In this document: positions 1 through 64,000 of the stretch, one piece after another | Numbering within the stretch: position 1 is the first letter of the stretch | Layout: each line of letters begins with the position of its first letter | Assembly (NCBI GenBank): GCA_050485485.1 | Contig: JBJHBM010000001.1 | Location: 41,037 to 105,036, forward strand | DNA from: Alphaproteobacteria bacterium | GTDB taxonomy: Bacteria > Pseudomonadota > Alphaproteobacteria > SMXQ01 | DNA: 64,000 nucleotides | Direction of reading: 5' to 3' | Made by a program: the position numbers and the translations under genes | The notes under the pieces: model-generated | The model's input: the letters and a program-made list of their open reading frames with translations, nothing else | The model's database searches: none | Told to the model about the DNA's origin: nothing

Positions 1-37
1 GGGGGATCGTCGCCGTATCGTTGATGAGCGTGGCCAT
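1..37 (-). CDS. 5' end of a gene running off the window edge (MATLINDTATIP...)
   Basis: ATG at 37 on the minus strand, preceded by AGGAG, 41 bp downstream of the cupin stop; only 12 codons visible. Confidence 0.55.
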   Translation of the reverse strand, partial: MATLINDTATIP

Positions 38-78
38 CGTGTTCTCCTGTATAGGCAGCGTTCGCGCGCGCCCGTTGG

Positions 79-1134
79 TCAATCTTCGATCTGTTCACGA
101 TAGAGCCCGAACGCGTCCGCGATCGGCCGGTCGGTCACCGTGAATAAAACGGCGGGCTCGCGCGACGATGTGTTGGTCAGCCGGTGCCAGGTCCAGTTAG
201 GGACGGCGATTCCGTCATGGCGCGAAAAAGCGAGCGTGGTGTCGTCGAGGACCACAGCGCCTTCGCCCGCCACAACGAAATGGACGGCGCCGGCCGCGCG
301 CCTGCGGCGTGCGCCGCTGAAGCCGGGCGGCAGCAGTTGCGCGACGCAGGACAGCGTCGGAAGCGCGGCGCCGCCGGTCGCCGGGTTGACGTATTCCAGG
401 GCGACGCCGTCGGCAGGGTGGGGCGGCTGCTCTGCGAGCGCATCGAGCCGCGCGCGCACGTCGGTCCATGGATAGCGGTGCGCGCGGTTTGCCGTCACGT
501 TATCCGTGCGCAATGGACGCAGTAGGTGACTTGTCGCGTCGGTTGCTACGTTGCGCCGGTCCTGCACCGTCTCGCCCAATTCCTCATAGAAGTTCTGGTC
601 GATGGCGCCGATGAAGGGTACGTCCAGCACGTCGAGCCAGATCGCGGGACGGCCGATGCCGTTGTGATGGTCGTGCCAAACCCAGCCGGGGGTCAGGACG
701 AGATCGTACGGGTGCATCGGCAGGGCCTCGCCGTCCACGACCGTAAAGACGTCCTCGCCGCCCTGGATCGTGAACCTGAGCGCGTTCACCGAATGACGGT
801 GGGCCCAGGCGATTTCCCCCGGCTGGATGATCTGCACGCCGGCCATCAGCGTGGCGGTGGTGCCGCGCGCGAGGCCGGGGTTCATGAAGATCATGCTGCG
901 GCGCGCGGTGAAGCTTTCGGGCAGCGCGCGACAGGCGCCGTCGAGAATCGGCTCGATGTCGCGCCAGGCCCAAAGCGTCGGGCGGGCGGCGGGGCGCGGC
1001 TCGATCCGCATCCTTCCGTCCAGGCCGCGCGCGGCGTTTTCCGGCCGGTTCGAGCCGACCTGCCATTGGCCTTTGATGTGGGCCTTGGCCATCAGGGCCT
1101 CGAGGGCGGCGAGCGCTTCCGTCTGCTCGGTCAT
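79..1134 (-). CDS. Gentisate 1,2-dioxygenase-family bicupin ring-cleaving dioxygenase
   Basis: RRSMIFMNPGL, AWAHRHSVNALRF and LTPGWVWHDH motifs; C-terminal cupin has RRR where HRH is usual. Confidence 0.85.
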   Translation of the reverse strand: MTEQTEALAALEALMAKAHIKGQWQVGSNRPENAARGLDGRMRIEPRPAARPTLWAWRDIEPILDGACRALPESFTARRSMIFMNPGLARGTTATLMAGVQIIQPGEIAWAHRHSVNALRFTIQGGEDVFTVVDGEALPMHPYDLVLTPGWVWHDHHNGIGRPAIWLDVLDVPFIGAIDQNFYEELGETVQDRRNVATDATSHLLRPLRTDNVTANRAHRYPWTDVRARLDALAEQPPHPADGVALEYVNPATGGAALPTLSCVAQLLPPGFSGARRRRAAGAVHFVVAGEGAVVLDDTTLAFSRHDGIAVPNWTWHRLTNTSSREPAVLFTVTDRPIADAFGLYREQIED

Positions 1135-1290
1135 GGCGGTTCCGGTTCTCCCTGCACCCGATTCGGTGTCCGGGCTTCAGGCCACAGCATAGCCAAGCCG
1201 GGATATCAGGAAAACAATCTTGAATTTCAAAATCGGGCTATGCCTACTTATGACGCAACATTCACGTTCCAAGAATAAGGGGAGGACAAT

Positions 1291-2337
1291 ATGAGAATGG
1301 CCGCCTTTATCCATACTGCCTGTTTCGCCGTGGCAGCCTTCGGTGTCGCCGGCGCGGCATCCGCCGAGGATTTTTTTGCAGGCAAGACCGTCACGGTTTC
1401 GATCGGCTCGGCCGCCGGCGGCAGCTATGACGCCTATGCCCGGCTGATGGCGCGGCACATGGGGCGCCATCTTCCCGGAAATCCGACCTTCGTGCCTCGG
1501 AATATGCCCGGGGCGGCCGGCACGCGTGTGGCGGCCTTCATTCATGGAGTCGCCGAACGCGACGGCACGCAGCTCGGCGCCACGCTCAACACGATACCGA
1601 TTACCCAGCTTACCCGTCCCGACCAGGCCAAGTACAACGTGGGGGAGCTCAACTGGATCGGCAGCGCGGCGAGCCCGGCCAACGTGCTCGTGGTCTGGCA
1701 TATGGCCGGCGTGCGTACCCTGGACGATGCGAGGCAGCGGGAAGTGTTGATCGGTGCCACAACGCCGGGAACCACGATGGAGATGTATCCGTTGATGGCG
1801 AATCGCCTGTTCGGTACGAAATTCCGGGTGGTGCTGGGTTATAATGGCGGAACCGACGTGAACCTCGCGATGGAGCGTGGCGAGGTGCAGGGACGCGGCA
1901 GCAATTCCTGGCTGTCCTACAGGTTCCAGAACCCCGATTGGGTCCGTGACGGCCGAATCGTACCCTTGTTCCAGATGACGCTGACGCGCGATCCCTTGCT
2001 CGCGGATGTTCCGTGTCTGATCGAGTATGCCGCCAACGACGAGGAAAGAGGCGTCGTTTCGCTGTTGGCGACGACCGAAACGATCGGGCGCGCGATGATC
2101 GCCCCTCCCGGCGTGCCGCCCGAGCGTATTGCGCTGTTGCGCAAGGCGTTCGCCGCCGCCGTCGCCGATCCCATGCTGCTCGGCGAGGCGAGCCAGGCCA
2201 AGCTGGACATCCAGCCCATAGGGGGCGAGGACTTGCAGCGCATGGTGGAGGGGATCGCCAATGCCCCGGCGAACGTCGTGGCGCGATTCGTCGCGGCCGT
2301 ATCCTCCGAGGGGCCGGCCGACAGGAAAAGCCGATAG
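1291..2337 (+). CDS. Tripartite tricarboxylate transporter substrate-binding protein (TctC/Bug family)
   Basis: Signal peptide; GSAAGGSYDAYAR, NMPGAAG and AMERGEV motifs; GGAGG RBS. Confidence 0.88.
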   Translation: MRMAAFIHTACFAVAAFGVAGAASAEDFFAGKTVTVSIGSAAGGSYDAYARLMARHMGRHLPGNPTFVPRNMPGAAGTRVAAFIHGVAERDGTQLGATLNTIPITQLTRPDQAKYNVGELNWIGSAASPANVLVVWHMAGVRTLDDARQREVLIGATTPGTTMEMYPLMANRLFGTKFRVVLGYNGGTDVNLAMERGEVQGRGSNSWLSYRFQNPDWVRDGRIVPLFQMTLTRDPLLADVPCLIEYAANDEERGVVSLLATTETIGRAMIAPPGVPPERIALLRKAFAAAVADPMLLGEASQAKLDIQPIGGEDLQRMVEGIANAPANVVARFVAAVSSEGPADRKSR

Positions 2338-2574
2338 GAAAGTGGCCGGGGCCGAGACGTCCGGTTCCGGCCGACACCCCCAAGAAGGACTGGACGAGGA
2401 CCGTCCATGACCATCGATAGCTTCCGGGGGGAAACCGCGCGGGCGAAGCCCGTACCGGACATGCCTGGACAGGTTTCGGCGCCGGCTCGTGCTGCCGTCG
2501 CCGGGGATGCAGAACGTGAGCGCCGACGGGGCCTGAGAAACCGCTGCCACTTTTCCGGTTAAGTCTGCGGCGAA

Positions 2575-2595
2575 GAACGCTAATATACAGCGTTC
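2575..2595. promoter_or_regulatory. Perfect 7-7-7 inverted repeat upstream of pcaH; candidate operator
   Basis: GAACGCT-aatatac-AGCGTTC about 65 bp upstream of the pcaH start. Confidence 0.4.
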
Positions 2596-2659
2596 GATGT
2601 CTAATGGTTCGGCGGGAAAGCATCATCCGCCGGATGCCGCGCGCAGCATGGGAGCAACC

Positions 2660-3370
2660 GTGAGCGAGACCGCAAACTACCGGCCGCGGGATTGGAGCGT
2701 CCAGCCCCCCTACCTTGCGAAAGAGTACAAATCGACGATCGACCGGTCGCCCCGCAAGCCCCTGATCCCGCTTCCCCAGACGCTGTCGGAGCTGACCGGG
2801 CCGGTGTACGGCCACGACGCCGCGCGCGAGATCGACAGCGACCTCACCCGCAACGGCGCGGTCAACGGCGCGCCGGTTGGCCAGCGCATCGTCGTCGCGG
2901 GGCGCGTTCTGGACGAGGACGGGCGGCCGGTGCCGAACACGCTGGTCGAGATCTGGCAGGCCAACGCGGGCGGGCGCTACGTCCATAAGGTGGACCGGCA
3001 CGACGCGCCGCTCGATCCCAATTTCTTCGGCGCGGGACGCTTCCTGACCGGGCCGGACGGCCGCTACCGCTTCGTCACGATCCGGCCGGGCGAATACCCC
3101 TGGGCCAACCACGACAAGGCGTTCCGCCCGGCGCATATCCACTTCTCGCTGTTCGGGCCGAGCTTCGTCACGCGCCTCGTCACGCAGATGTATTTCCCCG
3201 GCGACCCCCTGCTGGAACTCGATCCGATCTTCCTCTCGGTGCCGGACGCCGGGGCACGCGCGCGCCTGGTGTCGCGTTATTCGGTCGAGGAGACGGTGGC
3301 CGACTGGGCGCTCGGCTACACCTTCGACATCGTGCTGCGCGGGCGCGGCGCCACGCCCATGGGGCTTTGA
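2660..3370 (+). CDS. pcaH: Protocatechuate 3,4-dioxygenase beta subunit
   Basis: TLSELTGPVYG, IWQANAGGRY and YPW...RPAHIHFSLFG with Fe(III) Tyr/Tyr/His/His ligands; GTG start after GGAG. Confidence 0.95.
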   Translation: MSETANYRPRDWSVQPPYLAKEYKSTIDRSPRKPLIPLPQTLSELTGPVYGHDAAREIDSDLTRNGAVNGAPVGQRIVVAGRVLDEDGRPVPNTLVEIWQANAGGRYVHKVDRHDAPLDPNFFGAGRFLTGPDGRYRFVTIRPGEYPWANHDKAFRPAHIHFSLFGPSFVTRLVTQMYFPGDPLLELDPIFLSVPDAGARARLVSRYSVEETVADWALGYTFDIVLRGRGATPMGL

Positions 3371-3372
3371 GC

Positions 3373-3981
3373 ATGACCGAACGCAAGCTGGTGCAGACCG
3401 CCGCCCAGACCATCGGGCCGTATTTCGCCTATTGCCTCACGCCCGCGTCCTACGGCCGGCCGGGCATCGCCGATAGCGTGCTGGCGACGCCGGAAACGCA
3501 GGGCGCGCGCATCCGCATCGCCGGGCGGCTGCTGGACGGCACCGGCGCGCCGATGGACGACGCGCTGATCGAGCTGTGGCAGGCCAATGCGGCGGGACGC
3601 TACGCCCATCCCGCCGATGCGCGCGACGACGTGCCGCTCGATCCGTCCTTCGCCGGATTCGGGCGCTGCATGACGGCCAAGGACGGAAGCTTCGCCTTCG
3701 ACACCGTGAAGCCTGGCCGGGTGCCGGGCCTCGGCAACCGGCTGCAGGCGCCCCACGTCAGCATCGCGATCCATTCGCGCGGCATGATGTCGCACGCCTT
3801 CGGGCGCATCTACTTTTCCGACGAGGCGGCGGCCAACGCCGAGGACCCGGTGCTCGCCACGGTCCCGGAGGCGCGCCGCGCGACCCTGATCGCCGTGCGC
3901 GAAGACGCGCCGGGCGGCGCGATCTACCGCCTCGACATCCACATGCAGGGCGAGCGGGAAACCGTGTTCTTCGACGCCTGA
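3373..3981 (+). CDS. pcaG: Protocatechuate 3,4-dioxygenase alpha subunit
   Basis: QTIGPYF, WQANAAGRY, QAPHV and QGERETVFFD motifs; directly follows pcaH. Confidence 0.95.
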   Translation: MTERKLVQTAAQTIGPYFAYCLTPASYGRPGIADSVLATPETQGARIRIAGRLLDGTGAPMDDALIELWQANAAGRYAHPADARDDVPLDPSFAGFGRCMTAKDGSFAFDTVKPGRVPGLGNRLQAPHVSIAIHSRGMMSHAFGRIYFSDEAAANAEDPVLATVPEARRATLIAVREDAPGGAIYRLDIHMQGERETVFFDA

Positions 3982-4024
3982 GGCCGAAGCCCGGGCGCGG
4001 GACACCAACGCGGGACGAGAGGTC

Positions 4025-5371
4025 ATGGCCGGCGACGGTCTGTTCGATCACATCTTCGCGGACGGCGCCATGGCGGCGGTGTTCTCCGACCGTGCCCACG
4101 TCCAGGCGATGCTCGACTTCGAGGCGGCGCGGGCCCGGGCCGAGGCCGCCGCGGGCGTGATCCCGGCCGAGTCCGCCGCCGCCATCGCCGCGTGCTGCGA
4201 CGCGTCCCTCATCGACCTCGAGGCGCTCGGGGCCAAGGCGCGCGAGGCGGGCAACACCTTCATCCCGCTCCAGGGGATGCTGGTGGCGCTGGTCGCGGCG
4301 CGCGACCTGGCGGCGGCCGGTCACGTCCACTGGGGCGCCACCAGCCAGGACGCCATCGACACCGGCCTCGCGCTCCAGCTGGGCTGCGCCTTCGGTCTGC
4401 TGGACGGCGGCCTCGCGCGGCTCGCGGCGGCGCTCGCCCGGCTCGCCGAAACCCATCGCGGCACCGTCATGGCCGGACGCACCTGGATGCAGCAGGCGCT
4501 GCCCGTGACCTTCGGCCTCAAGGCCGCGCTGTGGCTCGACGCGGCGACGCGCCAGCGCGCGCGGCTCGCCGAGCTGCGCCCGCGCGTGCTCGCGCTGCAG
4601 TTCGGCGGTGCGGCCGGCACGCTCGCCGCGCTCGGGACGGAGGGCCCGAAGGTGGCCGAGGCGCTCGCCCGCGACCTCGGCCTCGCGTTGCCCGAGGTGC
4701 CGTGGCACGGCGCCCGCGACCGGGTGGTCGAGGCGGGGCTGTTCGCGGCGCTGCTGACCGGGACGCTCGGCAAGATTGCGCGCGACGTGGCGCTGCTCGC
4801 GCAGACCGAGATCGGCGAGGTGGCCGAGCCGGCGGGCGAAGGCCGCGGCGGCTCCTCCGCCATGCCCCACAAGCGCAACCCGGTGTCCTCGGCCGCGATC
4901 CTGGCGGCGGCCGCGCGTGCGCCCGGCCTCGCCGCCACCCTGCTCGCCGCCATGCCGCAGGAGAACGAGCGCGGCCTCGGCGGCTGGCAGGCCGAATGGG
5001 CGGTGCTGCCGGAGCTCTACCGGCTCGCCGCTGGCGCGCTCGCCCAGGCGGTCGTGCTGGTGGAGGGGCTCGAGGTGTTTCCCGCGCGCATGGCCGACAA
5101 CCTCGGTGCGACCCGGGGCCAGCTCATGGCGGAAGCGGTCAAAATGGCGCTGGGGCGCAAGATCGGCCAGGCGGCGGCCCATGCGGCGGTGGCGCGCGCC
5201 TGCCGCGCGGCGGGGGAGGGCTCGACCCTGCGCACGGCGCTGCTGGCCGACGCCGAGATCGCGGTCGCGCTGTCGGCGGCCGAGATCGACGCCGCGCTCG
5301 CGCCCGAGGGTTATCTCGGCGCGGCCGAAGTTTTCATCGAGCGTGCGCTCGCCGCGCACCGGCGGTCCTGA
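4025..5371 (+). CDS. pcaB: 3-carboxy-cis,cis-muconate cycloisomerase
   Basis: Fumarase/lyase-family GSSAMPHKRNP, HWGATSQD and ENERGLGGWQAEW motifs; pca context. Confidence 0.93.
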   Translation: MAGDGLFDHIFADGAMAAVFSDRAHVQAMLDFEAARARAEAAAGVIPAESAAAIAACCDASLIDLEALGAKAREAGNTFIPLQGMLVALVAARDLAAAGHVHWGATSQDAIDTGLALQLGCAFGLLDGGLARLAAALARLAETHRGTVMAGRTWMQQALPVTFGLKAALWLDAATRQRARLAELRPRVLALQFGGAAGTLAALGTEGPKVAEALARDLGLALPEVPWHGARDRVVEAGLFAALLTGTLGKIARDVALLAQTEIGEVAEPAGEGRGGSSAMPHKRNPVSSAAILAAAARAPGLAATLLAAMPQENERGLGGWQAEWAVLPELYRLAAGALAQAVVLVEGLEVFPARMADNLGATRGQLMAEAVKMALGRKIGQAAAHAAVARACRAAGEGSTLRTALLADAEIAVALSAAEIDAALAPEGYLGAAEVFIERALAAHRRS

Positions 5372-5385
5372 ACGGAGGCCTCATC

Positions 5386-5784
5386 ATGGACGAACGCGAC
5401 CGGCACAAGCAGGGCATGGGGGTGCGCCGCGCCGTACTCGGCGACGCCCACGTGGACCGCGCCGAGAAGGGCAAGACCGACTTCAACGGCGACTTCCAGG
5501 ACTTCATCACGCGCTACGCCTGGGGCGAGGTGTGGGCGCGGCCCGGCCTCGACCGCAAGACCCGCAGCCTCGTCACCATCGTCATGCTGGTGGCGCTCAA
5601 CCGCGAGGCGGAGCTGCGCATGCACCTGCGCGCCGCCGCCAACACCGGCGTCACCCGCGCCGAGATCAAGGAAGCGCTGCTTCATTCTGCGCTCTACTGC
5701 GGCCTGCCGGCGGCCAACGGCGCGATCCACCTCGCCGAGGAGGTATTCGAAACCACCGAGGAATGGCGCGCGAAGAAGGCGTGA
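5386..5784 (+). CDS. pcaC: 4-carboxymuconolactone decarboxylase
   Basis: C-terminal part of ORF 4192..5784: GMGVRRAVLGDAHVDRA, FQDFITRYAWGEVWARPGLDRKTRS, YCGLPAAN; GGAGG RBS. Confidence 0.93.
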   Translation: MDERDRHKQGMGVRRAVLGDAHVDRAEKGKTDFNGDFQDFITRYAWGEVWARPGLDRKTRSLVTIVMLVALNREAELRMHLRAAANTGVTRAEIKEALLHSALYCGLPAANGAIHLAEEVFETTEEWRAKKA

Positions 5785-5806
5785 GGCGGCGCCCGGTCCG
5801 CCGCCG

Positions 5807-7684
5807 CTACTTCCCGCCGCGCCCGCCGGTGTGGGCCTCGGCGTAGCCCGGCAGCACGCGCGCGTCGATGAGGTAGCGCCCGCCGGCCTTCACGGCCTTG
5901 CGCCCGCGCGCGAGCGCCGCGGCGAGCTTGCGGGTCGTGTCCACCGTCTCCGCCGCGAAGCCCTGGGCCTCCGCCATCTTGCAGAGGTCCACCGGGGGCG
6001 CGTCGAGGCGCTGGCCGATCCACTTGTTGCCGACCGGCCGGTCGCGGTCCCTGGCCACGCGCTCCTGATGTGCCTCGTCGTTGAAGTAGGAGCGGTTGTT
6101 GGACACCACGATCATCATCGGCAGCCCGACGTGGGACGCGGTCCACAGCGCGCTCACCCCCATCAGGAAGTCGCCGTCGCCCAGCACCGAGAGCGCCATG
6201 CGGCCCGTCTCGCGGAGCGCGAGCGCCGCGCCGACGCTGTGGCCGGGGCCGGTGCCGACCGCGCCGCCCTGGTCGTTGCCGAGGAAGTCGAGCGGATGGG
6301 TGAAGCGGCACGCCTCGCCCGGCCAGCCGAGCGCGGTGCGCGAGAGCGTCGCCCGGTTCGCGCGCGCGAAATCCGCGACCGTGAGCGCCACGTCGAGCGG
6401 GTTGAGCGGCCCGCGCGCGGTCGGCTTGAGATGGCCGCGCTCGGTCCCGGTCCAGTGGGGCATCCCGCGCGTGGCGGCGGGCAGCGGGGCGGTCCTGCGC
6501 GCCGCGGGCCCGAGCGCGTCGAGCAGTTGCGCGACGAAGGTGTCGGGATCGGCGAGGATCGGCACGTCCACCGCGGGCAGGGCCTGGTGGTCCATGCTCC
6601 AGCCGTTGTGGACATAAGGGTCGAGCGAGCACGAGACCACGCGTGCGTCCACCGGCGCGCTGGTCTGCGCGGCGCCGAAGATTTGCTGCAGGAACCCGGC
6701 CGGGTCGAGCCAGTCGAACGACACCAGCACGTCCGCCCGGCGGATCAGCTCCGCGACCGGCCGGCCGGGCCGGAACGACGGCGGCGCGAGGTGGTTGGGA
6801 TGCTCGGTCGGGAACGCCGCGGCGTTGTGCAGGTCGGTGACGACCGCCGCGCCCAGCGCCTCGGCGAGCCGGACGCGACGCTTCCAGTCCTCGGCGTCGC
6901 GCGAGACGCGCCCCATCATCAGGACCGGGAACTTCGCCTTGCGCACCAGCGCGAGGGTTTCCTTGACCGCCTCGGCGGGCGCCGGCGGCGGCGCGGCCGG
7001 ACGGAAGCGCCGCACGTCGGGGAACGTCACCTCGCGCGCGAGCGGCGTCTCCTGGAGATCGGCGTCGAGGCACACGTAGACCGGGCCGTAGGGCCTGGTC
7101 GTCGCCATCTGCGCCGCGCGCAGGATCGATTCCACGGCGGCCTCGGGCGAGGCCGGCTGGTCGTCCCACTTGACGTAGGGGCGCACCATCGCGCCCTGGT
7201 CCTTGGCCGTGTGGATCCAGTCGATCCACGGGCGCCGCCGGGCGGCGTCCACCGGCCCGGTGGCACCGAGCACGATCACCGGGGTGCGCCCGCACCAGGC
7301 GTTGAAGATCGGCATGGTGCCGTGCAGCAGGCCGACGTTGGAATGGAGCGCGACCGCCATCGGCCGCTCCGTGACGCGGGCGTAGCCGTCGGCGATGGCG
7401 ACCGCATGCTCCTCGTGCAGGCACACCAGCATCTGCGGGTTGGCGTTGCCGAGGTAGTTGACGATCGAATCGTGAAGCCCGCGGTAGCTCGCGCCCGGCA
7501 CCAGGGCGATGTACTTGAGGTCGAGGCGGCGAATCGCCTCGGCCATCACGTCGGAGCCCCAGCCCATGCGCCGGTTGCCGAGGCCCTCGGGCCGGTCGAC
7601 GGCGGGGAAGGCGGGCCGGTCGCCGCCGGCGGAAGCCTGTCGCTTGCGGTTCTTCGCCTTGGCGGCGGTGCGTGCGGTCGCCAT
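5807..7684 (-). CDS. Thiamine-pyrophosphate-dependent enzyme (acetolactate synthase/benzoylformate decarboxylase superfamily)
   Basis: LHEEHAVAIADGYA and GDGDFLMG...NN TPP-binding motif. Confidence 0.85.
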   Translation of the reverse strand: MATARTAAKAKNRKRQASAGGDRPAFPAVDRPEGLGNRRMGWGSDVMAEAIRRLDLKYIALVPGASYRGLHDSIVNYLGNANPQMLVCLHEEHAVAIADGYARVTERPMAVALHSNVGLLHGTMPIFNAWCGRTPVIVLGATGPVDAARRRPWIDWIHTAKDQGAMVRPYVKWDDQPASPEAAVESILRAAQMATTRPYGPVYVCLDADLQETPLAREVTFPDVRRFRPAAPPPAPAEAVKETLALVRKAKFPVLMMGRVSRDAEDWKRRVRLAEALGAAVVTDLHNAAAFPTEHPNHLAPPSFRPGRPVAELIRRADVLVSFDWLDPAGFLQQIFGAAQTSAPVDARVVSCSLDPYVHNGWSMDHQALPAVDVPILADPDTFVAQLLDALGPAARRTAPLPAATRGMPHWTGTERGHLKPTARGPLNPLDVALTVADFARANRATLSRTALGWPGEACRFTHPLDFLGNDQGGAVGTGPGHSVGAALALRETGRMALSVLGDGDFLMGVSALWTASHVGLPMMIVVSNNRSYFNDEAHQERVARDRDRPVGNKWIGQRLDAPPVDLCKMAEAQGFAAETVDTTRKLAAALARGRKAVKAGGRYLIDARVLPGYAEAHTGGRGGK

Positions 7685-7858
7685 CGTTCTCCTCTGTGCC
7701 GTGACGGTCGGGGTCGGGTACCATAACCGCCTTGCCCGCAGGGGCAAACCCGGTCAATGGCGGTCCCGGCCCGTGCTAAGGAAGGGCCGAACGAACCGAT
7801 CGGGGAGCCTGCCGCATCGTTCGAACCGGTCAGTGAAGCCAGTCGAGGATCGCTAGGA

Positions 7859-8530
7859 CTATTTCTTCTCCCGTGCGCGCTTCTGCGCGGCGACGGAATG
7901 GGGCGTCGGCACAACGATGTCGAAGGCATAGAGCCGTGCGCCCGGTTCCATGCCGGGTTCCGGCGGCAGGGCGCGGGCCGTGACGCGCGCATCCTGGTTG
8001 AGGCGGCGGTGGCGCGTGAGCAGCTCGTCCTGGTCGTTCAACGTCTCGCCCGGGAAGTACATCTGCGTCACCAGCCGGTCATGGGCGGTGGTGACCTGGA
8101 AATGGACGTGGGGCGGCCGCCACCATCCCGGGGTGGAGGTGGGATAGGGCCCGGGCATGGTGGTGCGGAAGGCGAAGCGCCCGTCGGCACCCGTCACCTG
8201 CACGCCCCAGCCGGTGAAACGGGGGTCGAGCTCGGCGGGGTTGAGGTCGCACGGATGCGGGTAGCGTCCATGGGGGTCGGCATGCCACACCTCGACCTCC
8301 GCGCCCGCGACCGGCGCGCCGGTCAGGTCCTTGACCTGCCCGCGCAGATGGATGACCTGGCCGGAAACGGTCGCGCCGTCCTTCGGCGAGCGGGTGAGGT
8401 CGGCACCGCGGTCCTCCGGCTTCTCCACCGGGTACATGGGGCCGATCTCCTCGCTCGGCGTGCGAGGCAGGAACTTGGCCTCTTCCTGCAGCTTCCGGGC
8501 CTGCCGTTCGGCGGATACCTGGTCGTTCAT
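7859..8530 (-). CDS. Stand-alone intradiol ring-cleavage dioxygenase (PcaH-like)
   Basis: VWHADPHGRYPH, PGPYP, RPPHVHF and LVTQMYFPGE; all four Fe ligands appear present. Confidence 0.8.
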   Translation of the reverse strand: MNDQVSAERQARKLQEEAKFLPRTPSEEIGPMYPVEKPEDRGADLTRSPKDGATVSGQVIHLRGQVKDLTGAPVAGAEVEVWHADPHGRYPHPCDLNPAELDPRFTGWGVQVTGADGRFAFRTTMPGPYPTSTPGWWRPPHVHFQVTTAHDRLVTQMYFPGETLNDQDELLTRHRRLNQDARVTARALPPEPGMEPGARLYAFDIVVPTPHSVAAQKRAREKK

Positions 8531-8567
8531 CGCGTTTCCTTCCTGGGGCGCGTTTCGCGCTGGACGT

Positions 8568-9689
8568 TCATTCGGCGGCGCCGGGCAGGAACCCGGTGCG
8601 CCCGTCCCATACGCGGGCGGGCACGAGAGCATAACCTTCCATCAGGCGGCGCGCGGTGCGCAGCAGCCCGGCGCGTCGGACCGCGGGCATGTTGCCCGAT
8701 TCGTCGATCTCCAGCCCGACCGTGACTTCGCCCGTCGGATGCTCGAGCGACATCAGCTTGCGCGGCCCTTTCGGCACGCGGGCGATGCCGTCCGCCACCG
8801 AGCCCGGCAGTGCACAGGCGGTCGCGACGGTGACGGCGGCGAGGACGCCGAGCGTCGAATGGCAGTCATGCGGGATGAAGCACCGCGTCGCCGCTACGCC
8901 GCCCTTCTGCGGCGGCGCGATCAGGCACATCTTCGGCACGACCTTTGCCGCGACGTCGCCGAGGTTCATCAGGGGGCCTGCCGCGAGCCGTATCTTCTCG
9001 ATCGCCGCCTTGAGTCCGGCGTCGGCGTCGAGCGCGGCGCGGTCCTCGTAGCCGGTGCGCCCGAAGGAGCGCGCGTCCATCACCACCACCGGCATGCCGT
9101 TGTCGATCAGCGTGCAGGGTATGCCCGCGATCTCGTCCTTCACGTTGCCGGTCGGCAGCAGTGCGCCGCAGGCGGAGCCCGCGGTCTCGAGGAAGTGAAT
9201 CATGATCGGCGCCGCCGTGCCGGGCACGCCGTCGATGCTGGCTTCGCCGTCGTACTCGACGATGCCGCCGGGAGTGCGGATCACGGCCTCGCACACGTTG
9301 TTGCTGTTGACCATGTGGATGCGAATGCGGGTTTCCGGGTCGCGCGCCTTGAACAGTCCCTGCTCGATCGCGAACGGCCCGACCCCGGCCAGCATGTTGC
9401 CGCAGTTGGGGGAGATGTCGACCACGGGCTCGTCCACGACGACCTGTGCGAACAGGTAGTCCACGTCGGCATCCGGACGCGACGCGGGCCCGACAATCGC
9501 GACCTTGGTGGTCAGGGGATCGGCGCCGCCCAGGCCGTCGATCTGGCGCGGGTCCGGAGATCCCATCACGCGCAGCAGGACGCTGTCGCGCAGGCGTGGA
9601 TCGGTAGGTAGGTGGTCCGATCTGAAGTAGGCACCCTTGGAGGTGCCGCCCCGCATGAGGACGCAGGGTATCCGGGTCTGTGCGCCCAT
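8568..9689 (-). CDS. 4-oxalomesaconate tautomerase (PrpF/GalD/LigU family)
   Basis: MRGGTSKG, GSPDPRQIDGLGG, NCGNMLAGVGPFA, EHPTG and LLRTARRLMEG motifs. Confidence 0.88.
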   Translation of the reverse strand: MGAQTRIPCVLMRGGTSKGAYFRSDHLPTDPRLRDSVLLRVMGSPDPRQIDGLGGADPLTTKVAIVGPASRPDADVDYLFAQVVVDEPVVDISPNCGNMLAGVGPFAIEQGLFKARDPETRIRIHMVNSNNVCEAVIRTPGGIVEYDGEASIDGVPGTAAPIMIHFLETAGSACGALLPTGNVKDEIAGIPCTLIDNGMPVVVMDARSFGRTGYEDRAALDADAGLKAAIEKIRLAAGPLMNLGDVAAKVVPKMCLIAPPQKGGVAATRCFIPHDCHSTLGVLAAVTVATACALPGSVADGIARVPKGPRKLMSLEHPTGEVTVGLEIDESGNMPAVRRAGLLRTARRLMEGYALVPARVWDGRTGFLPGAAE

Positions 9690-9899
9690 TGATCTGCTCC
9701 CGACGCTCGATGATGTCTTCGAGAATCCGGCTGCAGCTTAGGCGCGAAACAGGAGTTTTGCCACAGATGGCGTAATGGGCATTTTATCGCGTGTCCGCTT
9801 GCACCACCTTCCTGCCTGTGAAATGATTTTACGATAAGCAAAGGGATTCTCCGACGCGCTCCTGCGCGGCGTTCCCGAAAACAAGGAACAGGGCGGGGC

Positions 9900-10772
9900 A
9901 TGGACGGGATTACGCTCGCCGGGAAAGCTGCGCTCGTGACGGGCGGCAGCCGTGGCCTGGGACGCGAGATGGCTGTGGCTTTCGCACGGGCGGGTGCGGA
10001 GGGCGTCACGGTGATCGCGGCCGCGGCCTCGGACGAAAAGACCGAGGAGATCGAGGCCGAGCTGGCCGAGACGCTGCGCCTGATTGAATCGGCGGGCGGG
10101 AAAGGACTTGCGCTGCATGCCGACGTCTGCAGCCGCCGCGCCTGCATGGAGGCGGTGGGGCGCACGGAAGAGGCTTTCGGCAGCCTCGACATTCTCGTCA
10201 ACAATGCAGCCAAAAGCCCGCGGTATCACGGCGCGCGCGGCATTCCGTTCTGGGAGACGGAGCCCGAGGGTTATCGCCTCGTGATCGATACCAACGTGGT
10301 CGGCCCCTACATGATGGCCCACGCCGCCGTACCGGGCATGGTGAAGCGGGGCTGGGGCCGCGTCATCAACATCACCAAGGGTTTCGATTCGATGCACGAG
10401 GCGCACACCGGCGCCTATGGGCCGTCCAAGGCGGCGCTCGAGGCGGAATCTCTGAGTTGGGCAGAGGAACTCGCCGGTACCGGCGTCACCGTGAACACGG
10501 TCCTGCCGGGCGGGGCGGTGAACACCAAGTTCGGGCGCGGCACCCTCACGGGACGCGGCTTTCCGCCGACCGTGGTCGTGCCCTGCGCCCTGTGGCTCGC
10601 CTCGCCCCTGTCCGATGGCGTCAACGGTTGCCGGTACAATGCCGCCGAATGGGACGCGAGTCTTTCGCCCGACGCGGCCGCCGAAGCCTGCCGCGAAGTG
10701 GCGCTTTTTCCGAAACCTGCCAAGGAGACCAAGCTCGATCGGGCTTGGCAGGTGCCGCGCCGTGCGCGGTGA
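9900..10772 (+). CDS. Short-chain dehydrogenase/reductase
   Basis: TGGSRGLG, LVNNA and YGPSK (YxxxK-like) motifs. Confidence 0.88.
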   Translation: MDGITLAGKAALVTGGSRGLGREMAVAFARAGAEGVTVIAAAASDEKTEEIEAELAETLRLIESAGGKGLALHADVCSRRACMEAVGRTEEAFGSLDILVNNAAKSPRYHGARGIPFWETEPEGYRLVIDTNVVGPYMMAHAAVPGMVKRGWGRVINITKGFDSMHEAHTGAYGPSKAALEAESLSWAEELAGTGVTVNTVLPGGAVNTKFGRGTLTGRGFPPTVVVPCALWLASPLSDGVNGCRYNAAEWDASLSPDAAAEACREVALFPKPAKETKLDRAWQVPRRAR

Positions 10773-10876
10773 GCAGCGCGGCGCCGAGGTGCCGTACCAT
10801 CCGGCATAGTCGAAAACAGTGTGGCGCCTGCGGCGGTAGGGACCGGCCGTAGCCGTTTCGCGAAAAGGGGGAGCGT

Positions 10877-12865
10877 ATGTACGAGTTGGACAGCATCCTG
10901 CAGGGGTTCGCCGGCATCCTGCATTGGAAGCCGCTGATGCTGATGATCATCGCGGTCGTGCTTTCCAGCGTCTTCGCGGCGATGCCGGGGGTGGGTTCGT
11001 CGACGCTGCTCGCTATGTCGCTGCCGTTCGCCATGACGCTCGGGCCGTACGAGTGCATTGCGCTGCTGCTCGGCATCACCATCATTTCCAATACCGCCAA
11101 TACGTTCCCTTCCGTTCTGATCGCGGTGCCGGGCGGGTCCGGCTCCCAGGCCACCATCGTCGACGGCCATCCGATGGCGAGGAACGGCGAGGCCAACCGC
11201 GCCTTCGGCGCGGCTTTCACGGCATCGCTGCTGGGCGGGCTGATCGGTGGCGCCATGTTCTTCCTCGCGCTTCCGGTCATGACGCCGCTGGTGCTGATGC
11301 TGGGCTCGCCGGAACTCCTGATGCTGGTGCTGTGGGGGTTGTCGGCGGTTGCGGTCCTGTCGGGCAAGACCCCCATCAAGGGCCTGATGGCTGCGGTGTT
11401 CGGGCTGGCCGTGGCGATGATCGGCACCGAGATGCGGACCGGTATCGACCGCTTCACCTTCGGCGGCTACTACCTATGGGACGGTGTCCATATCGCCATC
11501 ATCGGCCTCGGCCTGTTCGGCATCCCCGAGCTGATCGACCTGTCGGTACGGCGTTCCTCGATCTCGCAGACCGGCTCTCTCGGCAGCGGCCTGTTTCAGG
11601 GCGTTAAGGACGCTTTCCGTCACTGGTGGCTGGTGCTGCGCTGCTCGGTGATCGGCATCTGGGTCGGCATGCTGCCGGGTCTGGGCTCGTCGGTCGCGGA
11701 CTGGTTCGCCTATGCGCACGCGGTGCAGACCGAGAAGAATCGCGAGAAGTTCGGCAAGGGCGACGTGCGCGGCGTGATCGCGCCGGAGAGCTCCAACAAC
11801 GCGAAGGAGGGCGGGGCGCTGATCCCGACCATGTTCTTCGGCATTCCGGGCTCGTCCTCGCTCGCGCTGGTGCTGGTGGCTTTCGCGGCCGTCGGCATTT
11901 CGCCCGGCGAGCGGATGATCGGTTCCGACAAGCACCTGCTCTTCGCCATGATCGCGGTGGTGGTGCTGGCGAACATAGTGGCGACGGTCCTGTCGATGGG
12001 ACTTGCCGGCACCTTCGCGCGGGTTTCGATCCTGCCCTTCTACATCATCGTGCCGATGACGCTGATCTTCACCATCGCGGCGGCCTACGGAGTCAGCTTC
12101 ACCTATCAGGACCTGATGGCGCTGGTGGTGTTCTCCTTCATCGGGTTCTTCATGCGACGTTACGGCTGGCCGAGGCCGCCCGTTCTGGTGGCCGTGGTGC
12201 TGGGACCGCAGCTCCAGACCTACCTGTGGCTGTCGATGGACCGCTACGGGCTGGAGTGGATGACCTTCCCGGGCGTCATCATCATTTTCGCGGTGATCGT
12301 CGCCACGATTTTCCTGCCGATGTGGAAGAACCGCAAAACCGAAAAGATGGCCATGGACTACTACATGGATTACGACAAGCCGAAGATGCAGTCGGTGGGG
12401 GGCGTGGTCTTTACGCTCCTGTTCCTGGGCGTGCTGGTCTATGGCCTGATCTCGGCCCTCGAGTGGCCGCTGCGCGCGTCCATCGACGTCTATTTCGTCG
12501 CCGCCATCGGTATCGTGCTGGTGACGCTGCAGCTCGCGCTCGACGGCTGGCGCTACTGGCGCAACCCCAGCTCGATCGAGACTCCGATCACCGGCACCAA
12601 GCTGACCCGCTATTATTTCGAGGCGGCGGGCTGGATCGCGGCGATCCTGGTGCTGATCGTGCTGATCGGCTTCCACCTGAGCTTCCTGCTGGTGCCGATC
12701 GCCTATGCGCGAATCTACGGCGCCAACTGGCGCGTCGCGCTCACGATGGGCGCGCTGGCGGAGGCGGTGCTGATCGGCCTGTTCGACACCGTGATCCGGG
12801 TGGTGTGGCCCGCGCCGCTGTTGCTGCCCGATCTTTACACGTGGGTGGATTATCTTTTGCCCTAG
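10877..12865 (+). CDS. Tripartite tricarboxylate transporter permease TctA with a C-terminal TctB-like extension
   Basis: VPGGSGSQAT..DGHPMA, APESSNNAKEGGALIPT..FGIPG; 662 aa with extra C-terminal TM helices. Confidence 0.85.
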   Translation: MYELDSILQGFAGILHWKPLMLMIIAVVLSSVFAAMPGVGSSTLLAMSLPFAMTLGPYECIALLLGITIISNTANTFPSVLIAVPGGSGSQATIVDGHPMARNGEANRAFGAAFTASLLGGLIGGAMFFLALPVMTPLVLMLGSPELLMLVLWGLSAVAVLSGKTPIKGLMAAVFGLAVAMIGTEMRTGIDRFTFGGYYLWDGVHIAIIGLGLFGIPELIDLSVRRSSISQTGSLGSGLFQGVKDAFRHWWLVLRCSVIGIWVGMLPGLGSSVADWFAYAHAVQTEKNREKFGKGDVRGVIAPESSNNAKEGGALIPTMFFGIPGSSSLALVLVAFAAVGISPGERMIGSDKHLLFAMIAVVVLANIVATVLSMGLAGTFARVSILPFYIIVPMTLIFTIAAAYGVSFTYQDLMALVVFSFIGFFMRRYGWPRPPVLVAVVLGPQLQTYLWLSMDRYGLEWMTFPGVIIIFAVIVATIFLPMWKNRKTEKMAMDYYMDYDKPKMQSVGGVVFTLLFLGVLVYGLISALEWPLRASIDVYFVAAIGIVLVTLQLALDGWRYWRNPSSIETPITGTKLTRYYFEAAGWIAAILVLIVLIGFHLSFLLVPIAYARIYGANWRVALTMGALAEAVLIGLFDTVIRVVWPAPLLLPDLYTWVDYLLP

Positions 12866-13015
12866 GTTGGCAAATCATTGAAATTCCGCGTTTTTGGCCG
12901 ATCTCGATTGAGATTTCTCGGTTTTTGGAAGAAAATCGAGAATAACGAAAACAGCCGGGCGGCGCGTCGTGCGACCGCATCGGCCGCAATACGGGACCGA
13001 ACCGGGAGACTGATC

Positions 13016-14362
13016 ATGCCATCCTTCTTCGCCATTCCCTTCCGCGCAGTGACGGCGGCAGGCGCCGTCCTTTGCATCGGCCTGGCCGGCACCGCAGCGT
13101 CGGCCCAGGAGATCACCTTCAAGGGCAAGCGGCTCGATGCCATCATCGGCTCGTCGCCGGGCGGCGGCACCGACGGCACCACGCGGCTGGTCGGGCGCTT
13201 CTTCGAGAAATACCTGCCGGGCAATCCCAGCATCGTCTATCGCAACATGCCCGCCGGCCGCGGCGTCCAGGCGCTCAACTATTTCTCCAAGCAGGCGAGG
13301 CGCGACGGCACCTCCTGGACCGGCGGCTCGAGCTCCTACGTCGATCCCAACAACCTGCGCAAGCCGATGATCGAATACAACCCGCTCGAGTTCGGGATTA
13401 TCGGCGGCGTGGGGCGCGGCGGTTCGGTGGTGTCCGTCCGGAGGTCCAAGATTCCCAACCTGACCGATCCTTCGAAGGAGCCGGTGATCATCGGCACCGT
13501 GGACGGCAGCCGCAGCTGGGAACAGATGCTGCTGTGGGGCAAGGACAAGCTCGACTGGAACCTCAGGTTCGTGATCGGCTATCCGGGGGCGCCCGCGCTG
13601 CTGCTGGCGGCACGGCGCGGCGAGGTGGACGCGTTCGGCACCTCGACCGAGGCGCTGCTGCGTTCGCTGCAGAAGAACAGCGACCTCGATCCCTTCATCC
13701 AGATCGGCGAGACCGCCGACGGCAAGGTGGTGCCGCGCGCGACCTTCCCCGACGTCCCCATCATGGCCGACGTGCTCGGCGACAAGCTCGCCGGAGAGGC
13801 CGGGGAAGCCTTCGACTTCTGGGTCAAGACGAACCAGATCGACAAGTGGTACGCGCTGCCGCCGGGGACGCCCCAGGAGATACTCGCGGTCTACCGCACA
13901 GCCTTCTCCAAGCTGGTGAAGGACCCCGAGTTCGACAAAATCGGCCGGCACCAGTTCGGCGAGGATTTCGCGCCCCAGACCGGCGACGAGGTTCTCGCGC
14001 TGTTCCGGGTGACTACCTATCCGAATCCGCAGATTCTGTCGTATATGGCGAAGATGGCCGAGCGCCACGGCCTGCCGGCGGAGCCGCTCTCGGACGCGGA
14101 GGTCGCCAAGCTCGCCAAGGAGCGCGGGCTGCTCAACGAGATGAAGGCCGTCTCCACGCTCGATGCGGTCAACAACGACGGCCGCGAGTTGCTGTTCAAG
14201 GCCGACGACGGCAGCCAGCACAAGGTCGAGGTGTCGGGCAACCGCACCAAGGTGGTGGTGGCCGGTAAGGAGAGCAAGCGCGGCGACCTCAAGATGGGGA
14301 TGTCGTGCGAGATCTCGTACGCCGGCAACAACACCGAGGCGAGCGCGGTGGTCTGCAAGTAG
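13016..14362 (+). CDS. TctC/Bug-family substrate-binding protein with an extra C-terminal beta-rich domain
   Basis: Signal peptide; GSSPGGGTDGTTR, NMPAGRG and AARRGEVD; ~80-aa tail ending GMSCEISY...VVCK. Confidence 0.8.
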   Translation: MPSFFAIPFRAVTAAGAVLCIGLAGTAASAQEITFKGKRLDAIIGSSPGGGTDGTTRLVGRFFEKYLPGNPSIVYRNMPAGRGVQALNYFSKQARRDGTSWTGGSSSYVDPNNLRKPMIEYNPLEFGIIGGVGRGGSVVSVRRSKIPNLTDPSKEPVIIGTVDGSRSWEQMLLWGKDKLDWNLRFVIGYPGAPALLLAARRGEVDAFGTSTEALLRSLQKNSDLDPFIQIGETADGKVVPRATFPDVPIMADVLGDKLAGEAGEAFDFWVKTNQIDKWYALPPGTPQEILAVYRTAFSKLVKDPEFDKIGRHQFGEDFAPQTGDEVLALFRVTTYPNPQILSYMAKMAERHGLPAEPLSDAEVAKLAKERGLLNEMKAVSTLDAVNNDGRELLFKADDGSQHKVEVSGNRTKVVVAGKESKRGDLKMGMSCEISYAGNNTEASAVVCK

Positions 14363-14414
14363 TAGGGCCCGGCCGGGCATAGGATTTCACAACAGAAAGT
14401 CAGGGAGAACGCCC

Positions 14415-15407
14415 TTGGATCGCATTCATTTTCCGTACCGTTCGTCGAGCCACCTCGCGCTCATGCACGTCGTCCAGGAATCGGGCGCATGGGAGCGCCA
14501 CGGCCTCGACGTGGAGTTCGACAAGATCATCAGCCGGGGCGACGCCCACGACCTGGTGCCGACCGGCGAGGTGGAGTTCGTGTCCGGCAATCACGTCTCC
14601 ACCTACGCGGCCCGCGCGCGCGGCGATACCTGGGTCTATCTCGGCCAGACCGTGAGCCGCAACAACATCAAGCTGGTGACGCGCAACGACACCGGCATCG
14701 AGAAGCTCGAGGACGTGCGGCACCGCAAGTTCGGCTCGCGCGGCCGCCACCCGGGCCTCAACACCTGGCTCTACCTCAGGCAGGCCGGCCTCGACCCGGA
14801 CACCGACCAGGTCGAGCTGGTGCGCGAGGTGCGCACCGAGCTGCCCGACGGCACCAAGCAGATCAACCGCAAGACCATGATGGATATGGTCAAGGACGGC
14901 GACGTCGACGCCTGCTTCATGAGCATGCCGCGCATCGAGTTCGCGCTCCGCGAGGGTCTCAAGGTCATCGACATCCCGCCGCAGCCGATGGTGTTCTTCA
15001 TGACCATGTCGTCCTCAAAGAAGATGGTGGACGAGCATCCGGACATCGTGACCCGCAACCTCAAGGCGGTCCTGGAGGGCATCGCGTTCTTCAAGCAGAA
15101 CCGCGAGAAGACCATCCAGATCCTGATGGAGAAGCACGTCAAGGAAGGCAAGCTCGACCGCAAGGCCGCCGAGAAGCTCTACGACGACCTCGCGCCGATC
15201 CTGGAGCCTCGCCTCTATCCCGGCCTCGACGCCATCAACAACGTCTACCAGGAGGCGCTCAAGCAGGACGAGAAGAACGGCGATGCCGCGCGCATCCATC
15301 CGCTCGCGCTGTGGGACTTCCACTTCCTGCGCGAGATCGACGATTCGGGCTTCATCGAGGCGCTCTACAAGGACCATCCGGAGATGCTGGAGAACCACGG
15401 CGGCTGA
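14415..15407 (+). CDS. NMT1/THI5/SsuA-like periplasmic-binding-fold protein with no evident signal peptide
   Basis: TTG start after GGGAG; GLDVEFD, GDVDA, EHPDIV...LKAVLEGIAFFK and DFHFLREIDDSGFI patterns. Confidence 0.7.
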   Translation: MDRIHFPYRSSSHLALMHVVQESGAWERHGLDVEFDKIISRGDAHDLVPTGEVEFVSGNHVSTYAARARGDTWVYLGQTVSRNNIKLVTRNDTGIEKLEDVRHRKFGSRGRHPGLNTWLYLRQAGLDPDTDQVELVREVRTELPDGTKQINRKTMMDMVKDGDVDACFMSMPRIEFALREGLKVIDIPPQPMVFFMTMSSSKKMVDEHPDIVTRNLKAVLEGIAFFKQNREKTIQILMEKHVKEGKLDRKAAEKLYDDLAPILEPRLYPGLDAINNVYQEALKQDEKNGDAARIHPLALWDFHFLREIDDSGFIEALYKDHPEMLENHGG

Positions 15408-15423
15408 CGCGCGGCTCTCCACC

Positions 15424-15466
15424 CGACGAGAAAGGGCGGCCCCCCGGGGCCGCCCTTTTTTCGTCG
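15424..15466. terminator. Bidirectional rho-independent terminator
   Basis: AAAGGGCGGCCCC/GGGGCCGCCCTTTTTT hairpin between convergent genes. Confidence 0.8.
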
Positions 15467-15495
15467 CCCGCCCGCGCGGCCGGAGAGGAAGGGCT

Positions 15496-16626
15496 TCAGT
15501 TGCCGCCCGGCAGCGCGGACTCGTCCATGAACTCGCCCATGCGGCACCGCACGCCGTGCTTCGCGAGCTCGGCGAGGAAGGTGCGGTGGATCTCGGGCGA
15601 CTGGTCCTCGTACTCGATCTGGAACCCGCCTTCCTCCTTGACCGAGACGTCCACGCCCAGCTTGAGGGCGCGCTTCTCGGCGGTGAAGGGGTAGCGCGTC
15701 GAGCCCATCGCGGTCGCGAAGTAGCGCACCGGCTCCGGCGCGGTGTTGAAGTGCTGGTGGAAGATCATGTCGGGCGGCGCGAATACCGAGCCGTGGGCCC
15801 AGTCGTAGCGCCGCATTTCGGTCTCGCCTTCGTACCAGAACAGCGAATAGCCGTGGCCCGAGACGATATGGACGTGGAAGTCGGGCGGGTGCCGGTGCGC
15901 CTTCTTGTAGGTGCCGACCCCCATCTCCGAGACGTGGGTATGGATCACCCCGTCCGCCATGCAGAACTGGATGTTGGACGAGCCCGCCCCGCGCGAATTC
16001 CACTTGCGCAGCTCGAACGTGGTGACGTCGGGGATGAAGTTGGTCTCCCACATCTGACGGCCCTTCTGGGCCGGGACGTACTCCCCTTCGCCCGCGTACC
16101 AGCCGGGATCTCGCCCCTCGCGCGCGGGGAACCGCCGCGGGTTGCCGAAGATGAAGCTCTCGCGGTGGAACAGGTTCATGGTGACGGGCAGCGTGTTGGT
16201 GGAGGCGAAGCGCGCGCGCTCGGCGCCCGAGCCGTTGAACAGCTGGTACTTGGCGTTGAGCGGCACGGAGAAGATCGAGTTCGGCCCCCATTCGAAGCTA
16301 TGGCGCCGCCCGTCGTGGGTCTCGACGGCCGCGCTGCCGTGGCCTTCCAGCACCAGGATCACCTCCTCGAACAGGTGCTGCATCGGCGCGCTCTTGGCGC
16401 CGGGCGCGAGCTCGTAGAGGAAGATCGAGATGAAGTCGCCGCGCCCCTTGAGGTGGACCGCCGCACCGTCCATGCCGAAGCGCGGCCAGCGCCCGACCGG
16501 CAGCTCGTGCAGGTTGACACAGAAGTCGTCGTGGACCGGCACGCCTTCCTCCGCCAGCCAATCGAGGTACGGGTCGATCAGGTAGCGCAGCTCGGCGTTG
16601 GTCTTGGTGCCTTCGAGATAATCCAT
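15496..16626 (-). CDS. Uncharacterised bicupin, paralog 1 of 7
   Basis: DPYLDW, FEWGP, WETNFIPD, YKKAHRH, FHQHFN, QIEYEDQ. Confidence 0.8.
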   Translation of the reverse strand: MDYLEGTKTNAELRYLIDPYLDWLAEEGVPVHDDFCVNLHELPVGRWPRFGMDGAAVHLKGRGDFISIFLYELAPGAKSAPMQHLFEEVILVLEGHGSAAVETHDGRRHSFEWGPNSIFSVPLNAKYQLFNGSGAERARFASTNTLPVTMNLFHRESFIFGNPRRFPAREGRDPGWYAGEGEYVPAQKGRQMWETNFIPDVTTFELRKWNSRGAGSSNIQFCMADGVIHTHVSEMGVGTYKKAHRHPPDFHVHIVSGHGYSLFWYEGETEMRRYDWAHGSVFAPPDMIFHQHFNTAPEPVRYFATAMGSTRYPFTAEKRALKLGVDVSVKEEGGFQIEYEDQSPEIHRTFLAELAKHGVRCRMGEFMDESALPGGN

Positions 16627-16633
16627 CCTTGTC

Positions 16634-17779
16634 CTACTCCGCCGGAATCTTGCCGAGGATACCGCCCTCGTCGAAATACTTGCCCATCTTCGACTTGACG
16701 CCGGTCCGCGCGATCTCGTCGAGCCACAGCGCATGGATGCGCGGGTCCTGGTCCTCGTACTCGATCTGGCGCCCGCCCTGCTTGATCGACACGTCGGAGC
16801 GGTTGCCCTCGGAGCCGATGCGCCGTTTGTGGATCACCGGATAGCGTTTGGAGCCGAGCCCCACCGCGAGGTAGCGGGCGGGCTCGGGGCTGGTGTCGAA
16901 GTGCTGGTGGAACATGCCGTCGGGCGGCGCGAAGATCATGCCGTGGCGCCAGTCCACCCGGACGAAGTCCTCGTCGCCCTCGTACCACAGCAGGGAATAG
17001 CCCTCGCCGTGGACGATGAAGATATGCAGGCCTGCGCCGTGGCGGTGGCCCTTCTTGTAGGTGCCGACCGGCATCTCCGAGATATGCGCGCCGATCACGC
17101 CGTCGGCGAGGATGAACTGCATGTTGGCCGATCCCGCGCCGCGCGCCTCCCACGGCTTGAGCGCGAAGGAGGAGAGGTCGGGCACGAAGTTGGTCTCCCA
17201 CAGCACGCGGCCGGGGCGGATCGCCGTCATCTCGCCCTCGCCCGAGAACCACGCCTCCTGCGCCTCGCGCTCGGCGAACCATTCGGGGTTCTCGAACACG
17301 AAATCGGTGTCGTGGTAGAGGTTGAGCACCATGCAGGCGGTGTTGGTGGAGGCGAGCCGCGCGGGCTCGCTGCCGGAGCCGTTGAACAGGCGGTAGGGGG
17401 CGTTGAGCGGCAGCGCGAACAGGCTCTTGGGGCCCCATTCGAAGGTATGGGTGCGACCGTCCGAGGTCTGCACCTGGGTCGAGCCGTGGCCGGAGAGGAC
17501 GTAGTAGGTGTCCTCGTAGAGGTGGCGCTGCACCGCGGTCGAGCCGCCCGGCGCCAGGTCGAACAGGAAGGCGGAGCAGTAGTTCCCGCGCCCCTTGAGG
17601 TTGACGATCGCGCCACGGCAGTCGAATCGGGCCCATGGCGCCGTCTCCACGGCAAGCAGGTCCACGCCGAAGTCCTCGATCACCGGCACGCCTTCGCCGT
17701 CCGCCCATTCCAGGTAGGGGTCCACCAGCACGCGGTCGCGGCGGTACTGGGCGATATCCTCCGGGGTAAGCTTGGACAT
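16634..17779 (-). CDS. Uncharacterised bicupin, paralog 2 of 7
   Basis: DPYLEW, FEWGP, WETNFVPD, YKKGHRH, FHQHFD, QIEYEDQDPRIH. Confidence 0.8.
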   Translation of the reverse strand: MSKLTPEDIAQYRRDRVLVDPYLEWADGEGVPVIEDFGVDLLAVETAPWARFDCRGAIVNLKGRGNYCSAFLFDLAPGGSTAVQRHLYEDTYYVLSGHGSTQVQTSDGRTHTFEWGPKSLFALPLNAPYRLFNGSGSEPARLASTNTACMVLNLYHDTDFVFENPEWFAEREAQEAWFSGEGEMTAIRPGRVLWETNFVPDLSSFALKPWEARGAGSANMQFILADGVIGAHISEMPVGTYKKGHRHGAGLHIFIVHGEGYSLLWYEGDEDFVRVDWRHGMIFAPPDGMFHQHFDTSPEPARYLAVGLGSKRYPVIHKRRIGSEGNRSDVSIKQGGRQIEYEDQDPRIHALWLDEIARTGVKSKMGKYFDEGGILGKIPAE

Positions 17780-17806
17780 GGTACCTCCCTGCGGTGCGGC
17801 GCGGCC

Positions 17807-18922
17807 CTAGCGGGCCTCCGCTACGATTTTCGTCTCGTCGAAATACTTGCCCATGCGCGACGCGACGCCGGTGCGGGCGAGCTCCCGCAGGAACATGGGA
17901 TGGATGCGCGGGTCCTGATCCTCGTACTCGATCTGCCAGCCGCCTTCCTTGGCGCTCTTGAGGGCGTCGGTCTTGCGCGCGCGCTTCTGGTTGGTGATCG
18001 GGTAGCGGTGGGAGCCGAGCGACACGGCGAGGTAGCGCGCGGGCTCCGGCGCGGTGTTGAAATGCTGGTGGAACATCTTGTCGGGTGGCGCGAACACCCA
18101 GCCATGACGCCATTCGTGCCGGACGAAGTCCGCGTCGCCCTCGTACCACAGCAGGCTGAAGCCCTCGCCGGTGACGGCGAACACGTGCGCGCCCGGCCCG
18201 TGCTTGTGGCCCTTCTTGTAGGTGCCGACCGCCATCTCGGAGGAATGGGCGTGCATCGCGCTGTCGGCGAGGATCAGCTTGAGATTGCGCGATCCCGCGC
18301 CGCGCGCCTCCCACTCCTTGAGGGCGAAGCCGGCGAGGTCGGGCACGAAGTTGGTTTCCCACATGTGGGAGCCGGGCCTGATCTCGATCATCTCGCCCTC
18401 GCCGCCGTACCATTCGTCGCGCCCGAACCGCCCCCGGAAGTCGTGCGTGCAGCCGAAGATGAAGCTCTCGTCGTGAAACACGTTCATCAGCAGCGGCAGG
18501 TTGTTGCCGGACGCGAGGCGGGCGGGCTCGCGGCCGGAGCCGTTGTGCAGCCGGTAGGCGCTGTTGAGCGGCGGCGCGAACAGCGAGCGCGGCCCCCATT
18601 CGAAGCTGTGCTCGCGACCGTCGGGCAGGGTGACGGTGGTGGAACCGTGGCCGGACAGGACGTAGATCACCTCGTCGTAGAGGTGGCGCATCGGCGCGCT
18701 GCTGGTGCCGGCCGGCAGTTCCAGGCACTGCACCGCGACGAAGTCGCCGCGCCCGACCAGATGGGCGAAGGCGCCGCGGATGCCGAAGCGGTCCCACGGC
18801 GCCGTCTCGACCGCCAGAAGGTCGATGGCGAAGTCCTCCACGACCGGGACGCCTTCCGACTTGCAGAAGTCGAGATAGGGATCGAGGAGGAACTTCTTGT
18901 CCCGGTCGGGAGAAACGCTCAT
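17807..18922 (-). CDS. Uncharacterised bicupin, paralog 3 of 7
   Basis: DPYLDF, FEWGP, WETNFVPD, YKKGHKH, FHQHFN, QIEYEDQDPRIH. Confidence 0.8.
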   Translation of the reverse strand: MSVSPDRDKKFLLDPYLDFCKSEGVPVVEDFAIDLLAVETAPWDRFGIRGAFAHLVGRGDFVAVQCLELPAGTSSAPMRHLYDEVIYVLSGHGSTTVTLPDGREHSFEWGPRSLFAPPLNSAYRLHNGSGREPARLASGNNLPLLMNVFHDESFIFGCTHDFRGRFGRDEWYGGEGEMIEIRPGSHMWETNFVPDLAGFALKEWEARGAGSRNLKLILADSAMHAHSSEMAVGTYKKGHKHGPGAHVFAVTGEGFSLLWYEGDADFVRHEWRHGWVFAPPDKMFHQHFNTAPEPARYLAVSLGSHRYPITNQKRARKTDALKSAKEGGWQIEYEDQDPRIHPMFLRELARTGVASRMGKYFDETKIVAEAR

Positions 18923-18938
18923 GGCCCGTGCCTGGTCC

Positions 18939-19679
18939 TCAGGCCTTGGGCCCGGGAAGCTGCTCCATCAGGCTGCACAGCACGCCCTTCCAGGCGCGGT
19001 CCAGCGCCCAGCTCTCGCTCAGCCCTTCCATGACGAGATCGAGCTTGGCGGTCGTGTCGCAGTGGCGCTCGACGACCTTGTGCAGCAGGCTGGCATGCTC
19101 CACGTCCACCTCGGCATGCTCGAGGGCGTTGATCTGCTTGTGGAAGGGGATGCCGAGCTCCTTCTCCTGCTTCTTGCCCCAGCGGTAGGACATGCCGCCG
19201 TTGTCGAGCCATTCCGAGGAGTTGGAAACCTCGAGCGCCACGCAGGCGCCGAACGCCTTGAGCCACGCGCTGTCCTTGACCAGATGGATCCAGGCATAGA
19301 TGCAGGTGAGGGTCTCGTCGGCCGGCTTCTCCTTTTCGAAGTCGGTGCGGGTGAGGCCGATGGTGGCGGCCTGGCGCACCTGCAGCGAGTAGTGATCCTC
19401 GACGCCGCGCTTCTCGTTGCCCTGCAGCTCGTCCAGCTCGTGCTCCCAGATCAGCGCCTTTACGTCCATCGGCGCGAGCCCCTGGCAGAACGCCCAGCAG
19501 TCGCGGCGGTTCAGGTTCCAGAAGCCTTTCTGCAGGACATAGCGCTGCGCGCGTTCCTTGGTGAGGGGCAAGGCGAGGATACGCTTGTACTGCGGCGATT
19601 CGAACTGGGCGTTGGCGAGACGCCGGACCTCGGCATAAAACTCCTTGCGGAGCTTGTTGACGTCGATTGCGGTAGCCAT
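18939..19679 (-). CDS. Heme-oxygenase-like diiron protein (CADD/PqqC/TenA superfamily)
   Basis: Helical protein of ~246 aa with E-rich ELDELQG...EDH, ALEVS and HAEVDVEH (H-x3-D-x2-H) ligand pattern. Confidence 0.72.
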   Translation of the reverse strand: MATAIDVNKLRKEFYAEVRRLANAQFESPQYKRILALPLTKERAQRYVLQKGFWNLNRRDCWAFCQGLAPMDVKALIWEHELDELQGNEKRGVEDHYSLQVRQAATIGLTRTDFEKEKPADETLTCIYAWIHLVKDSAWLKAFGACVALEVSNSSEWLDNGGMSYRWGKKQEKELGIPFHKQINALEHAEVDVEHASLLHKVVERHCDTTAKLDLVMEGLSESWALDRAWKGVLCSLMEQLPGPKA

Positions 19680-19707
19680 GGCTTCCTCTCCTTGGAAAAC
19701 GGACTGG

Positions 19708-20724
19708 TCAGTTGACGGTCGTGCCTGCGGGTTCGACCCTGTGGAGCCCGAGGGCTTCCAGGGCCGGTGCATCGGTAACGTTGAACAGAAGCGCGTCCTC
19801 GTCGCGCGAGGCGTTGAAATGGGCGTGGCTGGCCCACGCCGGAATCACGAAAACGTCGCGCGCGCCCCACGGGAGCGTCGCGCCCTCGACTTCGGTGCGC
19901 CCCGCGCCGCGGATGACGAGATAGACCGCGCTCGAGGAATGGCGGTGCGGCGCGCCGGAGAATCCGGGCGGAAGCGAGGTCGCCGCCGCCCCGATCGTGC
20001 GCAGCACCGGGCGTCCCGTTCCGGGTTCGGAATAGGCGACGGTGCGGCCGTCGTGCGGCGAGACGCCGTCGTCGGGCACGCTCGCAAGGCGCGTCTCCAT
20101 GTCCGTCCAGGGGTAGTGCAGAATCGCCGGCGCGGGGGCGTTCTTCACGGGCTGGCGCGATTCGCCGAAGTTCTCGAACACCGTCTGGTTGAGCGCGGAG
20201 ACCAGCGGCCCGTCCAGAACGTCCATCCACAGGGCGCGTCCGTCGGACCCGTTGTGGTGGTCGTGCCAGTGCCAGTTGGGCGTGAGCACGAGGTCGTTGT
20301 CGCGCATCGGGCAGGCGATCCCGTCGACCACGGTGAACAGGTCGGGATGCCCTTCGATCACGAAGCGGAGCGCGGAGATGGTGTGGCGATGCGCCCAGGC
20401 GAGCTCGCCCGCCTTGATGAGCTGGATGCCGGTGTTGAGCGTGTGCGTGGTCGAGCGCGGCAGCCCGGGCGCGTTGAAGATGAGGGAGCGCCGCGCGGTG
20501 TAGCTTTCCGGGATCGCCTCGCAGGAGTCCTCGAGGAAGCGTTCGGTGTCCGACCATTTCCAGACGTGCGCGCTGCCGCGCGCGGCGGACTGCCATACCT
20601 CGCCCTGCCAGGCGCCCCCCTGGCCCTTGTCGCGGGCCTCGTCGGAGGTCCACTGGCCGCGCATATGCGCCGCCGCGAGGCGGGCGTTGAAGGCGTCGAG
20701 CGTGTCACCCTTGCCGTAGGACAT
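19708..20724 (-). CDS. Gentisate 1,2-dioxygenase-family bicupin (second copy)
   Basis: RRSLIFNAPGL, AWAHRHTISALRF and WHWHDH; C-terminal PHRHSS...WASHAH; paralog of 79..1134. Confidence 0.85.
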   Translation of the reverse strand: MSYGKGDTLDAFNARLAAAHMRGQWTSDEARDKGQGGAWQGEVWQSAARGSAHVWKWSDTERFLEDSCEAIPESYTARRSLIFNAPGLPRSTTHTLNTGIQLIKAGELAWAHRHTISALRFVIEGHPDLFTVVDGIACPMRDNDLVLTPNWHWHDHHNGSDGRALWMDVLDGPLVSALNQTVFENFGESRQPVKNAPAPAILHYPWTDMETRLASVPDDGVSPHDGRTVAYSEPGTGRPVLRTIGAAATSLPPGFSGAPHRHSSSAVYLVIRGAGRTEVEGATLPWGARDVFVIPAWASHAHFNASRDEDALLFNVTDAPALEALGLHRVEPAGTTVN

Positions 20725-21010
20725 TCGGATACGGGCGCTTGACGCGCCCAGGCCTCCCGTTTCTTGGCTGAAACCCGAGCATTTCGAGTATCGAAATGCC
20801 CCTTCTTTTCGGCCATTATTTTCTGAAAACGGTTGTCCCGCAAGGGGATGAGGGGATGCGAACGCCGAAAAAACTCGTTTGCCCGGTATTGCGTAATGGC
20901 ACGAAAAATTATCTGCATATGAGCGTTTTCGGCCGTTCGCGGGAGCCGTGCCGGACATGCTAAGCTGCCGCCGGAAACGGCACGAAGATGCGAGCAGAGA
21001 GGGAACCCCC

Positions 21011-22198
21011 ATGACCCACATTCCGCCCACCATCGCCGATATCCTCGCTTCCCGCACGGCCGCCGCCATGCCGTCGGCCGAGGTCAGCGAGTCGACCCGT
21101 GTGCGCGACCGCTTTCAGGCCATTGCCAACATGCAGCGCGTGTTCGCGATCCGGCCCGGCGAGCGCGTCGCCTTCCTGACCGACCCGCTGCTCGACCGCC
21201 GCGTGATCGATGCCATCGCGGGCATCGCGCGGGCCAACGGCGCCACCTTCCGCGAATTCATGTGGCACTCGACTCGCAACACGGAAATCCCGGCCGAGGC
21301 GCGTCCTCTGCTGGAGGACAGCGATTTCGTGGTCTCGTCCTGGTTCGCTTCGACCGGCTGCCCGTTCGCGAACAAGCTGCGCAAGGAGAAGGGGCAGCGC
21401 TGGATCAAGATCACCTTCTTCCGCAACCTCGACCTTCTGGACACGCCGCAAGCGCGCTTCCCGGTGGACCTGGTGGGGGAGATCATCCGCGCCACCGCGC
21501 GCAAGTATCCGCGCGGGGTGCCGTTCGACATGCGCTTCACCTGTCCGCGTGGCTCGGACCTCAATATCAAGTTCACGCCGCAGATGACCGAGAACCTGCT
21601 CGGCATCACGCGCTGGAAGGGCATCAACACGGGCGATGCGCCCGGCTGCTACGTCCACTATCTGCCGACCCACGGGCCCAATCTCTACGGCAACACCGCG
21701 CACAGGCGAGAGCCCAAGGCCCATGCGGAGATGGAGGGCATCATCTTCCCCCAATGGGCGGTGGGTTTCCCGCGCCCGTTCGAGGAGAAGATCGGCGTCG
21801 AGTTCAAGGACGACTTCATCGTCGCCATTCACGGCAAGGGACGCGAGGCGGACCACCTGCGCGAGTACCTGATCGGCGCGCGGCTCAATGAGCTCGGCTG
21901 CGGCTTCAACCCCAAGGCGCCGCGCTACCAGGTCTATCCGGCTGGGCCCAACTCGCCGGGCGGGCTCCATTTCGGCTGCAACGCGAAGAAGGAAAGCGCC
22001 TATCTGCGCCGCGCCATCCCGAACTGGGAGGAGCCGCACATCCACATGGACTTCGTGAGCTTCGACATGACCGTGACGGCAGGCAACGCGACGCTGATCG
22101 ACAACGGCTTCCTCGCGGCGTTGCGCGACGAGGACGTGGTCGCCGCCGCCGCGCGCTACGGCGACCCGGTGGAGCTGCTCGAATCGTTCGACCAGTAG
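21011..22198 (+). CDS. M29 aminopeptidase/NicX-fold metalloenzyme of unknown function
   Basis: IRPGERVAFLTD at the N-terminus; GSDL, NELGCGFNP, LHFG and HMD...LIDNG at the C-terminus. Confidence 0.6.
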   Translation: MTHIPPTIADILASRTAAAMPSAEVSESTRVRDRFQAIANMQRVFAIRPGERVAFLTDPLLDRRVIDAIAGIARANGATFREFMWHSTRNTEIPAEARPLLEDSDFVVSSWFASTGCPFANKLRKEKGQRWIKITFFRNLDLLDTPQARFPVDLVGEIIRATARKYPRGVPFDMRFTCPRGSDLNIKFTPQMTENLLGITRWKGINTGDAPGCYVHYLPTHGPNLYGNTAHRREPKAHAEMEGIIFPQWAVGFPRPFEEKIGVEFKDDFIVAIHGKGREADHLREYLIGARLNELGCGFNPKAPRYQVYPAGPNSPGGLHFGCNAKKESAYLRRAIPNWEEPHIHMDFVSFDMTVTAGNATLIDNGFLAALRDEDVVAAAARYGDPVELLESFDQ

Positions 22199-22254
22199 GC
22201 GGACTTTCCTCCGGCCGCTCTTCCGTCGTCATGTCCCGGCTGTTCCACGCCTCA

Positions 22255-22509
22255 CGTCATGCGCGGACGCGATCCGCGCATGTGGGGTTCGAACTGGTGC
22301 GCACCTTGCGTCATGGTCGTGCTTGGCACGACCATCCAGGAGCTCTGCAGCGGTTGGGGCGCAACAGAACGTGGATGCTCGGCCTTCGCCGAGCATGACG
22401 ATGGGAAGAGGTCGGGTCTACGTCATGCGCGGACGTGATCCGCGCATCCATGGTTGCGCGCGTCAGGCGCGAGCGTGACGGTGGGGAGAGGCCGGGTCTC
22501 CGCATGACG
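22255..22509. repeat. Cluster of REP/RIME-like palindromic repeats (CGTCATG...CATCCA and TGGATG...CATGACG)
   Basis: Hairpin units start at 22255, 22309, 22372 and 22421, with degenerate ends near 22480 and 22509. Confidence 0.7.
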
Positions 22510-22588
22510 GTGGAGCGGAAAATGAACGGGGCGGGACCGGTGGGTCCCGCCCCATGTGCTGCGGCATGTGCTGCGACGCGCGGCGGCG

Positions 22589-23866
22589 TCAGTTGCAGGC
22601 GACGATGTCGGCCTCGTCGCCGTCGCCGAGATAGGTGACGTCGCAGGTCATGCCGGCCTTGATCTCGCCGCCCTTGGCCTCCTTGCCGCCGACGGTGACC
22701 TTGGCGCCGCGCACGGAGGCGGATACGGTCTTGCCGTCGTCCGTGAAGCGGATCGTGCCCTTGGCGGCGTCCTCGATGCGGGCGCCCTTGGCCGTCTTCC
22801 AGTCGAGCTTGGCGTCCTGAAGCGCGGCGGGGTTGACCTGGGTCGCGGCGTTGGCGCGATCCAGGATCGAGCGCGGCATGGCGAACAGCTTTTTGACATG
22901 AGCCTCGACCTCCTCGCCCGTGATCGGCGCGAGCGGGACCTGCATGGTCTTGGCCGTGCTCTGGAACTTCGGATCGTTCATGGTCGCCGTGAAGGCGGTC
23001 CTGAGCGCGGCGACCCGGTCGGCCGGCGTGCCCGGCGGCGCGACGTAGGGCCGCCCCATGTACTGGCGCGCCACCAGGAATTCGAGCACGGTGCGGTCCT
23101 CCTCGTTCTTGGCGAGGTCCACCACCACCGGGATGTCGGGCGCGAGGTCGGGGGCGGGCTTCATGCCGGTCTGGACCAGCACGATGATCCTGCCGTCCTT
23201 GATGTCTTGGCCGACCTGGGCCGAGAGACTGTCGGAGCCGACGCCGCACAGGCCGCCGACCTCGCCGCGTTCCATGGCGAGGAACACGGAGCCGGTGCTG
23301 GGGTAGCCCCGGATGACCTTGAACTTGGTACCGATCAGGCTGTTCATGTAGGCGGCGACGAGTTGGGTGGAGGAGCTGGCCGCTCCGGTCGAGCCCACCA
23401 GCAATTCCTTCTCCATCGCGTCCTGAATGGTGCGCACGCCCGACTTGGCGCTGGCGACGCAGGTGGAGGTGAGCTGGTTGGCGCTGCCGAGCCAGTTGTA
23501 CTCGACCGACTTGAACTGGACCTGGCTGCCGAGCAACTCGTCCACCACCGCGGTATTGTGGATGCCGGCGATGTCGAGTCCGTCCTTGCGCGCCTTGTTG
23601 TACATGTAGCCGGCGAGCCTGAGGCCGGACGCGCCCGGCATGTTCTTGACCACGAGGCCGGGGTTGCCCGGCAGGTGGTCGCCGAAATGGCGGGCGATGG
23701 CGCGGCCGTAGGTGTCGTAGCCGCCGCCGGGGGCGGAGCCGACGTAGAGATCGATCTGGCGGCCCTTGTAGAACTCCGCCACCGCGTCGGCCTGGGCGGC
23801 GGGAACGAGGACGGCGGGGGCGAGCAGGGTTGCGAACGCGAAAGCGGCCAGCGAACGGATCGTCAT
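22589..23866 (-). CDS. TctC/Bug-family substrate-binding protein with an extra C-terminal domain
   Basis: Signal peptide; GSAPGGGYDTYGR, NMPGASG and AMERGEV; tail ending GMTCDVTY...VACN. Confidence 0.82.
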   Translation of the reverse strand: MTIRSLAAFAFATLLAPAVLVPAAQADAVAEFYKGRQIDLYVGSAPGGGYDTYGRAIARHFGDHLPGNPGLVVKNMPGASGLRLAGYMYNKARKDGLDIAGIHNTAVVDELLGSQVQFKSVEYNWLGSANQLTSTCVASAKSGVRTIQDAMEKELLVGSTGAASSSTQLVAAYMNSLIGTKFKVIRGYPSTGSVFLAMERGEVGGLCGVGSDSLSAQVGQDIKDGRIIVLVQTGMKPAPDLAPDIPVVVDLAKNEEDRTVLEFLVARQYMGRPYVAPPGTPADRVAALRTAFTATMNDPKFQSTAKTMQVPLAPITGEEVEAHVKKLFAMPRSILDRANAATQVNPAALQDAKLDWKTAKGARIEDAAKGTIRFTDDGKTVSASVRGAKVTVGGKEAKGGEIKAGMTCDVTYLGDGDEADIVACN

Positions 23867-24056
23867 CTTGTCCTCCCCGGGTTCCATTGGCGTCGAGCCC
23901 GAGCCCGCGCATTGTCGAGTCTAGCACAGGGGACGGGCACGGCAAGGCGTGGGCGGCGACGGGTGCGGGGGTGCGGTTGCCCCGGGCCGGGACCGGGGTT
24001 ATCGTGGCGGGAACCCGGGATTTCCGGGCGTAGTAACGACCAGGGAGGGCGCGCGC

Positions 24057-25514
24057 ATGGACGGCTCCAACCTTTCGCGCGAGAAGCGTTTCGCCTTCGA
24101 GACGATCGAGCGCAACGCGCGCGCGATCGCGCTCACGGGCGACAACATCTTCTATTTCGGCGAGCTCGGGAATCAGGAATACGAGAGCGCCGCGCTGATG
24201 TCGGGCCTTCTGGAGAAGGAAGGCTTCCGGGTGGAGCGCGGCATGTCGGGCTTTCCGACCGCGTTCCTCGCCACCTACGGCTCGGGCGCGCCGGTGATCG
24301 CGATCCATACCGAGTTCGACGCCAATCCCGACAACAGCCAGCGGCCGGGCGTGCCGGAGCCGAGCCCGATCGTCGCGGGCGCGCCGGGGCACTGCGAGGG
24401 CCACAACGTCAACGCCGCGGTGATGATCGGGGCGGCGGTCGCGCTCAAGCGGGCGATGGAGGAATGCGGCCTCAAGGGCACCCTCAAGGTGCTGGGGGCG
24501 CCGGCCGAGGAGCAGGTGCTGTCGCGGCCCTATTTCGTGCGCGACGGCTATTTCGACGACGTGGACGTCGCGCTGCATCCCCACATCGGCCCGGAGCTGT
24601 CGGTGGGCCACGGGCTGCAGCAGTCGGCGCTGATCTCCGCCACCTTCACCTTCCACGGCGAGACCGCGCACGCGGGGACCGCGCCGTGGAAGGGACGCGA
24701 CGCGCTCGACGCCGTGGTGCTGATGGACGCGGGCCTCGCCCAGTACCGCGAGCACATGCTGCCCACCAGCCGCCTGCACCGGGCGATCACCGAAGGGGGG
24801 TTGCAGCCCAACGTGATCCCGAAGCGCGCCACCATCTGGTGGTATTTCCGCGATCCCACGGCGGAGGGGGCGGAGAAGCTGTTCGCCCAGGCCCGGCGCA
24901 TCGCCGAGGGGGCCGCCCTCATGACCAACACCGAGGCCGAATGCACCGTGCTGTCGGCGGTGTGGCCGACGCGCGGCAACCGCACGGTGGCGGACACGGT
25001 GCGGCGCAACCTCGAGATCGTCGGCCATCCGCGCTGGAGCGAGGACGAGCATGCGCTCGCGCGCCGGCTGCAGGAGCGCGCCGGGGTCGCGGTCGAGGGC
25101 CTGCGCGACCGCGTGCCGCCCTACCGGGGCGAGGCCCGCCAGCGCGCCAGCGCCAACGACGGCGGCGACGTTTCCTGGAAGGTGCCGATGGTGAAGTTCT
25201 ACTTCCCGGCCAACGTCCCCAACATCAGCTACCACCACTGGGCGGCGGGGGTGGCGCTCGCCACCTCGATCGCCCACAAGGGCGCGGTCGCGGGCGCCAA
25301 GGTGCTGGCCGGCGCCGCCCTCGACTTCCTCACCGATCCGGCGCTGGTGGAGGCGGCGAAGCGCACCTTCGCCGAGGAGCTGGGCGGGGTCGCCTACCGG
25401 CCGCTGCTGCCGGTCGGCCAGGCGCCGCCGAAAGACCTCAACCGCGACAAGATGGAGCCTTTCAGGCCCCTGATGCGCGACCATTACCTCGACGAAAAGC
25501 CCGAGTTCGTGTGA
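24057..25514 (+). CDS. M20-family amidohydrolase, AbgB (p-aminobenzoyl-glutamate hydrolase)-like
   Basis: EFDANP, GHCEGHN, PAEE, AHAGTAPWKGRDALDA and GDVSW motifs. Confidence 0.8.
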   Translation: MDGSNLSREKRFAFETIERNARAIALTGDNIFYFGELGNQEYESAALMSGLLEKEGFRVERGMSGFPTAFLATYGSGAPVIAIHTEFDANPDNSQRPGVPEPSPIVAGAPGHCEGHNVNAAVMIGAAVALKRAMEECGLKGTLKVLGAPAEEQVLSRPYFVRDGYFDDVDVALHPHIGPELSVGHGLQQSALISATFTFHGETAHAGTAPWKGRDALDAVVLMDAGLAQYREHMLPTSRLHRAITEGGLQPNVIPKRATIWWYFRDPTAEGAEKLFAQARRIAEGAALMTNTEAECTVLSAVWPTRGNRTVADTVRRNLEIVGHPRWSEDEHALARRLQERAGVAVEGLRDRVPPYRGEARQRASANDGGDVSWKVPMVKFYFPANVPNISYHHWAAGVALATSIAHKGAVAGAKVLAGAALDFLTDPALVEAAKRTFAEELGGVAYRPLLPVGQAPPKDLNRDKMEPFRPLMRDHYLDEKPEFV

Positions 25515-25545
25515 CCGAAGGCCGGTTCCGGCGCCGCGGATTCCC

Positions 25546-26250
25546 TCAATCGGCGGTCAGCCGGAACGTGACAGGCACCTCGACCGTGCCCGGAACCGGC
25601 CGTCCGCCGCGCTCCGCCGGCGCGAAACGCCACCGTTCGAGCGCCTCCAGCGCCGCCCGGTCGAGCCGTTGGTGCCCGCTCGAGCGCGCGAGCTCGGTCA
25701 TGGCGGCCCGTCCCGCCGCATCCACCGTGACCCGCACCACGACCCGGCCTTCCTCGCCGTTGCGCCGCGCGAGCCACGGGTAGGCCGGCGCCGGATTGGC
25801 GAGCCCGGCGAGCCCGTAGCGCGGCGGCCGGGCTTCGGGATCGCCGTCGCCATCGCCATCCGTCCCGGACGCTTGGTCCGGCTCCGACGGCGGCAGGGCG
25901 GCGATTTCCGCCGTTTCCGCGGTGTCCGGCACGTCGGCGGGCTTGGCCGGCATGGGGGGCGCTTCGGGCCGGCGCGGCGGCGCGGCGATCCGGGGCGGTG
26001 CGTTCGCGGCGGGCTCGGAGACGGGCTCGGGTTCGGAGGCGGGCTTGGACGTGATTTCGGGCGCGGTTTCGGGCATGGGTGTTGGCGCCGCCTCGACCAT
26101 CGCCTCGACCATCGTCTCGACCATCACCAGGGCCACCGCCATCATGGGCCGGTCGGGGGCGGGCGCGGTGCCGGCGGCGCCGATCCACAGCGCGGCGGCG
26201 AGCGCCGTCCCGTGCAGCGCGAGGGACAGCAGGGCGGCGCGCCCGGTCAC
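25546..26250 (-). CDS. tonB: Energy transducer TonB
   Basis: SLALHG TM anchor, Pro-rich linker, YPWLARRNGEEGRV...SSG..LDRAAL...WRFAPA C-domain. Confidence 0.88.
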   Translation of the reverse strand: MTGRAALLSLALHGTALAAALWIGAAGTAPAPDRPMMAVALVMVETMVEAMVEAAPTPMPETAPEITSKPASEPEPVSEPAANAPPRIAAPPRRPEAPPMPAKPADVPDTAETAEIAALPPSEPDQASGTDGDGDGDPEARPPRYGLAGLANPAPAYPWLARRNGEEGRVVVRVTVDAAGRAAMTELARSSGHQRLDRAALEALERWRFAPAERGGRPVPGTVEVPVTFRLTAD

Positions 26251-27074
26251 AGCGCTTCCCCCGGTCGGTCCACGCGCCCGACCGGCACCACGAACGGCAG
26301 CCCCTCGGCGGTGCCGCGGTGGACCCGGACGCCGTAGGCGCGGGCGAGCACGTCGTCCTCCAGCACGGCCCCGGGCGGGCCCGCGGCCAGCACCCGGCCC
26401 TCGGCCAGCAGCACCAGCCGGTCGCAGTGGCGCGCCGCGGTGGTGAGGTCGTGCAGCACCGCGATCACCCCGGCGCCGGCGGCGGCGCGGGCGCGCAGCA
26501 CGGCCATGACGTCGAGGGCGTGGGCGGGATCGAGCCCGGCGACCGGCTCGTCGGCGAGCAGCACGCGGGGCTCGGCGGCAAGCGCGCGGGCGAGCAGCGC
26601 GCGGGCGCGTTCCCCGCCGGAAAGCCGGTTGAGGGGGCGGCCGGCGAGGCCAGCGAGGTCGCAATCGGAGAAGGCGCGGGCGACCGCGGCGCGGTCGGCG
26701 GCGACGGACGGGGTGCCTTTCCAGGGGCCGCCGTGGGGCAGACGGCCGAGCCCGACCAGGGTTTCGACGGTTACCGCCCAGTGCGCGGTGCCGTTCTGGG
26801 CGAGATAGGCGACGCCGCGGGCCCTTTCGGCGCGCCCGAAGGCGGCCATCGGTCGGCCGAACAGCGCGATTTCCCCGCTTTCGGGCGCCGCGAGGCCCGC
26901 CAGGACGCGCAATAGGGTGGTCTTGCCGGCGCCATTGGGGCCGATCAGCCCCACCACCTCGCCGGCGGCGAGCGTCATCGCGACGCCGTCCAGCACCCGG
27001 CGCGGGCCATAGGCGAGCGAAACGTCGCGCGCCGCGACCAGAGACGAGAGAGGCGAGATCGCGGCCGCCGTCAT
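26247..27074 (-). CDS. btuD: Cobalamin/siderophore ABC transporter ATP-binding protein
   Basis: GPNGAGKT, LSGGE, LLADEP and LHDL; operon lies under a cobalamin riboswitch. Confidence 0.85.
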   Translation of the reverse strand: MTAAAISPLSSLVAARDVSLAYGPRRVLDGVAMTLAAGEVVGLIGPNGAGKTTLLRVLAGLAAPESGEIALFGRPMAAFGRAERARGVAYLAQNGTAHWAVTVETLVGLGRLPHGGPWKGTPSVAADRAAVARAFSDCDLAGLAGRPLNRLSGGERARALLARALAAEPRVLLADEPVAGLDPAHALDVMAVLRARAAAGAGVIAVLHDLTTAARHCDRLVLLAEGRVLAAGPPGAVLEDDVLARAYGVRVHRGTAEGLPFVVPVGRVDRPGEAL

Positions 27075-28069
27075 GCCAGCCTCCGCCGCTCGGCGATCAC
27101 CAGCCACAGGAAGAACGGCGCGCCCACCAGCGCGGTCACCACCCCGAGCTTGAGCTCGTCGCCGGGCGCCGCCCGCACGGCGATGTCGGCGGCGAGGGTG
27201 AGGGCCGCGCCGCCGAGCGCGCTCGCGGGCAGCAGCGCGCCCGGCCGGTAGCCCACCAGCGGGCGCAGCAGGTGCGGCACCACCAGGCCGACGAAGCCGA
27301 CCACGCCGGCGACGGCGACGGCGGCGCCCACCGCGAGCGCGGTCCCGGCGACCAGGCGCGCGCGTAGCCGGGCGAGGTCGACGCCCAGCGTCGCGGCGGT
27401 GTCCTCGCCGAGCGTGAGCGCGTCGAGCGGCCGCCCGGCGGACAGCAGCAAAGCCCCGCCCGCGACGATGAACGGCGCCGCCAGCCAGACATGGAGCAGG
27501 CTGCGGTCGGCGAGCGAGCCCATCATCCAGAACACGATCTCGAGCGCGGCGAACGGGCTCGGCGCGAGGCTGAGGGCGAGCGCGGTGGCGGCGCCCGCGA
27601 AGCTGGTCACGGCGACGCCCGCGAGGATCAGGGCCAGCGTGCCGGTATCGCGCCCGGCGAGCAGCTGCACCACGGTCACCCCGGCGGCGGCGCCCGCGAT
27701 GCCGCCGAGCGGCAGGGCCAGGGCGAAGGCCCCGGCGACCCCGGTGTAGAGCGTCAGAACCGCGCCCAGCGCCCCCGCCGCCGACACGCCGATCAGCCCC
27801 GGCTCGGCGAGCGGATTGCGCAGGTAGCCCTGCAGCGCGGCCCCGGCGAGGCCGAGCGCGCTGCCGATCAGGAGCGCGAGCACGGCGCGCGGCAGGCGCA
27901 CCTCGAGGACGATGATGCGCGCCGCCTCGTCGCCGCGCCCGGTCAGCGCCGCCAGCGCCTCGAGCGGTCCCACGCCCGCCGGCCCCACAGCCAGCGAGGC
28001 GGCGAAGGCGAGCGCGACCAGGGCCGCGAGCCCGGCCAGCAGGACGCGGAAGCGCGGCGGCGCGATCAC
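27071..28069 (-). CDS. btuC: FecCD/BtuC-family permease
   Basis: RLPRA, RNPLAEPGLIG, GFVGLVVPH and GAPFF motifs. Confidence 0.87.
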   Translation of the reverse strand: MIAPPRFRVLLAGLAALVALAFAASLAVGPAGVGPLEALAALTGRGDEAARIIVLEVRLPRAVLALLIGSALGLAGAALQGYLRNPLAEPGLIGVSAAGALGAVLTLYTGVAGAFALALPLGGIAGAAAGVTVVQLLAGRDTGTLALILAGVAVTSFAGAATALALSLAPSPFAALEIVFWMMGSLADRSLLHVWLAAPFIVAGGALLLSAGRPLDALTLGEDTAATLGVDLARLRARLVAGTALAVGAAVAVAGVVGFVGLVVPHLLRPLVGYRPGALLPASALGGAALTLAADIAVRAAPGDELKLGVVTALVGAPFFLWLVIAERRRLA

Positions 28070-28959
28070 GTGCCCGGCTCCCGCTTCCGCGCCCCCGAAT
28101 CCCGCGCAGCCGGCGCGGGCAGGCGTGCGCGCAACCCGGCGAGGGTCTCGACCGCCTCGGCGATGGCCGGGGTCGGGCACGCCCACAGGTGCTCGGGGAT
28201 GGAAATGACGGCGTTCGCCGGGGCCGCCTTGCGGAGCGCCGGATGCTCGAGCGACAGCGCCGCGAGCGACGGGGCCTGGTGGCGCAGCCGCCCGATCACG
28301 AGCGCGTCGGGCCGCTCCGCCACCACCACCTCGAGCGGCACCCGGCCGACGCCGCCGACCGCGAGCAGCGCGGCGAGGTTGTCGAGCCCGGCCGCCGTCA
28401 TCGCCGCGTCCGGCAGCGTGTTGCGGCCTGCCGTGATGCCGTTCGATTCGAACAGCACCGCGACCGGGCGCGGGTCCGGCGGGGGCGGGGGCACGGCGGC
28501 GAGGCGCGCCTCGAACGCCGCGATCAGGCGCTCGCCGCGTGCCTCCGCGCCGATCGCGCGCGCGACGATGCGGATATGGGCGGCGACGTCGTCGAGCCCG
28601 GTGGCGAGCGGCAGCTCCACCACGCGGTGCCCGAGGCGCCGCAGCAGGTCCACCGTGACGCGCGCGGCGTGGGTGCCGGCCAGCACCAGGTCGGGCGCGA
28701 GCGGCAGGATCTCCTCGGCGCGGCCGTGGTTGAGGCGGAACCCGCGCGCCTGCTCGGCCATCGCCGAGGAGGCCGGGTCGGCGGCGAGGAAGCTCAACGA
28801 GACGATGCGCCCGGGCTCGGCCAGCAGCATCAGGAGCTGGTCCGAGCACAGGTTGAGCGACACGATGCGCTGCGGCGGATCGGAGGCAGGAGCCGGTGGT
28901 CCCCATAGGAGGAGAAACGTCAGGAAGACGGGGAAAACAACGCGTCTTATTCCCCTCAC
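28066..28959 (-). CDS. btuF: Cobalamin ABC transporter periplasmic binding protein (start uncertain)
   Basis: RIVSLNLCSDQLL and AEEILPLAPDLVL; signal peptide after the GTG at 28959. Confidence 0.82.
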   Translation of the reverse strand: MRGIRRVVFPVFLTFLLLWGPPAPASDPPQRIVSLNLCSDQLLMLLAEPGRIVSLSFLAADPASSAMAEQARGFRLNHGRAEEILPLAPDLVLAGTHAARVTVDLLRRLGHRVVELPLATGLDDVAAHIRIVARAIGAEARGERLIAAFEARLAAVPPPPPDPRPVAVLFESNGITAGRNTLPDAAMTAAGLDNLAALLAVGGVGRVPLEVVVAERPDALVIGRLRHQAPSLAALSLEHPALRKAAPANAVISIPEHLWACPTPAIAEAVETLAGLRARLPAPAARDSGARKREPGT

Positions 28960-29000
28960 CCGGCTCCCGGCAAGCGCGCTTGCCGCGCGCCATCCCTCCG

Positions 29001-29045
29001 CAACCCTCTCCCCCCGACCGGGGGGAGAGGGCAGGGTGAGGGGGG
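29001..29045. repeat. Intergenic palindromic repeat, family 2 (CCCTCTCCC...GGGAGAGGG.AGGGTGAGGGG)
   Basis: Closely similar copy at 58457..58500. Confidence 0.7.
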
Positions 29046-29070
29046 TGGCTGGGCCCGGCGGCCGCATGCG

Positions 29071-31041
29071 CTAGCGCCCTCCGGGACCGAAGCGGAAGCT
29101 CAGGCCGGCGAAGGCGGCGAAGCCGGGCGTGCCGTAGCCGTAGAGCTCCTGGTAATGGGTATCGAGCGCGTTCTCGACGCGGGCGAACAGCTCGACCCCC
29201 TCGCGCAGGGACCAGAACATTCCCGCGTTGACCAGCGTGTAGCCGCCGAGACGCACGGGGAACCTGTTGAAGGAATCGTCGAACGCGGTGTCCCGCTGGC
29301 TGCCGTTGTAGCGTACCCCGAGGTTGAACCGCGCCGGCCGCTCGTCCAGGTCGAAGCGGTAGGTGGCGTTGGCGCTCGCGATGTGCTTGGCACGGCGTAT
29401 CAGCGTCACGCTGTTGGCGTCCTGGGCATTCAGGAAGGTGTAGTGGGCGTCGAGCCTGAGGTACGGGGTGGGCTCCGTCGCGAGGCTGACCTCGACGCCC
29501 TGGGTCCGGGTGGTTCCGGGGAGGTTCCTGGCGGTGGAACCGTTGCCGTCGATCAGGTTGCGGATGCGGTTCTGGAAATAGGTGACGTCGGCGATCAGCC
29601 TACCGCCGAAGAAGCCCTTTTCTACGCCCAGATCCCAGCCGATGCCCTCCTCGGGCACGAGATTGGGATTGCCGGTGAAGGTCGGGGTCGAGCCGAACAG
29701 CTCGAACAGGGTCGGGTTCTTGACGCCGCGCCCGACGCTGCCGTGAAGCCGCACGTCCCAGGAATCGATCAGGTAGGCGGCGGTGCCACGCCAGGTCCAC
29801 TGGTCCTTGAACAGGGAATCGTTGTCGTCGTAGCGCAGGCCTCCCGAGAGGAACCAACGCTCGTCCAGGGCAAGGCGGTATTCGCCGGCATAGCTGTAGT
29901 TCTCGACCGACTTGGTGTTGTCGCCGTTGGTCGAGCTCCAGGTGAACTGCTTTTCGTATTCGCGTTCGGCGAGAACGGTCAGGGTATGCTTCGCGCCCCA
30001 TTCCGGGGAGTCGAGAAACACGCTGGTCTGGTAGTCGTACTTGGTCTTGGCGCCGTCCGAGACGAAGGTGAGGGTCCCGGGCGGGCTGCGGAAGTCGGTT
30101 TCGTCGCTGATGTGGCTCGCGCGCACCCGGTGCTCCCACGCGCCGCCGAACAGGCGCCAGTTGGCGCCGACCAGCCCGTACTGCTGGACCGTTTCCGAAT
30201 ATTCGTTGCTGTCGCGCAGCAGGTTTCCGGAGATGGTGGAATCCGCCTGGCGCTGGCTGTCGATCCGCATGCCGACCGCTTCGATGTCGAGCCCGGGAGC
30301 GAGCTGGAGCCCGGCCTTCAGGCGGCCGGTGTAGTTGCGGTAGTGATCGGTCTCGGGATTGTTGTTGCGCGCCTCCGCGATGGAGATGCCGGAGGTCCAG
30401 TGATGGCCGAGCCCGCCCGAGACGTAAAACCTCTCTCCGCCGTAGCCGAGATGGGTGACGCCGTTGACCGTGTTGAAGCTGCCGCCTTCGCCCCGCGCCG
30501 CGCCCGACCACCCGGGTCCCGGCCGCTTGGTCACGATGTTGATGACGCCGCCGATGGCATCCGAGCCGTAGAGTGCGCTCTGCGGGCCGCGCAGCACCTC
30601 GATGCGCGCGATCTCCAGGTTGAGCAGGTTCTGGAAGTCGAATTCGGAGCTCGACGAGGGGTTGTTGACCTCGATCCCGTCGATCAGCACCAGGGTCTGG
30701 TTGCCTTCCGCGCCGCGGATGCGGACCTGGGAGAGGCTGCCCATGCCGCCCGAACGCCCGAAGGCGACGCCGGGCACGTCGCGCAGCACGTCGCCGACGA
30801 AACGGACCTGCCGGTCCTCGAGGTCCTGTTCGGTGAGCACCGTGACGGCGGAGCCGACCTCGCGCGACGGTACCGGCACGTGCGAGGCGGAGACCACCAC
30901 TTCGGGCGCGACGGTGACGTCCTGGGCGTCCTGGGCGTCCTGGGCGCGGGCGGCGCCCGGGCTTCCGAGCAGGGCCGGAGCCGAAAGGATGAGGGTGAGG
31001 GCGCCCGCCGCGCGGCGGGCCGGATGCTTGTCTGCGGTCAT
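29071..31041 (-). CDS. btuB: TonB-dependent receptor, vitamin B12 type
   Basis: EVVVSA TonB box, IRGA...VLIDG, IEVLRGPQSALYGSDAIGGVINI and ENALD..Y; downstream of a cobalamin riboswitch. Confidence 0.87.
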   Translation of the reverse strand: MTADKHPARRAAGALTLILSAPALLGSPGAARAQDAQDAQDVTVAPEVVVSASHVPVPSREVGSAVTVLTEQDLEDRQVRFVGDVLRDVPGVAFGRSGGMGSLSQVRIRGAEGNQTLVLIDGIEVNNPSSSSEFDFQNLLNLEIARIEVLRGPQSALYGSDAIGGVINIVTKRPGPGWSGAARGEGGSFNTVNGVTHLGYGGERFYVSGGLGHHWTSGISIAEARNNNPETDHYRNYTGRLKAGLQLAPGLDIEAVGMRIDSQRQADSTISGNLLRDSNEYSETVQQYGLVGANWRLFGGAWEHRVRASHISDETDFRSPPGTLTFVSDGAKTKYDYQTSVFLDSPEWGAKHTLTVLAEREYEKQFTWSSTNGDNTKSVENYSYAGEYRLALDERWFLSGGLRYDDNDSLFKDQWTWRGTAAYLIDSWDVRLHGSVGRGVKNPTLFELFGSTPTFTGNPNLVPEEGIGWDLGVEKGFFGGRLIADVTYFQNRIRNLIDGNGSTARNLPGTTRTQGVEVSLATEPTPYLRLDAHYTFLNAQDANSVTLIRRAKHIASANATYRFDLDERPARFNLGVRYNGSQRDTAFDDSFNRFPVRLGGYTLVNAGMFWSLREGVELFARVENALDTHYQELYGYGTPGFAAFAGLSFRFGPGGR

Positions 31042-31294
31042 TGATCGTCCCTTTTCCGGATGGATGTCCATGATCGGCAAGGGACGCCGGTGCCTTTCCA
31101 GCCCGCGCGCCCCGTGCCTGGGAACGTGACGCGCAAGGGACCGCCCGCCCCATCAGGGCGGCGGAACAACGATAGAACCGGTGCGGCGAGATACTCTCCC
31201 ACGACGGACCCCCAGCAGCGACACGAAGCCGCGTCACCGCAAACGGCGATCCGTCCCACCGGCACACCCCGGCCCGTGGAAGAGTGACGCTAGC

Positions 31295-31475
31295 GGCGGC
31301 AGGTCTCCTGGCTCGCGGGTCGTCGCTCGTGCCCGGCCTTCCCGGTTTCCCAGTGGCACACGGGGGGCATTCGCTCGCCGCTCACAGTTGCGGGGGCAGC
31401 CAGGGCCGGGTCCGACGATGAAGGGGGACCGTCCCTGTTCCCTTTTGATTCCCTCTCGGGAACCGTCGCTGCGAG
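31295..31475 (-). promoter_or_regulatory. Cobalamin riboswitch
   Basis: Minus strand reads GGTTCCC...AAAAGGGAACAGGG...CTGCCCCCGCAACTGTGAGCGG...GCCACTGGGAAACCGGGAAGG...AGCCAGGAGACCTGCC (B12 box). Confidence 0.93.
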
Positions 31476-31524
31476 GAAGTTAGCGCGGGTGCGCGGCGTC
31501 CGCAACCGTCGTGGTGCGGGCCCG

Positions 31525-32772
31525 CTATTCGGCCGGGGCCGGGGCGCTGCGCTTCCTGGCCATGGGTCCGCGCGGCAGCAGCACCGCCACCACGCACAGG
31601 GCGATGAAGAACATGGTGCTGTAGAACACGTATTCGGGCGGGAAGCGGTCCAGGATGAAGCCCAGCAGCACCGGGGCGAGGGCGCCACCCACGTTCTGGC
31701 CGGTGAAGATGAAGCCGAACACGCGGCCCGAAGCGCCTTCCGGCGTCACCTCGCGCACCATCATGTCGCGCGCCGGGCGCACCACGCCGTGGCAGAAGCC
31801 GGCGAAGCCGAAGAACACCACCAGCAGCGCGTAGTGGAGCGAGAAGAACGTGATGAGCACCACCGCGACGATCGAGAGCGCGTAGATGAGCGCCGCGAAA
31901 TGGTCCTGGCGCTTGACGTGGTCGGCGATCACGCCGCCCGCGAGCACGGCGAAGGAGCTCACGAGCATGTAGGCGCCGACGGCCGCGCCCGCGTCCACCG
32001 CGCTGGTGCCGTGAAGGGCGTTGAGCGCCGGGATCGAGAAGCTGTGGAGCCCGTTGCCGGCGAGCGAGGACATGGCGAAGAAGGTGAACAGCACCAGCAC
32101 CGGGCGCGACAGCAGGAGGTCGCGGTTCTCGGCGAAGCTGCCCCCCTTCTTGCCGTCTTCCCGGGGCTTGCGCTTGACCGGCGCGATGCGGTCGTCCTTG
32201 AGGCTCGACCACTGGGTGACGAGGGTGAGCAGGATCGCGAAGCCGAAGGCGGCGACGATCAGCAGCGCCACGCGCCAGTCCCACAGGGTGGACAGGAAGG
32301 TGATCACGACCGGGGCGGCGGCGAAGCCGAGATGGCCCGAGAAGGTGTGGACCGAGAACGCCCGTGCCATGCGCTTCTCGCTGACCGAGCCGTTGAGGAT
32401 GGCGTAGTCGGCGGGGTGAAACACCGCGTCGCCGATGCCGCCGATGACGACCAGCAGCACCAGCACCCAGTAGTTGGGGGCGAAGGCCATCGCCGCGAAA
32501 GCGGTGACCATCAGGAACATGCCGCCGCTCAGCATGAGCTTGGCGCCGTACCTGTCCACCAGGAAGCCGGCGGGGACCTGCGCCATGCCGGTGGCGATGT
32601 AGCGCAGGCTCAGCATCGCGCCCAGCGCCGTAAAGCTGATCCCCAGGTCCTGGTTCAGGAAGATGAACAGCGCCGGCAGCGCCAGCATGTAGAAGTGGCT
32701 GCAGAAATGGCCGGTGCACACCAGGCTCAGAATCTTGATGTCGTTGCCGACGCCGGCGCTCGCTGCGGACAT
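31525..32772 (-). CDS. MFS transporter, paralog 1 (Fsr-like)
   Basis: GHFCSHFY, AGFLVDRYG, VFHPADY and RPARDMM; about 12 TM helices. Confidence 0.88.
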   Translation of the reverse strand: MSAASAGVGNDIKILSLVCTGHFCSHFYMLALPALFIFLNQDLGISFTALGAMLSLRYIATGMAQVPAGFLVDRYGAKLMLSGGMFLMVTAFAAMAFAPNYWVLVLLVVIGGIGDAVFHPADYAILNGSVSEKRMARAFSVHTFSGHLGFAAAPVVITFLSTLWDWRVALLIVAAFGFAILLTLVTQWSSLKDDRIAPVKRKPREDGKKGGSFAENRDLLLSRPVLVLFTFFAMSSLAGNGLHSFSIPALNALHGTSAVDAGAAVGAYMLVSSFAVLAGGVIADHVKRQDHFAALIYALSIVAVVLITFFSLHYALLVVFFGFAGFCHGVVRPARDMMVREVTPEGASGRVFGFIFTGQNVGGALAPVLLGFILDRFPPEYVFYSTMFFIALCVVAVLLPRGPMARKRSAPAPAE

Positions 32773-32788
32773 GGGCTGTTCCTTGCTG

Positions 32789-34093
32789 CTACCGGGCGGC
32801 CTGCCGGGCCTGCTTGCGCGCGAGCGCCGCCGAGCCCATCACAGCAAACATGCAGATCACCATGAAGATGGCGGAGGTGTAGAACACCCAGGCGGTGACG
32901 CCTACGTCGATCATGAATCCGAACATGATCGGCGCGATGGTGCCGCCGATGGCCTGGCCGGAGAAGACGAAGCCGAACGCCTTGCCGATGGCGCCCTTGG
33001 GACTGGCGGCGCGGATCATCATGTCGCGGGCCGGGCGGATCATGCCCTGAACCCAGCCGGCGAGCGTGAACACGCCCACCAGCACCACGGTGTGGAGCGG
33101 GAACGCGCCCACGACCAGGGCGATGACGGCGGTGAGCAGCAGGGCGCCACCCGCGATCAGCTCGTGGCGGCTGTTCTTGTCGGCGACCACGCCGCCCGCC
33201 AGCACGCCGAAGGCGGACGCGAACAGGAAGCCGGTCAGCGCCGCGCCGGCGATGGCGACCGGAGTGTCGTGCAGCGTCACCAGGCCCGCCACCGACCAGT
33301 TGCGGAACGCGCCCGAGCCGAGCTGCTGCAGGGCGAAGAACAGGAACAGGAGCAGCATCGGCGGCGACAGGATGACCTGCTTGACCGCGACCCAGGTGCT
33401 CATCTCCGCGCCCGCCGCGGCCACCGCCTGGTCGGTCTTCTCCACCTCGGCGGCCTTGGGGGCGGCCTTGGGGGCGGCCTTGCTCTCGTCCTTGGCGGGC
33501 TTGGCAACGCCTTCCTCGATGCGGCTCCACTGGGTCGCCATGCCGATCAGGATGGCGACGCCGACGATGCAGGAGGCCAGCAGCCCGACCCGCCAGTTCC
33601 ACAGCGTTGCCGCGGTGAGGATCACCACCGGCGCCAGCGCGTCGCCGAGGTTGCCGGAGAAGGTGTGCGCGCTGAACGAGCGGCCGATGCGCGATTCGTG
33701 GATGCTGCCGTTGAGGATCGAGTAGTCGGCCGGGTGGAACACCGAGTTGCCGACGCCCGCGATCAGGATGAAGAAGGCGATCAGCCAGAACGAGGTCGTG
33801 ATCGAGACCAGGAAGAAGCACGCGATCAGGATGGCGAAGCCGGTCAGCAGCAGCATCTTGGCGCCGTACTTGTCCACCAGGATGCCGGCGGGAAGCTGCA
33901 TCATGCCCGACGCCATGTTCTTGGCGGCGAGCAGCAGGCCGAGCAGCGTGTAGCTGACTCCGAGGTCGTTGTGCAGGAACGGGAACAGGGGCGGCAGCAC
34001 GGTCGAGAAGTAGTGGCTCATGAAATGGCCGCCCGAGACCAGCCCGATGATCGTGGCGTCCCGCTTGACCGTGCCTGCCGTGGCGTCCGTCAT
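32789..34093 (-). CDS. MFS transporter, paralog 2
   Basis: GHFMSHYF, VFHPADY and RPARDMM; start taken at MTDATAG after GAGGA. Confidence 0.88.
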   Translation of the reverse strand: MTDATAGTVKRDATIIGLVSGGHFMSHYFSTVLPPLFPFLHNDLGVSYTLLGLLLAAKNMASGMMQLPAGILVDKYGAKMLLLTGFAILIACFFLVSITTSFWLIAFFILIAGVGNSVFHPADYSILNGSIHESRIGRSFSAHTFSGNLGDALAPVVILTAATLWNWRVGLLASCIVGVAILIGMATQWSRIEEGVAKPAKDESKAAPKAAPKAAEVEKTDQAVAAAGAEMSTWVAVKQVILSPPMLLLFLFFALQQLGSGAFRNWSVAGLVTLHDTPVAIAGAALTGFLFASAFGVLAGGVVADKNSRHELIAGGALLLTAVIALVVGAFPLHTVVLVGVFTLAGWVQGMIRPARDMMIRAASPKGAIGKAFGFVFSGQAIGGTIAPIMFGFMIDVGVTAWVFYTSAIFMVICMFAVMGSAALARKQARQAAR

Positions 34094-34208
34094 GTTCGTT
34101 TCCTCGTGTTGCCGCGCGTCCTCTGCGGGACGATTCGCGTTACTTCCTGGACCGCTCCGCGCGGGGTCCGGACCGGGACCCGGATAAGGACGTGCGCGGG
34201 CGCGGCGG

Positions 34209-35501
34209 TCATCCGGCGGGCTGTGCCTCCAGCCGCCGCTGGCGCCGCTCATAGTACGCCGAGCCCAGGACCGCGAGCGCGCACATGACCATGAAGAACG
34301 CCGAAGAGATAAAGACCCACATCGGGGCCCCGATGTCGATCAGGAACCCGAAGAACACCGGGGCGATGCCGCCGCCGATGGCCTCGCCCGAGAACACCAG
34401 GCCGACCACCTTGCCCATCGAGCCCTTGGGGCTGGCCGCGCGGATCATCATGTCGCGGGCCGGGCGGATGATGCCCTGGAACAGGCCGGCGACGGTGAAC
34501 ACGAACACCAGCAGGGCGTAGTGCAGGTCCACGTTGGCGACCAGCAGGCAGATGCCGGCGGTCAGGAACAGCGAGCCCGCGGCCAGCATGTCGTGGCGCT
34601 TGTTCCTGTCGGCGACCACGCCGCCCACCAGAACGCCGAAGGCGGAGGCGAACAGGAAGCCGGTGAGGGCGCCGCCTGCGGCGGCCACCGCCGTGCCGTG
34701 GAGCGTGACGAGGCCCGCGACCGAGAAGTTCTTGAAGGCGCCGCCGGCGAGCGAGGTCATGGCGAAGAACAGGAACAGGAACATGATCGCCGGGGAGCGC
34801 AGGATCTGCTGGATCATCTCCCAGGTGGTGGCCTCGCGCTCGGGCGCGGCCGCCGCGCCCACGGACATGGCCGCGACCTCGCTCTTCTTGCGCTTCTTCA
34901 TCTGCTTGGCGATGCCTTCGTGCATCTTGTTCCAGCGGACGAGAAGCCCCGCGATGATGACGAGGCCGACGATGACCGAGACCAGCACGCCGACGCGCCA
35001 GTTCCAGAAGGCGGTCATGGTCAGCAGCGCGACCGGCGCGACCGCCGAGCCGAGGTGGCCGGCGAAGGTGTGGACCGAGAACGACCGGCCGAGCCGGCTC
35101 TCGTGCACCGTGCCGTTGATGATCGAGTAATCGGCGGGATGGAACACCGCGTTGCCGATGCCCGCGATCAGGAACATCAGGGCGATCACCCAGAACGAGG
35201 TGCTGAGCGAGATCACGAAGTAGGCGCCGACGATGATGCCGAGGCCCATCATCAGGAGGATGCGCGCGCCGTACTTGTCCACCATGATGCCGATGGGAAG
35301 CTGGATCGCGCCGGCCGAGATGTGCTTGAGGGTAAGCAGGAGACCGAGCATCGTGTAACTGACGCCGAGGTCGTCGTGGAGGAACGGAAACAGGGGCGGC
35401 AGCATCATGGTGTAGTAGTGGCTCATGAAATGGCCACCCGACACCAAGCCTACGACTTCCACATCCTTGCGCAGCCTGCCCGCGGTTGCGACGTCCGCCA
35501 T
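34209..35501 (-). CDS. MFS transporter, paralog 3
   Basis: GHFMSHYY, VFHPADY and RPARDMM. Confidence 0.88.
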   Translation of the reverse strand: MADVATAGRLRKDVEVVGLVSGGHFMSHYYTMMLPPLFPFLHDDLGVSYTMLGLLLTLKHISAGAIQLPIGIMVDKYGARILLMMGLGIIVGAYFVISLSTSFWVIALMFLIAGIGNAVFHPADYSIINGTVHESRLGRSFSVHTFAGHLGSAVAPVALLTMTAFWNWRVGVLVSVIVGLVIIAGLLVRWNKMHEGIAKQMKKRKKSEVAAMSVGAAAAPEREATTWEMIQQILRSPAIMFLFLFFAMTSLAGGAFKNFSVAGLVTLHGTAVAAAGGALTGFLFASAFGVLVGGVVADRNKRHDMLAAGSLFLTAGICLLVANVDLHYALLVFVFTVAGLFQGIIRPARDMMIRAASPKGSMGKVVGLVFSGEAIGGGIAPVFFGFLIDIGAPMWVFISSAFFMVMCALAVLGSAYYERRQRRLEAQPAG

Positions 35502-35605
35502 GGCGTTTCCTCCTACCCCTACGATGTTCCGCTTTTAGTTAGAGATATTCTAGACCCTGTCGCGGGCGCTACGGAAGTCCCGTGTTGCGGGCCTGCATAA
35601 AACGA

Positions 35606-35638
35606 GATGCCGCCGACGCGAAGAATGCCGGCGGCATC
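35606..35638 (-). terminator. Probable terminator hairpin after the decarboxylase-like gene
   Basis: GATGCCGCCG/CGGCGGCATC stem followed by a short T-run on the minus strand. Confidence 0.55.
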
Positions 35639-35661
35639 GTTAACGGAAAATGAGTTTTTAC

Positions 35662-36651
35662 TCAGATGCGGAATTTGCCGTGCACCACCGGAGGGAACAG
35701 GTCCTCGGGCTTGAGGCGCTTCTGGGCGATGCCCTGCTCGTGGGTCCATTTGAGGAAGGCCTCGAGGGTGGTGCGGTTGTCCTCGATGCCGTAGGGGAAG
35801 TAGTCGTCGCCGAGGAGCTTCATGCGCTGCTCGGCCTCGTAGGTGAGCCACGGCAGCGGCATGCGCGAGGCGGTGATCTCCAGCAGCCGCTCGATCGAGC
35901 GCTGGCGGGCCTTCTCGAAGGCGGTCATCAGGTTGGCGGCAACCCAGGAGTTCCCCTCGAGGATCGACTTCTTGATCGCGATCACGTGCATGATCGGGAA
36001 CACCTTGGTCTTCTTGTAGTAGTCGGCCTCGACCTCGCGGTAGTCCGGGAACAGCCGGCGCACGTCGGGGTGGCCGTCGAGGAAGCTGCGCGGCGCGTGG
36101 GCCGAGAAAGCAGCGTCGAGCTCGCCCGAGGCCAGCATCTCCGAAAGCGACTTGTCGGGCATCGGCGTGACCTTGACGCCCTTGGGCAGCTTCAGCTTGA
36201 CCTTCTCGATGCGTCCCGGCTGGTCGACGCCCGCCTGGCGCCAGTCGATCTCGGAGAGCTTGATGCCGACGTGGTCGGTGAGCCAGCCGCGGGTATAGAC
36301 CGAGGCCGTCTGCGCCCATTCCGGCGTGCCGACGCGCTTGCCCTTGAGGTCCTTCGCGGTCTTGATGCCGGCGTTCTTGTTGACGTAGATGTTCGAGAGC
36401 CGGAACACGCGCGAGGGGAACACCGGCAGGCCGATGATGTCGGGACGGTCGCCCGAAACCTGGGCCACGAACTTGGCGAACGACATCTCCGACAGGTCGA
36501 AGTCGCGGTGCAGCGCCATGCGGTAGAAGATCTCCTCGACCTCGTAGGTCATGAGGTTGAGGTCGATGCCCTCGATCGGCGCGTATTCGGTGCCGACGTC
36601 GCGGATGTGGTCGTACTCGGAACAGGCGAAGTTCAGCTTCAGCTTGGACAT
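35662..36651 (-). CDS. 4,5-dihydroxyphthalate decarboxylase-like protein (Pht5/OphC family)
   Basis: ACSEYD, EEIFYRM, FDLSEMS, PVFPSRVFR, FPIMH and PYGIEDNR motifs; no signal peptide. Confidence 0.8.
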   Translation of the reverse strand: MSKLKLNFACSEYDHIRDVGTEYAPIEGIDLNLMTYEVEEIFYRMALHRDFDLSEMSFAKFVAQVSGDRPDIIGLPVFPSRVFRLSNIYVNKNAGIKTAKDLKGKRVGTPEWAQTASVYTRGWLTDHVGIKLSEIDWRQAGVDQPGRIEKVKLKLPKGVKVTPMPDKSLSEMLASGELDAAFSAHAPRSFLDGHPDVRRLFPDYREVEADYYKKTKVFPIMHVIAIKKSILEGNSWVAANLMTAFEKARQRSIERLLEITASRMPLPWLTYEAEQRMKLLGDDYFPYGIEDNRTTLEAFLKWTHEQGIAQKRLKPEDLFPPVVHGKFRI

Positions 36652-36682
36652 GTCTTCCTCTGGCTGGGACGGGCGGCGGCGC

Positions 36683-38218
36683 TCAGGCCACCGCCGCGCC
36701 GGCGGCGGTCGGGGTGGAGAACAGGAGGGACTTGATGACCAGCGGCACGACGTTGGTGGGCTTGATCATCTCGCCGATGTCCACGAAGTCGAACTCCTTG
36801 AGCGCGACGCCGTCGACCGAGATGATGTCGGCCTTCACGCCGCACTCGCGGGTGAGGATGTTGCCGATGGTCTTGCCGATGTCGCCGTCGAGCATCAGCA
36901 CCAGGGCCTGGCCGCCCTTGATGGTGTTGGGGAGGCCGGCGCAGATGCCGTCCGCCAGGGCCTTGAGGCGCGCGTGCAGCGGGTCGCCGTGCCATTCGAA
37001 GGCGAGCGCCACGGGCTTCTCGCCCTCGTCGTAGTCGAAGCGCTTGAGGGCGGCCCGGATCTCCTCGTCGATCTTGACTGCATCGATCTCGCCCTTGAGC
37101 GAGACGTTGGGGCGCAGGACCGGGATGTTGCGGACCGGCAGGGCGCCTTCGTTGGAGATGTGGATGGTGTTGCCCGACACCTGGACCGAGAACTGTGAGG
37201 CGCCGACCACGGTCGCGCGGATGCCCTGGCCGGGGTCCATCACCTTGTAGGGAATGCGGTCGTCGCCAAGCGCCTCGGCCATGGCCTCGGCGAGATAGCG
37301 GCCGACGTCGTTGTGGTCCTTGGTCTCGCGCTTGTAGATGTACTCCGAGACGCCGCCCGAGAAGGTGATGAAGTCGGGCACCGGCTTCTTGGGCAGGGGC
37401 TCCGTCACCATCAGGTCCTTGGTGATACCCTCGGGGTCCTGCTGCATGACCGCCGGGATCAGGGCGGCGATCATGGTGCGGGCGATCTTGCGGATTTCGT
37501 CTTCGGAGAGCTTCTTGCCCATCTCGAGCTCGACGCCGGCCTTGCGGGCATGGACGAAGGCGGGGCCCTCGATGCGGTTGATGCGGCCGTCGTCATCGAA
37601 GGCGATCAGGCGCCCGCCGACCTCGATCGCGGCGCTCGCGAGCAGGCGCCCGCCGTGGCACAGGCCGAGCTTGGTGGTGCCGCCGCCGACGTCGATGTTG
37701 AGCACGTTCTTGTGCCCCTGGCGCGACAGCGCGATGGCGCCCGAGCCGTGGGCGGCCATGGCGCATTCGAGGTGGTGGCCGGCGGAGGCGCACACGAACT
37801 TGCCCGATTCGGCCGCGAACAGGTGGGTGATGGCCTCGGCGTTCTTGCGTTTGAGCGCCTCGCCGGTGAGGATCACCGCGCCCGAATCGACCTCGTCGCG
37901 CTTGATGCCGGCCTCCTTGTAGCCCGCCTCGATGAACTTCTGCAGGAAGCCCACGTCGATGGTGTTGTCCGGCAGGTAGGGGGTGAGCAGGATCGGCGAG
38001 CGCCACAGCACCTCGCGGTTGACCACGACGAAGCGCGAGCTGAGCGCGGTGGTGAGGCGCTGCATGTGGACCTTGGCGAACATCAGGTGAGAGGTCGAGG
38101 AGCCGACGTCCACGCCGATGGTGACGAGCTCGACGTTGTCCGCCGCCCAGATGGTTTCGGCGATCGCCTTCTCGTCCTCAGGGGTCATATGTCCGTGATC
38201 GAAGCCGAGTTCATGCAT
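36683..38218 (-). CDS. eutA: EutA-like ASKHA ATPase (ethanolamine ammonia-lyase reactivase homolog)
   Basis: GVDVGSSTSH, SPILLTPY, GAVILTGEA, NIDVGGGTTK, IRATVVGASQFSVQVSGNTI and VPLVIKSLLF; no eutB/eutC in the window. Confidence 0.8.
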   Translation of the reverse strand: MHELGFDHGHMTPEDEKAIAETIWAADNVELVTIGVDVGSSTSHLMFAKVHMQRLTTALSSRFVVVNREVLWRSPILLTPYLPDNTIDVGFLQKFIEAGYKEAGIKRDEVDSGAVILTGEALKRKNAEAITHLFAAESGKFVCASAGHHLECAMAAHGSGAIALSRQGHKNVLNIDVGGGTTKLGLCHGGRLLASAAIEVGGRLIAFDDDGRINRIEGPAFVHARKAGVELEMGKKLSEDEIRKIARTMIAALIPAVMQQDPEGITKDLMVTEPLPKKPVPDFITFSGGVSEYIYKRETKDHNDVGRYLAEAMAEALGDDRIPYKVMDPGQGIRATVVGASQFSVQVSGNTIHISNEGALPVRNIPVLRPNVSLKGEIDAVKIDEEIRAALKRFDYDEGEKPVALAFEWHGDPLHARLKALADGICAGLPNTIKGGQALVLMLDGDIGKTIGNILTRECGVKADIISVDGVALKEFDFVDIGEMIKPTNVVPLVIKSLLFSTPTAAGAAVA

Positions 38219-38277
38219 GACGTTTCCGTGGTCCTTTCACTTCACTCTTGATGTTGGGCCGTGCCGGAAAGGCACGG

Positions 38278-39405
38278 TCAGTCCGTATAGGGGCTTTCGT
38301 CGATATAGGCGCCCATGTCGGAGCGCACGTTGGTCTCCTTGAGCGCACCCAGCCACTTGCGGTGGATGCGCGGGTCCTGGTCGGCGTACTCGATCTGGCG
38401 GCCGCCCTTCTTGATATCGGTGTCGGCCTTGCCGGCCGCACCCTCGCGCCGGATGGTGGAGAACGGGTAGCGTCGGCTGCCCATGCCGACCGCGAGGTAG
38501 CGCGCGGGCTCGGGGGCGGTGTTGAAGTGCTGGTGGAACATCCACAGCGGCGGCGCGTACATGATGCCGTGGCGCCACGGCACCTCGACGAAATCCTGCT
38601 CGCCTTCGTACCACAGCAGGGTGTAGCCGGTGCCGGTCACCGCCCAGATGTGGATGCCGTCGCCGTGGCGGTGCCCCTTCTTGTAGCGCGCGGCCGGGAT
38701 CTCCGAGGTGTGTGCGTGCAGCGTGCCGTCCGCCAGGATGAAGGTGATGTTGGAGCCGCCGGCGCCGCGTTCGCTCCAGGTCACCAGCTCGAAGTTGGTG
38801 AGGTCGGGCACGAAGGTGGTTTCCCACATGTGGCGGCCGGGCTTGATCGGGGTGAAGTCGCCGTCGCCTTCGTAGTACTTCGGATCGCCCATGCGATCGC
38901 GGAAGCTGAAGTCGTTACCGAAGACGAACTCCTCGTTGTGGAACAGATTCATCACCAGCGGCGCGAAATGGGTGCAGGCGAGCCGCGCGCGCTCGGAGCC
39001 CGAGCCGTTGAGGATGCGGTAGCGCGCGTTCAGCGGCAGCGCGAACAGCGCGCGCGGCCCCCATTCGAACGTGTGCTTGCGCCCGTCCGGCAGCTCGATC
39101 ACGGTCGAGCCGTGGCCTTCCAGCACGTAGACGAAGCATTCGTACATGTGCCTGATCGCCTCGGTGCCGCGCCCGGTCGCGATATCGAGGAGATAGGCAG
39201 CACAGTTGTCGCCGCGCCCCCTGACGTGGAGGAACGCGCCGTCGCAGCCGAAGCGCGGCCACGGGCCGGTCTCGACCGCGAGCGCGTCTATGCCGAAGCC
39301 CTCGTGGACCGGCGGCCCCTCCGCCTTGACCCAATCGAGATAGGGGTCGAGCAGGAACCTCTTTTCGTGGTCCGTCTGCAGCAACTGCAGCTCTTCTTCA
39401 GCCAT
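38278..39405 (-). CDS. Uncharacterised bicupin, paralog 4 of 7
   Basis: DPYLDW, FEWGP, WETTFVPD, YKKGHRH, FHQHFN, QIEYADQDPRIH. Confidence 0.8.
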   Translation of the reverse strand: MAEEELQLLQTDHEKRFLLDPYLDWVKAEGPPVHEGFGIDALAVETGPWPRFGCDGAFLHVRGRGDNCAAYLLDIATGRGTEAIRHMYECFVYVLEGHGSTVIELPDGRKHTFEWGPRALFALPLNARYRILNGSGSERARLACTHFAPLVMNLFHNEEFVFGNDFSFRDRMGDPKYYEGDGDFTPIKPGRHMWETTFVPDLTNFELVTWSERGAGGSNITFILADGTLHAHTSEIPAARYKKGHRHGDGIHIWAVTGTGYTLLWYEGEQDFVEVPWRHGIMYAPPLWMFHQHFNTAPEPARYLAVGMGSRRYPFSTIRREGAAGKADTDIKKGGRQIEYADQDPRIHRKWLGALKETNVRSDMGAYIDESPYTD

Positions 39406-39435
39406 TCCCTCCTCCTCCCCGTGGAGCCGCGGCCT

Positions 39436-40557
39436 TCAGGCCGTCTTTTGTGTCCGAGACGCGTATTTCGATTCGTCGATGACGTCGCCCATCAGCGACT
39501 TGACCTGGTTCTTGGCGAGTTCCTCCAGGAAGATCGCGTGGATGCGCGGGTCCTGATCCTCGTACTCGACCTGGTTGCCGCCGTCCTTGATCGAGGTGTC
39601 CACGCCTTGGTCCCAGATCTGGCGCTTGACGGCGAACAGCGGATAGCGGGTCGAGCCCATCTGGACGGCGAGGTAGCGCGACGGCACGCTGCCCGAGTTG
39701 AAGTGCTGGTGGAACATCTGGTCGGGCGGCGCATACATGACGCCGTGGTGCCAGTCGATGCGCTTGAAGTCCGCGTCGTCCTCGTACCAGAACAGCGAAT
39801 ACCCCTGGCCGGTGATGCAATAGACGTTGGTGCCGGGCGTGTGCCGGTGGCCCTTCTTGTAGGTGCCGACCGGCATCTGGGAGGTGTGGCAGCCGATGGT
39901 GCCGTCGGCGAGGATCCAGCGCAGGTTGGACGAGCCGGTGCCGCGCGCATCCCACTGCTTGAGCTCGAAATTGGAGATGTCGGGAACGAAGTTCGTTTCC
40001 CACTGGTGACGTCCGGGCCGCACCGGCTTGAGCTCGCCTTCGCCCGAGAAGTAGCTGGTGTCGCCGAGGCGCTCCGTGAACGGGATCGGGTTGTCCCAGA
40101 TGAACCGCTCATTGCGGAACAGGTTCATGATGAAGCGGAGGTCGTTGTTGCAGGCGAGGCGCGCCGGCTCCGAGCCCGATCCGTTAAAGTGCTGGTAGGG
40201 AAGGTTGAGGGGAATCTCGAACAGGGAGTTGGGGCCCCATTCGAAGGTGTGGGTGCGGCCGTCCGGCAGTTCGATCTTGGTCGAGCCGTGGCCAGACAGC
40301 ACGTAGACCACTTCCTCGTAGACATGGCGCAGGCGGCTCGACTTGCCGCCGGGCGGAATCTCGAACAGGAGGGTGGAAAGATAGTCGTCGCCGCCCACCA
40401 GCTCGCAGATTGTGCCGCGCATCCCGAAGAAGTCCCACGGGGCGACCTCGGCCTGCAGCATGTCGATCCCGAAATCGCGCACCGTCGGGACCGGCTGGCG
40501 CGCGCACCAGTCGAGGTAGGTGTCCTGCAGATAGAAACTGCCCGTCGTTTCCGACAT
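39436..40557 (-). CDS. Uncharacterised bicupin, paralog 5 of 7
   Basis: DTYLDW, FEWGP, WETNFVPD, YKKGHRH, FHQHFN, QVEYEDQDPRIH. Confidence 0.8.
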   Translation of the reverse strand: MSETTGSFYLQDTYLDWCARQPVPTVRDFGIDMLQAEVAPWDFFGMRGTICELVGGDDYLSTLLFEIPPGGKSSRLRHVYEEVVYVLSGHGSTKIELPDGRTHTFEWGPNSLFEIPLNLPYQHFNGSGSEPARLACNNDLRFIMNLFRNERFIWDNPIPFTERLGDTSYFSGEGELKPVRPGRHQWETNFVPDISNFELKQWDARGTGSSNLRWILADGTIGCHTSQMPVGTYKKGHRHTPGTNVYCITGQGYSLFWYEDDADFKRIDWHHGVMYAPPDQMFHQHFNSGSVPSRYLAVQMGSTRYPLFAVKRQIWDQGVDTSIKDGGNQVEYEDQDPRIHAIFLEELAKNQVKSLMGDVIDESKYASRTQKTA

Positions 40558-40666
40558 GCGGTCCCTCCCGGAATCCGGCTTTTTTCTAGAGGCGGAGACC
40601 GCGGCGCCGCCCGTGAGCGAGGGCGCCGCGGCCCGGAGAACGATACTGGGTGCCCGAACCGGAGGC

Positions 40667-41794
40667 TCAGGCGGTCTTCTTCGGGGCGAACTTGCTTTCG
40701 TCGAAGATGTCGCCCATCTGCGACTTGACGCCGTGCTTCGCGAGCTCGTTAAGGAAAATCTCGTGAATGCGCGGGTCCTGGTTTTCGTATTCGATCTGGT
40801 TGCCGCCGTCCTCGACGCTGGTATCCACGCCGCCGCCGAACAGCTTGCGCTTGCTGTCCACGAACGGATAGCGCATCGAGCCGAGCGCGACCGCGAGGTA
40901 GCGCGCGGGGTTGGGGCCGGTGTTGAAATGCTGGTGGAAGATTCCGTCGGTGGGCACGAACACGACGCCATGCTCCCAGTCGATGCGGCGGTAGTCCTGG
41001 TCCTTCTCGTACCAGAACAGGGTGTAGCCGCTGCCGTTGACGGCATAGACGTAGAAGTCGGCGCCGTGGCGGTGGCCCTTCTTGTAGGAGCCGACCGGCA
41101 TTTCCGACGAGTGCGCGTGCATGGTGCCGTCGGCCAGGATGAACTTCATGTTGCCCGAACCCTTGCCGCGCGCCTCCCAGGCCTTGAGCTCGAACGCCGA
41201 GATGTCGGGGACGAAGTTGGTCTCCCACATGTTGCGGCCCGGCTTGATCGGGATGAATTCGCCTTCGCCGGCGAAGTAATTGTGGCCGCCCTCGCGCTCG
41301 GGGAAGCTGAAGTCGTTGTCGAAGATGAACTTCTCGTTATGGAACAGGTTCATCATCAGCGGCAGGTAGTTGACCGACGACAGCCGCGCGCGCTCCGAGC
41401 CGGAGCCGTTGAAATGCTGGTAGCGGCAGTTGAGCGGCAGGGCGAACAGGCTCTTGGGGCCCCATTCGAAGGTATGCTTGTGGCCGTCCGAGGTCTCGAT
41501 CACGGTCGAGCCGTGGCCGTCCATGACGTAGATGGTCTCCTCGAACACGTGCTTCTGGGGCTTCGACTTCCCGCCCGGCGCGAGGTCGATCACGAACAGG
41601 GAGGTGAAGTCGCCGCGCCCGTCGAGGTGCACCAGCGCGCCATCGGTCTCGAACATGGCCCAGGGCTTGGTTTCCACGTCGAACAGGTTGATCCCGAGCC
41701 CCCCCGCGATCGGCACGTTCTGCGCTGCCGCCCAGTCCCCGTAGGGATCGAGCAGAAACTTCTTCTCCTTGATGGTCTGCATGATCTCGGCCAT
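40667..41794 (-). CDS. Uncharacterised bicupin, paralog 6 of 7
   Basis: DPYGDW, FEWGP, WETNFVPD, YKKGHRH, FHQHFN, QIEYENQDPRIH. Confidence 0.8.
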   Translation of the reverse strand: MAEIMQTIKEKKFLLDPYGDWAAAQNVPIAGGLGINLFDVETKPWAMFETDGALVHLDGRGDFTSLFVIDLAPGGKSKPQKHVFEETIYVMDGHGSTVIETSDGHKHTFEWGPKSLFALPLNCRYQHFNGSGSERARLSSVNYLPLMMNLFHNEKFIFDNDFSFPEREGGHNYFAGEGEFIPIKPGRNMWETNFVPDISAFELKAWEARGKGSGNMKFILADGTMHAHSSEMPVGSYKKGHRHGADFYVYAVNGSGYTLFWYEKDQDYRRIDWEHGVVFVPTDGIFHQHFNTGPNPARYLAVALGSMRYPFVDSKRKLFGGGVDTSVEDGGNQIEYENQDPRIHEIFLNELAKHGVKSQMGDIFDESKFAPKKTA

Positions 41795-41862
41795 GACCGC
41801 GGCTCTCCTCGACGAAAAAAGTCCTAAAATCGGGCCGCAGCATACCACAGGATCGCCAATAT

Positions 41863-41899
41863 TGAAGGGCGGTCCCGCATTTTTCGGGACCGCCCTTCA
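41863..41899. terminator. 15-bp-stem hairpin between the diiron gene and cupin 6
   Basis: TGAAGGGCGGTCCCG / CGGGACCGCCCTTCA. Confidence 0.55.
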
Positions 41900-41919
41900 T
41901 AACGTCCAAGGTACTGAAA

Positions 41920-42693
41920 TCAGGCGGCTTTCCGGGACTTCGCGGTGCCGGCCCCGTCGAGCTCCTTCTGGAGCACGTCGCCGGCGTCGCCGATACCGTT
42001 CAGATAGTTCTCCCAGATCGCCAAGTTCTGGTCCGCGACGTCGAGCAGGCGCTCTTCCATGCGCAATTCCTCGGCGTGCTTGGCGAGGTTCTTCCAGCCG
42101 AGGTCGGAATGGATCTCGTCCGCTTCCTCGTGGAGCTTGAAGAACCCGAGTTCGCCGTCCGAAAGGCCGAAGATTTCCTTCCAGCGGGCGCGCTCCAGGC
42201 CGAACCAGCCGCTCTCCTTGACGAGACCCGAGCCGTAGCCGCGGATGTTCGGGCGCTCCAGGATGACGTTGGCGAGCAGGCCTTCGAGCCAGTGGCAGTG
42301 CGACATCACGCCGGCCCAGGCGTTCCAGGACAGTTGGGTGGTCTTGAGCGGGCGCGCGGCGCGGATCTGCTCGCGCGACATGCCAATGGTGACGCCCAGG
42401 TTCTCCAGGATCTGCCAGTGGGGCAGGCCGCCGCCGAACTCGTCGTCGGCGATCAGCTCCTCGGAGGCAGCGCCGATGATGCTGAGGCGGGTGTCCCAGT
42501 CGGGGGTGAGGGTGGCGACCCGCAGCTTCAGCACCGAGTTGCGCTGGCGGGTGTTGAGCCGGTGCTGCATCACGAAGGTCTTGGCGCGGCCTTCGTTGTA
42601 GGGCTCGTTGAAGTAGCGGAGGTTGTCGCAGAACGCGTCAAGCTTCTCGTCGAGGGCCTTGATGAAGCCGGTGGCGTTGGGGTCGCGAGGCAT
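41920..42693 (-). CDS. Heme-oxygenase-like diiron protein (CADD/PqqC-like)
   Basis: EEL..DDEFGGGLPHW, LER and HEEADEIH (H-x3-D-x2-H). Confidence 0.72.
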   Translation of the reverse strand: MPRDPNATGFIKALDEKLDAFCDNLRYFNEPYNEGRAKTFVMQHRLNTRQRNSVLKLRVATLTPDWDTRLSIIGAASEELIADDEFGGGLPHWQILENLGVTIGMSREQIRAARPLKTTQLSWNAWAGVMSHCHWLEGLLANVILERPNIRGYGSGLVKESGWFGLERARWKEIFGLSDGELGFFKLHEEADEIHSDLGWKNLAKHAEELRMEERLLDVADQNLAIWENYLNGIGDAGDVLQKELDGAGTAKSRKAA

Positions 42694-42889
42694 GAACTGG
42701 TCTCCTGATGTCACAATTTTAGAAGCGTCTTCAGCGCGGTCCGCTTCGGGACTGGGCGGCCTAGGGACCGGAATGCCCGGTTTTCCGCCCGTCCGGCGAG
42801 TTTGTTGAAAACGCAAATATTAGATACCAAAGCCTCCCCCCTAATTGAAATACTATATGGCAATACTTCCTATATGAATTTTATATATC

Positions 42890-43666
42890 TCAGGCGCGCC
42901 GGGCGCGAGGCTTATGCCGGCCGCGCCGTGCCGTCCGCACAAGCGCGTCGCCCGCGTCGCCGATGCCGTTGAGATAGAGCTCCCAAATGCGCAGGTTCTG
43001 GTCGGCCACCTCCAGCAGGCGATCCTCCATGCGCAGCTCGCGCGCGAATTTGGCGAGATTCCGCCAACCGAGGTCGGAGTGCTTCTCGTCGGCCTCGTTG
43101 TGGATCTTGAAGAACTTGAGCGCCTCGTCGGGGAGATGCGGGAACAGCTTCCTCCAGCGCACCCGCTCGTAGCCGAGCCAGCCGTACTTGCGGATGTTGC
43201 CCGATCCGTAGCCCGGGATGTTGGTGCGCTCGGACACCACGTTGGCGAGCAGCCCCTCGAGCCAGTGGCAGTTGGCCATCACGCCCATCCACGCGTTCCA
43301 GGCGAGCTGGGTGGTGGGAAGCGGCTTCGCGGCACGGACATTCTTGCGCGACATGCCGATGGCGACGCCCAGGTTCTCCAGCATCAGCCAGTGGGGGAGG
43401 CCGCCTCCGAACTCGTCGTCGCGCACCAGCTCCTCGTAGCAGGCGCCGAGGATGCGAAGCCGCGTGCCCCAGTCCGGCGTGTTGGTCGCGACCTTGAGCT
43501 TCAGCACCGAGTTGCGCTGGCGGGTGTTGAGGCGGTGCTGATAGACGAACATCCGCGCGCGCCCCTCGTTGTAGGGCTCGTGGAACAGCCGGGTGCGCTC
43601 GCAGAAATCGTCGAGCACCTTGTCGAGCTCGCGGATGAAACCGGTCGCCTTGGGGTCGCGGGGCAT
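42890..43666 (-). CDS. Heme-oxygenase-like diiron protein; tandem paralog of 41920..42693
   Basis: Same MPRDP.ATGFI start; HRLNTRQRNSVLKL, DDEFGGGLPHW and HNEADEKH. Confidence 0.72.
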   Translation of the reverse strand: MPRDPKATGFIRELDKVLDDFCERTRLFHEPYNEGRARMFVYQHRLNTRQRNSVLKLKVATNTPDWGTRLRILGACYEELVRDDEFGGGLPHWLMLENLGVAIGMSRKNVRAAKPLPTTQLAWNAWMGVMANCHWLEGLLANVVSERTNIPGYGSGNIRKYGWLGYERVRWRKLFPHLPDEALKFFKIHNEADEKHSDLGWRNLAKFARELRMEDRLLEVADQNLRIWELYLNGIGDAGDALVRTARRGRHKPRARRA

Positions 43667-43714
43667 GGCGTCTCTCCTGCTTGGGGACGTTGAAAATAAT
43701 TCGAAAACAGATGG

Positions 43715-44743
43715 TTACGAGAGGTCCAGGATAATCTTCCCGAACTGCTCGGCGCGCGCGAGGCGGGCGAAGGCAGCGCGGTAGTCGGCGAGGGGGTGGA
43801 CGCTGTCGATCACCGGGCGGAGGCGGCCCTGGGCCACCACCTGCATGAGCTTCCGGCACTCCTCGAAATTCGCCGTGGTGGAGCCGTAAATTCGCAACTG
43901 GCGCACGAAAATCCGCTGCAGGTCGGCGGGCGGGTGGCCGCCGGTGGTGGCGCCCACCACCATGATGCGACCGCCCCACCCGGCGGCACGGAGCGACTGG
44001 TCCCAGGTGGCGGCACCGACGTTGTCGCACACCACCTCGGCGCCGCGCCCGCCGGTCAGCGCCCGCACCCGCTCCCAGATCGTCTCGCGGGCGTGGTTGA
44101 CGGTCTCGTCGGCGCCGAGCGCCCGGGCACGGGCGAGCTTCTCGTCGCTCGACGAGGTCACGATCACGCGCGCCCCGGCGAGCTTGGCGAGCTGCAGGGT
44201 CGCGAGCGCGACGCCGCCGCCGATGCCGACGATCAGCACGGTCTCCCCCGGCACCATCGGGTGCTTGCCGAACACCTGGCGCCAGGCGGTCAGGTGCCCG
44301 ACCGGCAGGGCGGCGGCCTCGTGCCAGGAGAGGCCGTCCGGCACGGCCACGAAGTTGTGGGCCTTCATGGAGAGGTACTCGGCGAAGCCGCCGTCGCGCT
44401 GCTCGCCGATGATGCGGATGTGCCGGCAGTAGGGCTGCTCCCCCGCGAGGCAGTAGTCGCAGCGCCCGCAGAACTCGCTTGGGAAGGCGATCACGCGCTG
44501 GCCCGGCGCCAGCCCCGAATCGGGGTCGGCCTCCACCACCTCGCCGGCGGCATCGACGCCGAGGATCATCGGCATCGGGTGGGTGATGCCCTTGCCGACG
44601 TCGCGGACGTAGAGATCGACGCGGTTGAGGGCGGCGGCGCGCACCCGGATCAGCGCGTTGCCGGGTGGGCGCGCCGGCACCGGCACGTCGTCCCTGAGCC
44701 TGAGCCCCTCGGGCCCGCGTTCCTCCAGCACCAGCGCCTTCAT
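43715..44743 (-). CDS. Zinc-binding medium-chain dehydrogenase/quinone oxidoreductase
   Basis: CGRCDYC...C structural Zn site, GIGGGVA and QFGKIIL; catalytic Cys position reads ALNRVD. Confidence 0.85.
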   Translation of the reverse strand: MKALVLEERGPEGLRLRDDVPVPARPPGNALIRVRAAALNRVDLYVRDVGKGITHPMPMILGVDAAGEVVEADPDSGLAPGQRVIAFPSEFCGRCDYCLAGEQPYCRHIRIIGEQRDGGFAEYLSMKAHNFVAVPDGLSWHEAAALPVGHLTAWRQVFGKHPMVPGETVLIVGIGGGVALATLQLAKLAGARVIVTSSSDEKLARARALGADETVNHARETIWERVRALTGGRGAEVVCDNVGAATWDQSLRAAGWGGRIMVVGATTGGHPPADLQRIFVRQLRIYGSTTANFEECRKLMQVVAQGRLRPVIDSVHPLADYRAAFARLARAEQFGKIILDLS

Positions 44744-44868
44744 GCGTCTTCGTTCCTTTTGCCTTGCGTCCCTGTCCTGCCGGCGCCCGAGCATAGTGCC
44801 TCGCCGGCCGAAGTCCACAGCGCGCCGTCCATGCGCCATCCATGCACCGCCCATGCGCCACGGGGGGC

Positions 44869-44897
44869 GTGACAAGGCCGGCCCGAATACCTATTAC
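44869..44897 (+). promoter_or_regulatory. Putative sigma70 promoter of pcaF
   Basis: GTGACA-17 bp-TATTAC about 50 bp upstream of the start. Confidence 0.4.
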
Positions 44898-44948
44898 TTC
44901 GGGACCGTATCCCGGGGCCGCGCCGCGGCCCGATCGAAGAGGTAGACC

Positions 44949-46151
44949 GTGGAAGCTTTCATCTGCGACGCCGTGCGCACCCCCATCGGCCGCTACGCGG
45001 GGGCGCTCGCCGCCGTCCGGCCCGACGACCTCGCGGCGCACGTCATCCGCGCCCTGATCGCGCGCAACCCGAAGCTGGACCCGGCGGCGGTGGACGACGT
45101 GATCCTCGGCTGCGCCAACCAGGCGGGCGAGGACAACCGCAACGTCGCGCGCATGGCGGCGCTGCTCTCGGACCTGCCGGAGACGGTGACCGGCGTCACC
45201 GTCAACCGCCTGTGCGGTTCCGGCCTCGACGCGGTGGGCGAGGCGGCGCGCGCGATCCGCGCGGGCGACGCGGAGCTGATGATCGCGGGCGGGGTCGAAA
45301 GCATGTCGCGCGCGCCCTTCGTCATGGGCAAGGCCGAGACGGCGTTCGCGCGCGGCGCGGAGATCTTCGACACCACCATCGGCTGGCGCTTCGTCAACCC
45401 GGAAATGAAGAAGCGCTACGGCGTCGATTCGATGCCCGAGACCGGCGAGAACGTGGCGCGCGACTTCCAGGTGAGCCGTGCCGACCAGGACGCCTTCGCC
45501 TGCCGCTCCCAGACGCGCGCGAAGCAGGCGATGGAATCGGGCCGGCTCGCCAAGGAGATCGTGCCCGTCACGATCCCGCAGCGGCGCGGGGACCCCAAGG
45601 TGGTGGAGGCCGACGAGCACCCGCGCCCCGACACGACGCTGGAGGCGCTCGCCAAGCTCAAGCCGCTGTTCGGCCCGGACTCGACCGTCACCGCCGGCAA
45701 CGCGAGCGGCGTCAACGATGGTGCGGCGGCGCTGGTGGTCGCCTCCGAGGCGGCGGCCAAGGCTCACGGTCTCACGCCGCGCGCGCGCGTCGTCGCCATG
45801 GCGACGGCGGGGGTCGCGCCGCGCATCATGGGCGTCGGCCCCGCGCCCGCGACGGAGAAGCTGCTCGCCCGGACCGGCCGCAAGATCGGCGAGATCGAGG
45901 TGATCGAGCTCAACGAGGCGTTCGCGAGCCAGGCGCTCGCGGTGACGCGCCGCCTCGGGCTCCCCGACGACGCGCCCCACGTCAACCCCAACGGCGGCGC
46001 CATCGCGCTCGGCCATCCGCTCGGCATGTCGGGCGCGCGCCTCGCGCTGACCGCGACCCAGGAGCTGCACGAGCGCGGCGCCCGGCTCGCCGTCTGCACC
46101 ATGTGTATCGGCGTCGGCCAGGGGATCGCGGTGCTGCTCGAGCGGGTCTAG
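44949..46151 (+). CDS. pcaF: 3-oxoadipyl-CoA thiolase
   Basis: [36 protein letters not shown] and MCIGVGQG. Confidence 0.93.
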
Positions 46152-46172
46152 CCTTTCCCGGGCGAGGATCGC

Positions 46173-46754
46173 ATGACCAGGATTCTCGTCATCCAGGGCC
46201 ATCCCGACCCGGCCGCGCCGCACCTGTGCCACGCGCTCGCGGACGCCTACGCGGACGGCGCGTCGGCGGCGGGCCACGAGCTACGCCGGGTCGAGGTCGC
46301 CCGGCTCGACTTCCCTTTGCTGCGCGACGCCCGCGACTTCAAGGACGGCGCGCCCGTTCCCGACATCGCCGCCGCGCAGGAGGCGCTGCTGTGGGCGCGG
46401 CACGTGGTGATCGTCTATCCGCTGTGGCTCGGCACCATGCCGGCGCTGCTCAAGGGCTTCCTCGAGCAGGTCCTGCGGCCGGGCTTCGCCTTCGACTATC
46501 TCTCCGCCGCGCGCACCCGCAAGCGGCTCGCCGGGCGCTCCTGCCGCGTGGTGGTGACCATGGGCATGCCGGCGCTGGTCTACCGCTGGTTCTTCGGCGC
46601 CCACAGCCTCAAGAGCCTGGAGCGGAACATCCTCAGGTTTGTCGGCATCGGCCCGGTGCGCGAGAGCCTGTTCGGCATGGTGGAGCAGGCCTCGCCCGCG
46701 CGCCGCGCCGGGTGGCTCGCGCGGATGCGCAGGTTCGGGGAACGCGGCGTCTGA
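46173..46754 (+). CDS. Flavodoxin-fold NAD(P)H:quinone oxidoreductase
   Basis: ILVIQGHP and YPLWLGTMPALLKGFLEQV.RPGFAF. Confidence 0.85.
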   Translation: MTRILVIQGHPDPAAPHLCHALADAYADGASAAGHELRRVEVARLDFPLLRDARDFKDGAPVPDIAAAQEALLWARHVVIVYPLWLGTMPALLKGFLEQVLRPGFAFDYLSAARTRKRLAGRSCRVVVTMGMPALVYRWFFGAHSLKSLERNILRFVGIGPVRESLFGMVEQASPARRAGWLARMRRFGERGV

Positions 46755-46870
46755 CAAGGGTTCCGCGGGGGCTTCCGGGACGCATTGACGGGCGCGGCGG
46801 GGACCAATACCCTTGCCGAAAACGGGTGCGCGGAGCGCGTGCGGATAAAAGGGCAAGGGAAGGAAGGCGC

Positions 46871-47758
46871 ATGACGGACGTTTCCACCACCATGAAGATG
46901 AAAGTGACGCCGCTCACGCCGGCCATCGGCGCCGAGATCACCGGCATCGACGTCCGCCATGCGGACAAGGACATGGTCGCCGCCGTCAACCGGGCGCTGC
47001 TCGACCATCTCGTGATCGTCATCCGCGACCAGGACCTCTCGCCGCCGGAGCAGATCGCCTTCACCCGCAACTGGGGCGATCTCGTGCGCCGCATCGCGAC
47101 CGACTTCCTGCACCCGGAGCATCCCGACGTGCTGGTGCTGTCCAACCGCGTCGTGGACGGCAAGATGCAGGGCGCCACGGCCGCCTATGCCGGCTTCACC
47201 TGGCACGCCGACCTCACCTATGCCGAGCGGCCCAGCCTGGGTTCCATGCTGCACGCGCTCGAGGTGCCGGAGGAGGGCGGCGACACGGCCTTCGCCAACA
47301 TGTATCTCGCCTACGAGACGCTGCCGGAAGCGACGAAGCGGAGGATCGACGGCCTCAAGGCGCTGCACATCCGCGACCGGCGCAAGAACCCGCGGGCCCA
47401 GATCACGAAGAAGGACGGCTTCAGGCACGACATCGACAAGTACTTCGACATCCCCGCGCCCGATTCCGTCCATCCGGTCGTGACGACGCACCCGGAGACC
47501 GGGCGCAAGGTGCTGTTCGTCAATCCGCGCTTCGCCGTCGCTATCGAGAACATGGACGACAGGGAAGCGCAGCCGCTCCTCGACGAGCTGTTCGAGCACC
47601 AGAAGAGGCCGGAATTCATCTACCGCCACAAGTGGCGCAAGGGCGATCTCGTGTTCTGGGACAACCGCTGCACGATCCACCTTGCCTGCGGCGGAATCAA
47701 GCCGCCGGGAATCCGGCATCTGCACCGCACCTCGATCGCGGGCCCGGTGCCGTCCTGA
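46871..47758 (+). CDS. TauD/TfdA-family Fe(II)/2-oxoglutarate dioxygenase
   Basis: WHADLTY, GGDTAF, HPVV..HPETGRK and WDNRCTIH. Confidence 0.9.
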   Translation: MTDVSTTMKMKVTPLTPAIGAEITGIDVRHADKDMVAAVNRALLDHLVIVIRDQDLSPPEQIAFTRNWGDLVRRIATDFLHPEHPDVLVLSNRVVDGKMQGATAAYAGFTWHADLTYAERPSLGSMLHALEVPEEGGDTAFANMYLAYETLPEATKRRIDGLKALHIRDRRKNPRAQITKKDGFRHDIDKYFDIPAPDSVHPVVTTHPETGRKVLFVNPRFAVAIENMDDREAQPLLDELFEHQKRPEFIYRHKWRKGDLVFWDNRCTIHLACGGIKPPGIRHLHRTSIAGPVPS

Positions 47759-47841
47759 TCGCCACACCCGCCGCCGCGGTTGCGCGGCGCCGGCTTTGGG
47801 CGCACGATTAGAGAACAACCAGAACGACAGGAGAGGCGGCG

Positions 47842-48162
47842 GTGGACAAGCTGCGTCATATCTCGATGGCCGTGCCCGACGTGGAAGCGGCGGCGGCCTT
47901 CTACGAAAAGACCTTCGGCATGGAGCGGGTCAAGGCGGGAAGCAAGAACATCTGCCTGTCCGACGGCACCATCAACCTGACCCTCACGCCGCCGGTAGAC
48001 GGCAAGGTCGGCATCGACCACCTGGGCTTCGTCGTCGCCGACAAGGAGAAGGCGGCCGAGGCGATCCGCGCCAACGGCGGCCGCGCCGAGGGCACCAAGT
48101 GCTGGGACGCCAACGGCATCATGGTCAACGTCGCGGACAAGTACTGGGTGGGCTCGAAATAG
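47842..48162 (+). CDS. VOC/glyoxalase-family protein
   Basis: LRHISMAVPDVE..AAFYEKTFG and GIDHLGFVV. Confidence 0.8.
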   Translation: MDKLRHISMAVPDVEAAAAFYEKTFGMERVKAGSKNICLSDGTINLTLTPPVDGKVGIDHLGFVVADKEKAAEAIRANGGRAEGTKCWDANGIMVNVADKYWVGSK

Positions 48163-48175
48163 GCCCGCCCGCGCG

Positions 48176-48811
48176 TCAGGCGCCGCCGCGCGGCGGGTAG
48201 AGGCCGGCGCGCGCCAGCGCGCGGTCGTGGACGCGGGCGAGGCTCAGCAGCGCCGTCACGGCGCCCACCAGCGCGAGGAACATGTCCCACTGGGTGTCCC
48301 ACGGGTCGCCCTGGGTCGCGAGGAAGGCCTCGGCCTCGGCGCCGGCGAGCAGCGCGACCCACCATTCCAGCATCTCGAAGAAGGCGCTGAAGGCGAGGCA
48401 GAAGGCGCCGCTCACCCAGAACAGCCAGCCGCCGCGCCCGAGCGGCGAGCACCGGAGCAGGATCTCGCGCGCGAGGATCGCCGGGATGAACCCTTGCGCA
48501 AAATGGCCGAGCCGGTCGTAGTGGTTGCGCGCGAGGTCGAACCACTCCTGGAACATGAAGCCGAGCGGCACCCGCGCGTAGGTGTAGTGCGCGCCGATCA
48601 TCAGGATGATGGCGTGGATCAGGATCAGCCGGTAGAGCAGGGGCGTCAGCGGAAAGCGCGTCCGCGTGGCGAACAGCAGCGGCAGCGCGATCAGCACCGG
48701 CGCGACCTCCAGCCACCACGTGAGGCGGTCGTGCGGATCGATGCCGGACCACACGAACACCGCCGCCCCGATCAGGAGGAGGACGGCGGCTTCGGCGCGG
48801 CTGAGGGTCAT
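48176..48811 (-). CDS. DUF2238 (YjdF-like) membrane protein
   Basis: TWWLE, HYTYARVP, RNHYDRLGH and QGDPWDTQWDM. Confidence 0.85.
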   Translation of the reverse strand: MTLSRAEAAVLLLIGAAVFVWSGIDPHDRLTWWLEVAPVLIALPLLFATRTRFPLTPLLYRLILIHAIILMIGAHYTYARVPLGFMFQEWFDLARNHYDRLGHFAQGFIPAILAREILLRCSPLGRGGWLFWVSGAFCLAFSAFFEMLEWWVALLAGAEAEAFLATQGDPWDTQWDMFLALVGAVTALLSLARVHDRALARAGLYPPRGGA

Positions 48812-48818
48812 GGGATGC

Positions 48819-49586
48819 CTAGCGCCGGGTGAAGTCGGGCGGGCGCTTCTCGCGGAAGGCGGCGGCGCCTTCCTGGTGCTCGGCGTGCGGGAAGCGGTCG
48901 CGCTGCTGGGCGGCCTCGGCGGCGAGCGCCGCGCGCAGCCCGTCGAGGCCCGCGAGCATCCGCTTGACGGCGGCGACGGCCTCGGGTGGGGCGTCGGTGA
49001 AGGCCGCGGCTTCGGCCACGGCGCGGGCGCGGGCCCCGCCTTCGGGGACGAGCGCGTCGGCGAGGCCGATGGCGAGCGCCTCCGGTCCCTCGACCACGGC
49101 ACGCGAGAGGATCAGCCGCTTCGCCCGCGCGGGCCCGACGCGGCGCGCGAGCGTGACGGAGAGTCCCCAGTCGGGGCCGAGCGCGAGCCTCAGGAACGAG
49201 AAGGTGAACTTCGCGGTCGTCTCCGCCACCACGATGTCGGCGAGGCAGGCGAGGCTCACCCCGGCACCGGCCGCATGGCCGGCGACGGCGGCGACGACGG
49301 GCTTGGGGAAGGCGGCGACCATCTCGGCGGTGCGTGCCACGTCGTTCATGCGGGCATCGATCTTCCCGAGGTCGGTTTCCCCCATGGTGCGGACGTCGCC
49401 GCCCGCGCAGAAGTTTCCGCCCGCGCCGGCGACGACGACGGCACGGACGTGGGCGTCGGCGGCGAGCGTCTCCAGCGCGTCGCGCAGCTCGACGCGCATC
49501 TCGGCGGTGAGGGCGTTGCGGATGCGGGGCTCGTCGAGGACGAGGACGGCGACGTCGCCCGGCTCGCGCTCGATCCGGATGCCCAC
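48819..49586 (-). CDS. Enoyl-CoA hydratase/isomerase (PaaG-like crotonase)
   Basis: RNALT, FCAGGDV, AAGAGVSLA and EGAAAFREKR. Confidence 0.85.
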   Translation of the reverse strand: MGIRIEREPGDVAVLVLDEPRIRNALTAEMRVELRDALETLAADAHVRAVVVAGAGGNFCAGGDVRTMGETDLGKIDARMNDVARTAEMVAAFPKPVVAAVAGHAAGAGVSLACLADIVVAETTAKFTFSFLRLALGPDWGLSVTLARRVGPARAKRLILSRAVVEGPEALAIGLADALVPEGGARARAVAEAAAFTDAPPEAVAAVKRMLAGLDGLRAALAAEAAQQRDRFPHAEHQEGAAAFREKRPPDFTRR

Positions 49587-49591
49587 GGCGA

Positions 49592-51685
49592 CTACCGGTC
49601 GAGGTCGGCGAAGGTCTTGCCCTCCGCCACCAGCCGCGCGAGCAGGTGCGACGGCTGCCAGAAGTACGCGTCCTGCTTCGCCAGCACCTTGATGCCGTCG
49701 AGCACGCGGCCGAGCCCCATGATGTCGGCGGTGCAGAGCGGCCCGCCGCGCCAGCGCGGATAGCCGTAGCCGAACACCTCCACCATATCCACATCGAGTG
49801 GACGCGCGGCGATCTTCTCGTCCACGATGCGCGCGCCCTCGTTGATCATGGCGTAGAGGATGCGGTTCTGGATCTCCTCGGCGGCGAAGGAACGGCGCGC
49901 GATGCCCTTGCGCGCGGATTCGGCGAGCACGATCTTCTCCACCTCCGGGTTCGGCTGCGCCTTGCCGTTCTCGTAGACGTACCAGCCGCGCCCGGTCTTC
50001 TGGCCGAACCAGCCCTTCTCGCAGATCCTGTCGGCGATCTCGACGTAGCGCTCGCGCGGATCGCGCGTCGCGGCGGTGCGCTTGCGCTGGGCCCAGGCGA
50101 TGTCGAGCCCGGCGAGGTCCATCACCCGGAACGGGCCCATCGGCAGGCCGAAGGCCTCCATCGCCTTGTCCACCTCCCACGGCAGGGCGCCGTCCTCGAT
50201 CATGTAGTCGGCCTGCTTGCGCGTCCTGGCGAGGATGCGGTTGCCGATGAAGCCGTCGCACACGCCCGACAGCACGCCGACCTTGCCGAGCTTCTTCGCC
50301 AGCTCGAAGCCGGTCGCCACCACGTCGTCGCCGGTTTTGGCGGGGCGCACGATCTCGAGCAGGCGCATGACGTGGGCGGGCGAGAAGAAGTGGAGTCCGA
50401 TCACGTCCTCGGGCCGGCCGGTCGCGGCGGCGATCTCGTTGATGTCGAGGTAGGAGGTATTGGTGGCGAGCACGGCGCCGGGCCGCATCGCGGCATCGAG
50501 GCGCGCGAACACCGACTTCTTCACCTCCATGTCCTCGAACACCGCTTCGACCACGAGGTCGGTCCCGGCGAGGGCGCCATAGTCGAGGCTCGGCGCGAGC
50601 CGTTCCATGTGCTCGGCCTTGCCCTCCGCGGAGAGGCGGCCGCGCGAGACGAACCCGTCGAGGTTCTTCTCGACGTTGACCTCGGCGCGCTCGAGCGCGG
50701 CGTCGTCGGCCTCGACGATGGTGACGGGAAGCCCCGCGCGCAGCAGCGCCACCGCGATGCCGGCGCCCATGGTGCCGCCGCCGATCACGGCGACGCGCTC
50801 GATCTTGCGGGGGCGGGCGTTCTCGAGGCCCGGCACCTTGCTCACGGCGCGCTCGGCGAAGAACACATGGCGCAGCGCCTTGGCCTGGTCGGAGGCGCGC
50901 AGCTCCTGGAAGATCTCGCGCTCGCGCTTCATGCCCTCGGCGTAGGGCAGGGCGACGGCGGCCTCGACCGCCTCCAGCGCGCGCAGCGGGCTGTCCTGGC
51001 CGCGCGCCGCGCGGGCGAGCCTGGCCCGCTCGGTCTCGAAGAACTTGGGGTCCTTGGGCGCGGGCGCCGGCATCTCGGAGATGCGCGGCAGCGACGCGCC
51101 CGCGCGCGCGGTCACGAACTCCCTGGCGCTGGCGAGCAGGTCGCCTTCGGCGACGAGGTCCACCATGCCCGAATCCAGGGCCTCGCGCGCGCCCACCTGG
51201 CGTCCGGTCGCGATCAGCTCGGCGGCCTTCTCCACGCCCGCGATGCGCGGCAGGCGCTGGGTACCGCCCGCGCCCGGGATGATGCCCAGGTTGACCTCCG
51301 GGAAGCCGACGCGCGCGCGCGCGTCCATCACGCGGTAGTGGCAGGCGAGCGCGATCTCGAACCCGCCGCCGAGCGCAACCCCGTGGATCGCGGCCGCGAC
51401 CGGCTTGTCGCAGCCCTCGATGGCGGCAATCACCTCGGGCAGGGACGGCGGCTGCGGCGGCTTGCCGAACTCGCGCACGTCGGCGCCGGCGATGAACACG
51501 TTGCCGGCGCCCCGGATCACGGCGGCCTCGACGGCAGGATCGGACGATATCCCGGCGACGGCGTCGAGAAGGCCCTGGCGCACCGCCTGGGAGATCGCGT
51601 TGACCGGAGGGTTTGCGACGGTGACGACCGCGATTCCCTCCTCGATGGCGACCGTGACCGCCGCGTCGCTTGCTGCTTCCGTCAT
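49592..51685 (-). CDS. Bifunctional enoyl-CoA hydratase/3-hydroxyacyl-CoA dehydrogenase (FadB/PimF-like)
   Basis: NPPVNA, GAGGTQRLPR, GGGTMGAGI, TNTS and HFFSPA. Confidence 0.92.
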   Translation of the reverse strand: MTEAASDAAVTVAIEEGIAVVTVANPPVNAISQAVRQGLLDAVAGISSDPAVEAAVIRGAGNVFIAGADVREFGKPPQPPSLPEVIAAIEGCDKPVAAAIHGVALGGGFEIALACHYRVMDARARVGFPEVNLGIIPGAGGTQRLPRIAGVEKAAELIATGRQVGAREALDSGMVDLVAEGDLLASAREFVTARAGASLPRISEMPAPAPKDPKFFETERARLARAARGQDSPLRALEAVEAAVALPYAEGMKREREIFQELRASDQAKALRHVFFAERAVSKVPGLENARPRKIERVAVIGGGTMGAGIAVALLRAGLPVTIVEADDAALERAEVNVEKNLDGFVSRGRLSAEGKAEHMERLAPSLDYGALAGTDLVVEAVFEDMEVKKSVFARLDAAMRPGAVLATNTSYLDINEIAAATGRPEDVIGLHFFSPAHVMRLLEIVRPAKTGDDVVATGFELAKKLGKVGVLSGVCDGFIGNRILARTRKQADYMIEDGALPWEVDKAMEAFGLPMGPFRVMDLAGLDIAWAQRKRTAATRDPRERYVEIADRICEKGWFGQKTGRGWYVYENGKAQPNPEVEKIVLAESARKGIARRSFAAEEIQNRILYAMINEGARIVDEKIAARPLDVDMVEVFGYGYPRWRGGPLCTADIMGLGRVLDGIKVLAKQDAYFWQPSHLLARLVAEGKTFADLDR

Positions 51686-51894
51686 GTCCCTACCGCTGTT
51701 GTAAACCTTCTTGTGACGACGTCCGGGCCTCGCGTCCCGGCATTTGCATTTGCGGGCCTTGCGTCCCGGCGGGTCCCATCCATATCAACGGGCGCGCGCC
51801 GCCGCAAGCCGCGCCCTTCACGCGCGGCGCAGGCGCACTATAATCGGGGCAGATCAATCTGCGCGCCACAGGTCGCATGTCCAGGGGAGCACCG

Positions 51895-52362
51895 ATGAGC
51901 AAGGCCGACTTCGAAGAACGCATGACCCGGATCGCGAACGCCATCGCCGACCGTCCCGTGGACGCGGCGCTGGCGCGTTTCCTCAACGAGACCTTCGCCG
52001 CCGACGGGGCGGAGTTCAAGGCGGTCGAGGCGCTGTGCCGGGAGGGGGAGAAGAACGGCTGGTTGTGCGAGCGCGAGGCGGGCGGCATCCGGTTCGGGCG
52101 CGTCGTCAAGCCGGGCGGCGTCGCTGGCAGGTTCTCCGTCGACGTGGTGCGCATGAACAACGTCAAGGGGCCGCACCATATCCACCCCAACGGCGAGATC
52201 GGCATGATCATGCCGATCTCGGGCGCGCCCCGGTTCGACGGGGTGGGGCGCGGCTGGTACGTCGATCCGCCGGGCTCCGACCACTGGCCCACGGTCGAGG
52301 GCGGCGAGGCCTACGTCCTCTACCTGCTGCCGGACGGCAAGATCGAGTTCACCGGGAAGTAG
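51895..52362 (+). CDS. DUF4863 (PnbB-like) small cupin-type protein
   Basis: GWLCEREAGGIRFGRV, HIHPNGEI, PPGSDHWPTV and LYLLPDG; as I recall, this family often lies near box genes. Confidence 0.72.
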   Translation: MSKADFEERMTRIANAIADRPVDAALARFLNETFAADGAEFKAVEALCREGEKNGWLCEREAGGIRFGRVVKPGGVAGRFSVDVVRMNNVKGPHHIHPNGEIGMIMPISGAPRFDGVGRGWYVDPPGSDHWPTVEGGEAYVLYLLPDGKIEFTGK

Positions 52363-52813
52363 TGTCGGCATCCGCTTCCGCAACCGTGCCCGTACTCGCA
52401 TCGGGCCTGGAGCGTTCCAGCGACTTCAGCAGGGTGGCGAGGCTGATCGACTTCAGCGTCGCCACCGCGATCGCGTCGATCTCCCCGGTCACGCGCGCCA
52501 GCGCGCGGCCGATGTCGGTGTCGCGCACCTCCGGCGGCAGGTCGGGGGCGTCGGCGTCGATGTCGCCGAACAGGCTGATCACGTCGTAGAGCGAGATACG
52601 CTTGACGTTGCCGGTGAAGCGGTAGCCGCCGCCCGCGCCGCGTACCGCTTCGACCAGGCCGGCGCGGCCCATGTCGCGCAGCACTTTGGCGAGATGGTTG
52701 GCGGAGATGCCGTAGGTTTCCGCGATTTCGGCGACCGAAACCTGACGCGCGGGGTCGCGCGCGAGTTCGAGCGCGGCCAGGAGCCCGAACAGGGTCGCCT
52801 TCTGCAGCTTCAC
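52349..52813 (-). CDS. badM: Rrf2-family transcriptional regulator, BadM-like (no Fe-S cysteines)
   Basis: EIAETYGIS.NHLAKV..L.RAGLVEAVRGAGGGY; overlaps the upstream GNAT as in badLM. Confidence 0.65.
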   Translation of the reverse strand: MKLQKATLFGLLAALELARDPARQVSVAEIAETYGISANHLAKVLRDMGRAGLVEAVRGAGGGYRFTGNVKRISLYDVISLFGDIDADAPDLPPEVRDTDIGRALARVTGEIDAIAVATLKSISLATLLKSLERSRPDASTGTVAEADADTTSR

Positions 52814-53319
52814 CGGCGCGGTCCCTGCGCATGCTCCTGCCCGAGCGGCATCTCGAGCTGGATGAACGGCCCGCCCGTCATGCCCTGGCTGCGGAAGAAC
52901 GCCATGTTGAGGGCGTCGTCGCGTGCCAGCATGGTGCGCACCGTGGACATGCCGTTGGCGTGCATCGTCCGGCAGATCGCGTCGAACAGGCGCGTGCCGA
53001 TGCCGCCCTGGCGGTGCGCCGGGTCGACGCCGATCGCGAATACCCAGCCGCACGGCGGCGAGCCGAACTCCCAGGCGCGCTCCTCGCCGATGATGAAGCC
53101 GACCACACGGCCGCCCGCCTCCGCGACCAGGAAGTGGCGCTGGCGGTGAGCGCCGTAGCGCGTGAAGGCGCGGCGCCAGTAGTCGGGCTTGGGAAGGCCG
53201 GTGATCGCCGCGTCTATGGCGCTGACGGCGGCGACGTCCTCCGCGCCGGCGGTGCGTATCGTGGCGGGGGGCGGAGCTTTCTGCGGCCCGGAGGCTTCGG
53301 GATCGGGGGAGTCGGACAT
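52810..53319 (-). CDS. badL: GNAT acetyltransferase, BadL-like
   Basis: RAWEFGSPPCGWVFAIGV and RQGGIG acetyl-CoA motif; coupled to the Rrf2 gene. Confidence 0.65.
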   Translation of the reverse strand: MSDSPDPEASGPQKAPPPATIRTAGAEDVAAVSAIDAAITGLPKPDYWRRAFTRYGAHRQRHFLVAEAGGRVVGFIIGEERAWEFGSPPCGWVFAIGVDPAHRQGGIGTRLFDAICRTMHANGMSTVRTMLARDDALNMAFFRSQGMTGGPFIQLEMPLGQEHAQGPRR

Positions 53320-53412
53320 CCGTGCGACCATCGTGGCGCCTCTCGCGTGGTGCCTTTCGTGCTTCGCCGGAACGGCGAGAGCCCTCGGTTTTCGTCGCCT
53401 TCCGTTTCGGCC

Positions 53413-53467
53413 TTGACAGATTGGCCTTCCATGCCTTACTTGTAAATAGGTATTACAGTACTTAATT
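53413..53467 (+). promoter_or_regulatory. boxC promoter region with a 24-bp imperfect palindrome
   Basis: TTGACA at 53413; AAATAGGTATTACAGTACTTAATT at 53444..53467. Confidence 0.55.
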
Positions 53468-53604
53468 GCGTTTTTAGTCTCCGCACGATGCGGGCACGCT
53501 TCAAACGCAACCCGGAACAGGGCTAGGCTTAGCTCTCAGCGACCCGGCAAGAGGCAACGGCCGAACAAGACGGCCAGCAACCAGACTACGGCAGGTGGAG
53601 ACCC

Positions 53605-55251
53605 ATGATCGATTTCAGGACCAGCCCCGAGAAATACAAGCACTGGAAGGTCAGCTATGACGGTCCGGTGGCGACCATCGCCATGGACGTGCGCGAGGAC
53701 GGGGGCCTGAAGCCGGGCTATGCGCTCAAGCTCAACTCTTACGACCTGGGCGTGGACATCGAGCTCTACGACGCGGTCCAGCGGGTGCGCTTCGAGCATC
53801 CCGAGGTCGGCGCGGTGGTGCTGACCTCCGCCAAGGACAACGTGTTCTGCGCCGGGGCCAACATCAAGATGCTGGGCCTCTCGGCGCACGCCGAGAAGGT
53901 CAACTTCTGCAAGTTCACCAACGAGACCCGCAACGGCATCGAGGACGCGAGCCTGTTCTCGGGCCAGACCTACCTGTGCGCGGTCAACGGCACCGCGGCT
54001 GGCGGCGGCTACGAGCTGGCGCTCGCCTGCGAGCACATCATGCTGGTGGACGACAACTCCTCCGCCGTGTCGCTGCCCGAGGTGCCGCTGCTCGCGGTGC
54101 TGCCGGGCACCGGCGGCCTTACCCGCGTGGTGGACAAGCGCATGGTGCGCCGCGACCACGCCGACTTCTTCTGTACCCTCACCGAGGGCATCCGCGGCCA
54201 GCGCGCGCTCAACTGGAAGCTGGTGGACGAGATCGTGCCGAAGTCCAAGATGGCCGACACGGTCAAGGAGCGCGCCCGGGAATTCGCAGCGAAGTCCGAC
54301 CGGCCGAAGGGCGCCAAGGGCATCAAGCTCGCCGAACTCAGGCGCGAGACCGCGGGCGACGCCGTCGTTTACGACCACGTCGCCGGCAAGATCGACCGCG
54401 CCCGCAACGCGATCGAGATTACGGTGCACGGCCCCAAGGAGGCGGTGCCCCAGGACGCCGCCGCGATCCATGCGCAAGGCGACAGGTTCTGGCCGCTCGC
54501 GGTGGCGCGCCAACTCGACGACCTGATCCTCCACCTGCGCACCAACGAGCCCCAGCTCGGCCTGTGGGTGCTCAAGACCCAGGGCGATTCCGACCTTGTG
54601 GCCAAGGCCGACGAGGCGCTTGCGAAGAACGCCGGGGACTGGCTGGTGCGCGAGATCACGCTCTATCTCAAGCGCACCTTGAAGCGCATCGACGTCACCT
54701 CGCGCTCGATCATCACGCTGGTCGAGCCGGGCAGCTGCTTCGCCGGCCTGCTCGCCGAGCTGCTGCTGGTGGCCGACCGCAGCTTCATGCTCGACGGCAC
54801 GCTCGAGGGCCACAACCAGCCCGCCAAGATCCGCCTCACCGGTGCCAACTTCGGCCCGTACCCGATGGGCAACGGCCTCACCCGGCTGGAGACCCGCTTC
54901 CTCGGCGACAAGGCCGCCCTCGACGCGGTCAAGGCGGAGCAGGGCAAGGACATCGACGCTCGCCAAGCGGAGGAGCTCGGCCTCGTCACCTTCGCGCCCG
55001 ACGACATCGACTGGGAGGACGAGGTCCGCATCGCCATCGAGGAGCGCGCCTCGCTGTCCCCCGACGCGCTCACCGGCATGGAGGCGAGCTTGCGCTTCGC
55101 CGGCCCCGAAACCCTTGAAACCAAGATCTTCGGCCGCCTGTCCGCCTGGCAGAACTGGATATTCCAGCGTCCCAACGCGGTCGGCGCCGAAGGCGCGCTC
55201 AAGCTGTTCGGCACCGGCAAGCGCGCCGGCTTCGACATGAACCGCGTCTGA
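53605..55251 (+). CDS. boxC: 2,3-epoxybenzoyl-CoA dihydrolase
   Basis: LKLNSYDLGVDIEL.DA..R.RFEHPEV, KVNFCKFTNETRN and RLSAWQNWIFQRPNA. Confidence 0.95.
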   Translation: MIDFRTSPEKYKHWKVSYDGPVATIAMDVREDGGLKPGYALKLNSYDLGVDIELYDAVQRVRFEHPEVGAVVLTSAKDNVFCAGANIKMLGLSAHAEKVNFCKFTNETRNGIEDASLFSGQTYLCAVNGTAAGGGYELALACEHIMLVDDNSSAVSLPEVPLLAVLPGTGGLTRVVDKRMVRRDHADFFCTLTEGIRGQRALNWKLVDEIVPKSKMADTVKERAREFAAKSDRPKGAKGIKLAELRRETAGDAVVYDHVAGKIDRARNAIEITVHGPKEAVPQDAAAIHAQGDRFWPLAVARQLDDLILHLRTNEPQLGLWVLKTQGDSDLVAKADEALAKNAGDWLVREITLYLKRTLKRIDVTSRSIITLVEPGSCFAGLLAELLLVADRSFMLDGTLEGHNQPAKIRLTGANFGPYPMGNGLTRLETRFLGDKAALDAVKAEQGKDIDARQAEELGLVTFAPDDIDWEDEVRIAIEERASLSPDALTGMEASLRFAGPETLETKIFGRLSAWQNWIFQRPNAVGAEGALKLFGTGKRAGFDMNRV

Positions 55252-55298
55252 TCCAGGTCCAGCGCCCGACCACGACGACCCCCAGCAGGAGACTGCAC

Positions 55299-56726
<1,428 letters not shown>

Positions 56727-56747
56727 GCCTGCCGGGGGTCTATAGTC

Positions 56748-56782
56748 CGGGCGGCGTCCTCCGGGGCGCCGCCCGTCTTTTT
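56748..56782 (+). terminator. Rho-independent terminator after boxB
   Basis: CGGGCGGCGTCC-tccg-GGGCGCCGCCCG followed by TCTTTTT. Confidence 0.7.
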
Positions 56783-56808
56783 GCACAGGTTCGACCCACG
56801 AGGTTGCC

Positions 56809-57192
56809 ATGCGCCGCACCATGCTGATGTCCAAGCTGCACCGGGTCACCGTTACCCATTGCGAGCTCGACTACGAGGGCTCCTGCGCCATCGACGAAAC
56901 GCTGCTGGAGGCCGCCGACATCCGCCCCTACCAGGCCATCGACATCTACAACGTCACCAACGGCGAGCGGTTCTCGACCTACGCTATCCGGGGCGAGCGG
57001 GACAGCGGCATGATCTCGCTCAACGGCGCGGCCGCGCGCAAGGCGCAGGTGGGGGACATCCTGATCGTCGCGGCCTACGCCGGCTTCGAGGAGGCGGAGC
57101 TGGCGGACTTCGCCCCGCGTCTCGTCTACGTGGACGCGCGCAACCGCATCCGCGACGCGCGCGGCGCGATCCCGCTCCAGCGCCGCGCCTGA
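56809..57192 (+). CDS. panD: Aspartate 1-decarboxylase
   Basis: [13 protein letters not shown] self-cleavage site, NGERFSTY and NGAAAR. Confidence 0.95.
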
Positions 57193-57193
57193 G

Positions 57194-58348
57194 CTAGTCC
57201 TTCTTCCGCGGCATCAGGCTTTCGGCGAGTTCCTCGGTCCACGGCGCGCCGAGGGCGAGGGCCTGGCGCAGCGCGACGAAGTCCACCTCGCGGCCGGTCT
57301 CCTTGGTGCCGCGCGCGAAGGCGCGGAAGCCGGCGCGCGCCTCCGTAAGCATGTTGAACGCCATCCAGGAGCGCGAGCTTTCCTTGTTGCGCTGCCACGC
57401 GTCGAGCTTGGGCTTGCGCAGCTCCTCGATGGTCTTGAGGGTGCATTCGGGGAAGGTCTCGATCAGCGTCGCGCACAGGCGCTCCACCGCCTCGTCCAGC
57501 GGACCGAGGTCGATCTCGCCCTTCGCCAGCAGCGCCTTGCCCTCGGCCAGCGCCGCGCCGGTCCTGGCTTCGCCGAACACGAAGCGGCCCATCTCGTCCA
57601 CCATGCGGTCGGTGACGACCAGCGGGTTGGGCACGAACCCGCCGTCCACCTTCAGCGCCGGCGCGATCTCCGAGATCATGCCGAGCCGGTAGGCCTTGTG
57701 GGCCGAGAACGGCTGGCACAGCACGCCCGCGCTCATCGCGTTCTCGACCCCGATCAGCACCGGCAGGAAGTCGGTCGCGCCCGCGATAGGGGCGGAGCCG
57801 TGCTTGGGGCCGGCCTGGCCGAAGCGCGCCATGTCCTGGGCGACGGAGAAGTCGCAGGCCATCCCGATCTCCTGGCCGCCGCCGAGCCGCATGCCGTTGA
57901 CGCGGCAGACGGTGGGCTTGTCCACCGTCAGGATCGTGGTCACGAGGTCCATGAACAGCCGCATGTACTGGCGGAATTCCTGGGGGTTGCCGGCGTAGTA
58001 CTCGGCCAGCTCCTGGACGTTGCCGCCGGTGCAGAAGCTGGCGGTGCCTTCCCCCGTCAGCACGATGCAGACCACGTCGCGCGCGAGCGAGGCTTCGCGC
58101 AGGGCGAGCGTCGCGCCCTTCATCATGTCCACGGTCAGCGCGTTGAGCTGCTTCGGGTTGTCGAGGATCACCCAGGCGTTGTGGAGCCCCTCCGCCACGC
58201 GGCCGTCGGCGCGCCTCGCGGGACGCCTCTCGAGGCGCACGCCGGGCGGCAGCGCCGCGCCGGGCACGAGGTTGTGGTCGGTCAGCTTCCCGGGCCGCTG
58301 GGCGCGCGCGACGGAGACGGGGTCGGTGGGCTTGTCTTGGGCGGTCAT
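57194..58348 (-). CDS. oah: 6-oxocyclohex-1-ene-1-carbonyl-CoA hydrolase (Oah/BamA/BzdY)-like
   Basis: FCTGGN...EYYAGNPQEFRQYMRLF, RVNGMRLGGGQEIGMACD, GQAGPKHGSAP and NKESSRSW. Confidence 0.85.
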   Translation of the reverse strand: MTAQDKPTDPVSVARAQRPGKLTDHNLVPGAALPPGVRLERRPARRADGRVAEGLHNAWVILDNPKQLNALTVDMMKGATLALREASLARDVVCIVLTGEGTASFCTGGNVQELAEYYAGNPQEFRQYMRLFMDLVTTILTVDKPTVCRVNGMRLGGGQEIGMACDFSVAQDMARFGQAGPKHGSAPIAGATDFLPVLIGVENAMSAGVLCQPFSAHKAYRLGMISEIAPALKVDGGFVPNPLVVTDRMVDEMGRFVFGEARTGAALAEGKALLAKGEIDLGPLDEAVERLCATLIETFPECTLKTIEELRKPKLDAWQRNKESSRSWMAFNMLTEARAGFRAFARGTKETGREVDFVALRQALALGAPWTEELAESLMPRKKD

Positions 58349-58378
58349 CTTGGGCGGTTCCCTGTCATCGCTCTTCCT

Positions 58379-58500
58379 CGTCATGGCCGGGCGAAGGCCC
58401 GCCATCCCCCTCGCCCAGTTCTGGGTAGGCTCGGCCTTCGCCTCGCCGACCCTACACAACCCTCTCCCACCAGTGGGGGGAGAGGGGAGGGTGAGGGGGG
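58379..58500. repeat. Two REP-like elements, one of each family
   Basis: CGTCATGGCCGGGCGAAGGCCCGCCATCC at 58379 and CCCTCTCCC...GGGAGAGGGGAGGGTGAGGGG at 58457. Confidence 0.65.
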
Positions 58501-58527
58501 CGACATCAGCAGTGGCCCTGGAGCCCC

Positions 58528-59748
58528 TCAGATGACGCCGTTCTCCGCGAGCGTCCTGTACTCCTCGTCGGAGAGGCCGAGGAACTCCCGGAACACGATC
58601 TCGTTGTCCTGGCCGATGGTGGGCGCGGCGGCGGTCACCTCGCCGGGCTGTTCCGACAGGTCGAAGCCGGGGAAATAGTAGGCCTGGTAATCGATTTCGG
58701 GATGCTTGCGCACGCGCCAGGTCTTGCGGTGGGTGAGCTGCGGGTCCTCGAACAGGTCGGCGCAGGTGTTGACCCTGTAAGCGGGGACCTCGGCGGCCTG
58801 CAGCGCGGCCACGGCGTCGTCGGCGTCCCGGGTGCGGGTCCAGGAGGCGACGGCGGCATCGAGCGCGTCGAGGTTGGCGCGGCGCGCCGCGGCGGTAGCG
58901 AAGCGCGCGTTGCGGGTCCATTCGGGGTGCTCCGCGACGCCGGCTAGGCGCGCGAACTCGGCGTCGTCCCAGCACGACAGCGCGATCCAGGCGTCGTCCC
59001 CCCGGCACGGATAGGCGTTGTGGGGCACCGCGACGGGATCGCGGTTGGACTCGCGCTCCAACACCTTGCCGTTGGCGTGATAGTCGTAGAGCGCGCCCGC
59101 GAGGAAGAACGCACCGCACTCGTATTGCGAGACGTCGATGAAGGCGCCCTCGCCGGTGCGCCCGCGCCGGTCGAGGGCGGCAAGGATCAGCGGCGTGCCC
59201 ACCAGGGCGGCGACGAAGTCGATATAAGGCCCGTAGAGGAGTTGCGGGGAGCCGTCGGCCTCGCCGGTGAGCCCGCAGAAGCCGGCCAGCGCCGAAAGCT
59301 GCGAGCCGAACCCGCCGGTGGCCGCGCGCGGGCCCGTCTGGCCCATGTTGCAGGTGGACATGAAGATCAGGTCGGGATTGGTTTTCTTCAGGTCCGCGTG
59401 GCCGAGCCCGATGCGGTCGATCACACCGGGCCGCATGTTCTCGATCAGGATGTCCGCCCAGTCCGCGAGCCGGCGCGCGAGCTCGAGCCCGCCCGGCTTC
59501 TTCACGTCGATGGTGACATCGTACTTGGAATCGTTGAAGTAGGAGAAGCAGCCGGAGCGGTTGATGCCCTTCACGCCGTTGCGGTAGGGCGGGTACTGCA
59601 GCCGGAAGCCGTCGGGGCGGTCGTGGGCCTCGATATGGATCACGGTCGCGCCGTAGTTGGCGAGCAGCTTGCCGATCCAGGGCCCCGCGGCATAGCCGCC
59701 GACCTCGATCACCTTGATGCCCTTGAGTGCCTGGGGAAGTGCCGTCAT
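58528..59748 (-). CDS. Class III (CaiB/BaiF) CoA-transferase subunit with catalytic Asp
   Basis: AGP...LANYGA.VI, ENMRPG, GQTGP, GPYIDF and APTIGQDN. Confidence 0.88.
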   Translation of the reverse strand: MTALPQALKGIKVIEVGGYAAGPWIGKLLANYGATVIHIEAHDRPDGFRLQYPPYRNGVKGINRSGCFSYFNDSKYDVTIDVKKPGGLELARRLADWADILIENMRPGVIDRIGLGHADLKKTNPDLIFMSTCNMGQTGPRAATGGFGSQLSALAGFCGLTGEADGSPQLLYGPYIDFVAALVGTPLILAALDRRGRTGEGAFIDVSQYECGAFFLAGALYDYHANGKVLERESNRDPVAVPHNAYPCRGDDAWIALSCWDDAEFARLAGVAEHPEWTRNARFATAAARRANLDALDAAVASWTRTRDADDAVAALQAAEVPAYRVNTCADLFEDPQLTHRKTWRVRKHPEIDYQAYYFPGFDLSEQPGEVTAAAPTIGQDNEIVFREFLGLSDEEYRTLAENGVI

Positions 59749-60938
59749 GTCTCGCTCGCGGCGCCTTGTTTGACGAGAGCGTCGATCTCGTTCGTCTTGA
59801 AGCCGTAGTCGGTGAGGATCGCGCGCGTCTCCGGCGCGGCGGGGGCGGGGCGCGTCACCGGCAGGCGTTCGCCGTCGGCGACGGCGAAGCCGCCGACGTG
59901 GCGTTCGGTGCCGCCGCCGGGTGCCGGCAGATCCGCCCAGAAGCCGCGCGCCGCGAGCTGCGGATCATGGGCGATGTCGGCGACGTTGTTGACCGGATAG
60001 CCCAGCATCTCGCGCTCGAACGCCTGTTGCAGGAACTCGGCCTTGGTGACGGTCAGGAAGAAGCGGCCGATCGGCGCTTCCATCGCGTCCACCTGGGCCT
60101 GGGTGGTCTGGGTCGAATCGAAGGTCGCCCAGTCGATGTCGGCGAGCGCCCCGAGGTCGGCGCCGGCGTCGCGCATCCAGGCGACCAGCCCTTCGTTGGT
60201 GCGCCGCCCGGCGACGCCGCCGTAGATGATGAAGTTGAGGTGGCCGTCCTTGCACGGCCAGAACACGCGGTAGTTGGCGCCGTGGACCGAGCGGCCCGTC
60301 ATGAAGGCGCCGGCGCGCTTGGCGTTGACGCCGATCATGTCCCAGAACGCGGGCGCGTGGGCGATCGAGGCGATCACCGCGGCCTGGGCCGAGACGTCCA
60401 CGTGCTGGCCGCGGCCGGTGGCGTTGCGCGCGGTGAGCGCCACCAGCGCGCCCACGGCGGCCTGGCTCGCGGCCCAGGGGTGGGACTGGGGCGCGGTGAC
60501 GCGCAGCGGCAGGCCACCGGGCTCGCCCGCGAGCGACATGGCGCCGCCCGCCGCCATCATTTCGATGTCGGAGGCGACCCACTCGGCATGGGGGCCGCTG
60601 CGCCCGAAAGGCGTGACGGAAACGTGGATGAGCTTGGGATTGGCCGCCCTGAGCGCGTCGATGTCGAACAGCGCGGCGCGCGCGCTGCCGGGGCGGGCAG
60701 TCTCGATCAGGAAGTCGGCCGTGGCGGCGAGCCTGAGGAGGGCCGCGCGGCCGGCTTCCGAATCGAGATCGAGAGAGAGAAGGCGCTTGTTGGCGTTGTT
60801 GCCGCGCCAGCCGGGGGCGGATATTTCCGCCCCCGGCGGCTCGACCTTTACGACGTCGCAGCCGAGGTCCGCGAGGAGACGACCCGTGAGCCAACCGAGC
60901 TCATTCGAACAATCGAGCACACGGTATGGCCCTAGCAT
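59745..60938 (-). CDS. Class III CoA-transferase subunit, apparently lacking the catalytic Asp
   Basis: LADLGCDVVKVEPPG, PFGRSGP and TGRGQHVDVS; 4-bp overlap with its partner. Confidence 0.85.
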   Translation of the reverse strand: MLGPYRVLDCSNELGWLTGRLLADLGCDVVKVEPPGAEISAPGWRGNNANKRLLSLDLDSEAGRAALLRLAATADFLIETARPGSARAALFDIDALRAANPKLIHVSVTPFGRSGPHAEWVASDIEMMAAGGAMSLAGEPGGLPLRVTAPQSHPWAASQAAVGALVALTARNATGRGQHVDVSAQAAVIASIAHAPAFWDMIGVNAKRAGAFMTGRSVHGANYRVFWPCKDGHLNFIIYGGVAGRRTNEGLVAWMRDAGADLGALADIDWATFDSTQTTQAQVDAMEAPIGRFFLTVTKAEFLQQAFEREMLGYPVNNVADIAHDPQLAARGFWADLPAPGGGTERHVGGFAVADGERLPVTRPAPAAPETRAILTDYGFKTNEIDALVKQGAASET

Positions 60939-60974
60939 CTACGCGTCTCCCCGCCGCCTGCGACTCCGGCGGAC

Positions 60975-62537
60975 TTAGCGGCCGGTGCGGGCCAGCGACA
61001 GGACCCAGCCCTTCATGCGCGCGCGCATGTTGGCGATCTGGTCCTTCGTGAAGAAGTCCTCCGGCTTCACGCGATGGACCGGGTATACCGGACGGTGGAA
61101 GTCCTGCTCGTAGCCGTAGGGCACGGTGGCGTCGATGCCCATGCCGCCCTCGAACTCGGTATTGGACGCCGTCCACTGCTTGTCGCCGGCGGTCATGCGC
61201 TCGGCGGGCATGAACGTCTGGCCGCGTCCGCCCGGGATCGGGTTCAGGATGTCCGTGCGCGGATTCACGCGGGTGGTGAGGCACCACATGATGTCGTCCA
61301 TGTCGTAGATGTCGGTGTCTTCCGACACGGCGATCACGAGGCGTGCGCCCTGGGAGCACGACAGGATGGCGGTCAGGAAGTTGCGCTGCCAGCCTTCCTC
61401 GATCTTGTTGCGCTTCTTCACCTGGATGATCGCCCCGCCCCAGTCGGTCATGCAGTAGGGGATGTGGACGTTCTGGACGATGCCCGGCTGCAGGCGCTCG
61501 CACAGGTTGAAGATGGCCGATTCACGCGCCGAGGTGTCGATGTTGGCGTCGTCCGCCGTATGCACGCCGAGCGGGAAGATGATCGGCTTCGCCTCCGGCT
61601 TACGCATGGTGATCGCGGTGACGTGGAAGGTCGGCGCGCGATACGCCTTGCCCATGTAGCCGGCCCATTCGGGGTGGAAGAAGTACTTGCCCTGGAGGTT
61701 GGCGTCTTCCGACTCCTTGGTCTCGTAGCGCTTGTCGCGCGGATGGAGGTAGCCCTCCAGGACGTATTCGGCGTCGGCCAGCGTGTAGGCGTCGATGGTG
61801 CGGCACTTCACGATGCGGATCGGCGAGCCCTGGATGGTGCCGGCGATGCCGACCTCGTCGCAGCCCTTCGGCAGGATCGCGTAGTCGAAGCCCGCGCCGG
61901 CCATGAAGGTGCAGGACGGCGGTACGCCGAAGCACATGGTCAGCGGGATCGGCTTGTCGTCGTGGTAGTGCTTGGTCATCACCTGCCACATGTGGGAACC
62001 CGGCGAGATCTGGAACGTGCCGACGTTGCCCCAGCGGAAGTTCATGCGGTTGTAGCCAATGTGGCTGCCGCCCTCGAAGTAGTCGCCGATGATGCAGGAG
62101 ATACCGGAGCCGATGGTGAGCTCGGTCTCCAGCTCGGTATGGCGGATCGCCGTGATCCACTTGTTGACGTCGAGCTGGTCGGTGATGACGTGCTCCTGGA
62201 CCGGCGCCTCGCTCTGCGGAATCTCCTTGAGCGGGGTGGGGTGGTCCATGGCGTAGGCGACCTTCTTGACGCGGTCGAGAGAGTCGCGCCAGCCGAAGAT
62301 CTTCTCGACGACGTTGATGTCGCCGAACAGGTTGGTGACGGCGCGCGCGTGCGGCTTGCCCTTCACCTTGTTGAAGAGAATCGGGCAGCCACCGTCGAAG
62401 TGCTTCTGCAGGCCGGTGATTTCGAGGTCGGGATCGACTTCCTTGTCGGTCTCGATCACGTCGCCCTGCTCCTTGAGCCACTCAAGGGTAGTGCGAAGTT
62501 GAGTGATGTCTTTCTTGACCTTTCCTGCTTCGGGCAT
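60975..62537 (-). CDS. UbiD-family (prFMN) decarboxylase, phthaloyl-CoA-decarboxylase-like
   Basis: EVDPDLEI, TNLFG, AEYVLEG, EDTDIYD..DIMWCLTTR and MGIDATVP; adjacent to a CoA-transferase pair. Confidence 0.82.
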   Translation of the reverse strand: MPEAGKVKKDITQLRTTLEWLKEQGDVIETDKEVDPDLEITGLQKHFDGGCPILFNKVKGKPHARAVTNLFGDINVVEKIFGWRDSLDRVKKVAYAMDHPTPLKEIPQSEAPVQEHVITDQLDVNKWITAIRHTELETELTIGSGISCIIGDYFEGGSHIGYNRMNFRWGNVGTFQISPGSHMWQVMTKHYHDDKPIPLTMCFGVPPSCTFMAGAGFDYAILPKGCDEVGIAGTIQGSPIRIVKCRTIDAYTLADAEYVLEGYLHPRDKRYETKESEDANLQGKYFFHPEWAGYMGKAYRAPTFHVTAITMRKPEAKPIIFPLGVHTADDANIDTSARESAIFNLCERLQPGIVQNVHIPYCMTDWGGAIIQVKKRNKIEEGWQRNFLTAILSCSQGARLVIAVSEDTDIYDMDDIMWCLTTRVNPRTDILNPIPGGRGQTFMPAERMTAGDKQWTASNTEFEGGMGIDATVPYGYEQDFHRPVYPVHRVKPEDFFTKDQIANMRARMKGWVLSLARTGR

Positions 62538-62588
62538 GTCTGTATCTCGATCCAGTTCGTGTTGAGGTTGCGAGGGGTGAAAGTTTCT

Positions 62589-62622
62589 CGGGACGGGCGG
62601 CGCCGCGGCGCCGCCCGTCCCG
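62589..62622. other. Perfect 34-bp palindrome between cupin 7 and the UbiD gene
   Basis: CGGGACGGGCGGCGCCG|CGGCGCCGCCCGTCCCG. Confidence 0.7.
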
Positions 62623-62634
62623 TATCGCTTGCGG

Positions 62635-63831
62635 TCAGGGCAGGGCCTTGGCCAGCTTGGGGTCGTTCTTGTATTTCGATTCGTCGATGAAGCGACCCAT
62701 TTTGGACTTGGCGCCGTGCGTGGCCAGGGCGTCGAGGTAGATCTCGTGGATCTTGGGCTCCTGGTTCTCGTATTCGATCTGGTTGCCGCCCTGCTGGACG
62801 TTGACGTCCATGCCGAGCCACACCTGGCGCTTCTCGGCGAGCGTCGGATAGCGCAGGCTGCCCATGGCGATGGCGAGGTAGCGCGCGGGCTCCGGCGAGG
62901 CGTTGAAGTGCTGGTGGAACATGCCGTCCGGCGGCGCGAACACGACGCCGTGGTCCCAGTCGACCTTCACCAGGTCCTTCTCGATGTCGTACCACAGCAG
63001 CGAATAACCCTGGCCGGTCACGCACATCACATGGAAGTCGGCGCCGTGGCGGTGGCCCTTCTTGTAGGTGCCGACCGGCATTTCCGACATGTGGGCGTGG
63101 ATGGTGCCGTCGGCCAGCGAGAACATGATGTTGGAGCCGCCGGCGCCCCGGTTCTCCCACTTGCGCAGCTCGAAGGTAGAGAGGTCGGGGACGAAGTTGG
63201 TCTCCCACATGTGGCGGCCCGGCATCTTCGGGATCAGCTCGCCGTCGCCCGCGAAGTAGTCGGAATCGCCCTCGCGCTCGGGGAACTTGGCGCCGTTGCG
63301 GAAGACGAAGTCCTCGTTGCGGTAAAGGTTGATGACGAGCGGCAGGTTGTTGCAGGAGTAGAGGCGGGCGCGCTCGGAGCCGGAGCCGTTGAAGTGCTGG
63401 TAGCGGCAGTTGAGCGGCAGGGCGAACAGGCTCTTGGGGCCCCACTCGAAGGTGTGCTTGCGGCCCTCGTAGGTCTCGATCTGGGTCGAGCCGTGGCCGT
63501 CGATGACGTAGAACACCTCCTCGAAGATGTGCTGCTGGGGGGTGGTCTTGCCGCCCGCCGGCACGTCGATCACGTACATGGCGAGGAAGTCGCCGCGGCC
63601 CTTGAGGTGGGCGAAGGCGCCGTTGACGCCCATCCGGGCCCAGGGCTTGGTCTCGACGGTCTTCATGTCGATGCCGAAGTCCTCGACGATCGGGATGCCC
63701 TCGGTCTTGCAGAAGTTCATGTAGGGATCGACCAGGAATTTGTCGTCGGCGAGATCGACGACGGCCTGGTTGATCGAGGCCTCCGCGTTGCGCGAATAGT
63801 TGGGAATCACCGACTGCTGTTCGCTAGCCAT
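62635..63831 (-). CDS. Uncharacterised bicupin, paralog 7 of 7
   Basis: DPYMNF, FEWGP, WETNFVPD, YKKGHRH, FHQHFN, QIEYENQEPKIH. Confidence 0.8.
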   Translation of the reverse strand: MASEQQSVIPNYSRNAEASINQAVVDLADDKFLVDPYMNFCKTEGIPIVEDFGIDMKTVETKPWARMGVNGAFAHLKGRGDFLAMYVIDVPAGGKTTPQQHIFEEVFYVIDGHGSTQIETYEGRKHTFEWGPKSLFALPLNCRYQHFNGSGSERARLYSCNNLPLVINLYRNEDFVFRNGAKFPEREGDSDYFAGDGELIPKMPGRHMWETNFVPDLSTFELRKWENRGAGGSNIMFSLADGTIHAHMSEMPVGTYKKGHRHGADFHVMCVTGQGYSLLWYDIEKDLVKVDWDHGVVFAPPDGMFHQHFNASPEPARYLAIAMGSLRYPTLAEKRQVWLGMDVNVQQGGNQIEYENQEPKIHEIYLDALATHGAKSKMGRFIDESKYKNDPKLAKALP

Positions 63832-64000
63832 GAGCGTGTCTCCTTGGATTTAGAGGCTCGAATGCGTTGCCGTGTCGACGCAGGAAACAGCCGCATGGAT
63901 GGGACATCCGGGCCGCATAAAAAGAAATTCTATGCGCCATGCATCCGCGGTGTCGAGAACCTGCCCCCTGATTTTTGCGATGGGCCCTTTGTTGTTTTTT

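Follow-up and report, generated by a model that had tools for sequence, protein, structure and literature searches.

Putative heme-oxygenase-like dimetal proteins of two families in conserved bicupin modules of an alphaproteobacterial island with aromatic-catabolic surroundings

The window, a stretch of 64,000 nucleotides of an alphaproteobacterial genome, carries three minus-strand genes for predicted heme-oxygenase-like dimetal proteins (HDOs), which lie where the initial annotation had placed them: HDO1 (18939..19679; 246 amino acids [aa]), of a family termed here HDOb, and HDO2 (41920..42693; 257 aa) and HDO3 (42890..43666; 258 aa), the downstream and upstream members, respectively, of a tandem pair of family HDOa. 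Their assignment as CADD/PqqC-like is borne out by PF14518 (Haem_oxygenas_2), whose cut-off of 28.9 bits is exceeded by HDO1 (37.3 bits), HDO2 (33.0 bits), and HDO3 (33.9 bits). The open reading frames as called were 18939-19772 for HDO1 and 41920-42816 for HDO2; these start sites were moved inward by family alignments (alignment A2 for HDO1). The motifs quoted previously, HAEVDVEH (HDO1 frame), HEEADEIH (HDO2 frame), and HNEADEKH (HDO3), are all present in the translations.

The three proteins had been treated as one kind, but HDO1 and HDO3 share just 24% identity and therefore represent two families, whose profiles match with 93.7% probability (hhalign). HDO2 and HDO3 are 72% identical across 244 residues, as expected of the tandem duplication proposed for the pair at 41.9-43.7 kb, and an HDO3-type copy followed by an HDO2-type copy, in the same order, is found in four other genomes (loci L002, L004, L005, and L006). 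These copies are 76-85% identical to their counterparts in the window (82-85% for the HDO2 orthologues) and 63-72% identical to the other copy; since counterparts are closer to each other than the members of a pair are, the duplication is old and has been retained. The count of three copies is correct for the window but not for the genome, which has a fourth (G000:C1:40297-40995; PF14518, 56.7 bits; profile A2, E 8.6e-75) ending ∼40 bases ahead of the window's first base. All four PF14518 matches of the genome lie inside ∼44 kb of a 2.69-Mb assembly, and such clustering is far beyond chance (∼(44/2690)^3 = 4e-6 under random placement, by simple arithmetic).

Rather than being isolated genes, as the initial annotation implied, the HDO genes each belong to a conserved module with bicupins, and one module also has a EutA-like ATPase and a decarboxylase homologue. 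Within each cassette all genes are codirectional, with gaps of 7 to 196 nt. A gene for a gentisate/5-aminosalicylate 1,2-dioxygenase-like (GDO-like) bicupin (19708..20724, minus strand; TIGR02272, 211 bits, and NF049978, 211.5 bits, both below cut-off) sits 28 nt upstream of HDO1. Directly downstream of HDO1, at successive gaps of 16, 27, and 7 nt, are three paralogous bicupin genes with Cupin_2 matches (15496..18922, minus strand; 17807-18922, 16634-17779, and 15496-16626). A second gentisate-dioxygenase-like bicupin (79..1134, minus strand; TIGR02272, 250 bits, below cut-off) is paired with the fourth HDO. Converging on the HDO1 cassette is a gene (14415..15407, plus strand) for a cytoplasmic NMT1/THI5-like protein of binding-protein fold (PF09084, E 8.5e-14), with no signal peptide at its likely start, which is kept beside the bicupin triple in five related loci (L092, L093, L111, L113, and L114). 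Neighboring “NMT1/THI5-like” matches are best explained as 4,5-dihydroxyphthalate-decarboxylase-type proteins.

The HDO2/HDO3 cassette begins with a zinc-type MDR dehydrogenase/reductase gene (43715..44743, minus strand; ADH_N and ADH_zinc_N matches, NCBIfam equivalog cut-offs not reached) located 48 nt upstream of HDO3. Directly downstream of HDO2 is a second set of three paralogous bicupins with Cupin_2 matches (38278..41794, minus strand; 40667-41794, 39436-40557, and 38278-39405), and the six bicupins of both cassettes are 50-60% identical among themselves; their family comprises at least 4931 relatives, and no functional name is attached to any of them. There follow, also on the minus strand, genes for a EutA-like ASKHA ATPase (36683..38218; PF06277, E 2.6e-119, full length), a 4,5-dihydroxyphthalate decarboxylase homologue of binding-protein fold without a signal peptide (35662..36651; phmmer match to PDB 9jp7, E 2.3e-67, residues 1-326), and three MFS transporters (31525..35501; MFS_1, E 7e-59, 2.4e-40, and 2.8e-45). 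The EutA-like protein, encoded by a single-copy gene, scores 340 bits against the NCBIfam EutA equivalog cut-off of 598 and falls below all EutA equivalog cut-offs, and EutB was not found in the genome. Its His-rich N terminus (MHELGFDHGHM) is conserved (15 of 15 related loci) and is more pronounced in L172 and L160. The gene for PcaF, a 3-oxoadipyl-CoA thiolase (44949..46151, plus strand; TIGR02430, 698.3 bits, cut-off 597), is divergently oriented to the HDO3 operon; a thiolase match on the opposite strand, upstream of the dehydrogenase gene, is found in nine related loci, adjoining it in most.

The wider island supports catabolic surroundings for the HDO genes, in agreement with the initial annotation: PcaH, PcaG, PcaB, PcaF, BoxB, BoxC, and GalD are all above curated cut-offs, and three UbiD decarboxylases, two Rieske oxygenases, TctA/TctC transporters, and an IclR regulator are also encoded. 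The HDOs were likewise rightly described as lying outside any pqq or folate context: neither pqqE nor a match to the PqqC model was found in the 95%-complete genome, and a canonical pabB (370.7 bits, cut-off 328.4) and folP are on other contigs.

Dozens of loci from metagenome-assembled genomes and metagenomes have the same partner sets, although some related loci are kin, so that locus counts are not counts of independent events. HDOa occurs in 314 of about 185,000 species genomes and HDOb in 3 of 401 sampled Alphaproteobacteria, a patchy distribution that would fit an accessory trait. HDOa has a bicupin directly after it in 20 of 79 related genome loci; of these 20, 15 have the EutA-like gene, 11 the decarboxylase homologue, and 13 the MDR dehydrogenase directly upstream; in four of the five without a EutA-like gene, the contig ends ≤1 kb from the first bicupin. 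MFS genes are also found at the corresponding position in related loci. No bicupin directly follows HDOa in the remaining 59 loci (L073 has one ∼6 kb upstream), and about 11 of these have HDOa behind CoxD/malonyl-CoA decarboxylase/CoxE/CoxG-type genes, where no aromatic pathway is evident. Eight HDOa loci have the order HDOa, MFS, VOC dioxygenase, alpha/beta hydrolase, and TPP enzyme; in three Binataceae loci decarboxylase homologues flank HDOa, and the one scanned with Pfam (L026) also has Rieske VanA-like, PdxA-like, and amidohydrolase_2 genes. Both of these contexts are aromatic catabolic too. In three genomes with HDOb, a GDO-like gene stands directly upstream of it in seven of nine places; among metagenome HDOb loci, it is upstream in 18 of the 55 with ≥1 kb of sequence on that side, a bicupin comes directly after HDOb in 23 of the 48 with ≥1 kb on the downstream side, and none of the partners is present in 14 of the 35 with both flanks. 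A third HDO clade (42-47% identity to HDO1) occurs in the order decarboxylase-like, EutA-like, HDO, HDO, and bicupin, an independent recurrence of the partner set in a different gene order. Across the related genome and metagenome loci, the modules have no conserved reductase or ferredoxin gene, which counts against a monooxygenase; the MDR dehydrogenase would be only a candidate electron source.

Structure models of HDO3 (pLDDT 91.2) and HDO1 (pLDDT 91.8) have the heme-oxygenase-like fold, the outcome anticipated when structure prediction and Foldseek were suggested as a check, and superpose on CtCADD, PqqC, BesC, UndA, and HrmI; the fold of HDO2 was judged from sequence. The HDO3 model aligned (VIA-align) with 4lqx (Z 24.5), CtCADD 1rcw (Z 23.1; rmsd 2.0 Å, 208 of 213 residues), and PqqC (Z 21.7), with PqqC, HrmI, UndA, FlcD, PolF, and BesC spanning Z 18-22 and TenA homologues about Z 17-19. 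The top Foldseek matches of HDO1 were BesC, 3dde, CtCADD, and PqqC. The CADD-type ligand pattern noted earlier is conserved in both families: E79, H92, E146, H189, D193, and H196 are invariant in HDOa (n = 28 sequences; HDO3 numbering), while in HDOb E84, H96, E150, H188, and H195 are invariant and D192 occurs in 30 of 32 sequences (HDO1 numbering). On alignment, the positions E, H, E, and H-x3-D-x2-H match their equivalents in the p-aminobenzoate (pABA) synthase 9pj4, and the 3-His/3-carboxylate set is kept across four HDO clades. The models and the motif support a CADD/PqqC/HDO-type fold for HDO1 to HDO3, and the ligand sequences suggest that each would bind two metal ions, most likely iron, and activate O2.

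PqqC and TenA share this fold and are metal free. HDOs of that kind could oxidize a hydroxylated aromatic acid without a cofactor or hydrolyze (e.g., at a C-N bond) the ring fission product of the neighboring cupin dioxygenase. The Z scores of PqqC and the TenA homologues are consistent with this, as are the position of HDO1 downstream of the GDO-like gene, rather than ahead of it, and the lack of a conserved reductase in the modules. Further invariant residues of HDOa (R36, H44, R45, R49, R51, K56, R147, R168, and R170) also recall the polycarboxylate pocket of PqqC, which is rich in Arg, Lys, and His. Nevertheless, the full ligand set of metal-binding HDOs is retained in both families and four clades, PF03070 (TENA/THI-4/PQQC) scores only 11.7 to 14.7 bits (cut-off, 22), and the PqqC model has no match, so that we consider metal-free function unlikely. 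Most HDO relatives are labeled “PQQ biosynthesis protein C” by JGI annotators; given the missing PqqC-model match, the missing pqqE, and the conserved ligand set, this is a misannotation.

Sequence conservation of HDOa is very high (56-61% identity between Alphaproteobacteria and loci labeled Burkholderiales or Binataceae; one full-length representative after clustering at 50%), and HDOa is solitary in many Burkholderiales loci. This unusual conservation would also fit a housekeeping role. Together with the solitary loci, it is compatible with the HDOs being self-sacrificial pABA synthases like CtCADD or NePabS, or makers of another cofactor, and CtCADD is among the closest folds and NePabS the closest characterized sequence. 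The genome already has pabB above cut-off and folP, though; all four copies are in catabolic operons, and the TIGR04305 (CADD) model gives 15.7 to 28.3 bits against a cut-off of 200. Residues vary (R, K, S, or H) at the column aligned to the sacrificial Lys, but this evidence is weak, as the column falls in a loop. Neither a pABA-synthase nor a PqqC role is likely, and the former, with other cofactor synthesis, is extremely unlikely.

Validated HDOs, according to a 2026 review, all function in biosynthesis (PMC13108848), which agrees with the statement in the initial annotation that most of the superfamily is biosynthetic. The cassettes might similarly make a metallophore or other small molecule, with HDO and cupin acting as in N-N bond formation of the SznF type (SznF is a fusion of an HDO and a cupin domain), MFS export, and reuptake via a TonB-dependent receptor and FecCD; genes for a TonB-dependent receptor, periplasmic binding protein, FecCD permease, ABC ATPase, and TonB are indeed directly downstream of the three MFS genes. 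This adjacency is not conserved, as other genes follow MFS in related loci (a CoxM-like flavoprotein in the representative, from another locus, scanned with Pfam). Neither cassette has an NRPS, PKS, NIS synthetase, or amino-acid-activating gene by Pfam/NCBIfam-type profile matches, and the genes that recur beside the HDOs encode decarboxylases, dioxygenases of ring-cleavage type, and the TctC or MFS importers of catabolic islands. A biosynthetic function is very unlikely on this evidence.

HDOa could alternatively be a catabolic arylamine N-oxygenase converting 4-aminobenzoate or a similar compound to the hydroxylamine, from which a PnbB-family lyase would form protocatechuate for PcaHG and PcaF. 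N-oxygenation is established for the HDOs SznF and HrmI (PMC13108848), RohS reportedly acts on an aromatic amine, and among characterized proteins the pABA synthase 9pj4 is closest in sequence to HDOa (profile E 2.6e-8). A full-length PnbB-family gene is in the island (51877-52362; E 1.9e-46), with a syntenic homologue in five related loci, and the PcaF gene is divergent from the HDO3 operon. The PnbB gene is, however, about 8 kb away on the opposite strand with unrelated genes between, it is seen only in close relatives, and the decarboxylase homologue, bicupins, and EutA-like gene would be left without a role. We regard this route as distinctly unlikely.

Genomic context gives good support to a catabolic oxygenase role, and we propose with moderate confidence that HDOs of two families have been recruited, as dimetal oxygenases, into operons that serve to degrade imported aromatic carboxylic acids aerobically. 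A search of RNA runs found none that includes this stretch of DNA. We predict the following. (i) Each HDO would use its two metal ions, most likely iron, to activate O2 and oxygenate an anionic aromatic substrate by hydroxylation, oxidative decarboxylation, or N-oxygenation. (ii) This step would generate or further convert the substrate of the adjoining cupin dioxygenases, i.e., the GDO-like protein encoded beside HDO1 and the unnamed bicupins encoded beside HDO1, HDO2, and HDO3, and carbon would then pass to protocatechuate and into the beta-ketoadipate pathway, for which this island has genes. (iii) In the HDO2/HDO3 operon, the decarboxylase homologue would remove a ring carboxyl group. (iv) The diiron cluster is labile in many HDOs (PMC13108848, section 4), and the EutA-like ATPase, with its His-rich N terminus, probably loads or restores a labile metal center of the HDO and/or bicupin. 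Such enzymes would bring into aromatic-acid breakdown a class so far validated in biosynthesis only, and their catabolic action may constitute new chemistry.

Among known proteins, the best match in both sequence (HDOa, E 3.4e-9; HDOb, E 8.5e-5) and structure (Z 24.5 with the HDO3 model) is SSO2700 of Sulfolobus solfataricus (PDB 4lqx), a TENA/THI-4 domain protein from structural genomics without an assigned function, which differs in an N terminus ∼60 residues longer and in having E in place of the first His of the H-x3-D-x2-H segment. The self-sacrificial pABA synthases CtCADD (CT610; PDB 1rcw and 8va9) and NePabS (PDB 9pj4) share the seven-helix heme-oxygenase-like fold with the HDO3 model and have the same E...H, central E, and H-x3-D-x2-H pattern and a similar size. 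In contrast, CtCADD is just 14% identical to HDO3, which has an ∼11-residue loop between E79 and H92, and the HDO genes are present in two to four copies, within catabolic operons. PqqC (PDB 1otw), a metal-free oxidase, has the same fold, but unlike it the HDOs keep the metal ligand set. EutA, the reactivating factor of ethanolamine ammonia-lyase, resembles the module ATPase over the full length of PF06277, but the latter is below equivalog level, has a His-rich N terminus, and is partnered by bicupins and HDOs in a genome without EutB. In SznF, of streptozotocin N-nitrosourea synthesis, an HDO stands beside a cupin metalloenzyme, as HDO genes adjoin bicupin genes in both cassettes and many related loci; SznF is fused and biosynthetic, whereas the genes here are separate, with 370-aa bicupins and a catabolic context. 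No fused form is among the best 150 HMMER matches (longest, 311 aa), and SznF is absent among the structure matches listed. Finally, UndA (Z 18.8 with the HDO3 model) and BesC (top Foldseek match of HDO1, TM 0.69/0.75) catalyze C-C cleavage by oxidative decarboxylation or fragmentation, and a carboxylate substrate in common with the HDOs described here is plausible. Identity is 13-15%, and whereas UndA and BesC act on fatty or amino acids in biosynthesis (PMC13108848), the context of the HDOs points to aromatic acids.

Three minus-strand open reading frames (ORFs) are present where the initial annotation had placed three CADD/PqqC-like diiron proteins, and encode the putative heme-oxygenase-like dimetal proteins (HDOs) HDO1 (18939-19679), HDO2 (41920-42693), and HDO3 (42890-43666; 258 amino acids [aa]). 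The starts of HDO1 (19679; 246 aa) and HDO2 (42693; 257 aa) were set by alignment with relatives, and the translations contain the motifs HAEVDVEH (HDO1), HEEADEIH (HDO2), and HNEADEKH (HDO3). All three exceed the curated Pfam cutoff of 28.9 bits for PF14518 (Haem_oxygenas_2, “iron-containing redox enzyme”), with scores of 37.3, 33.0, and 33.9 bits, respectively, and the only clusters retrieved from the protein atlas were labeled “iron-containing redox enzyme.” HDO2 and HDO3, which are 72% identical, represent one family (HDOa); HDO1 represents a second (HDOb), with 24% identity to HDO3 across 119 residues, and hhalign aligns the profiles of the two families with a probability of 93.7%. The HDO2/HDO3 pair is a tandem duplication, as had been proposed, yet an old one: orthologue pairs in the same order occur in the related loci L002, L004, L005, and L006, whose copies are 76 to 85% identical to their counterpart in the window and 63 to 72% identical to the other copy.

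AlphaFold2 models built on the family alignments predict a seven-helix heme-oxygenase-like fold, that of the HDO superfamily, for HDO3 (pLDDT, 91.2; pTM, 0.88), the 72% identical paralogue of HDO2, and for HDO1 (pLDDT, 91.8; pTM, 0.89), in agreement with the fold expected initially. Foldseek matched HDO3 to 4lqx (SSO2700), CtCADD (TM score of 0.80 to 0.83 on the target), 3dde, PqqC, BesC, HrmI, PolF, and UndA. VIA-align gave Z scores of 24.5 for 4lqx, 23.1 for CtCADD (root mean square deviation of 2.0 Å over 208 residues), 21.7 for PqqC, and 18 to 19 for HrmI, UndA, FlcD, PolF, BesC, and TenA. The top structure matches of the HDO1 model were BesC, 3dde, CtCADD, TenA, PqqC, 4lqx, and FlcD. SznF was not among the 50 VIA-align entries or the Foldseek rows listed, an absence that concerns those lists only and is not a finding about the fold.

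Sequence conservation points to the three histidine and three carboxylate ligands on core helices that characterize HDOs. Residues E79, H92, E146, H189, D193, and H196 are invariant in 28 HDOa sequences (E85 in 26 of 28), and E81, E84, H96, E150, H188, and H195 are invariant in 32 HDOb sequences (D192 in 30 of 32). In an alignment of four HDO clades, E84, H96, H188, D192, and H195 are conserved in 10/10 and E150 in 9/10. Either E79 or E85 is the candidate glutamate partner of the first histidine in HDO3. The putative CADD-type ligand motif is kept in both families and across the four clades, so that the initial proposal withstands its own refuting conditions as regards the fold and the ligand residues at sequence level.

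In a profile alignment, the DEEHGE-KNH, FE, and HQKADIYH segments of the p-aminobenzoate (pABA) synthase 9pj4 fall on the HDOa ligand positions. A pABA synthase role is unlikely, because HDO1, HDO2, and HDO3 score only 15.7, 22.3, and 28.3 bits, far below the 200-bit cutoff of the CADD/pABA synthase model TIGR04305 (NCBIfam), and because canonical pabB (370.7 bits versus a cutoff of 328.4) and folP are present in the genome, leaving no missing pabAB step for such a synthase to fill. The sacrificial residues of pABA synthase are Tyr27 and Lys152, according to a 2026 HDO review (PMC13108848). The HDOa column aligned to the sacrificial lysine of NePabS holds R, K, S, or H but lies in a loop. A role as PqqC can in practice be dismissed: HDO1 to HDO3 have no match to the PqqC model TIGR02111 at an E value of ≤1, the 95%-complete genome yielded no pqqE, and the PqqC model found no PqqC there, in a search whose controls were also without signal. 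Scores for PF03070 (TENA/THI-4/PQQC) were 13.7, 11.7, and 14.7 bits for HDO1, HDO2, and HDO3, below the 22-bit cutoff. The public label “PQQ biosynthesis protein C” on HDOa- and HDOb-type proteins is wrong, and the location of the three genes outside any pqq or folate context, as first described, is upheld.

Both HDO loci are tight minus-strand operons. Cassette 1 is transcribed from a gentisate dioxygenase (GDO)-like bicupin gene (gentisate/5-aminosalicylate dioxygenase-like; 19708-20724), whose score of 211 bits against the 442-bit cutoff of TIGR02272 places it in the wider family rather than the equivalog. This is followed by HDO1 and three paralogous bicupin genes for proteins of 370 to 380 aa (17807-18922, 16634-17779, and 15496-16626), with intergenic gaps of 28, 16, 27, and 7 nt. 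A 416-aa ORF with no family match (20948-22198, plus strand) is divergent from cassette 1 and is 76 to 83% identical in the related loci L092 and L097. A second GDO-like gene (79-1134, minus strand) pairs with a fourth HDO gene, also HDOb, which lies directly downstream on the same strand and adjoins an IclR regulator gene. This fourth gene (G000:C1:40297-40995 in the source genome, equivalent to L080:16289-17011; profile A2, E = 8.6e-75) ends ∼40 bases left of the window and was outside the view of the initial annotation; the genome contains four PF14518 genes, all within about 44 kb.

Cassette 2 begins with a medium-chain-type (MDR) zinc dehydrogenase gene (43715-44743), continues with HDO3, HDO2, three bicupin genes (40667-41794, 39436-40557, and 38278-39405), a EutA-like ATPase gene (36683-38218; PF06277, E = 2.6e-119), and a homologue of 4,5-dihydroxyphthalate decarboxylase (35662-36651; full-length match to 9jp7, E = 2.3e-67; no signal peptide), and ends with three MFS transporter genes (31525-35501), all on the minus strand. 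Its intergenic gaps are 48, 196, 125, 109, 30, 59, 31, and 160 nt. A scan of 31 to 46 kb gave 0 promoter-like sites, and terminator-like sites were uninformative in this high-GC DNA. Among the sequencing runs listed, no RNA run contained the window, and only one DNA run covered most of it. Directly downstream of the MFS genes is an iron-uptake set (TonB-dependent receptor, periplasmic binding protein, FecCD permease, ABC ATPase, and TonB; 25546-31080, minus strand), partly in the highest-GC stretch (0.777 at 26 to 28 kb) and with gene limits made uncertain by long overlapping ORFs; it was rejected as part of the HDO module, as the adjacency is not conserved.

The six bicupins of the two cassettes are 48 to 60% identical to one another in all pairs, and no one-to-one orthology between cassettes was seen. 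They belong to a family with at least 4931 relatives (of 8000 scored candidates, E ≤ 0.001) that carry only generic cupin names. The 2.7-Mb genome contains nine paralogues within 71 kb (window positions 15496-18922, 38278-41794, and 62635-63831; L080:9793-10977 and its neighbor) and one distant copy. The N-terminal cupin lacks the usual histidine ligands, and the C-terminal cupin retains H245, H247, H291, and H293; among solved structures, the closest relative is a gentisate dioxygenase, through its C-terminal cupin and with an E value of only 4.8e-5. The seventh bicupin gene in the window is followed by genes for a UbiD-family decarboxylase and two family III coenzyme A (CoA)-transferases (60975-63831, minus strand) and has no HDO nearby, so bicupins also function where no HDO gene adjoins them. 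The EutA-like protein is the sole copy in the genome and matches the Pfam family, with a best score of 340 bits against the 598-bit cutoff of the EutA equivalog. Its N terminus is histidine rich and conserved, reading MH[ED]L.FDHGH in 13 of 15 related loci and MHDVEFSHIH in the other 2; in L172 and L160, from another lineage, it reads HEHQGHGNHGHDHEG.

Conservation of this arrangement was followed in HDOa relatives. Sampling one genome for each species identified 314 of them, and the 80 best correspond to 79 loci, nearly all in metagenome-assembled genomes, in which partners were counted by tblastn with the proteins of the window. A bicupin gene directly follows HDOa in 20 of the 79 loci, each of which has between one and five bicupins. 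Fifteen of these 20 bicupin-type loci have a EutA-like gene, and 4 of the other 5 lie on contigs that stop no more than 1 kb from the first bicupin; a decarboxylase homologue is found in 11. The gene directly upstream encodes an MDR dehydrogenase in 13 loci and a LysR regulator in 7, and a thiolase gene on the opposite strand lies upstream of the dehydrogenase gene in 9 of the 20, directly abutting it in most. Decarboxylase homologues are present on both sides of HDOa in three Binataceae loci, one of which (L026, scanned with Pfam) also contains PdxA-like, Rieske VanA-like, and amidohydrolase_2 genes.

The other 59 HDOa loci, about 56 to 61% identical to HDO3 and mostly labeled Burkholderiales, have no bicupin directly after HDOa, and L073 carries one at a distance of ∼6 kb on the upstream side. 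Sixty-three of the 79 loci, all but 16 in which the HDO gene was uncalled, could be typed by de novo clustering, which revealed further contexts. In 11 Burkholderiales-type loci (L027, L034, L037, L053, L055, L057, L058, L060, L067, L071, and L072), an unnamed 473-aa protein with only faint LVIVD/choice-of-anchor-B matches is followed by HDOa, TctC, and often an MDR dehydrogenase. In nine loci, and in two more by Pfam (L059 and L065), CoxD-like, malonyl-CoA decarboxylase, CoxE, and CoxG genes precede HDOa. Eight others have HDOa, MFS, two-domain VOC dioxygenase, alpha/beta hydrolase, and TPP enzyme genes, which looks like a meta-cleavage operon. A HMMER search of 1.84 billion representatives gave 249 HDOa matches, with only one full-length representative at >200 bits, and HDOa is therefore a single tight family, >50% identical throughout; no long fused HDO forms were found among the best 150 of the 249.

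HDOb is confined, among 401 sampled Alphaproteobacteria, to the family to which the window belongs (3 genomes, 9 places). A GDO-like gene is directly upstream in 7 of the 9, and UbiD and bicupin genes are often nearby. A metagenome scan gave 199 relatives, from which 80 loci were kept. With ≥1 kb of upstream sequence, the directly upstream gene is GDO-like in 18/55 loci and EutA-like in 8/55; with ≥1 kb downstream, a bicupin follows directly in 23/48. Where both flanks were available, at least one of these three partners is present in 21/35 loci and none in 14/35. The weightiest of the partner-conservation results comes from a third HDO clade, 42 to 47% identical to HDO1 and represented by a tandem pair in L156 to L173. 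The gene order there is decarboxylase-like, EutA-like, HDO, HDO, and bicupin. The partner set of cassette 2 is here joined to a different HDO family in a different order, a recurrence better explained by functional coupling than by synteny passed on through descent.

The wider island, at a GC content of 0.63 to 0.78 in the window and in a 2.69-Mb, 95%-complete assembly of an uncultured alphaproteobacterium, is catabolic by curated criteria. It contains PcaH, PcaG, and PcaB genes passing curated cutoffs (2597-5371), a 4-oxalomesaconate tautomerase gene (8568-9689), a PcaF gene divergent from cassette 2 (44949-46151), and BoxC and BoxB genes of the aerobic benzoyl-CoA epoxide pathway (53605-56726, plus strand; 943.7 and 855 bits, well above the cutoffs), in addition to three UbiD decarboxylases, two Rieske oxygenases, TctA/TctC transporters, and an IclR regulator. 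After TctA and a TctC-like gene lies a gene for a protein of NMT1/THI5-like binding-protein fold (14415-15407, plus strand), which five related loci also have next to the three bicupin genes and which may encode an enzyme rather than a transporter part. A thiamine context suggested by the NMT1/THI5-like matches was rejected, as one best matches 4,5-dihydroxyphthalate decarboxylase and both lack a signal peptide. Downstream of the Box genes, a PanD aspartate decarboxylase gene (56809-57192) precedes three consecutive small ORFs (129, 100, and 171 aa; 57303-58535, plus strand) with coding-like GC3 and no Pfam or NCBIfam match.

The initial observation is confirmed, and two parts of its interpretation are borne out, namely, HDO identity and a catabolic setting. 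We postulate that the HDOs would be dimetal oxygenases that activate O2 and attack an aromatic carboxylate taken up by the cell, working with the cupin dioxygenases and the ring decarboxylase, and that carbon would then pass to protocatechuate and β-ketoadipate. Hydroxylation or oxidative decarboxylation would fit a decarboxylase-rich, polycarboxylate-transporting island. Alternatively, the HDO could N-oxygenate an arylamine and feed the product to the full-length PnbB-family lyase (4-hydroxylaminobenzoate lyase; 51877-52362, plus strand; E = 1.9e-46); five related loci share the synteny of its gene with the HDOa operon. Such N-oxygenation is chemically precedented, but the connection to PnbB is based on loose synteny. 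Several points weigh against the catabolic oxygenase reading. First, a reductase is not conserved in the modules. Second, many HDOa relatives occur in contexts without a clear aromatic pathway. Third, HDOa is conserved to a housekeeping-like degree. Fourth, the fold has metal-free precedents in PqqC and TenA.

What is new is that two HDO families, both uncharacterized, occur in a conserved module of catabolic genes that has its own EutA-like ATPase. No literature linking HDOa, HDOb, or the HDO-bicupin-EutA module to a function was found in open-access papers and bioRxiv; the PF14518 literature includes the RohS paper (PMC13133933), and the EutA, cupin, and reactivase papers listed concern ethanolamine or ectoine utilization or are otherwise unrelated. 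If two conserved HDO families belong to operons for the catabolism of aromatic acids, the superfamily would reach into degradation, and uncultured bacteria of soil and freshwater would provide concrete candidates for new ring chemistry that depends on O2. The recurrent histidine-rich ATPase bears on a problem of the field, namely, how cells assemble the labile dimetal cofactors of HDOs and keep them active. A more speculative proposal, which we consider improbable, is that the HDO (often a paralogue heteropair), its neighboring bicupin, and the EutA-like ATPase make up a single catabolic multicomponent oxygenase system, with the HDO feeding the cupin in a split version of SznF logic and a dedicated ATP-driven, histidine-rich chaperone reloading the labile diiron center after turnover. 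If so, the HDO would be the first of its superfamily in catabolism and the first to have a cofactor reactivase of its own, and the EutA fold would gain a second role, outside B12 enzymes.

Comparison with the known systems shows where the module departs from them. The EutA reactivase has EutBC as its partner, whereas EutB was not found in this genome. SznF combines an HDO and a cupin in one polypeptide; here they are encoded by separate genes, whose adjacency is conserved and whose products may be functionally coupled.

Follow-up and report, generated by a model that had tools for sequence, protein, structure and literature searches.

A EutA-like ATPase paired with tandem bicupins is a candidate accessory factor of an uncharacterised bicupin family

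Organisation of the locus

The 64-kb stretch of alphaproteobacterial DNA analysed here (the window) contains a minus-strand operon that starts with a gene for a zinc-type alcohol dehydrogenase / quinone oxidoreductase (43715..44875). It is followed by two genes for haem-oxygenase-like proteins of family PF14518, which are 69-72% identical to each other. Protein 1 (42890..43666) has weak PDB matches to a TenA/THI-4 protein and 4-aminobenzoate synthase, and protein 2 (41920..42816) is CADD/TenA-like according to its profile match. The genes described previously as cupins, located upstream of the ATPase gene, encode three tandem bicupins: A (393 aa, 40667..41848), B (373 aa, 39436..40557), and C (375 aa, 38278..39405). 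Bicupin B starts from the ATG at 40557, which is preceded by GGGAGGG, within an open frame extending to 41046. The gene of bicupin C, the product of which has a weak Cupin_2 match, ends 59 bp upstream of the gene for a EutA-family ASKHA ATPase of 511 aa (36683..38218). The next gene, 31 bp downstream, encodes a 4,5-dihydroxyphthalate-decarboxylase-like protein with a binding-protein fold (35662..36651), residues 1-326 of which align to residues 21-346 of PDB 9jp7 (E 2.3e-67); the genome contains four further paralogues of it. Three MFS transporter genes (34209-35501, 32789-34252, and 31525-32772) close the operon at 31525..35501.

The window encodes four more paralogues of bicupins A-C. Three of them form a second minus-strand block (15496-16734, 16634-17779, and 17807-18922), are 50-59% identical to A-C, and are followed by a third haem-oxygenase-like gene (18939-19772). 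This block, at 15496..18922, does not have an ATPase gene of its own. The seventh bicupin gene of the window (62635..63831, minus strand), with a product 61% identical to bicupin A, adjoins a gene for a UbiD-family decarboxylase. The aromatic-acid genes of the window include pcaHG, pcaB, pcaF, boxB, and a gentisate-dioxygenase-like gene.

Sequence and structure of the EutA-like ATPase

The ORF at 36683-38218, with an ATG start and a GC3 of 0.95, encodes a full-length EutA-family protein with intact ATPase loops. The PF06277 (EutA) profile covers residues 30-500 with model positions 2-474 of 475 (E 2.6e-119, 399.7 bits, cut-off 27), and E. coli K-12 EutA is 33% identical over residues 30-502. 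Both ASKHA phosphate loops noticed in the preliminary description are present, GVDVGSSTSH around D37/G39 and NIDVGGGTTK at D176-K183, together with the adenosine loop FSGGVSE at residues 286-292. The three loops are invariant at D37, G39, D176, G178-T181, and S287-G289 in an alignment of 36 relatives, the rows of which are mostly kin from one bacterial family, and they stay invariant when E. coli EutA is added. None of the four NCBIfam EutA equivalog models, NF007991-NF007994, reaches its cut-off with this protein: the scores are 340.3, 264.2, 245.5, and 209.6 bits, against thresholds of 598, 769, 952, and 799.

The predicted structure of the ATPase (pLDDT 86.6) has the ASKHA fold and can be divided into an ASKHA core (residues ~29-345) and a C-terminal alpha/beta domain (~350-500). 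The closest solved folds are those of ASKHA kinases and phosphatases, with Z-scores of 16.5 for Ppx/GppA and 13-14 for rhamnulose and glycerol kinases; the reactivase subunit DdrA has a Z-score of 13.6. The genome contains a single copy of the gene, identified as the only tblastn match. Among the longer proteins searched there is no fusion of the ATPase to a cupin; the four longer homologues found all lack a cupin domain, and two of them carry an ABC permease domain and one methyltransferase domains.

The N-terminal His cluster MHELGFDHGH, in which MHE are residues 1-3, belongs to a 29-residue extension that is absent from EutA. The preliminary description had pointed it out in this one sequence, and it is not a product of chance, because 83 of 119 homologues with at least 59% identity have the motif MH[DE]xx[FY]xHxH from residue 1. 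Another 17 of the 119 begin with MDVH.. or VH.., which suggests that a GTG start was called two codons early. Other subclades of homologues have His-rich N- or C-terminal tails, and the N-terminus of the 46% paralogue class is not His-rich. Residues 1-11 are disordered in the predicted model and lie outside the predicted interface with the bicupin. In its first residues, the MH[ED]xxFxHxH start resembles the nickel-binding MHE motif of HypA, in which, as described in section 3.1 of PMC7055735, Ni(II) is bound by the terminal amine and His2. Two of 13 examined loci that lack a bicupin, L108 and L121, have genes of NicO nickel transporters beside the ATPase gene.

Structure and copy number of the bicupins

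The C-terminal barrel of bicupin C, modelled with a pLDDT of 92, contains H245, H247, H291, and H293, which form a predicted 3-His/4-His site together with Y241, K243, and R302. The four histidines are invariant in the bicupin alignment, and the N-terminal barrel retains just H86/E89. Comparison with solved structures using VIA-align identified, as the closest folds, the gentisate/salicylate 1,2-dioxygenases 3bu7 (Z 20.9, rmsd 4.1, 270 residues aligned), 2phd (Z 20.7, rmsd 3.4, 257 aligned), and 2d40 (Z 20.1, rmsd 3.1, 240 aligned). Seed storage proteins and oxalate decarboxylase score merely 2-3 Z units below the gentisate/salicylate dioxygenases. VIA-align was more discriminating than a Foldseek search of the PDB, which returned generic bicupins alone with TM ~0.46, and a search of the ESM Atlas yielded solely clusters named 'cupin domain-containing protein'. 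At the level of sequence, of the gentisate/salicylate dioxygenase models TIGR02272 and NF049978 just the latter matches, with 21-23 bits against a cut-off of 650, and hhalign comparison with the gentisate-dioxygenase homologue from the window gave a probability of 54% over 79 columns. None of the B12-binding Pfam domains matches the bicupin.

The genome contains one ATPase gene and ten bicupin genes, nine of which lie within ~70 kb. For six of the nine close paralogues, the distance to the ATPase gene is 18-40 kb, and they belong to separate blocks of genes. The bicupin encoded on contig C27, with ~30% identity to A-C, belongs to the type paired with the 46% ATPase class in relatives; there is no ATPase gene beside it, and the partner gene may have been lost or may fall into an assembly gap. 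Relatives have 5-33 bicupin matches and 1-5 ATPase matches, which are numbers of matches rather than exact copy numbers.

Conserved pairing of the ATPase and bicupin genes

The ATPase gene has a bicupin gene as its direct neighbour in 13 of 14 orthologous loci. The same holds for 14 of 17 loci of paralogues with 37-46% identity, at L046 by weak partial matches alone. The comparison was extended to 80 distant loci, which are the best matches to the window's ATPase and come from Alpha-, Beta-, and Gammaproteobacteria, Chloroflexota, Actinomycetota, Eremiobacterota, and other groups. A bicupin gene is present in 63 of them, at a distance of up to 400 bp in 55, and eutB or eutC in none. There is no bicupin nearby in 17 of the distant loci, at least five of which have the ATPase gene at a contig end, and in three of the 17 paralogue loci; some of the bicupin-less loci carry UbiD, LigB, or TauD neighbours instead. 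Genes for LigXa-type Rieske oxygenases, GFO dehydrogenases, class II aldolase-like and dihydroxyphthalate-decarboxylase-like proteins, TctA/TctC, and IclR are also found around the 80 ATPase genes. In ~8 of the 80 loci the ATPase gene adjoins an Fbp-type ABC importer, which may import the substrate, because the same loci hold oxygenase and decarboxylase genes; metal uptake is the alternative hint.

Of the 24 genomes of the bacterial family to which the window belongs, 23 carry both the ATPase and the bicupin family, and the remaining one carries neither. Neither was found in 16 other genomes of the class, in which the ATPase query returned a single short match (52 residues, E 1.4e-4). Within a phylum sample, the bicupin was found in none of 400 other genomes, and just four full-length EutA-family matches were identified there, three canonical and one distant, all of which directly adjoin eutB. 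PF06277 matches were found in 318 genomes of the sample, five of them full length; most are partial, ~45-110 residues long, and the short ones presumably belong to other ASKHA proteins.

In E. coli, eutA (b2451) is part of the eut operon with eutBC, and a cryptic prophage separates eutA from eutB in strain K-12. A tree calculated using FastTree, from which rows with internal stops and matches shorter than 400 aa were left out, separates the EutAs linked to eutB, just five rows made up of E. coli EutA and the four matches from the phylum sample, from the 97 other rows including the window protein by a branch with 98% SH-like support. The preliminary description had proposed such a tree, with a separate cupin-linked clade as support for its idea. 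The 80 loci were selected as the best matches to the window protein, and the tree therefore cannot show where the two clades meet.

Predicted complex of the ATPase with bicupin C

The ATPase is predicted to bind bicupin C. Structure prediction of the complex gave an ipSAE of 0.69 (median of three runs), and the best of three controls reached 0.00. Of solved complexes, 116 of 157 attain the ipSAE mark that this prediction passes, as do 2 of 215 mismatched pairs; these counts hold only roughly here, as the alignments were our own. At least 70% of contacts agree among the runs, and the pLDDT of the partners is 86 or higher. No similar solved complex was found by sequence. The predicted interface is formed by residues 349-351, 411-419, 445-458, and 486-489 of the ATPase, all of which belong to the C-terminal domain, and by residues 77-79, 98-102, 110-116, and 130-138 of the bicupin. 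Motifs within the interface shift together by clade across 78 adjacent pairs; for example, GSAT[FY]xRLD and GDIGGL go with RG[ST]TE / FEWQ / NA[ST]x- in 10 of 10 pairs, including second pairs within a locus such as L130. Genes that are passed on together in an operon would, nevertheless, show adjacency and joint motif change in any case. Conserved positions are not enriched in the interface: 5 of the 29 bicupin interface residues fall among the 44 conserved columns, against ~3.4 expected. The coupling to cupins proposed in the preliminary description is supported by the adjacency in orthologues, paralogues, and other phyla, by the separation in the tree, and by a complex prediction that surpasses its controls.

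The conserved pairing and the predicted complex would also fit if the ATPase and bicupin were two catalytic components of one ATP-consuming enzyme, in which the ASKHA protein phosphorylates or activates an aromatic substrate that the bicupin then decarboxylates, isomerises, or ring-opens. ASKHA proteins of the hydantoinase/oxoprolinase and carboxylase types phosphorylate or otherwise activate their substrates, and in the window protein the catalytic loops are intact and the closest folds are Ppx/GppA and sugar or glycerol kinases. However, the genome has one ATPase gene for ten bicupin genes, most of the close bicupin paralogues are encoded in other blocks, and in relatives the bicupin matches far outnumber those of the ATPase. 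This ratio is compatible with a catalytic role, since true multi-component enzymes can share a component, as oxygenases share reductases. The lack of a cupin domain in the four longer homologues and the conserved terminal His motif, which has no obvious role in a kinase, also speak against joint catalysis, as does EutA, the closest relative with a known function, which exchanges a cofactor and is no kinase. We consider the two-component enzyme unlikely, but the most serious of the alternatives to an accessory role.

Other neighbours of the ATPase gene

The preliminary description had named the decarboxylase, beside the cupins, as a possible client of the ATPase. The gene for the decarboxylase-like protein accompanies the ATPase gene in 13 of 14 orthologous loci. 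Among the distant loci, however, it is found in 25 of 80 (bicupin: 63), and among the paralogue loci in 1 of 17 (bicupin: 14), and on this frequency we rejected it as the main partner. Haem-oxygenase-like genes are present in 1 and the UbiD cluster in 6 of the 80 distant loci, with UbiD directly adjoining the ATPase gene in L108. It is quite improbable that the ATPase partners the decarboxylase-like protein, UbiD, or the haem-oxygenase-like proteins, or is a lone small-molecule kinase that has the bicupin merely as a frequent neighbour from the same pathway: the short distance of 31 bp to the decarboxylase-like gene agrees with such a role, whereas no other neighbour recurs nearly as regularly as the bicupin, which is present or missing together with the ATPase.

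Cobalamin enzymes and cobalamin uptake

In EutBC, damaged cobalamin is replaced by EutA at the expense of ATP. Pfam scans of 50 ORFs from the window identified no EutB, EutC, microcompartment shell protein, or B12-binding enzyme, in agreement with what the preliminary description had read from the 64 kb. We extended the search for eutB and eutC to the genome, which is 95.1% complete and consists of 110 contigs. EutB, EutC, microcompartment shell proteins, and methylmalonyl-CoA mutase have no matches in it. The large subunit of diol dehydratase was not matched either, a weak negative, as its control also matched nowhere. One strong B12-binding domain is present in the genome, within a 1405-aa frame that we take to be MetH-like because of its size. 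None of the 24 genomes from this bacterial family has a match to EutB, and the EutA-like gene is present in 23 of them. The grouping with canonical EutA and the EutBC client encoded elsewhere, by which the preliminary description would have been contradicted, were therefore not found: the protein stands apart in the tree, and its genome has no match to EutB or EutC.

A cobalamin riboswitch (31280-31482, 102.5 bits) and an uptake operon with btuB-, btuF-, btuC-, and btuD-like genes are located directly downstream of the ATPase-bicupin cluster, starting 42 bp past its last gene. The layout is kept in all four loci of the same genus. We rejected the link to B12 uptake as a feature of the whole family, since btuB/btuF occur near the ATPase gene solely in the genus of the window, and B12 uptake genes were found near it in none of 10 loci from other genera of the bacterial family and in none of the 80 distant loci. 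It is very improbable that the EutA-like protein is still a cobalamin reactivase for an unrecognised B12-dependent enzyme, possibly the bicupin, and that the riboswitch-controlled uptake reflects this need: membership in PF06277 and the uptake operon of this genus fit the idea, but the latter is missing elsewhere, the genome contains none of the adenosylcobalamin enzyme families searched for, the bicupin has a His cluster typical of metal cupins and no B12-binding Pfam match, and the ATPase falls outside the eutB-linked clade.

Discussion

None of the adenosylcobalamin enzyme families searched for, which could supply a client of the EutA-like protein, is encoded in the genome, and the protein is tied to the bicupin family instead; it is therefore probably an undescribed ATP-driven helper of bicupins. 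We somewhat favour the interpretation that it is not a reactivase of a cobalamin enzyme but a dedicated accessory factor, driven by ATP, that acts as activase, metallochaperone, or reactivase on bicupin metalloenzymes, which form a large and so far uncharacterised family. Of this interpretation, the complex is predicted, and the metal handling, the use of ATP, and the bicupin chemistry are inferred. In the proposed mechanism, the family-specific C-terminal domain of the ATPase would dock on the N-terminal barrel of the bicupin, which is largely depleted of ligands, while the flexible N-terminus M-H-[E/D]-x-x-F-x-H-x-H would hold a metal ion, possibly nickel or iron. Binding and hydrolysis of ATP in the ASKHA core may then drive the loading, exchange, or repair of the 3-His centre in the C-terminal barrel, in a parallel to the ATP-driven swap of damaged cobalamin that EutA performs in EutBC. 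A single ATPase could serve many paralogous bicupins. The bicupins, encoded in catabolic islands, would most likely cleave the ring of hydroxylated aromatic (poly)carboxylates or catalyse a related oxygen-dependent reaction on them.

A bolder version of the accessory-factor interpretation, which we put forward tentatively and expect to be wrong in some part, is that a large, unrecognised branch of EutA-type ASKHA proteins consists of ATP-driven metal-insertion or repair factors with a HypA-like MH[E/D] site, possibly for nickel. Each factor would serve one expanded family of 3-His bicupins, with ten genes in this genome and up to 33 matches in relatives, that open or transform aromatic polycarboxylates. 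If metal insertion is indeed their function, the pair would represent a new class of metallochaperones and a new major family of enzymes for aromatic carbon in uncultured soil and marine bacteria.

Of 8000 candidates scored, 7993 matched, and the names listed are all of the kind 'ethanolamine ammonia-lyase reactivating factor'. This label, given automatically to thousands of proteins, is almost certainly wrong for the branch described here. Loading or repair of the bicupin metal centre by the ATPase, if real, would be a new use of the reactivase principle outside B12 chemistry. To our knowledge, no accessory ATPase of a cupin enzyme has been described, so that this one would be the first, and a literature search consisting of a few full-text queries for a EutA-like ATPase paired with a cupin or bicupin returned no paper. 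Lineages with many catabolic islands for aromatic acids have an expanded bicupin family, with many matches per genome. The family therefore probably catalyses a significant, so far unassigned step by which aromatic carboxylates, such as phthalate-like, lignin-derived, or humic-derived acids, are degraded. The pair is also present in the cultured Ensifer sp. IC3342, Phyllobacterium chamaecytisi KW56, Streptomyces lanatus JCM 4588, and Rugosimonospora africana NBRC 104875, which opens the relationship of the ATPase and bicupin to direct testing.

Comparison with known systems

The window ATPase shares with EutA full-length homology, the ASKHA loops, and the additional C-terminal domain, and plausibly also the kind of job, in which ATP drives the replacement of a cofactor that is damaged or missing in the partner enzyme. 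It differs from EutA in that its genome lacks EutBC, the genomes of its bacterial family lack EutB, and the partner gene encodes a bicupin. Furthermore, it scores below all four equivalog cut-offs, belongs to a separate clade, and has the N-terminal His extension, and its predicted partner-contact region 411-419 is not conserved in E. coli EutA.

The diol and glycerol dehydratase reactivases DdrAB, PduGH, and GdrAB are likewise ATPases of the ASKHA type and release damaged cofactor from the enzyme they serve. However, these are two-subunit factors with cobalamin enzymes as clients, and DdrA (Z 13.6, rmsd 4.2, 245 residues aligned) is no closer to the model of the window ATPase than many other ASKHA proteins listed.

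The best structural matches of bicupin C are the gentisate/salicylate 1,2-dioxygenases, ring-cleaving bicupins with a 3-His Fe(II) site. Bicupin C, too, has a histidine-only cluster, a putative metal site, and is encoded in an aromatic-acid catabolic cluster. The catalytic site of gentisate dioxygenases is in the N-terminal barrel, whereas the His cluster of the bicupins is positioned in the C-terminal one, and the bicupins are not members of the dioxygenase sequence models. We know of no dioxygenase of the gentisate/salicylate class that needs an ATPase.

The last comparison is with HypA, HypB, UreE, and SlyD, the nickel metallochaperones of hydrogenase and urease maturation. The ATPase is not homologous to HypA, lacks the zinc CXXC domain and has no invariant cysteine in 36 sequences, and its proposed client is a cupin. 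Its NTPase part is an ASKHA domain of the same chain, whereas HypA relies on a separate HypB-like partner. Nevertheless, the ATPase opens with M-H-E/D, the Ni(II) site described for HypA in the cited section of PMC7055735, and, if its putative metal binding is real, nucleotide hydrolysis would drive metal delivery as in the HypA/HypB system.

EutA-like ATPase and its relatives

The open reading frame at positions 36683–38218 (minus strand) has a strongly biased third-position GC content of 0.95 and encodes a protein of 511 residues, which matches the Pfam EutA family (PF06277) over its whole length with 399.7 bits and is 33% identical to EutA of E. coli K-12 over residues 30–502. The phosphate and adenosine loops of its ASKHA ATPase fold show no variation across 36 relatives, and including E. 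coli EutA in the alignment does not change this. The protein scores under the cut-offs of all four NCBIfam EutA equivalogs, and is therefore a EutA-family protein in the broad sense, not an ordinary EutA. In the predicted model (pLDDT 86.6), the ASKHA core spans approximately residues 29–345, an extra alpha/beta domain occupies about residues 350–500, and residues 1–11 are disordered. The fold matches of the model are ASKHA proteins, including Ppx/GppA with a Z-score of 16.5 (rmsd 4.3, 260 aligned residues), and no EutA structure was found by a PDB sequence search with the protein.

Pfam scans of 50 reading frames in the window identified no EutB, EutC, microcompartment shell protein, or B12 enzyme, and a search of all 110 contigs of the assembly (2.69 Mb; 95.1% complete) gave no matches to EutB, EutC, microcompartment shell proteins, or methylmalonyl-CoA mutase. 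Diol dehydratase also gave no match in the assembly, a weak blank because the control query matched nowhere. The one strong B12-binding domain of the assembly lies inside a 1405-residue frame, taken from its size to be MetH-like. EutB was found in none of 24 further genomes from this bacterial family, 23 of which contain the EutA-like gene (1–5 matches each), and the single EutB-bearing genome in the class sample has no EutA-like match. The E. coli eutA gene is located in the eut operon with eutBC, and when 400 genomes were sampled evenly from the phylum, just four more full-length PF06277 matches emerged, all directly adjoining eutB. In a FastTree phylogeny of 102 rows, a branch with SH-like support of 98% separates the five eutB-linked EutAs from the other 97 rows, which include the window's protein and of which 72 have a bicupin gene within 3 kb; the tree was calculated by a quick method and includes few canonical EutA rows and one long branch (locus L139). 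The preliminary description of a full-length EutA-family protein with no ethanolamine ammonia-lyase gene in the window is confirmed, and the tree is the test that it proposed. Although it belongs to the EutA family, the protein does not act as a reactivase of ethanolamine lyase.

Pairing of ATPase and bicupin genes

Among 14 orthologous loci of the bacterial family, 1–5 bicupin genes adjoin the ATPase gene in 13; in the exception, L027, the ATPase gene is flanked by transposase genes and the bicupin is 5 kb away. Older ATPase paralogues of the family (37–46% identical) adjoin a bicupin gene in 14 of 17 loci, one of which (L046) was counted on weak partial bicupin matches only, and these bicupins are 25–42% identical to those of the window. 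The best 80 of 573 confirmed relatives, from a scan of one genome per species, are 40–74% identical to the ATPase and come from Alpha-, Beta-, and Gammaproteobacteria, Chloroflexota including SAR202, Actinomycetota, Eremiobacterota, Binatia, and other groups. A bicupin gene is present in 63 of these 80 loci and within 400 bp of the ATPase gene in 55, and neither EutB nor EutC occurs in any of them.

Of the 24 family genomes, a bicupin profile matched exactly the 23 with the ATPase gene; it matched none of 16 further genomes from the class and none of 400 others in the phylum sample. The only EutA-family matches in these bicupin-less sets are one of 52 residues (genome G027, E 1.4e-4) and the four eutB-linked genes. 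Since kin are not independent, this agreement indicates consistency and is no statistical test. In a Sulfuritalea sp. metagenome-assembled genome (L081, 1738–10252), a stretch of less than 10 kb holds two bicupin genes together with three EutA-like genes from different subclades, and L130, L106, L124, and L129 contain two ATPase genes each; the two partners have duplicated and diverged together, as a unit. No paper on the pair turned up in full-text literature searches.

Structure of the bicupins and the predicted complex

The bicupin model (pLDDT 92, pTM 0.90) is ranked by VIA-align closest to gentisate 1,2-dioxygenase 3bu7 (Z 20.9, rmsd 4.1, 270 aligned), followed by salicylate 1,2-dioxygenase 2phd (Z 20.7, rmsd 3.4, 257 aligned) and E. 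coli gentisate dioxygenase 2d40 (Z 20.1, rmsd 3.1, 240 aligned), with seed globulins and oxalate decarboxylase 2–3 Z units lower. The sequence has weak Cupin_2 matches only in Pfam and reaches 21–23 bits in NCBIfam, where the cut-off is 650. An hhalign comparison with the window's gentisate-dioxygenase homologue (79–1134) gave a probability of 54% over 79 columns, pairing the N-terminal barrel of the bicupin with the C-terminal barrel of the homologue. The C-terminal barrel contains an invariant histidine cluster (His245, His247, His291, and His293, with Tyr241, Lys243, and Arg302), and the N-terminal barrel retains only His86 and Glu89 of the usual ligand positions. The bicupin is most likely a metal-dependent enzyme, and probably uses oxygen.

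The complex of the ATPase with bicupin C (38278–39405, minus strand), predicted from the alignments of both families in three runs with three controls, scored a median of 0.69 (0.65, 0.69, and 0.70), compared to 0.00 for the best control. Of 157 solved complexes, 116 reached the mark for such predictions, as did 2 of 215 mismatched pairs; these counts are rough because our own alignments were used here. At least 70% of the predicted contacts agree between runs, and the partner has a pLDDT of at least 86. PDB sequence searches with either chain identified no related complex, and a pass owed to an already solved complex therefore seems unlikely. The model supports, without demonstrating, the binding of the ATPase to bicupin C. 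All predicted ATPase contacts are in the C-terminal domain (SGNT 349–351, GDPLHARLK 411–419, GDIGKTIGNILTRE 445–458, and KPTN 486–489), and all those of the bicupin fall within or beside the N-terminal barrel (HGSTV 98–102, KHTFEWG 110–116, and RILNGSGSE 130–138). The interface motifs co-vary by clade in 78 adjacent ATPase/bicupin pairs, and also in loci that hold two pairs of different types, such as L130 and L081, as is expected of a specific interface and equally of any co-inherited gene pair. Together with the comparative evidence, the controlled prediction makes the proposed coupling of the EutA-like protein to cupins well supported.

Genomic context

The EutA-like operon consists of 12 minus-strand genes separated by gaps of -44 to 160 bp (with the start of bicupin B revised): one zinc-type dehydrogenase, two haem-oxygenase-like paralogues (PF14518), three bicupins, the ATPase, a 4,5-dihydroxyphthalate-decarboxylase-like protein (E 2.3e-67 to the solved enzyme 9jp7), and three MFS transporters. 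A second cupin block (15496–21069, minus strand) includes three bicupin paralogues, a third, more divergent haem-oxygenase-like gene (18939–19772), and a 453-residue bicupin resembling gentisate/5-aminosalicylate dioxygenases (19708–21069; 211 bits, below cut-offs), and has no ATPase gene.

The window is one large aromatic-catabolic region. In addition to the gentisate 1,2-dioxygenase homologue (197 bits to PDB 2d40) and the second such bicupin, it encodes the beta and alpha subunits of protocatechuate 3,4-dioxygenase (pcaH/G, 2597–3981), a pcaB-like cycloisomerase (4025–5371), pcaF, a PrpF isomerase, CoA-transferases, hydratases, and TctA/TctC transporters. Ahead of the gene for the benzoyl-CoA 2,3-epoxidase subunit BoxB (55299–56726, plus strand; 855 bits) lies a gene of the enoyl-CoA hydratase family (region 53605–56726), which may be boxC; this suggests that the region also encodes an aerobic benzoyl-CoA pathway. 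A PnbB-type 4-hydroxylaminobenzoate lyase (51877–52362, plus strand; 158 bits) and aspartate 1-decarboxylase PanD (56809–57192, plus strand; 163 bits) are located among the CoA-pathway genes. A VdcC-like UbiD-family decarboxylase gene (173 bits, below cut-off) is directly downstream of a bicupin paralogue (60975–63831, minus strand). Four frames of 365–494 residues with coding-like GC3 (12878–14362, 20948–22198, and 48666–49763 on the plus strand, and 46580–47818 on the minus strand) have no Pfam or NCBIfam match, and some may be high-GC artefacts.

Unbiased clustering of 838 reading frames from the 80 distant loci (best 80 of 573) identified the dihydroxyphthalate-decarboxylase-like gene as the commonest neighbour after the pair (19 loci; 25 by tblastn), followed by class II aldolase-like genes (13), TctA and TctC (10 each), LigXa-type Rieske oxygenases and IclR regulators (9 each), and UbiD, GFO-type dehydrogenases, and Fer2-FNR reductases (6 each). 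From their gene content, we infer that the bicupin is the sole candidate ring-cleaving enzyme of the phthalate-type gene sets in loci such as L086 and L074.

Function of the ATPase

A tblastn search of the genome identified one EutA-like gene and ten bicupin genes. Three are beside the ATPase gene, three at 15496–18922 (minus strand), one at 62635–63831 (minus strand), and two just upstream of the window; these nine are 48–61% identical to each other and all retain Gly97, Gly99, Phe113, Glu114, Asn126, and the C-barrel histidines. The tenth (contig C27, 9463–10743, plus strand, locus L053) is about 30% identical to the others and is of a type that in relatives lies beside a 46% identical ATPase paralogue; no EutA-like gene adjoins it, nor does the assembly have one elsewhere besides the window's own. 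Relatives have 5–33 bicupin matches and 1–5 ATPase matches per genome, although matches are not exact copy numbers. The imbalance fits a helper of many clients better than a fixed subunit, but is no proof, because shared components occur in true multi-component enzymes; that the ATPase is a catalytic ATP-using subunit is unlikely, if the strongest of the alternatives. A role with some other partner, or as a stand-alone kinase, is improbable. Of the 17 distant loci without a bicupin, at least five have the ATPase gene at a contig end.

A cobalamin riboswitch (31280–31482; 102.5 bits), 42 bases beyond the last transporter gene of the EutA-like operon, heads a minus-strand B12-uptake operon (26247–31482) encoding a BtuB-like TonB-dependent receptor (29071–31080), a BtuF-like binding protein (28066–29067), a FecCD permease (within 27071–28993), and an ABC ATPase (26247–27107). 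Such genes adjoin the EutA-like operon in all four same-genus loci, but neither the 10 loci of the family's other genera nor the 80 distant loci have them near the ATPase gene; we read the proximity as local coincidence, and a hidden B12 role of the EutA-like protein is the least credible of the explanations.

The most likely function of the ATPase, which we favour with some caution, is that of an ATP-driven activase or metallochaperone for 3-His bicupin enzymes. Hints of metal handling come from the extreme N-terminus, where 83 of 119 homologues have M-H-E/D followed by F-x-H-x-H and 17 more begin with MDVH or VH, a pattern that points to a GTG start. The protein start in the 40% paralogue class is MHDDPFEHGH, two other paralogues have long His-rich N- or C-terminal tails, and the 46% class has no His-rich tail or N-terminus. 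NicO nickel-transporter genes adjoin the ATPase gene in 2 of 13 annotated bicupin-less loci (L108 and L121), and a single NicO gene occurs in the window's genome, on a different contig; the metal could equally be iron. In loci of relatives (genomes G001 and G016), the paralogues have long His/Asp-rich extensions, at both termini in L041 and at the N-terminus in L046, unlike the window's ATPase with its short start of the MHE type.

In HypA, Ni(II) is bound by the N-terminal MHE motif, with the terminal amine and His2 as ligands, and His2 is essential (PMC7055735). The diol dehydratase reactivase DdrA can be superimposed on the ATPase model with a Z-score of 13.6 (rmsd 4.2, 245 aligned residues). 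The bicupin is by sequence outside gentisate and salicylate dioxygenases, seed globulins, and oxalate decarboxylase, and the predicted contact stretch 411–419 of the ATPase is not conserved in E. coli EutA.
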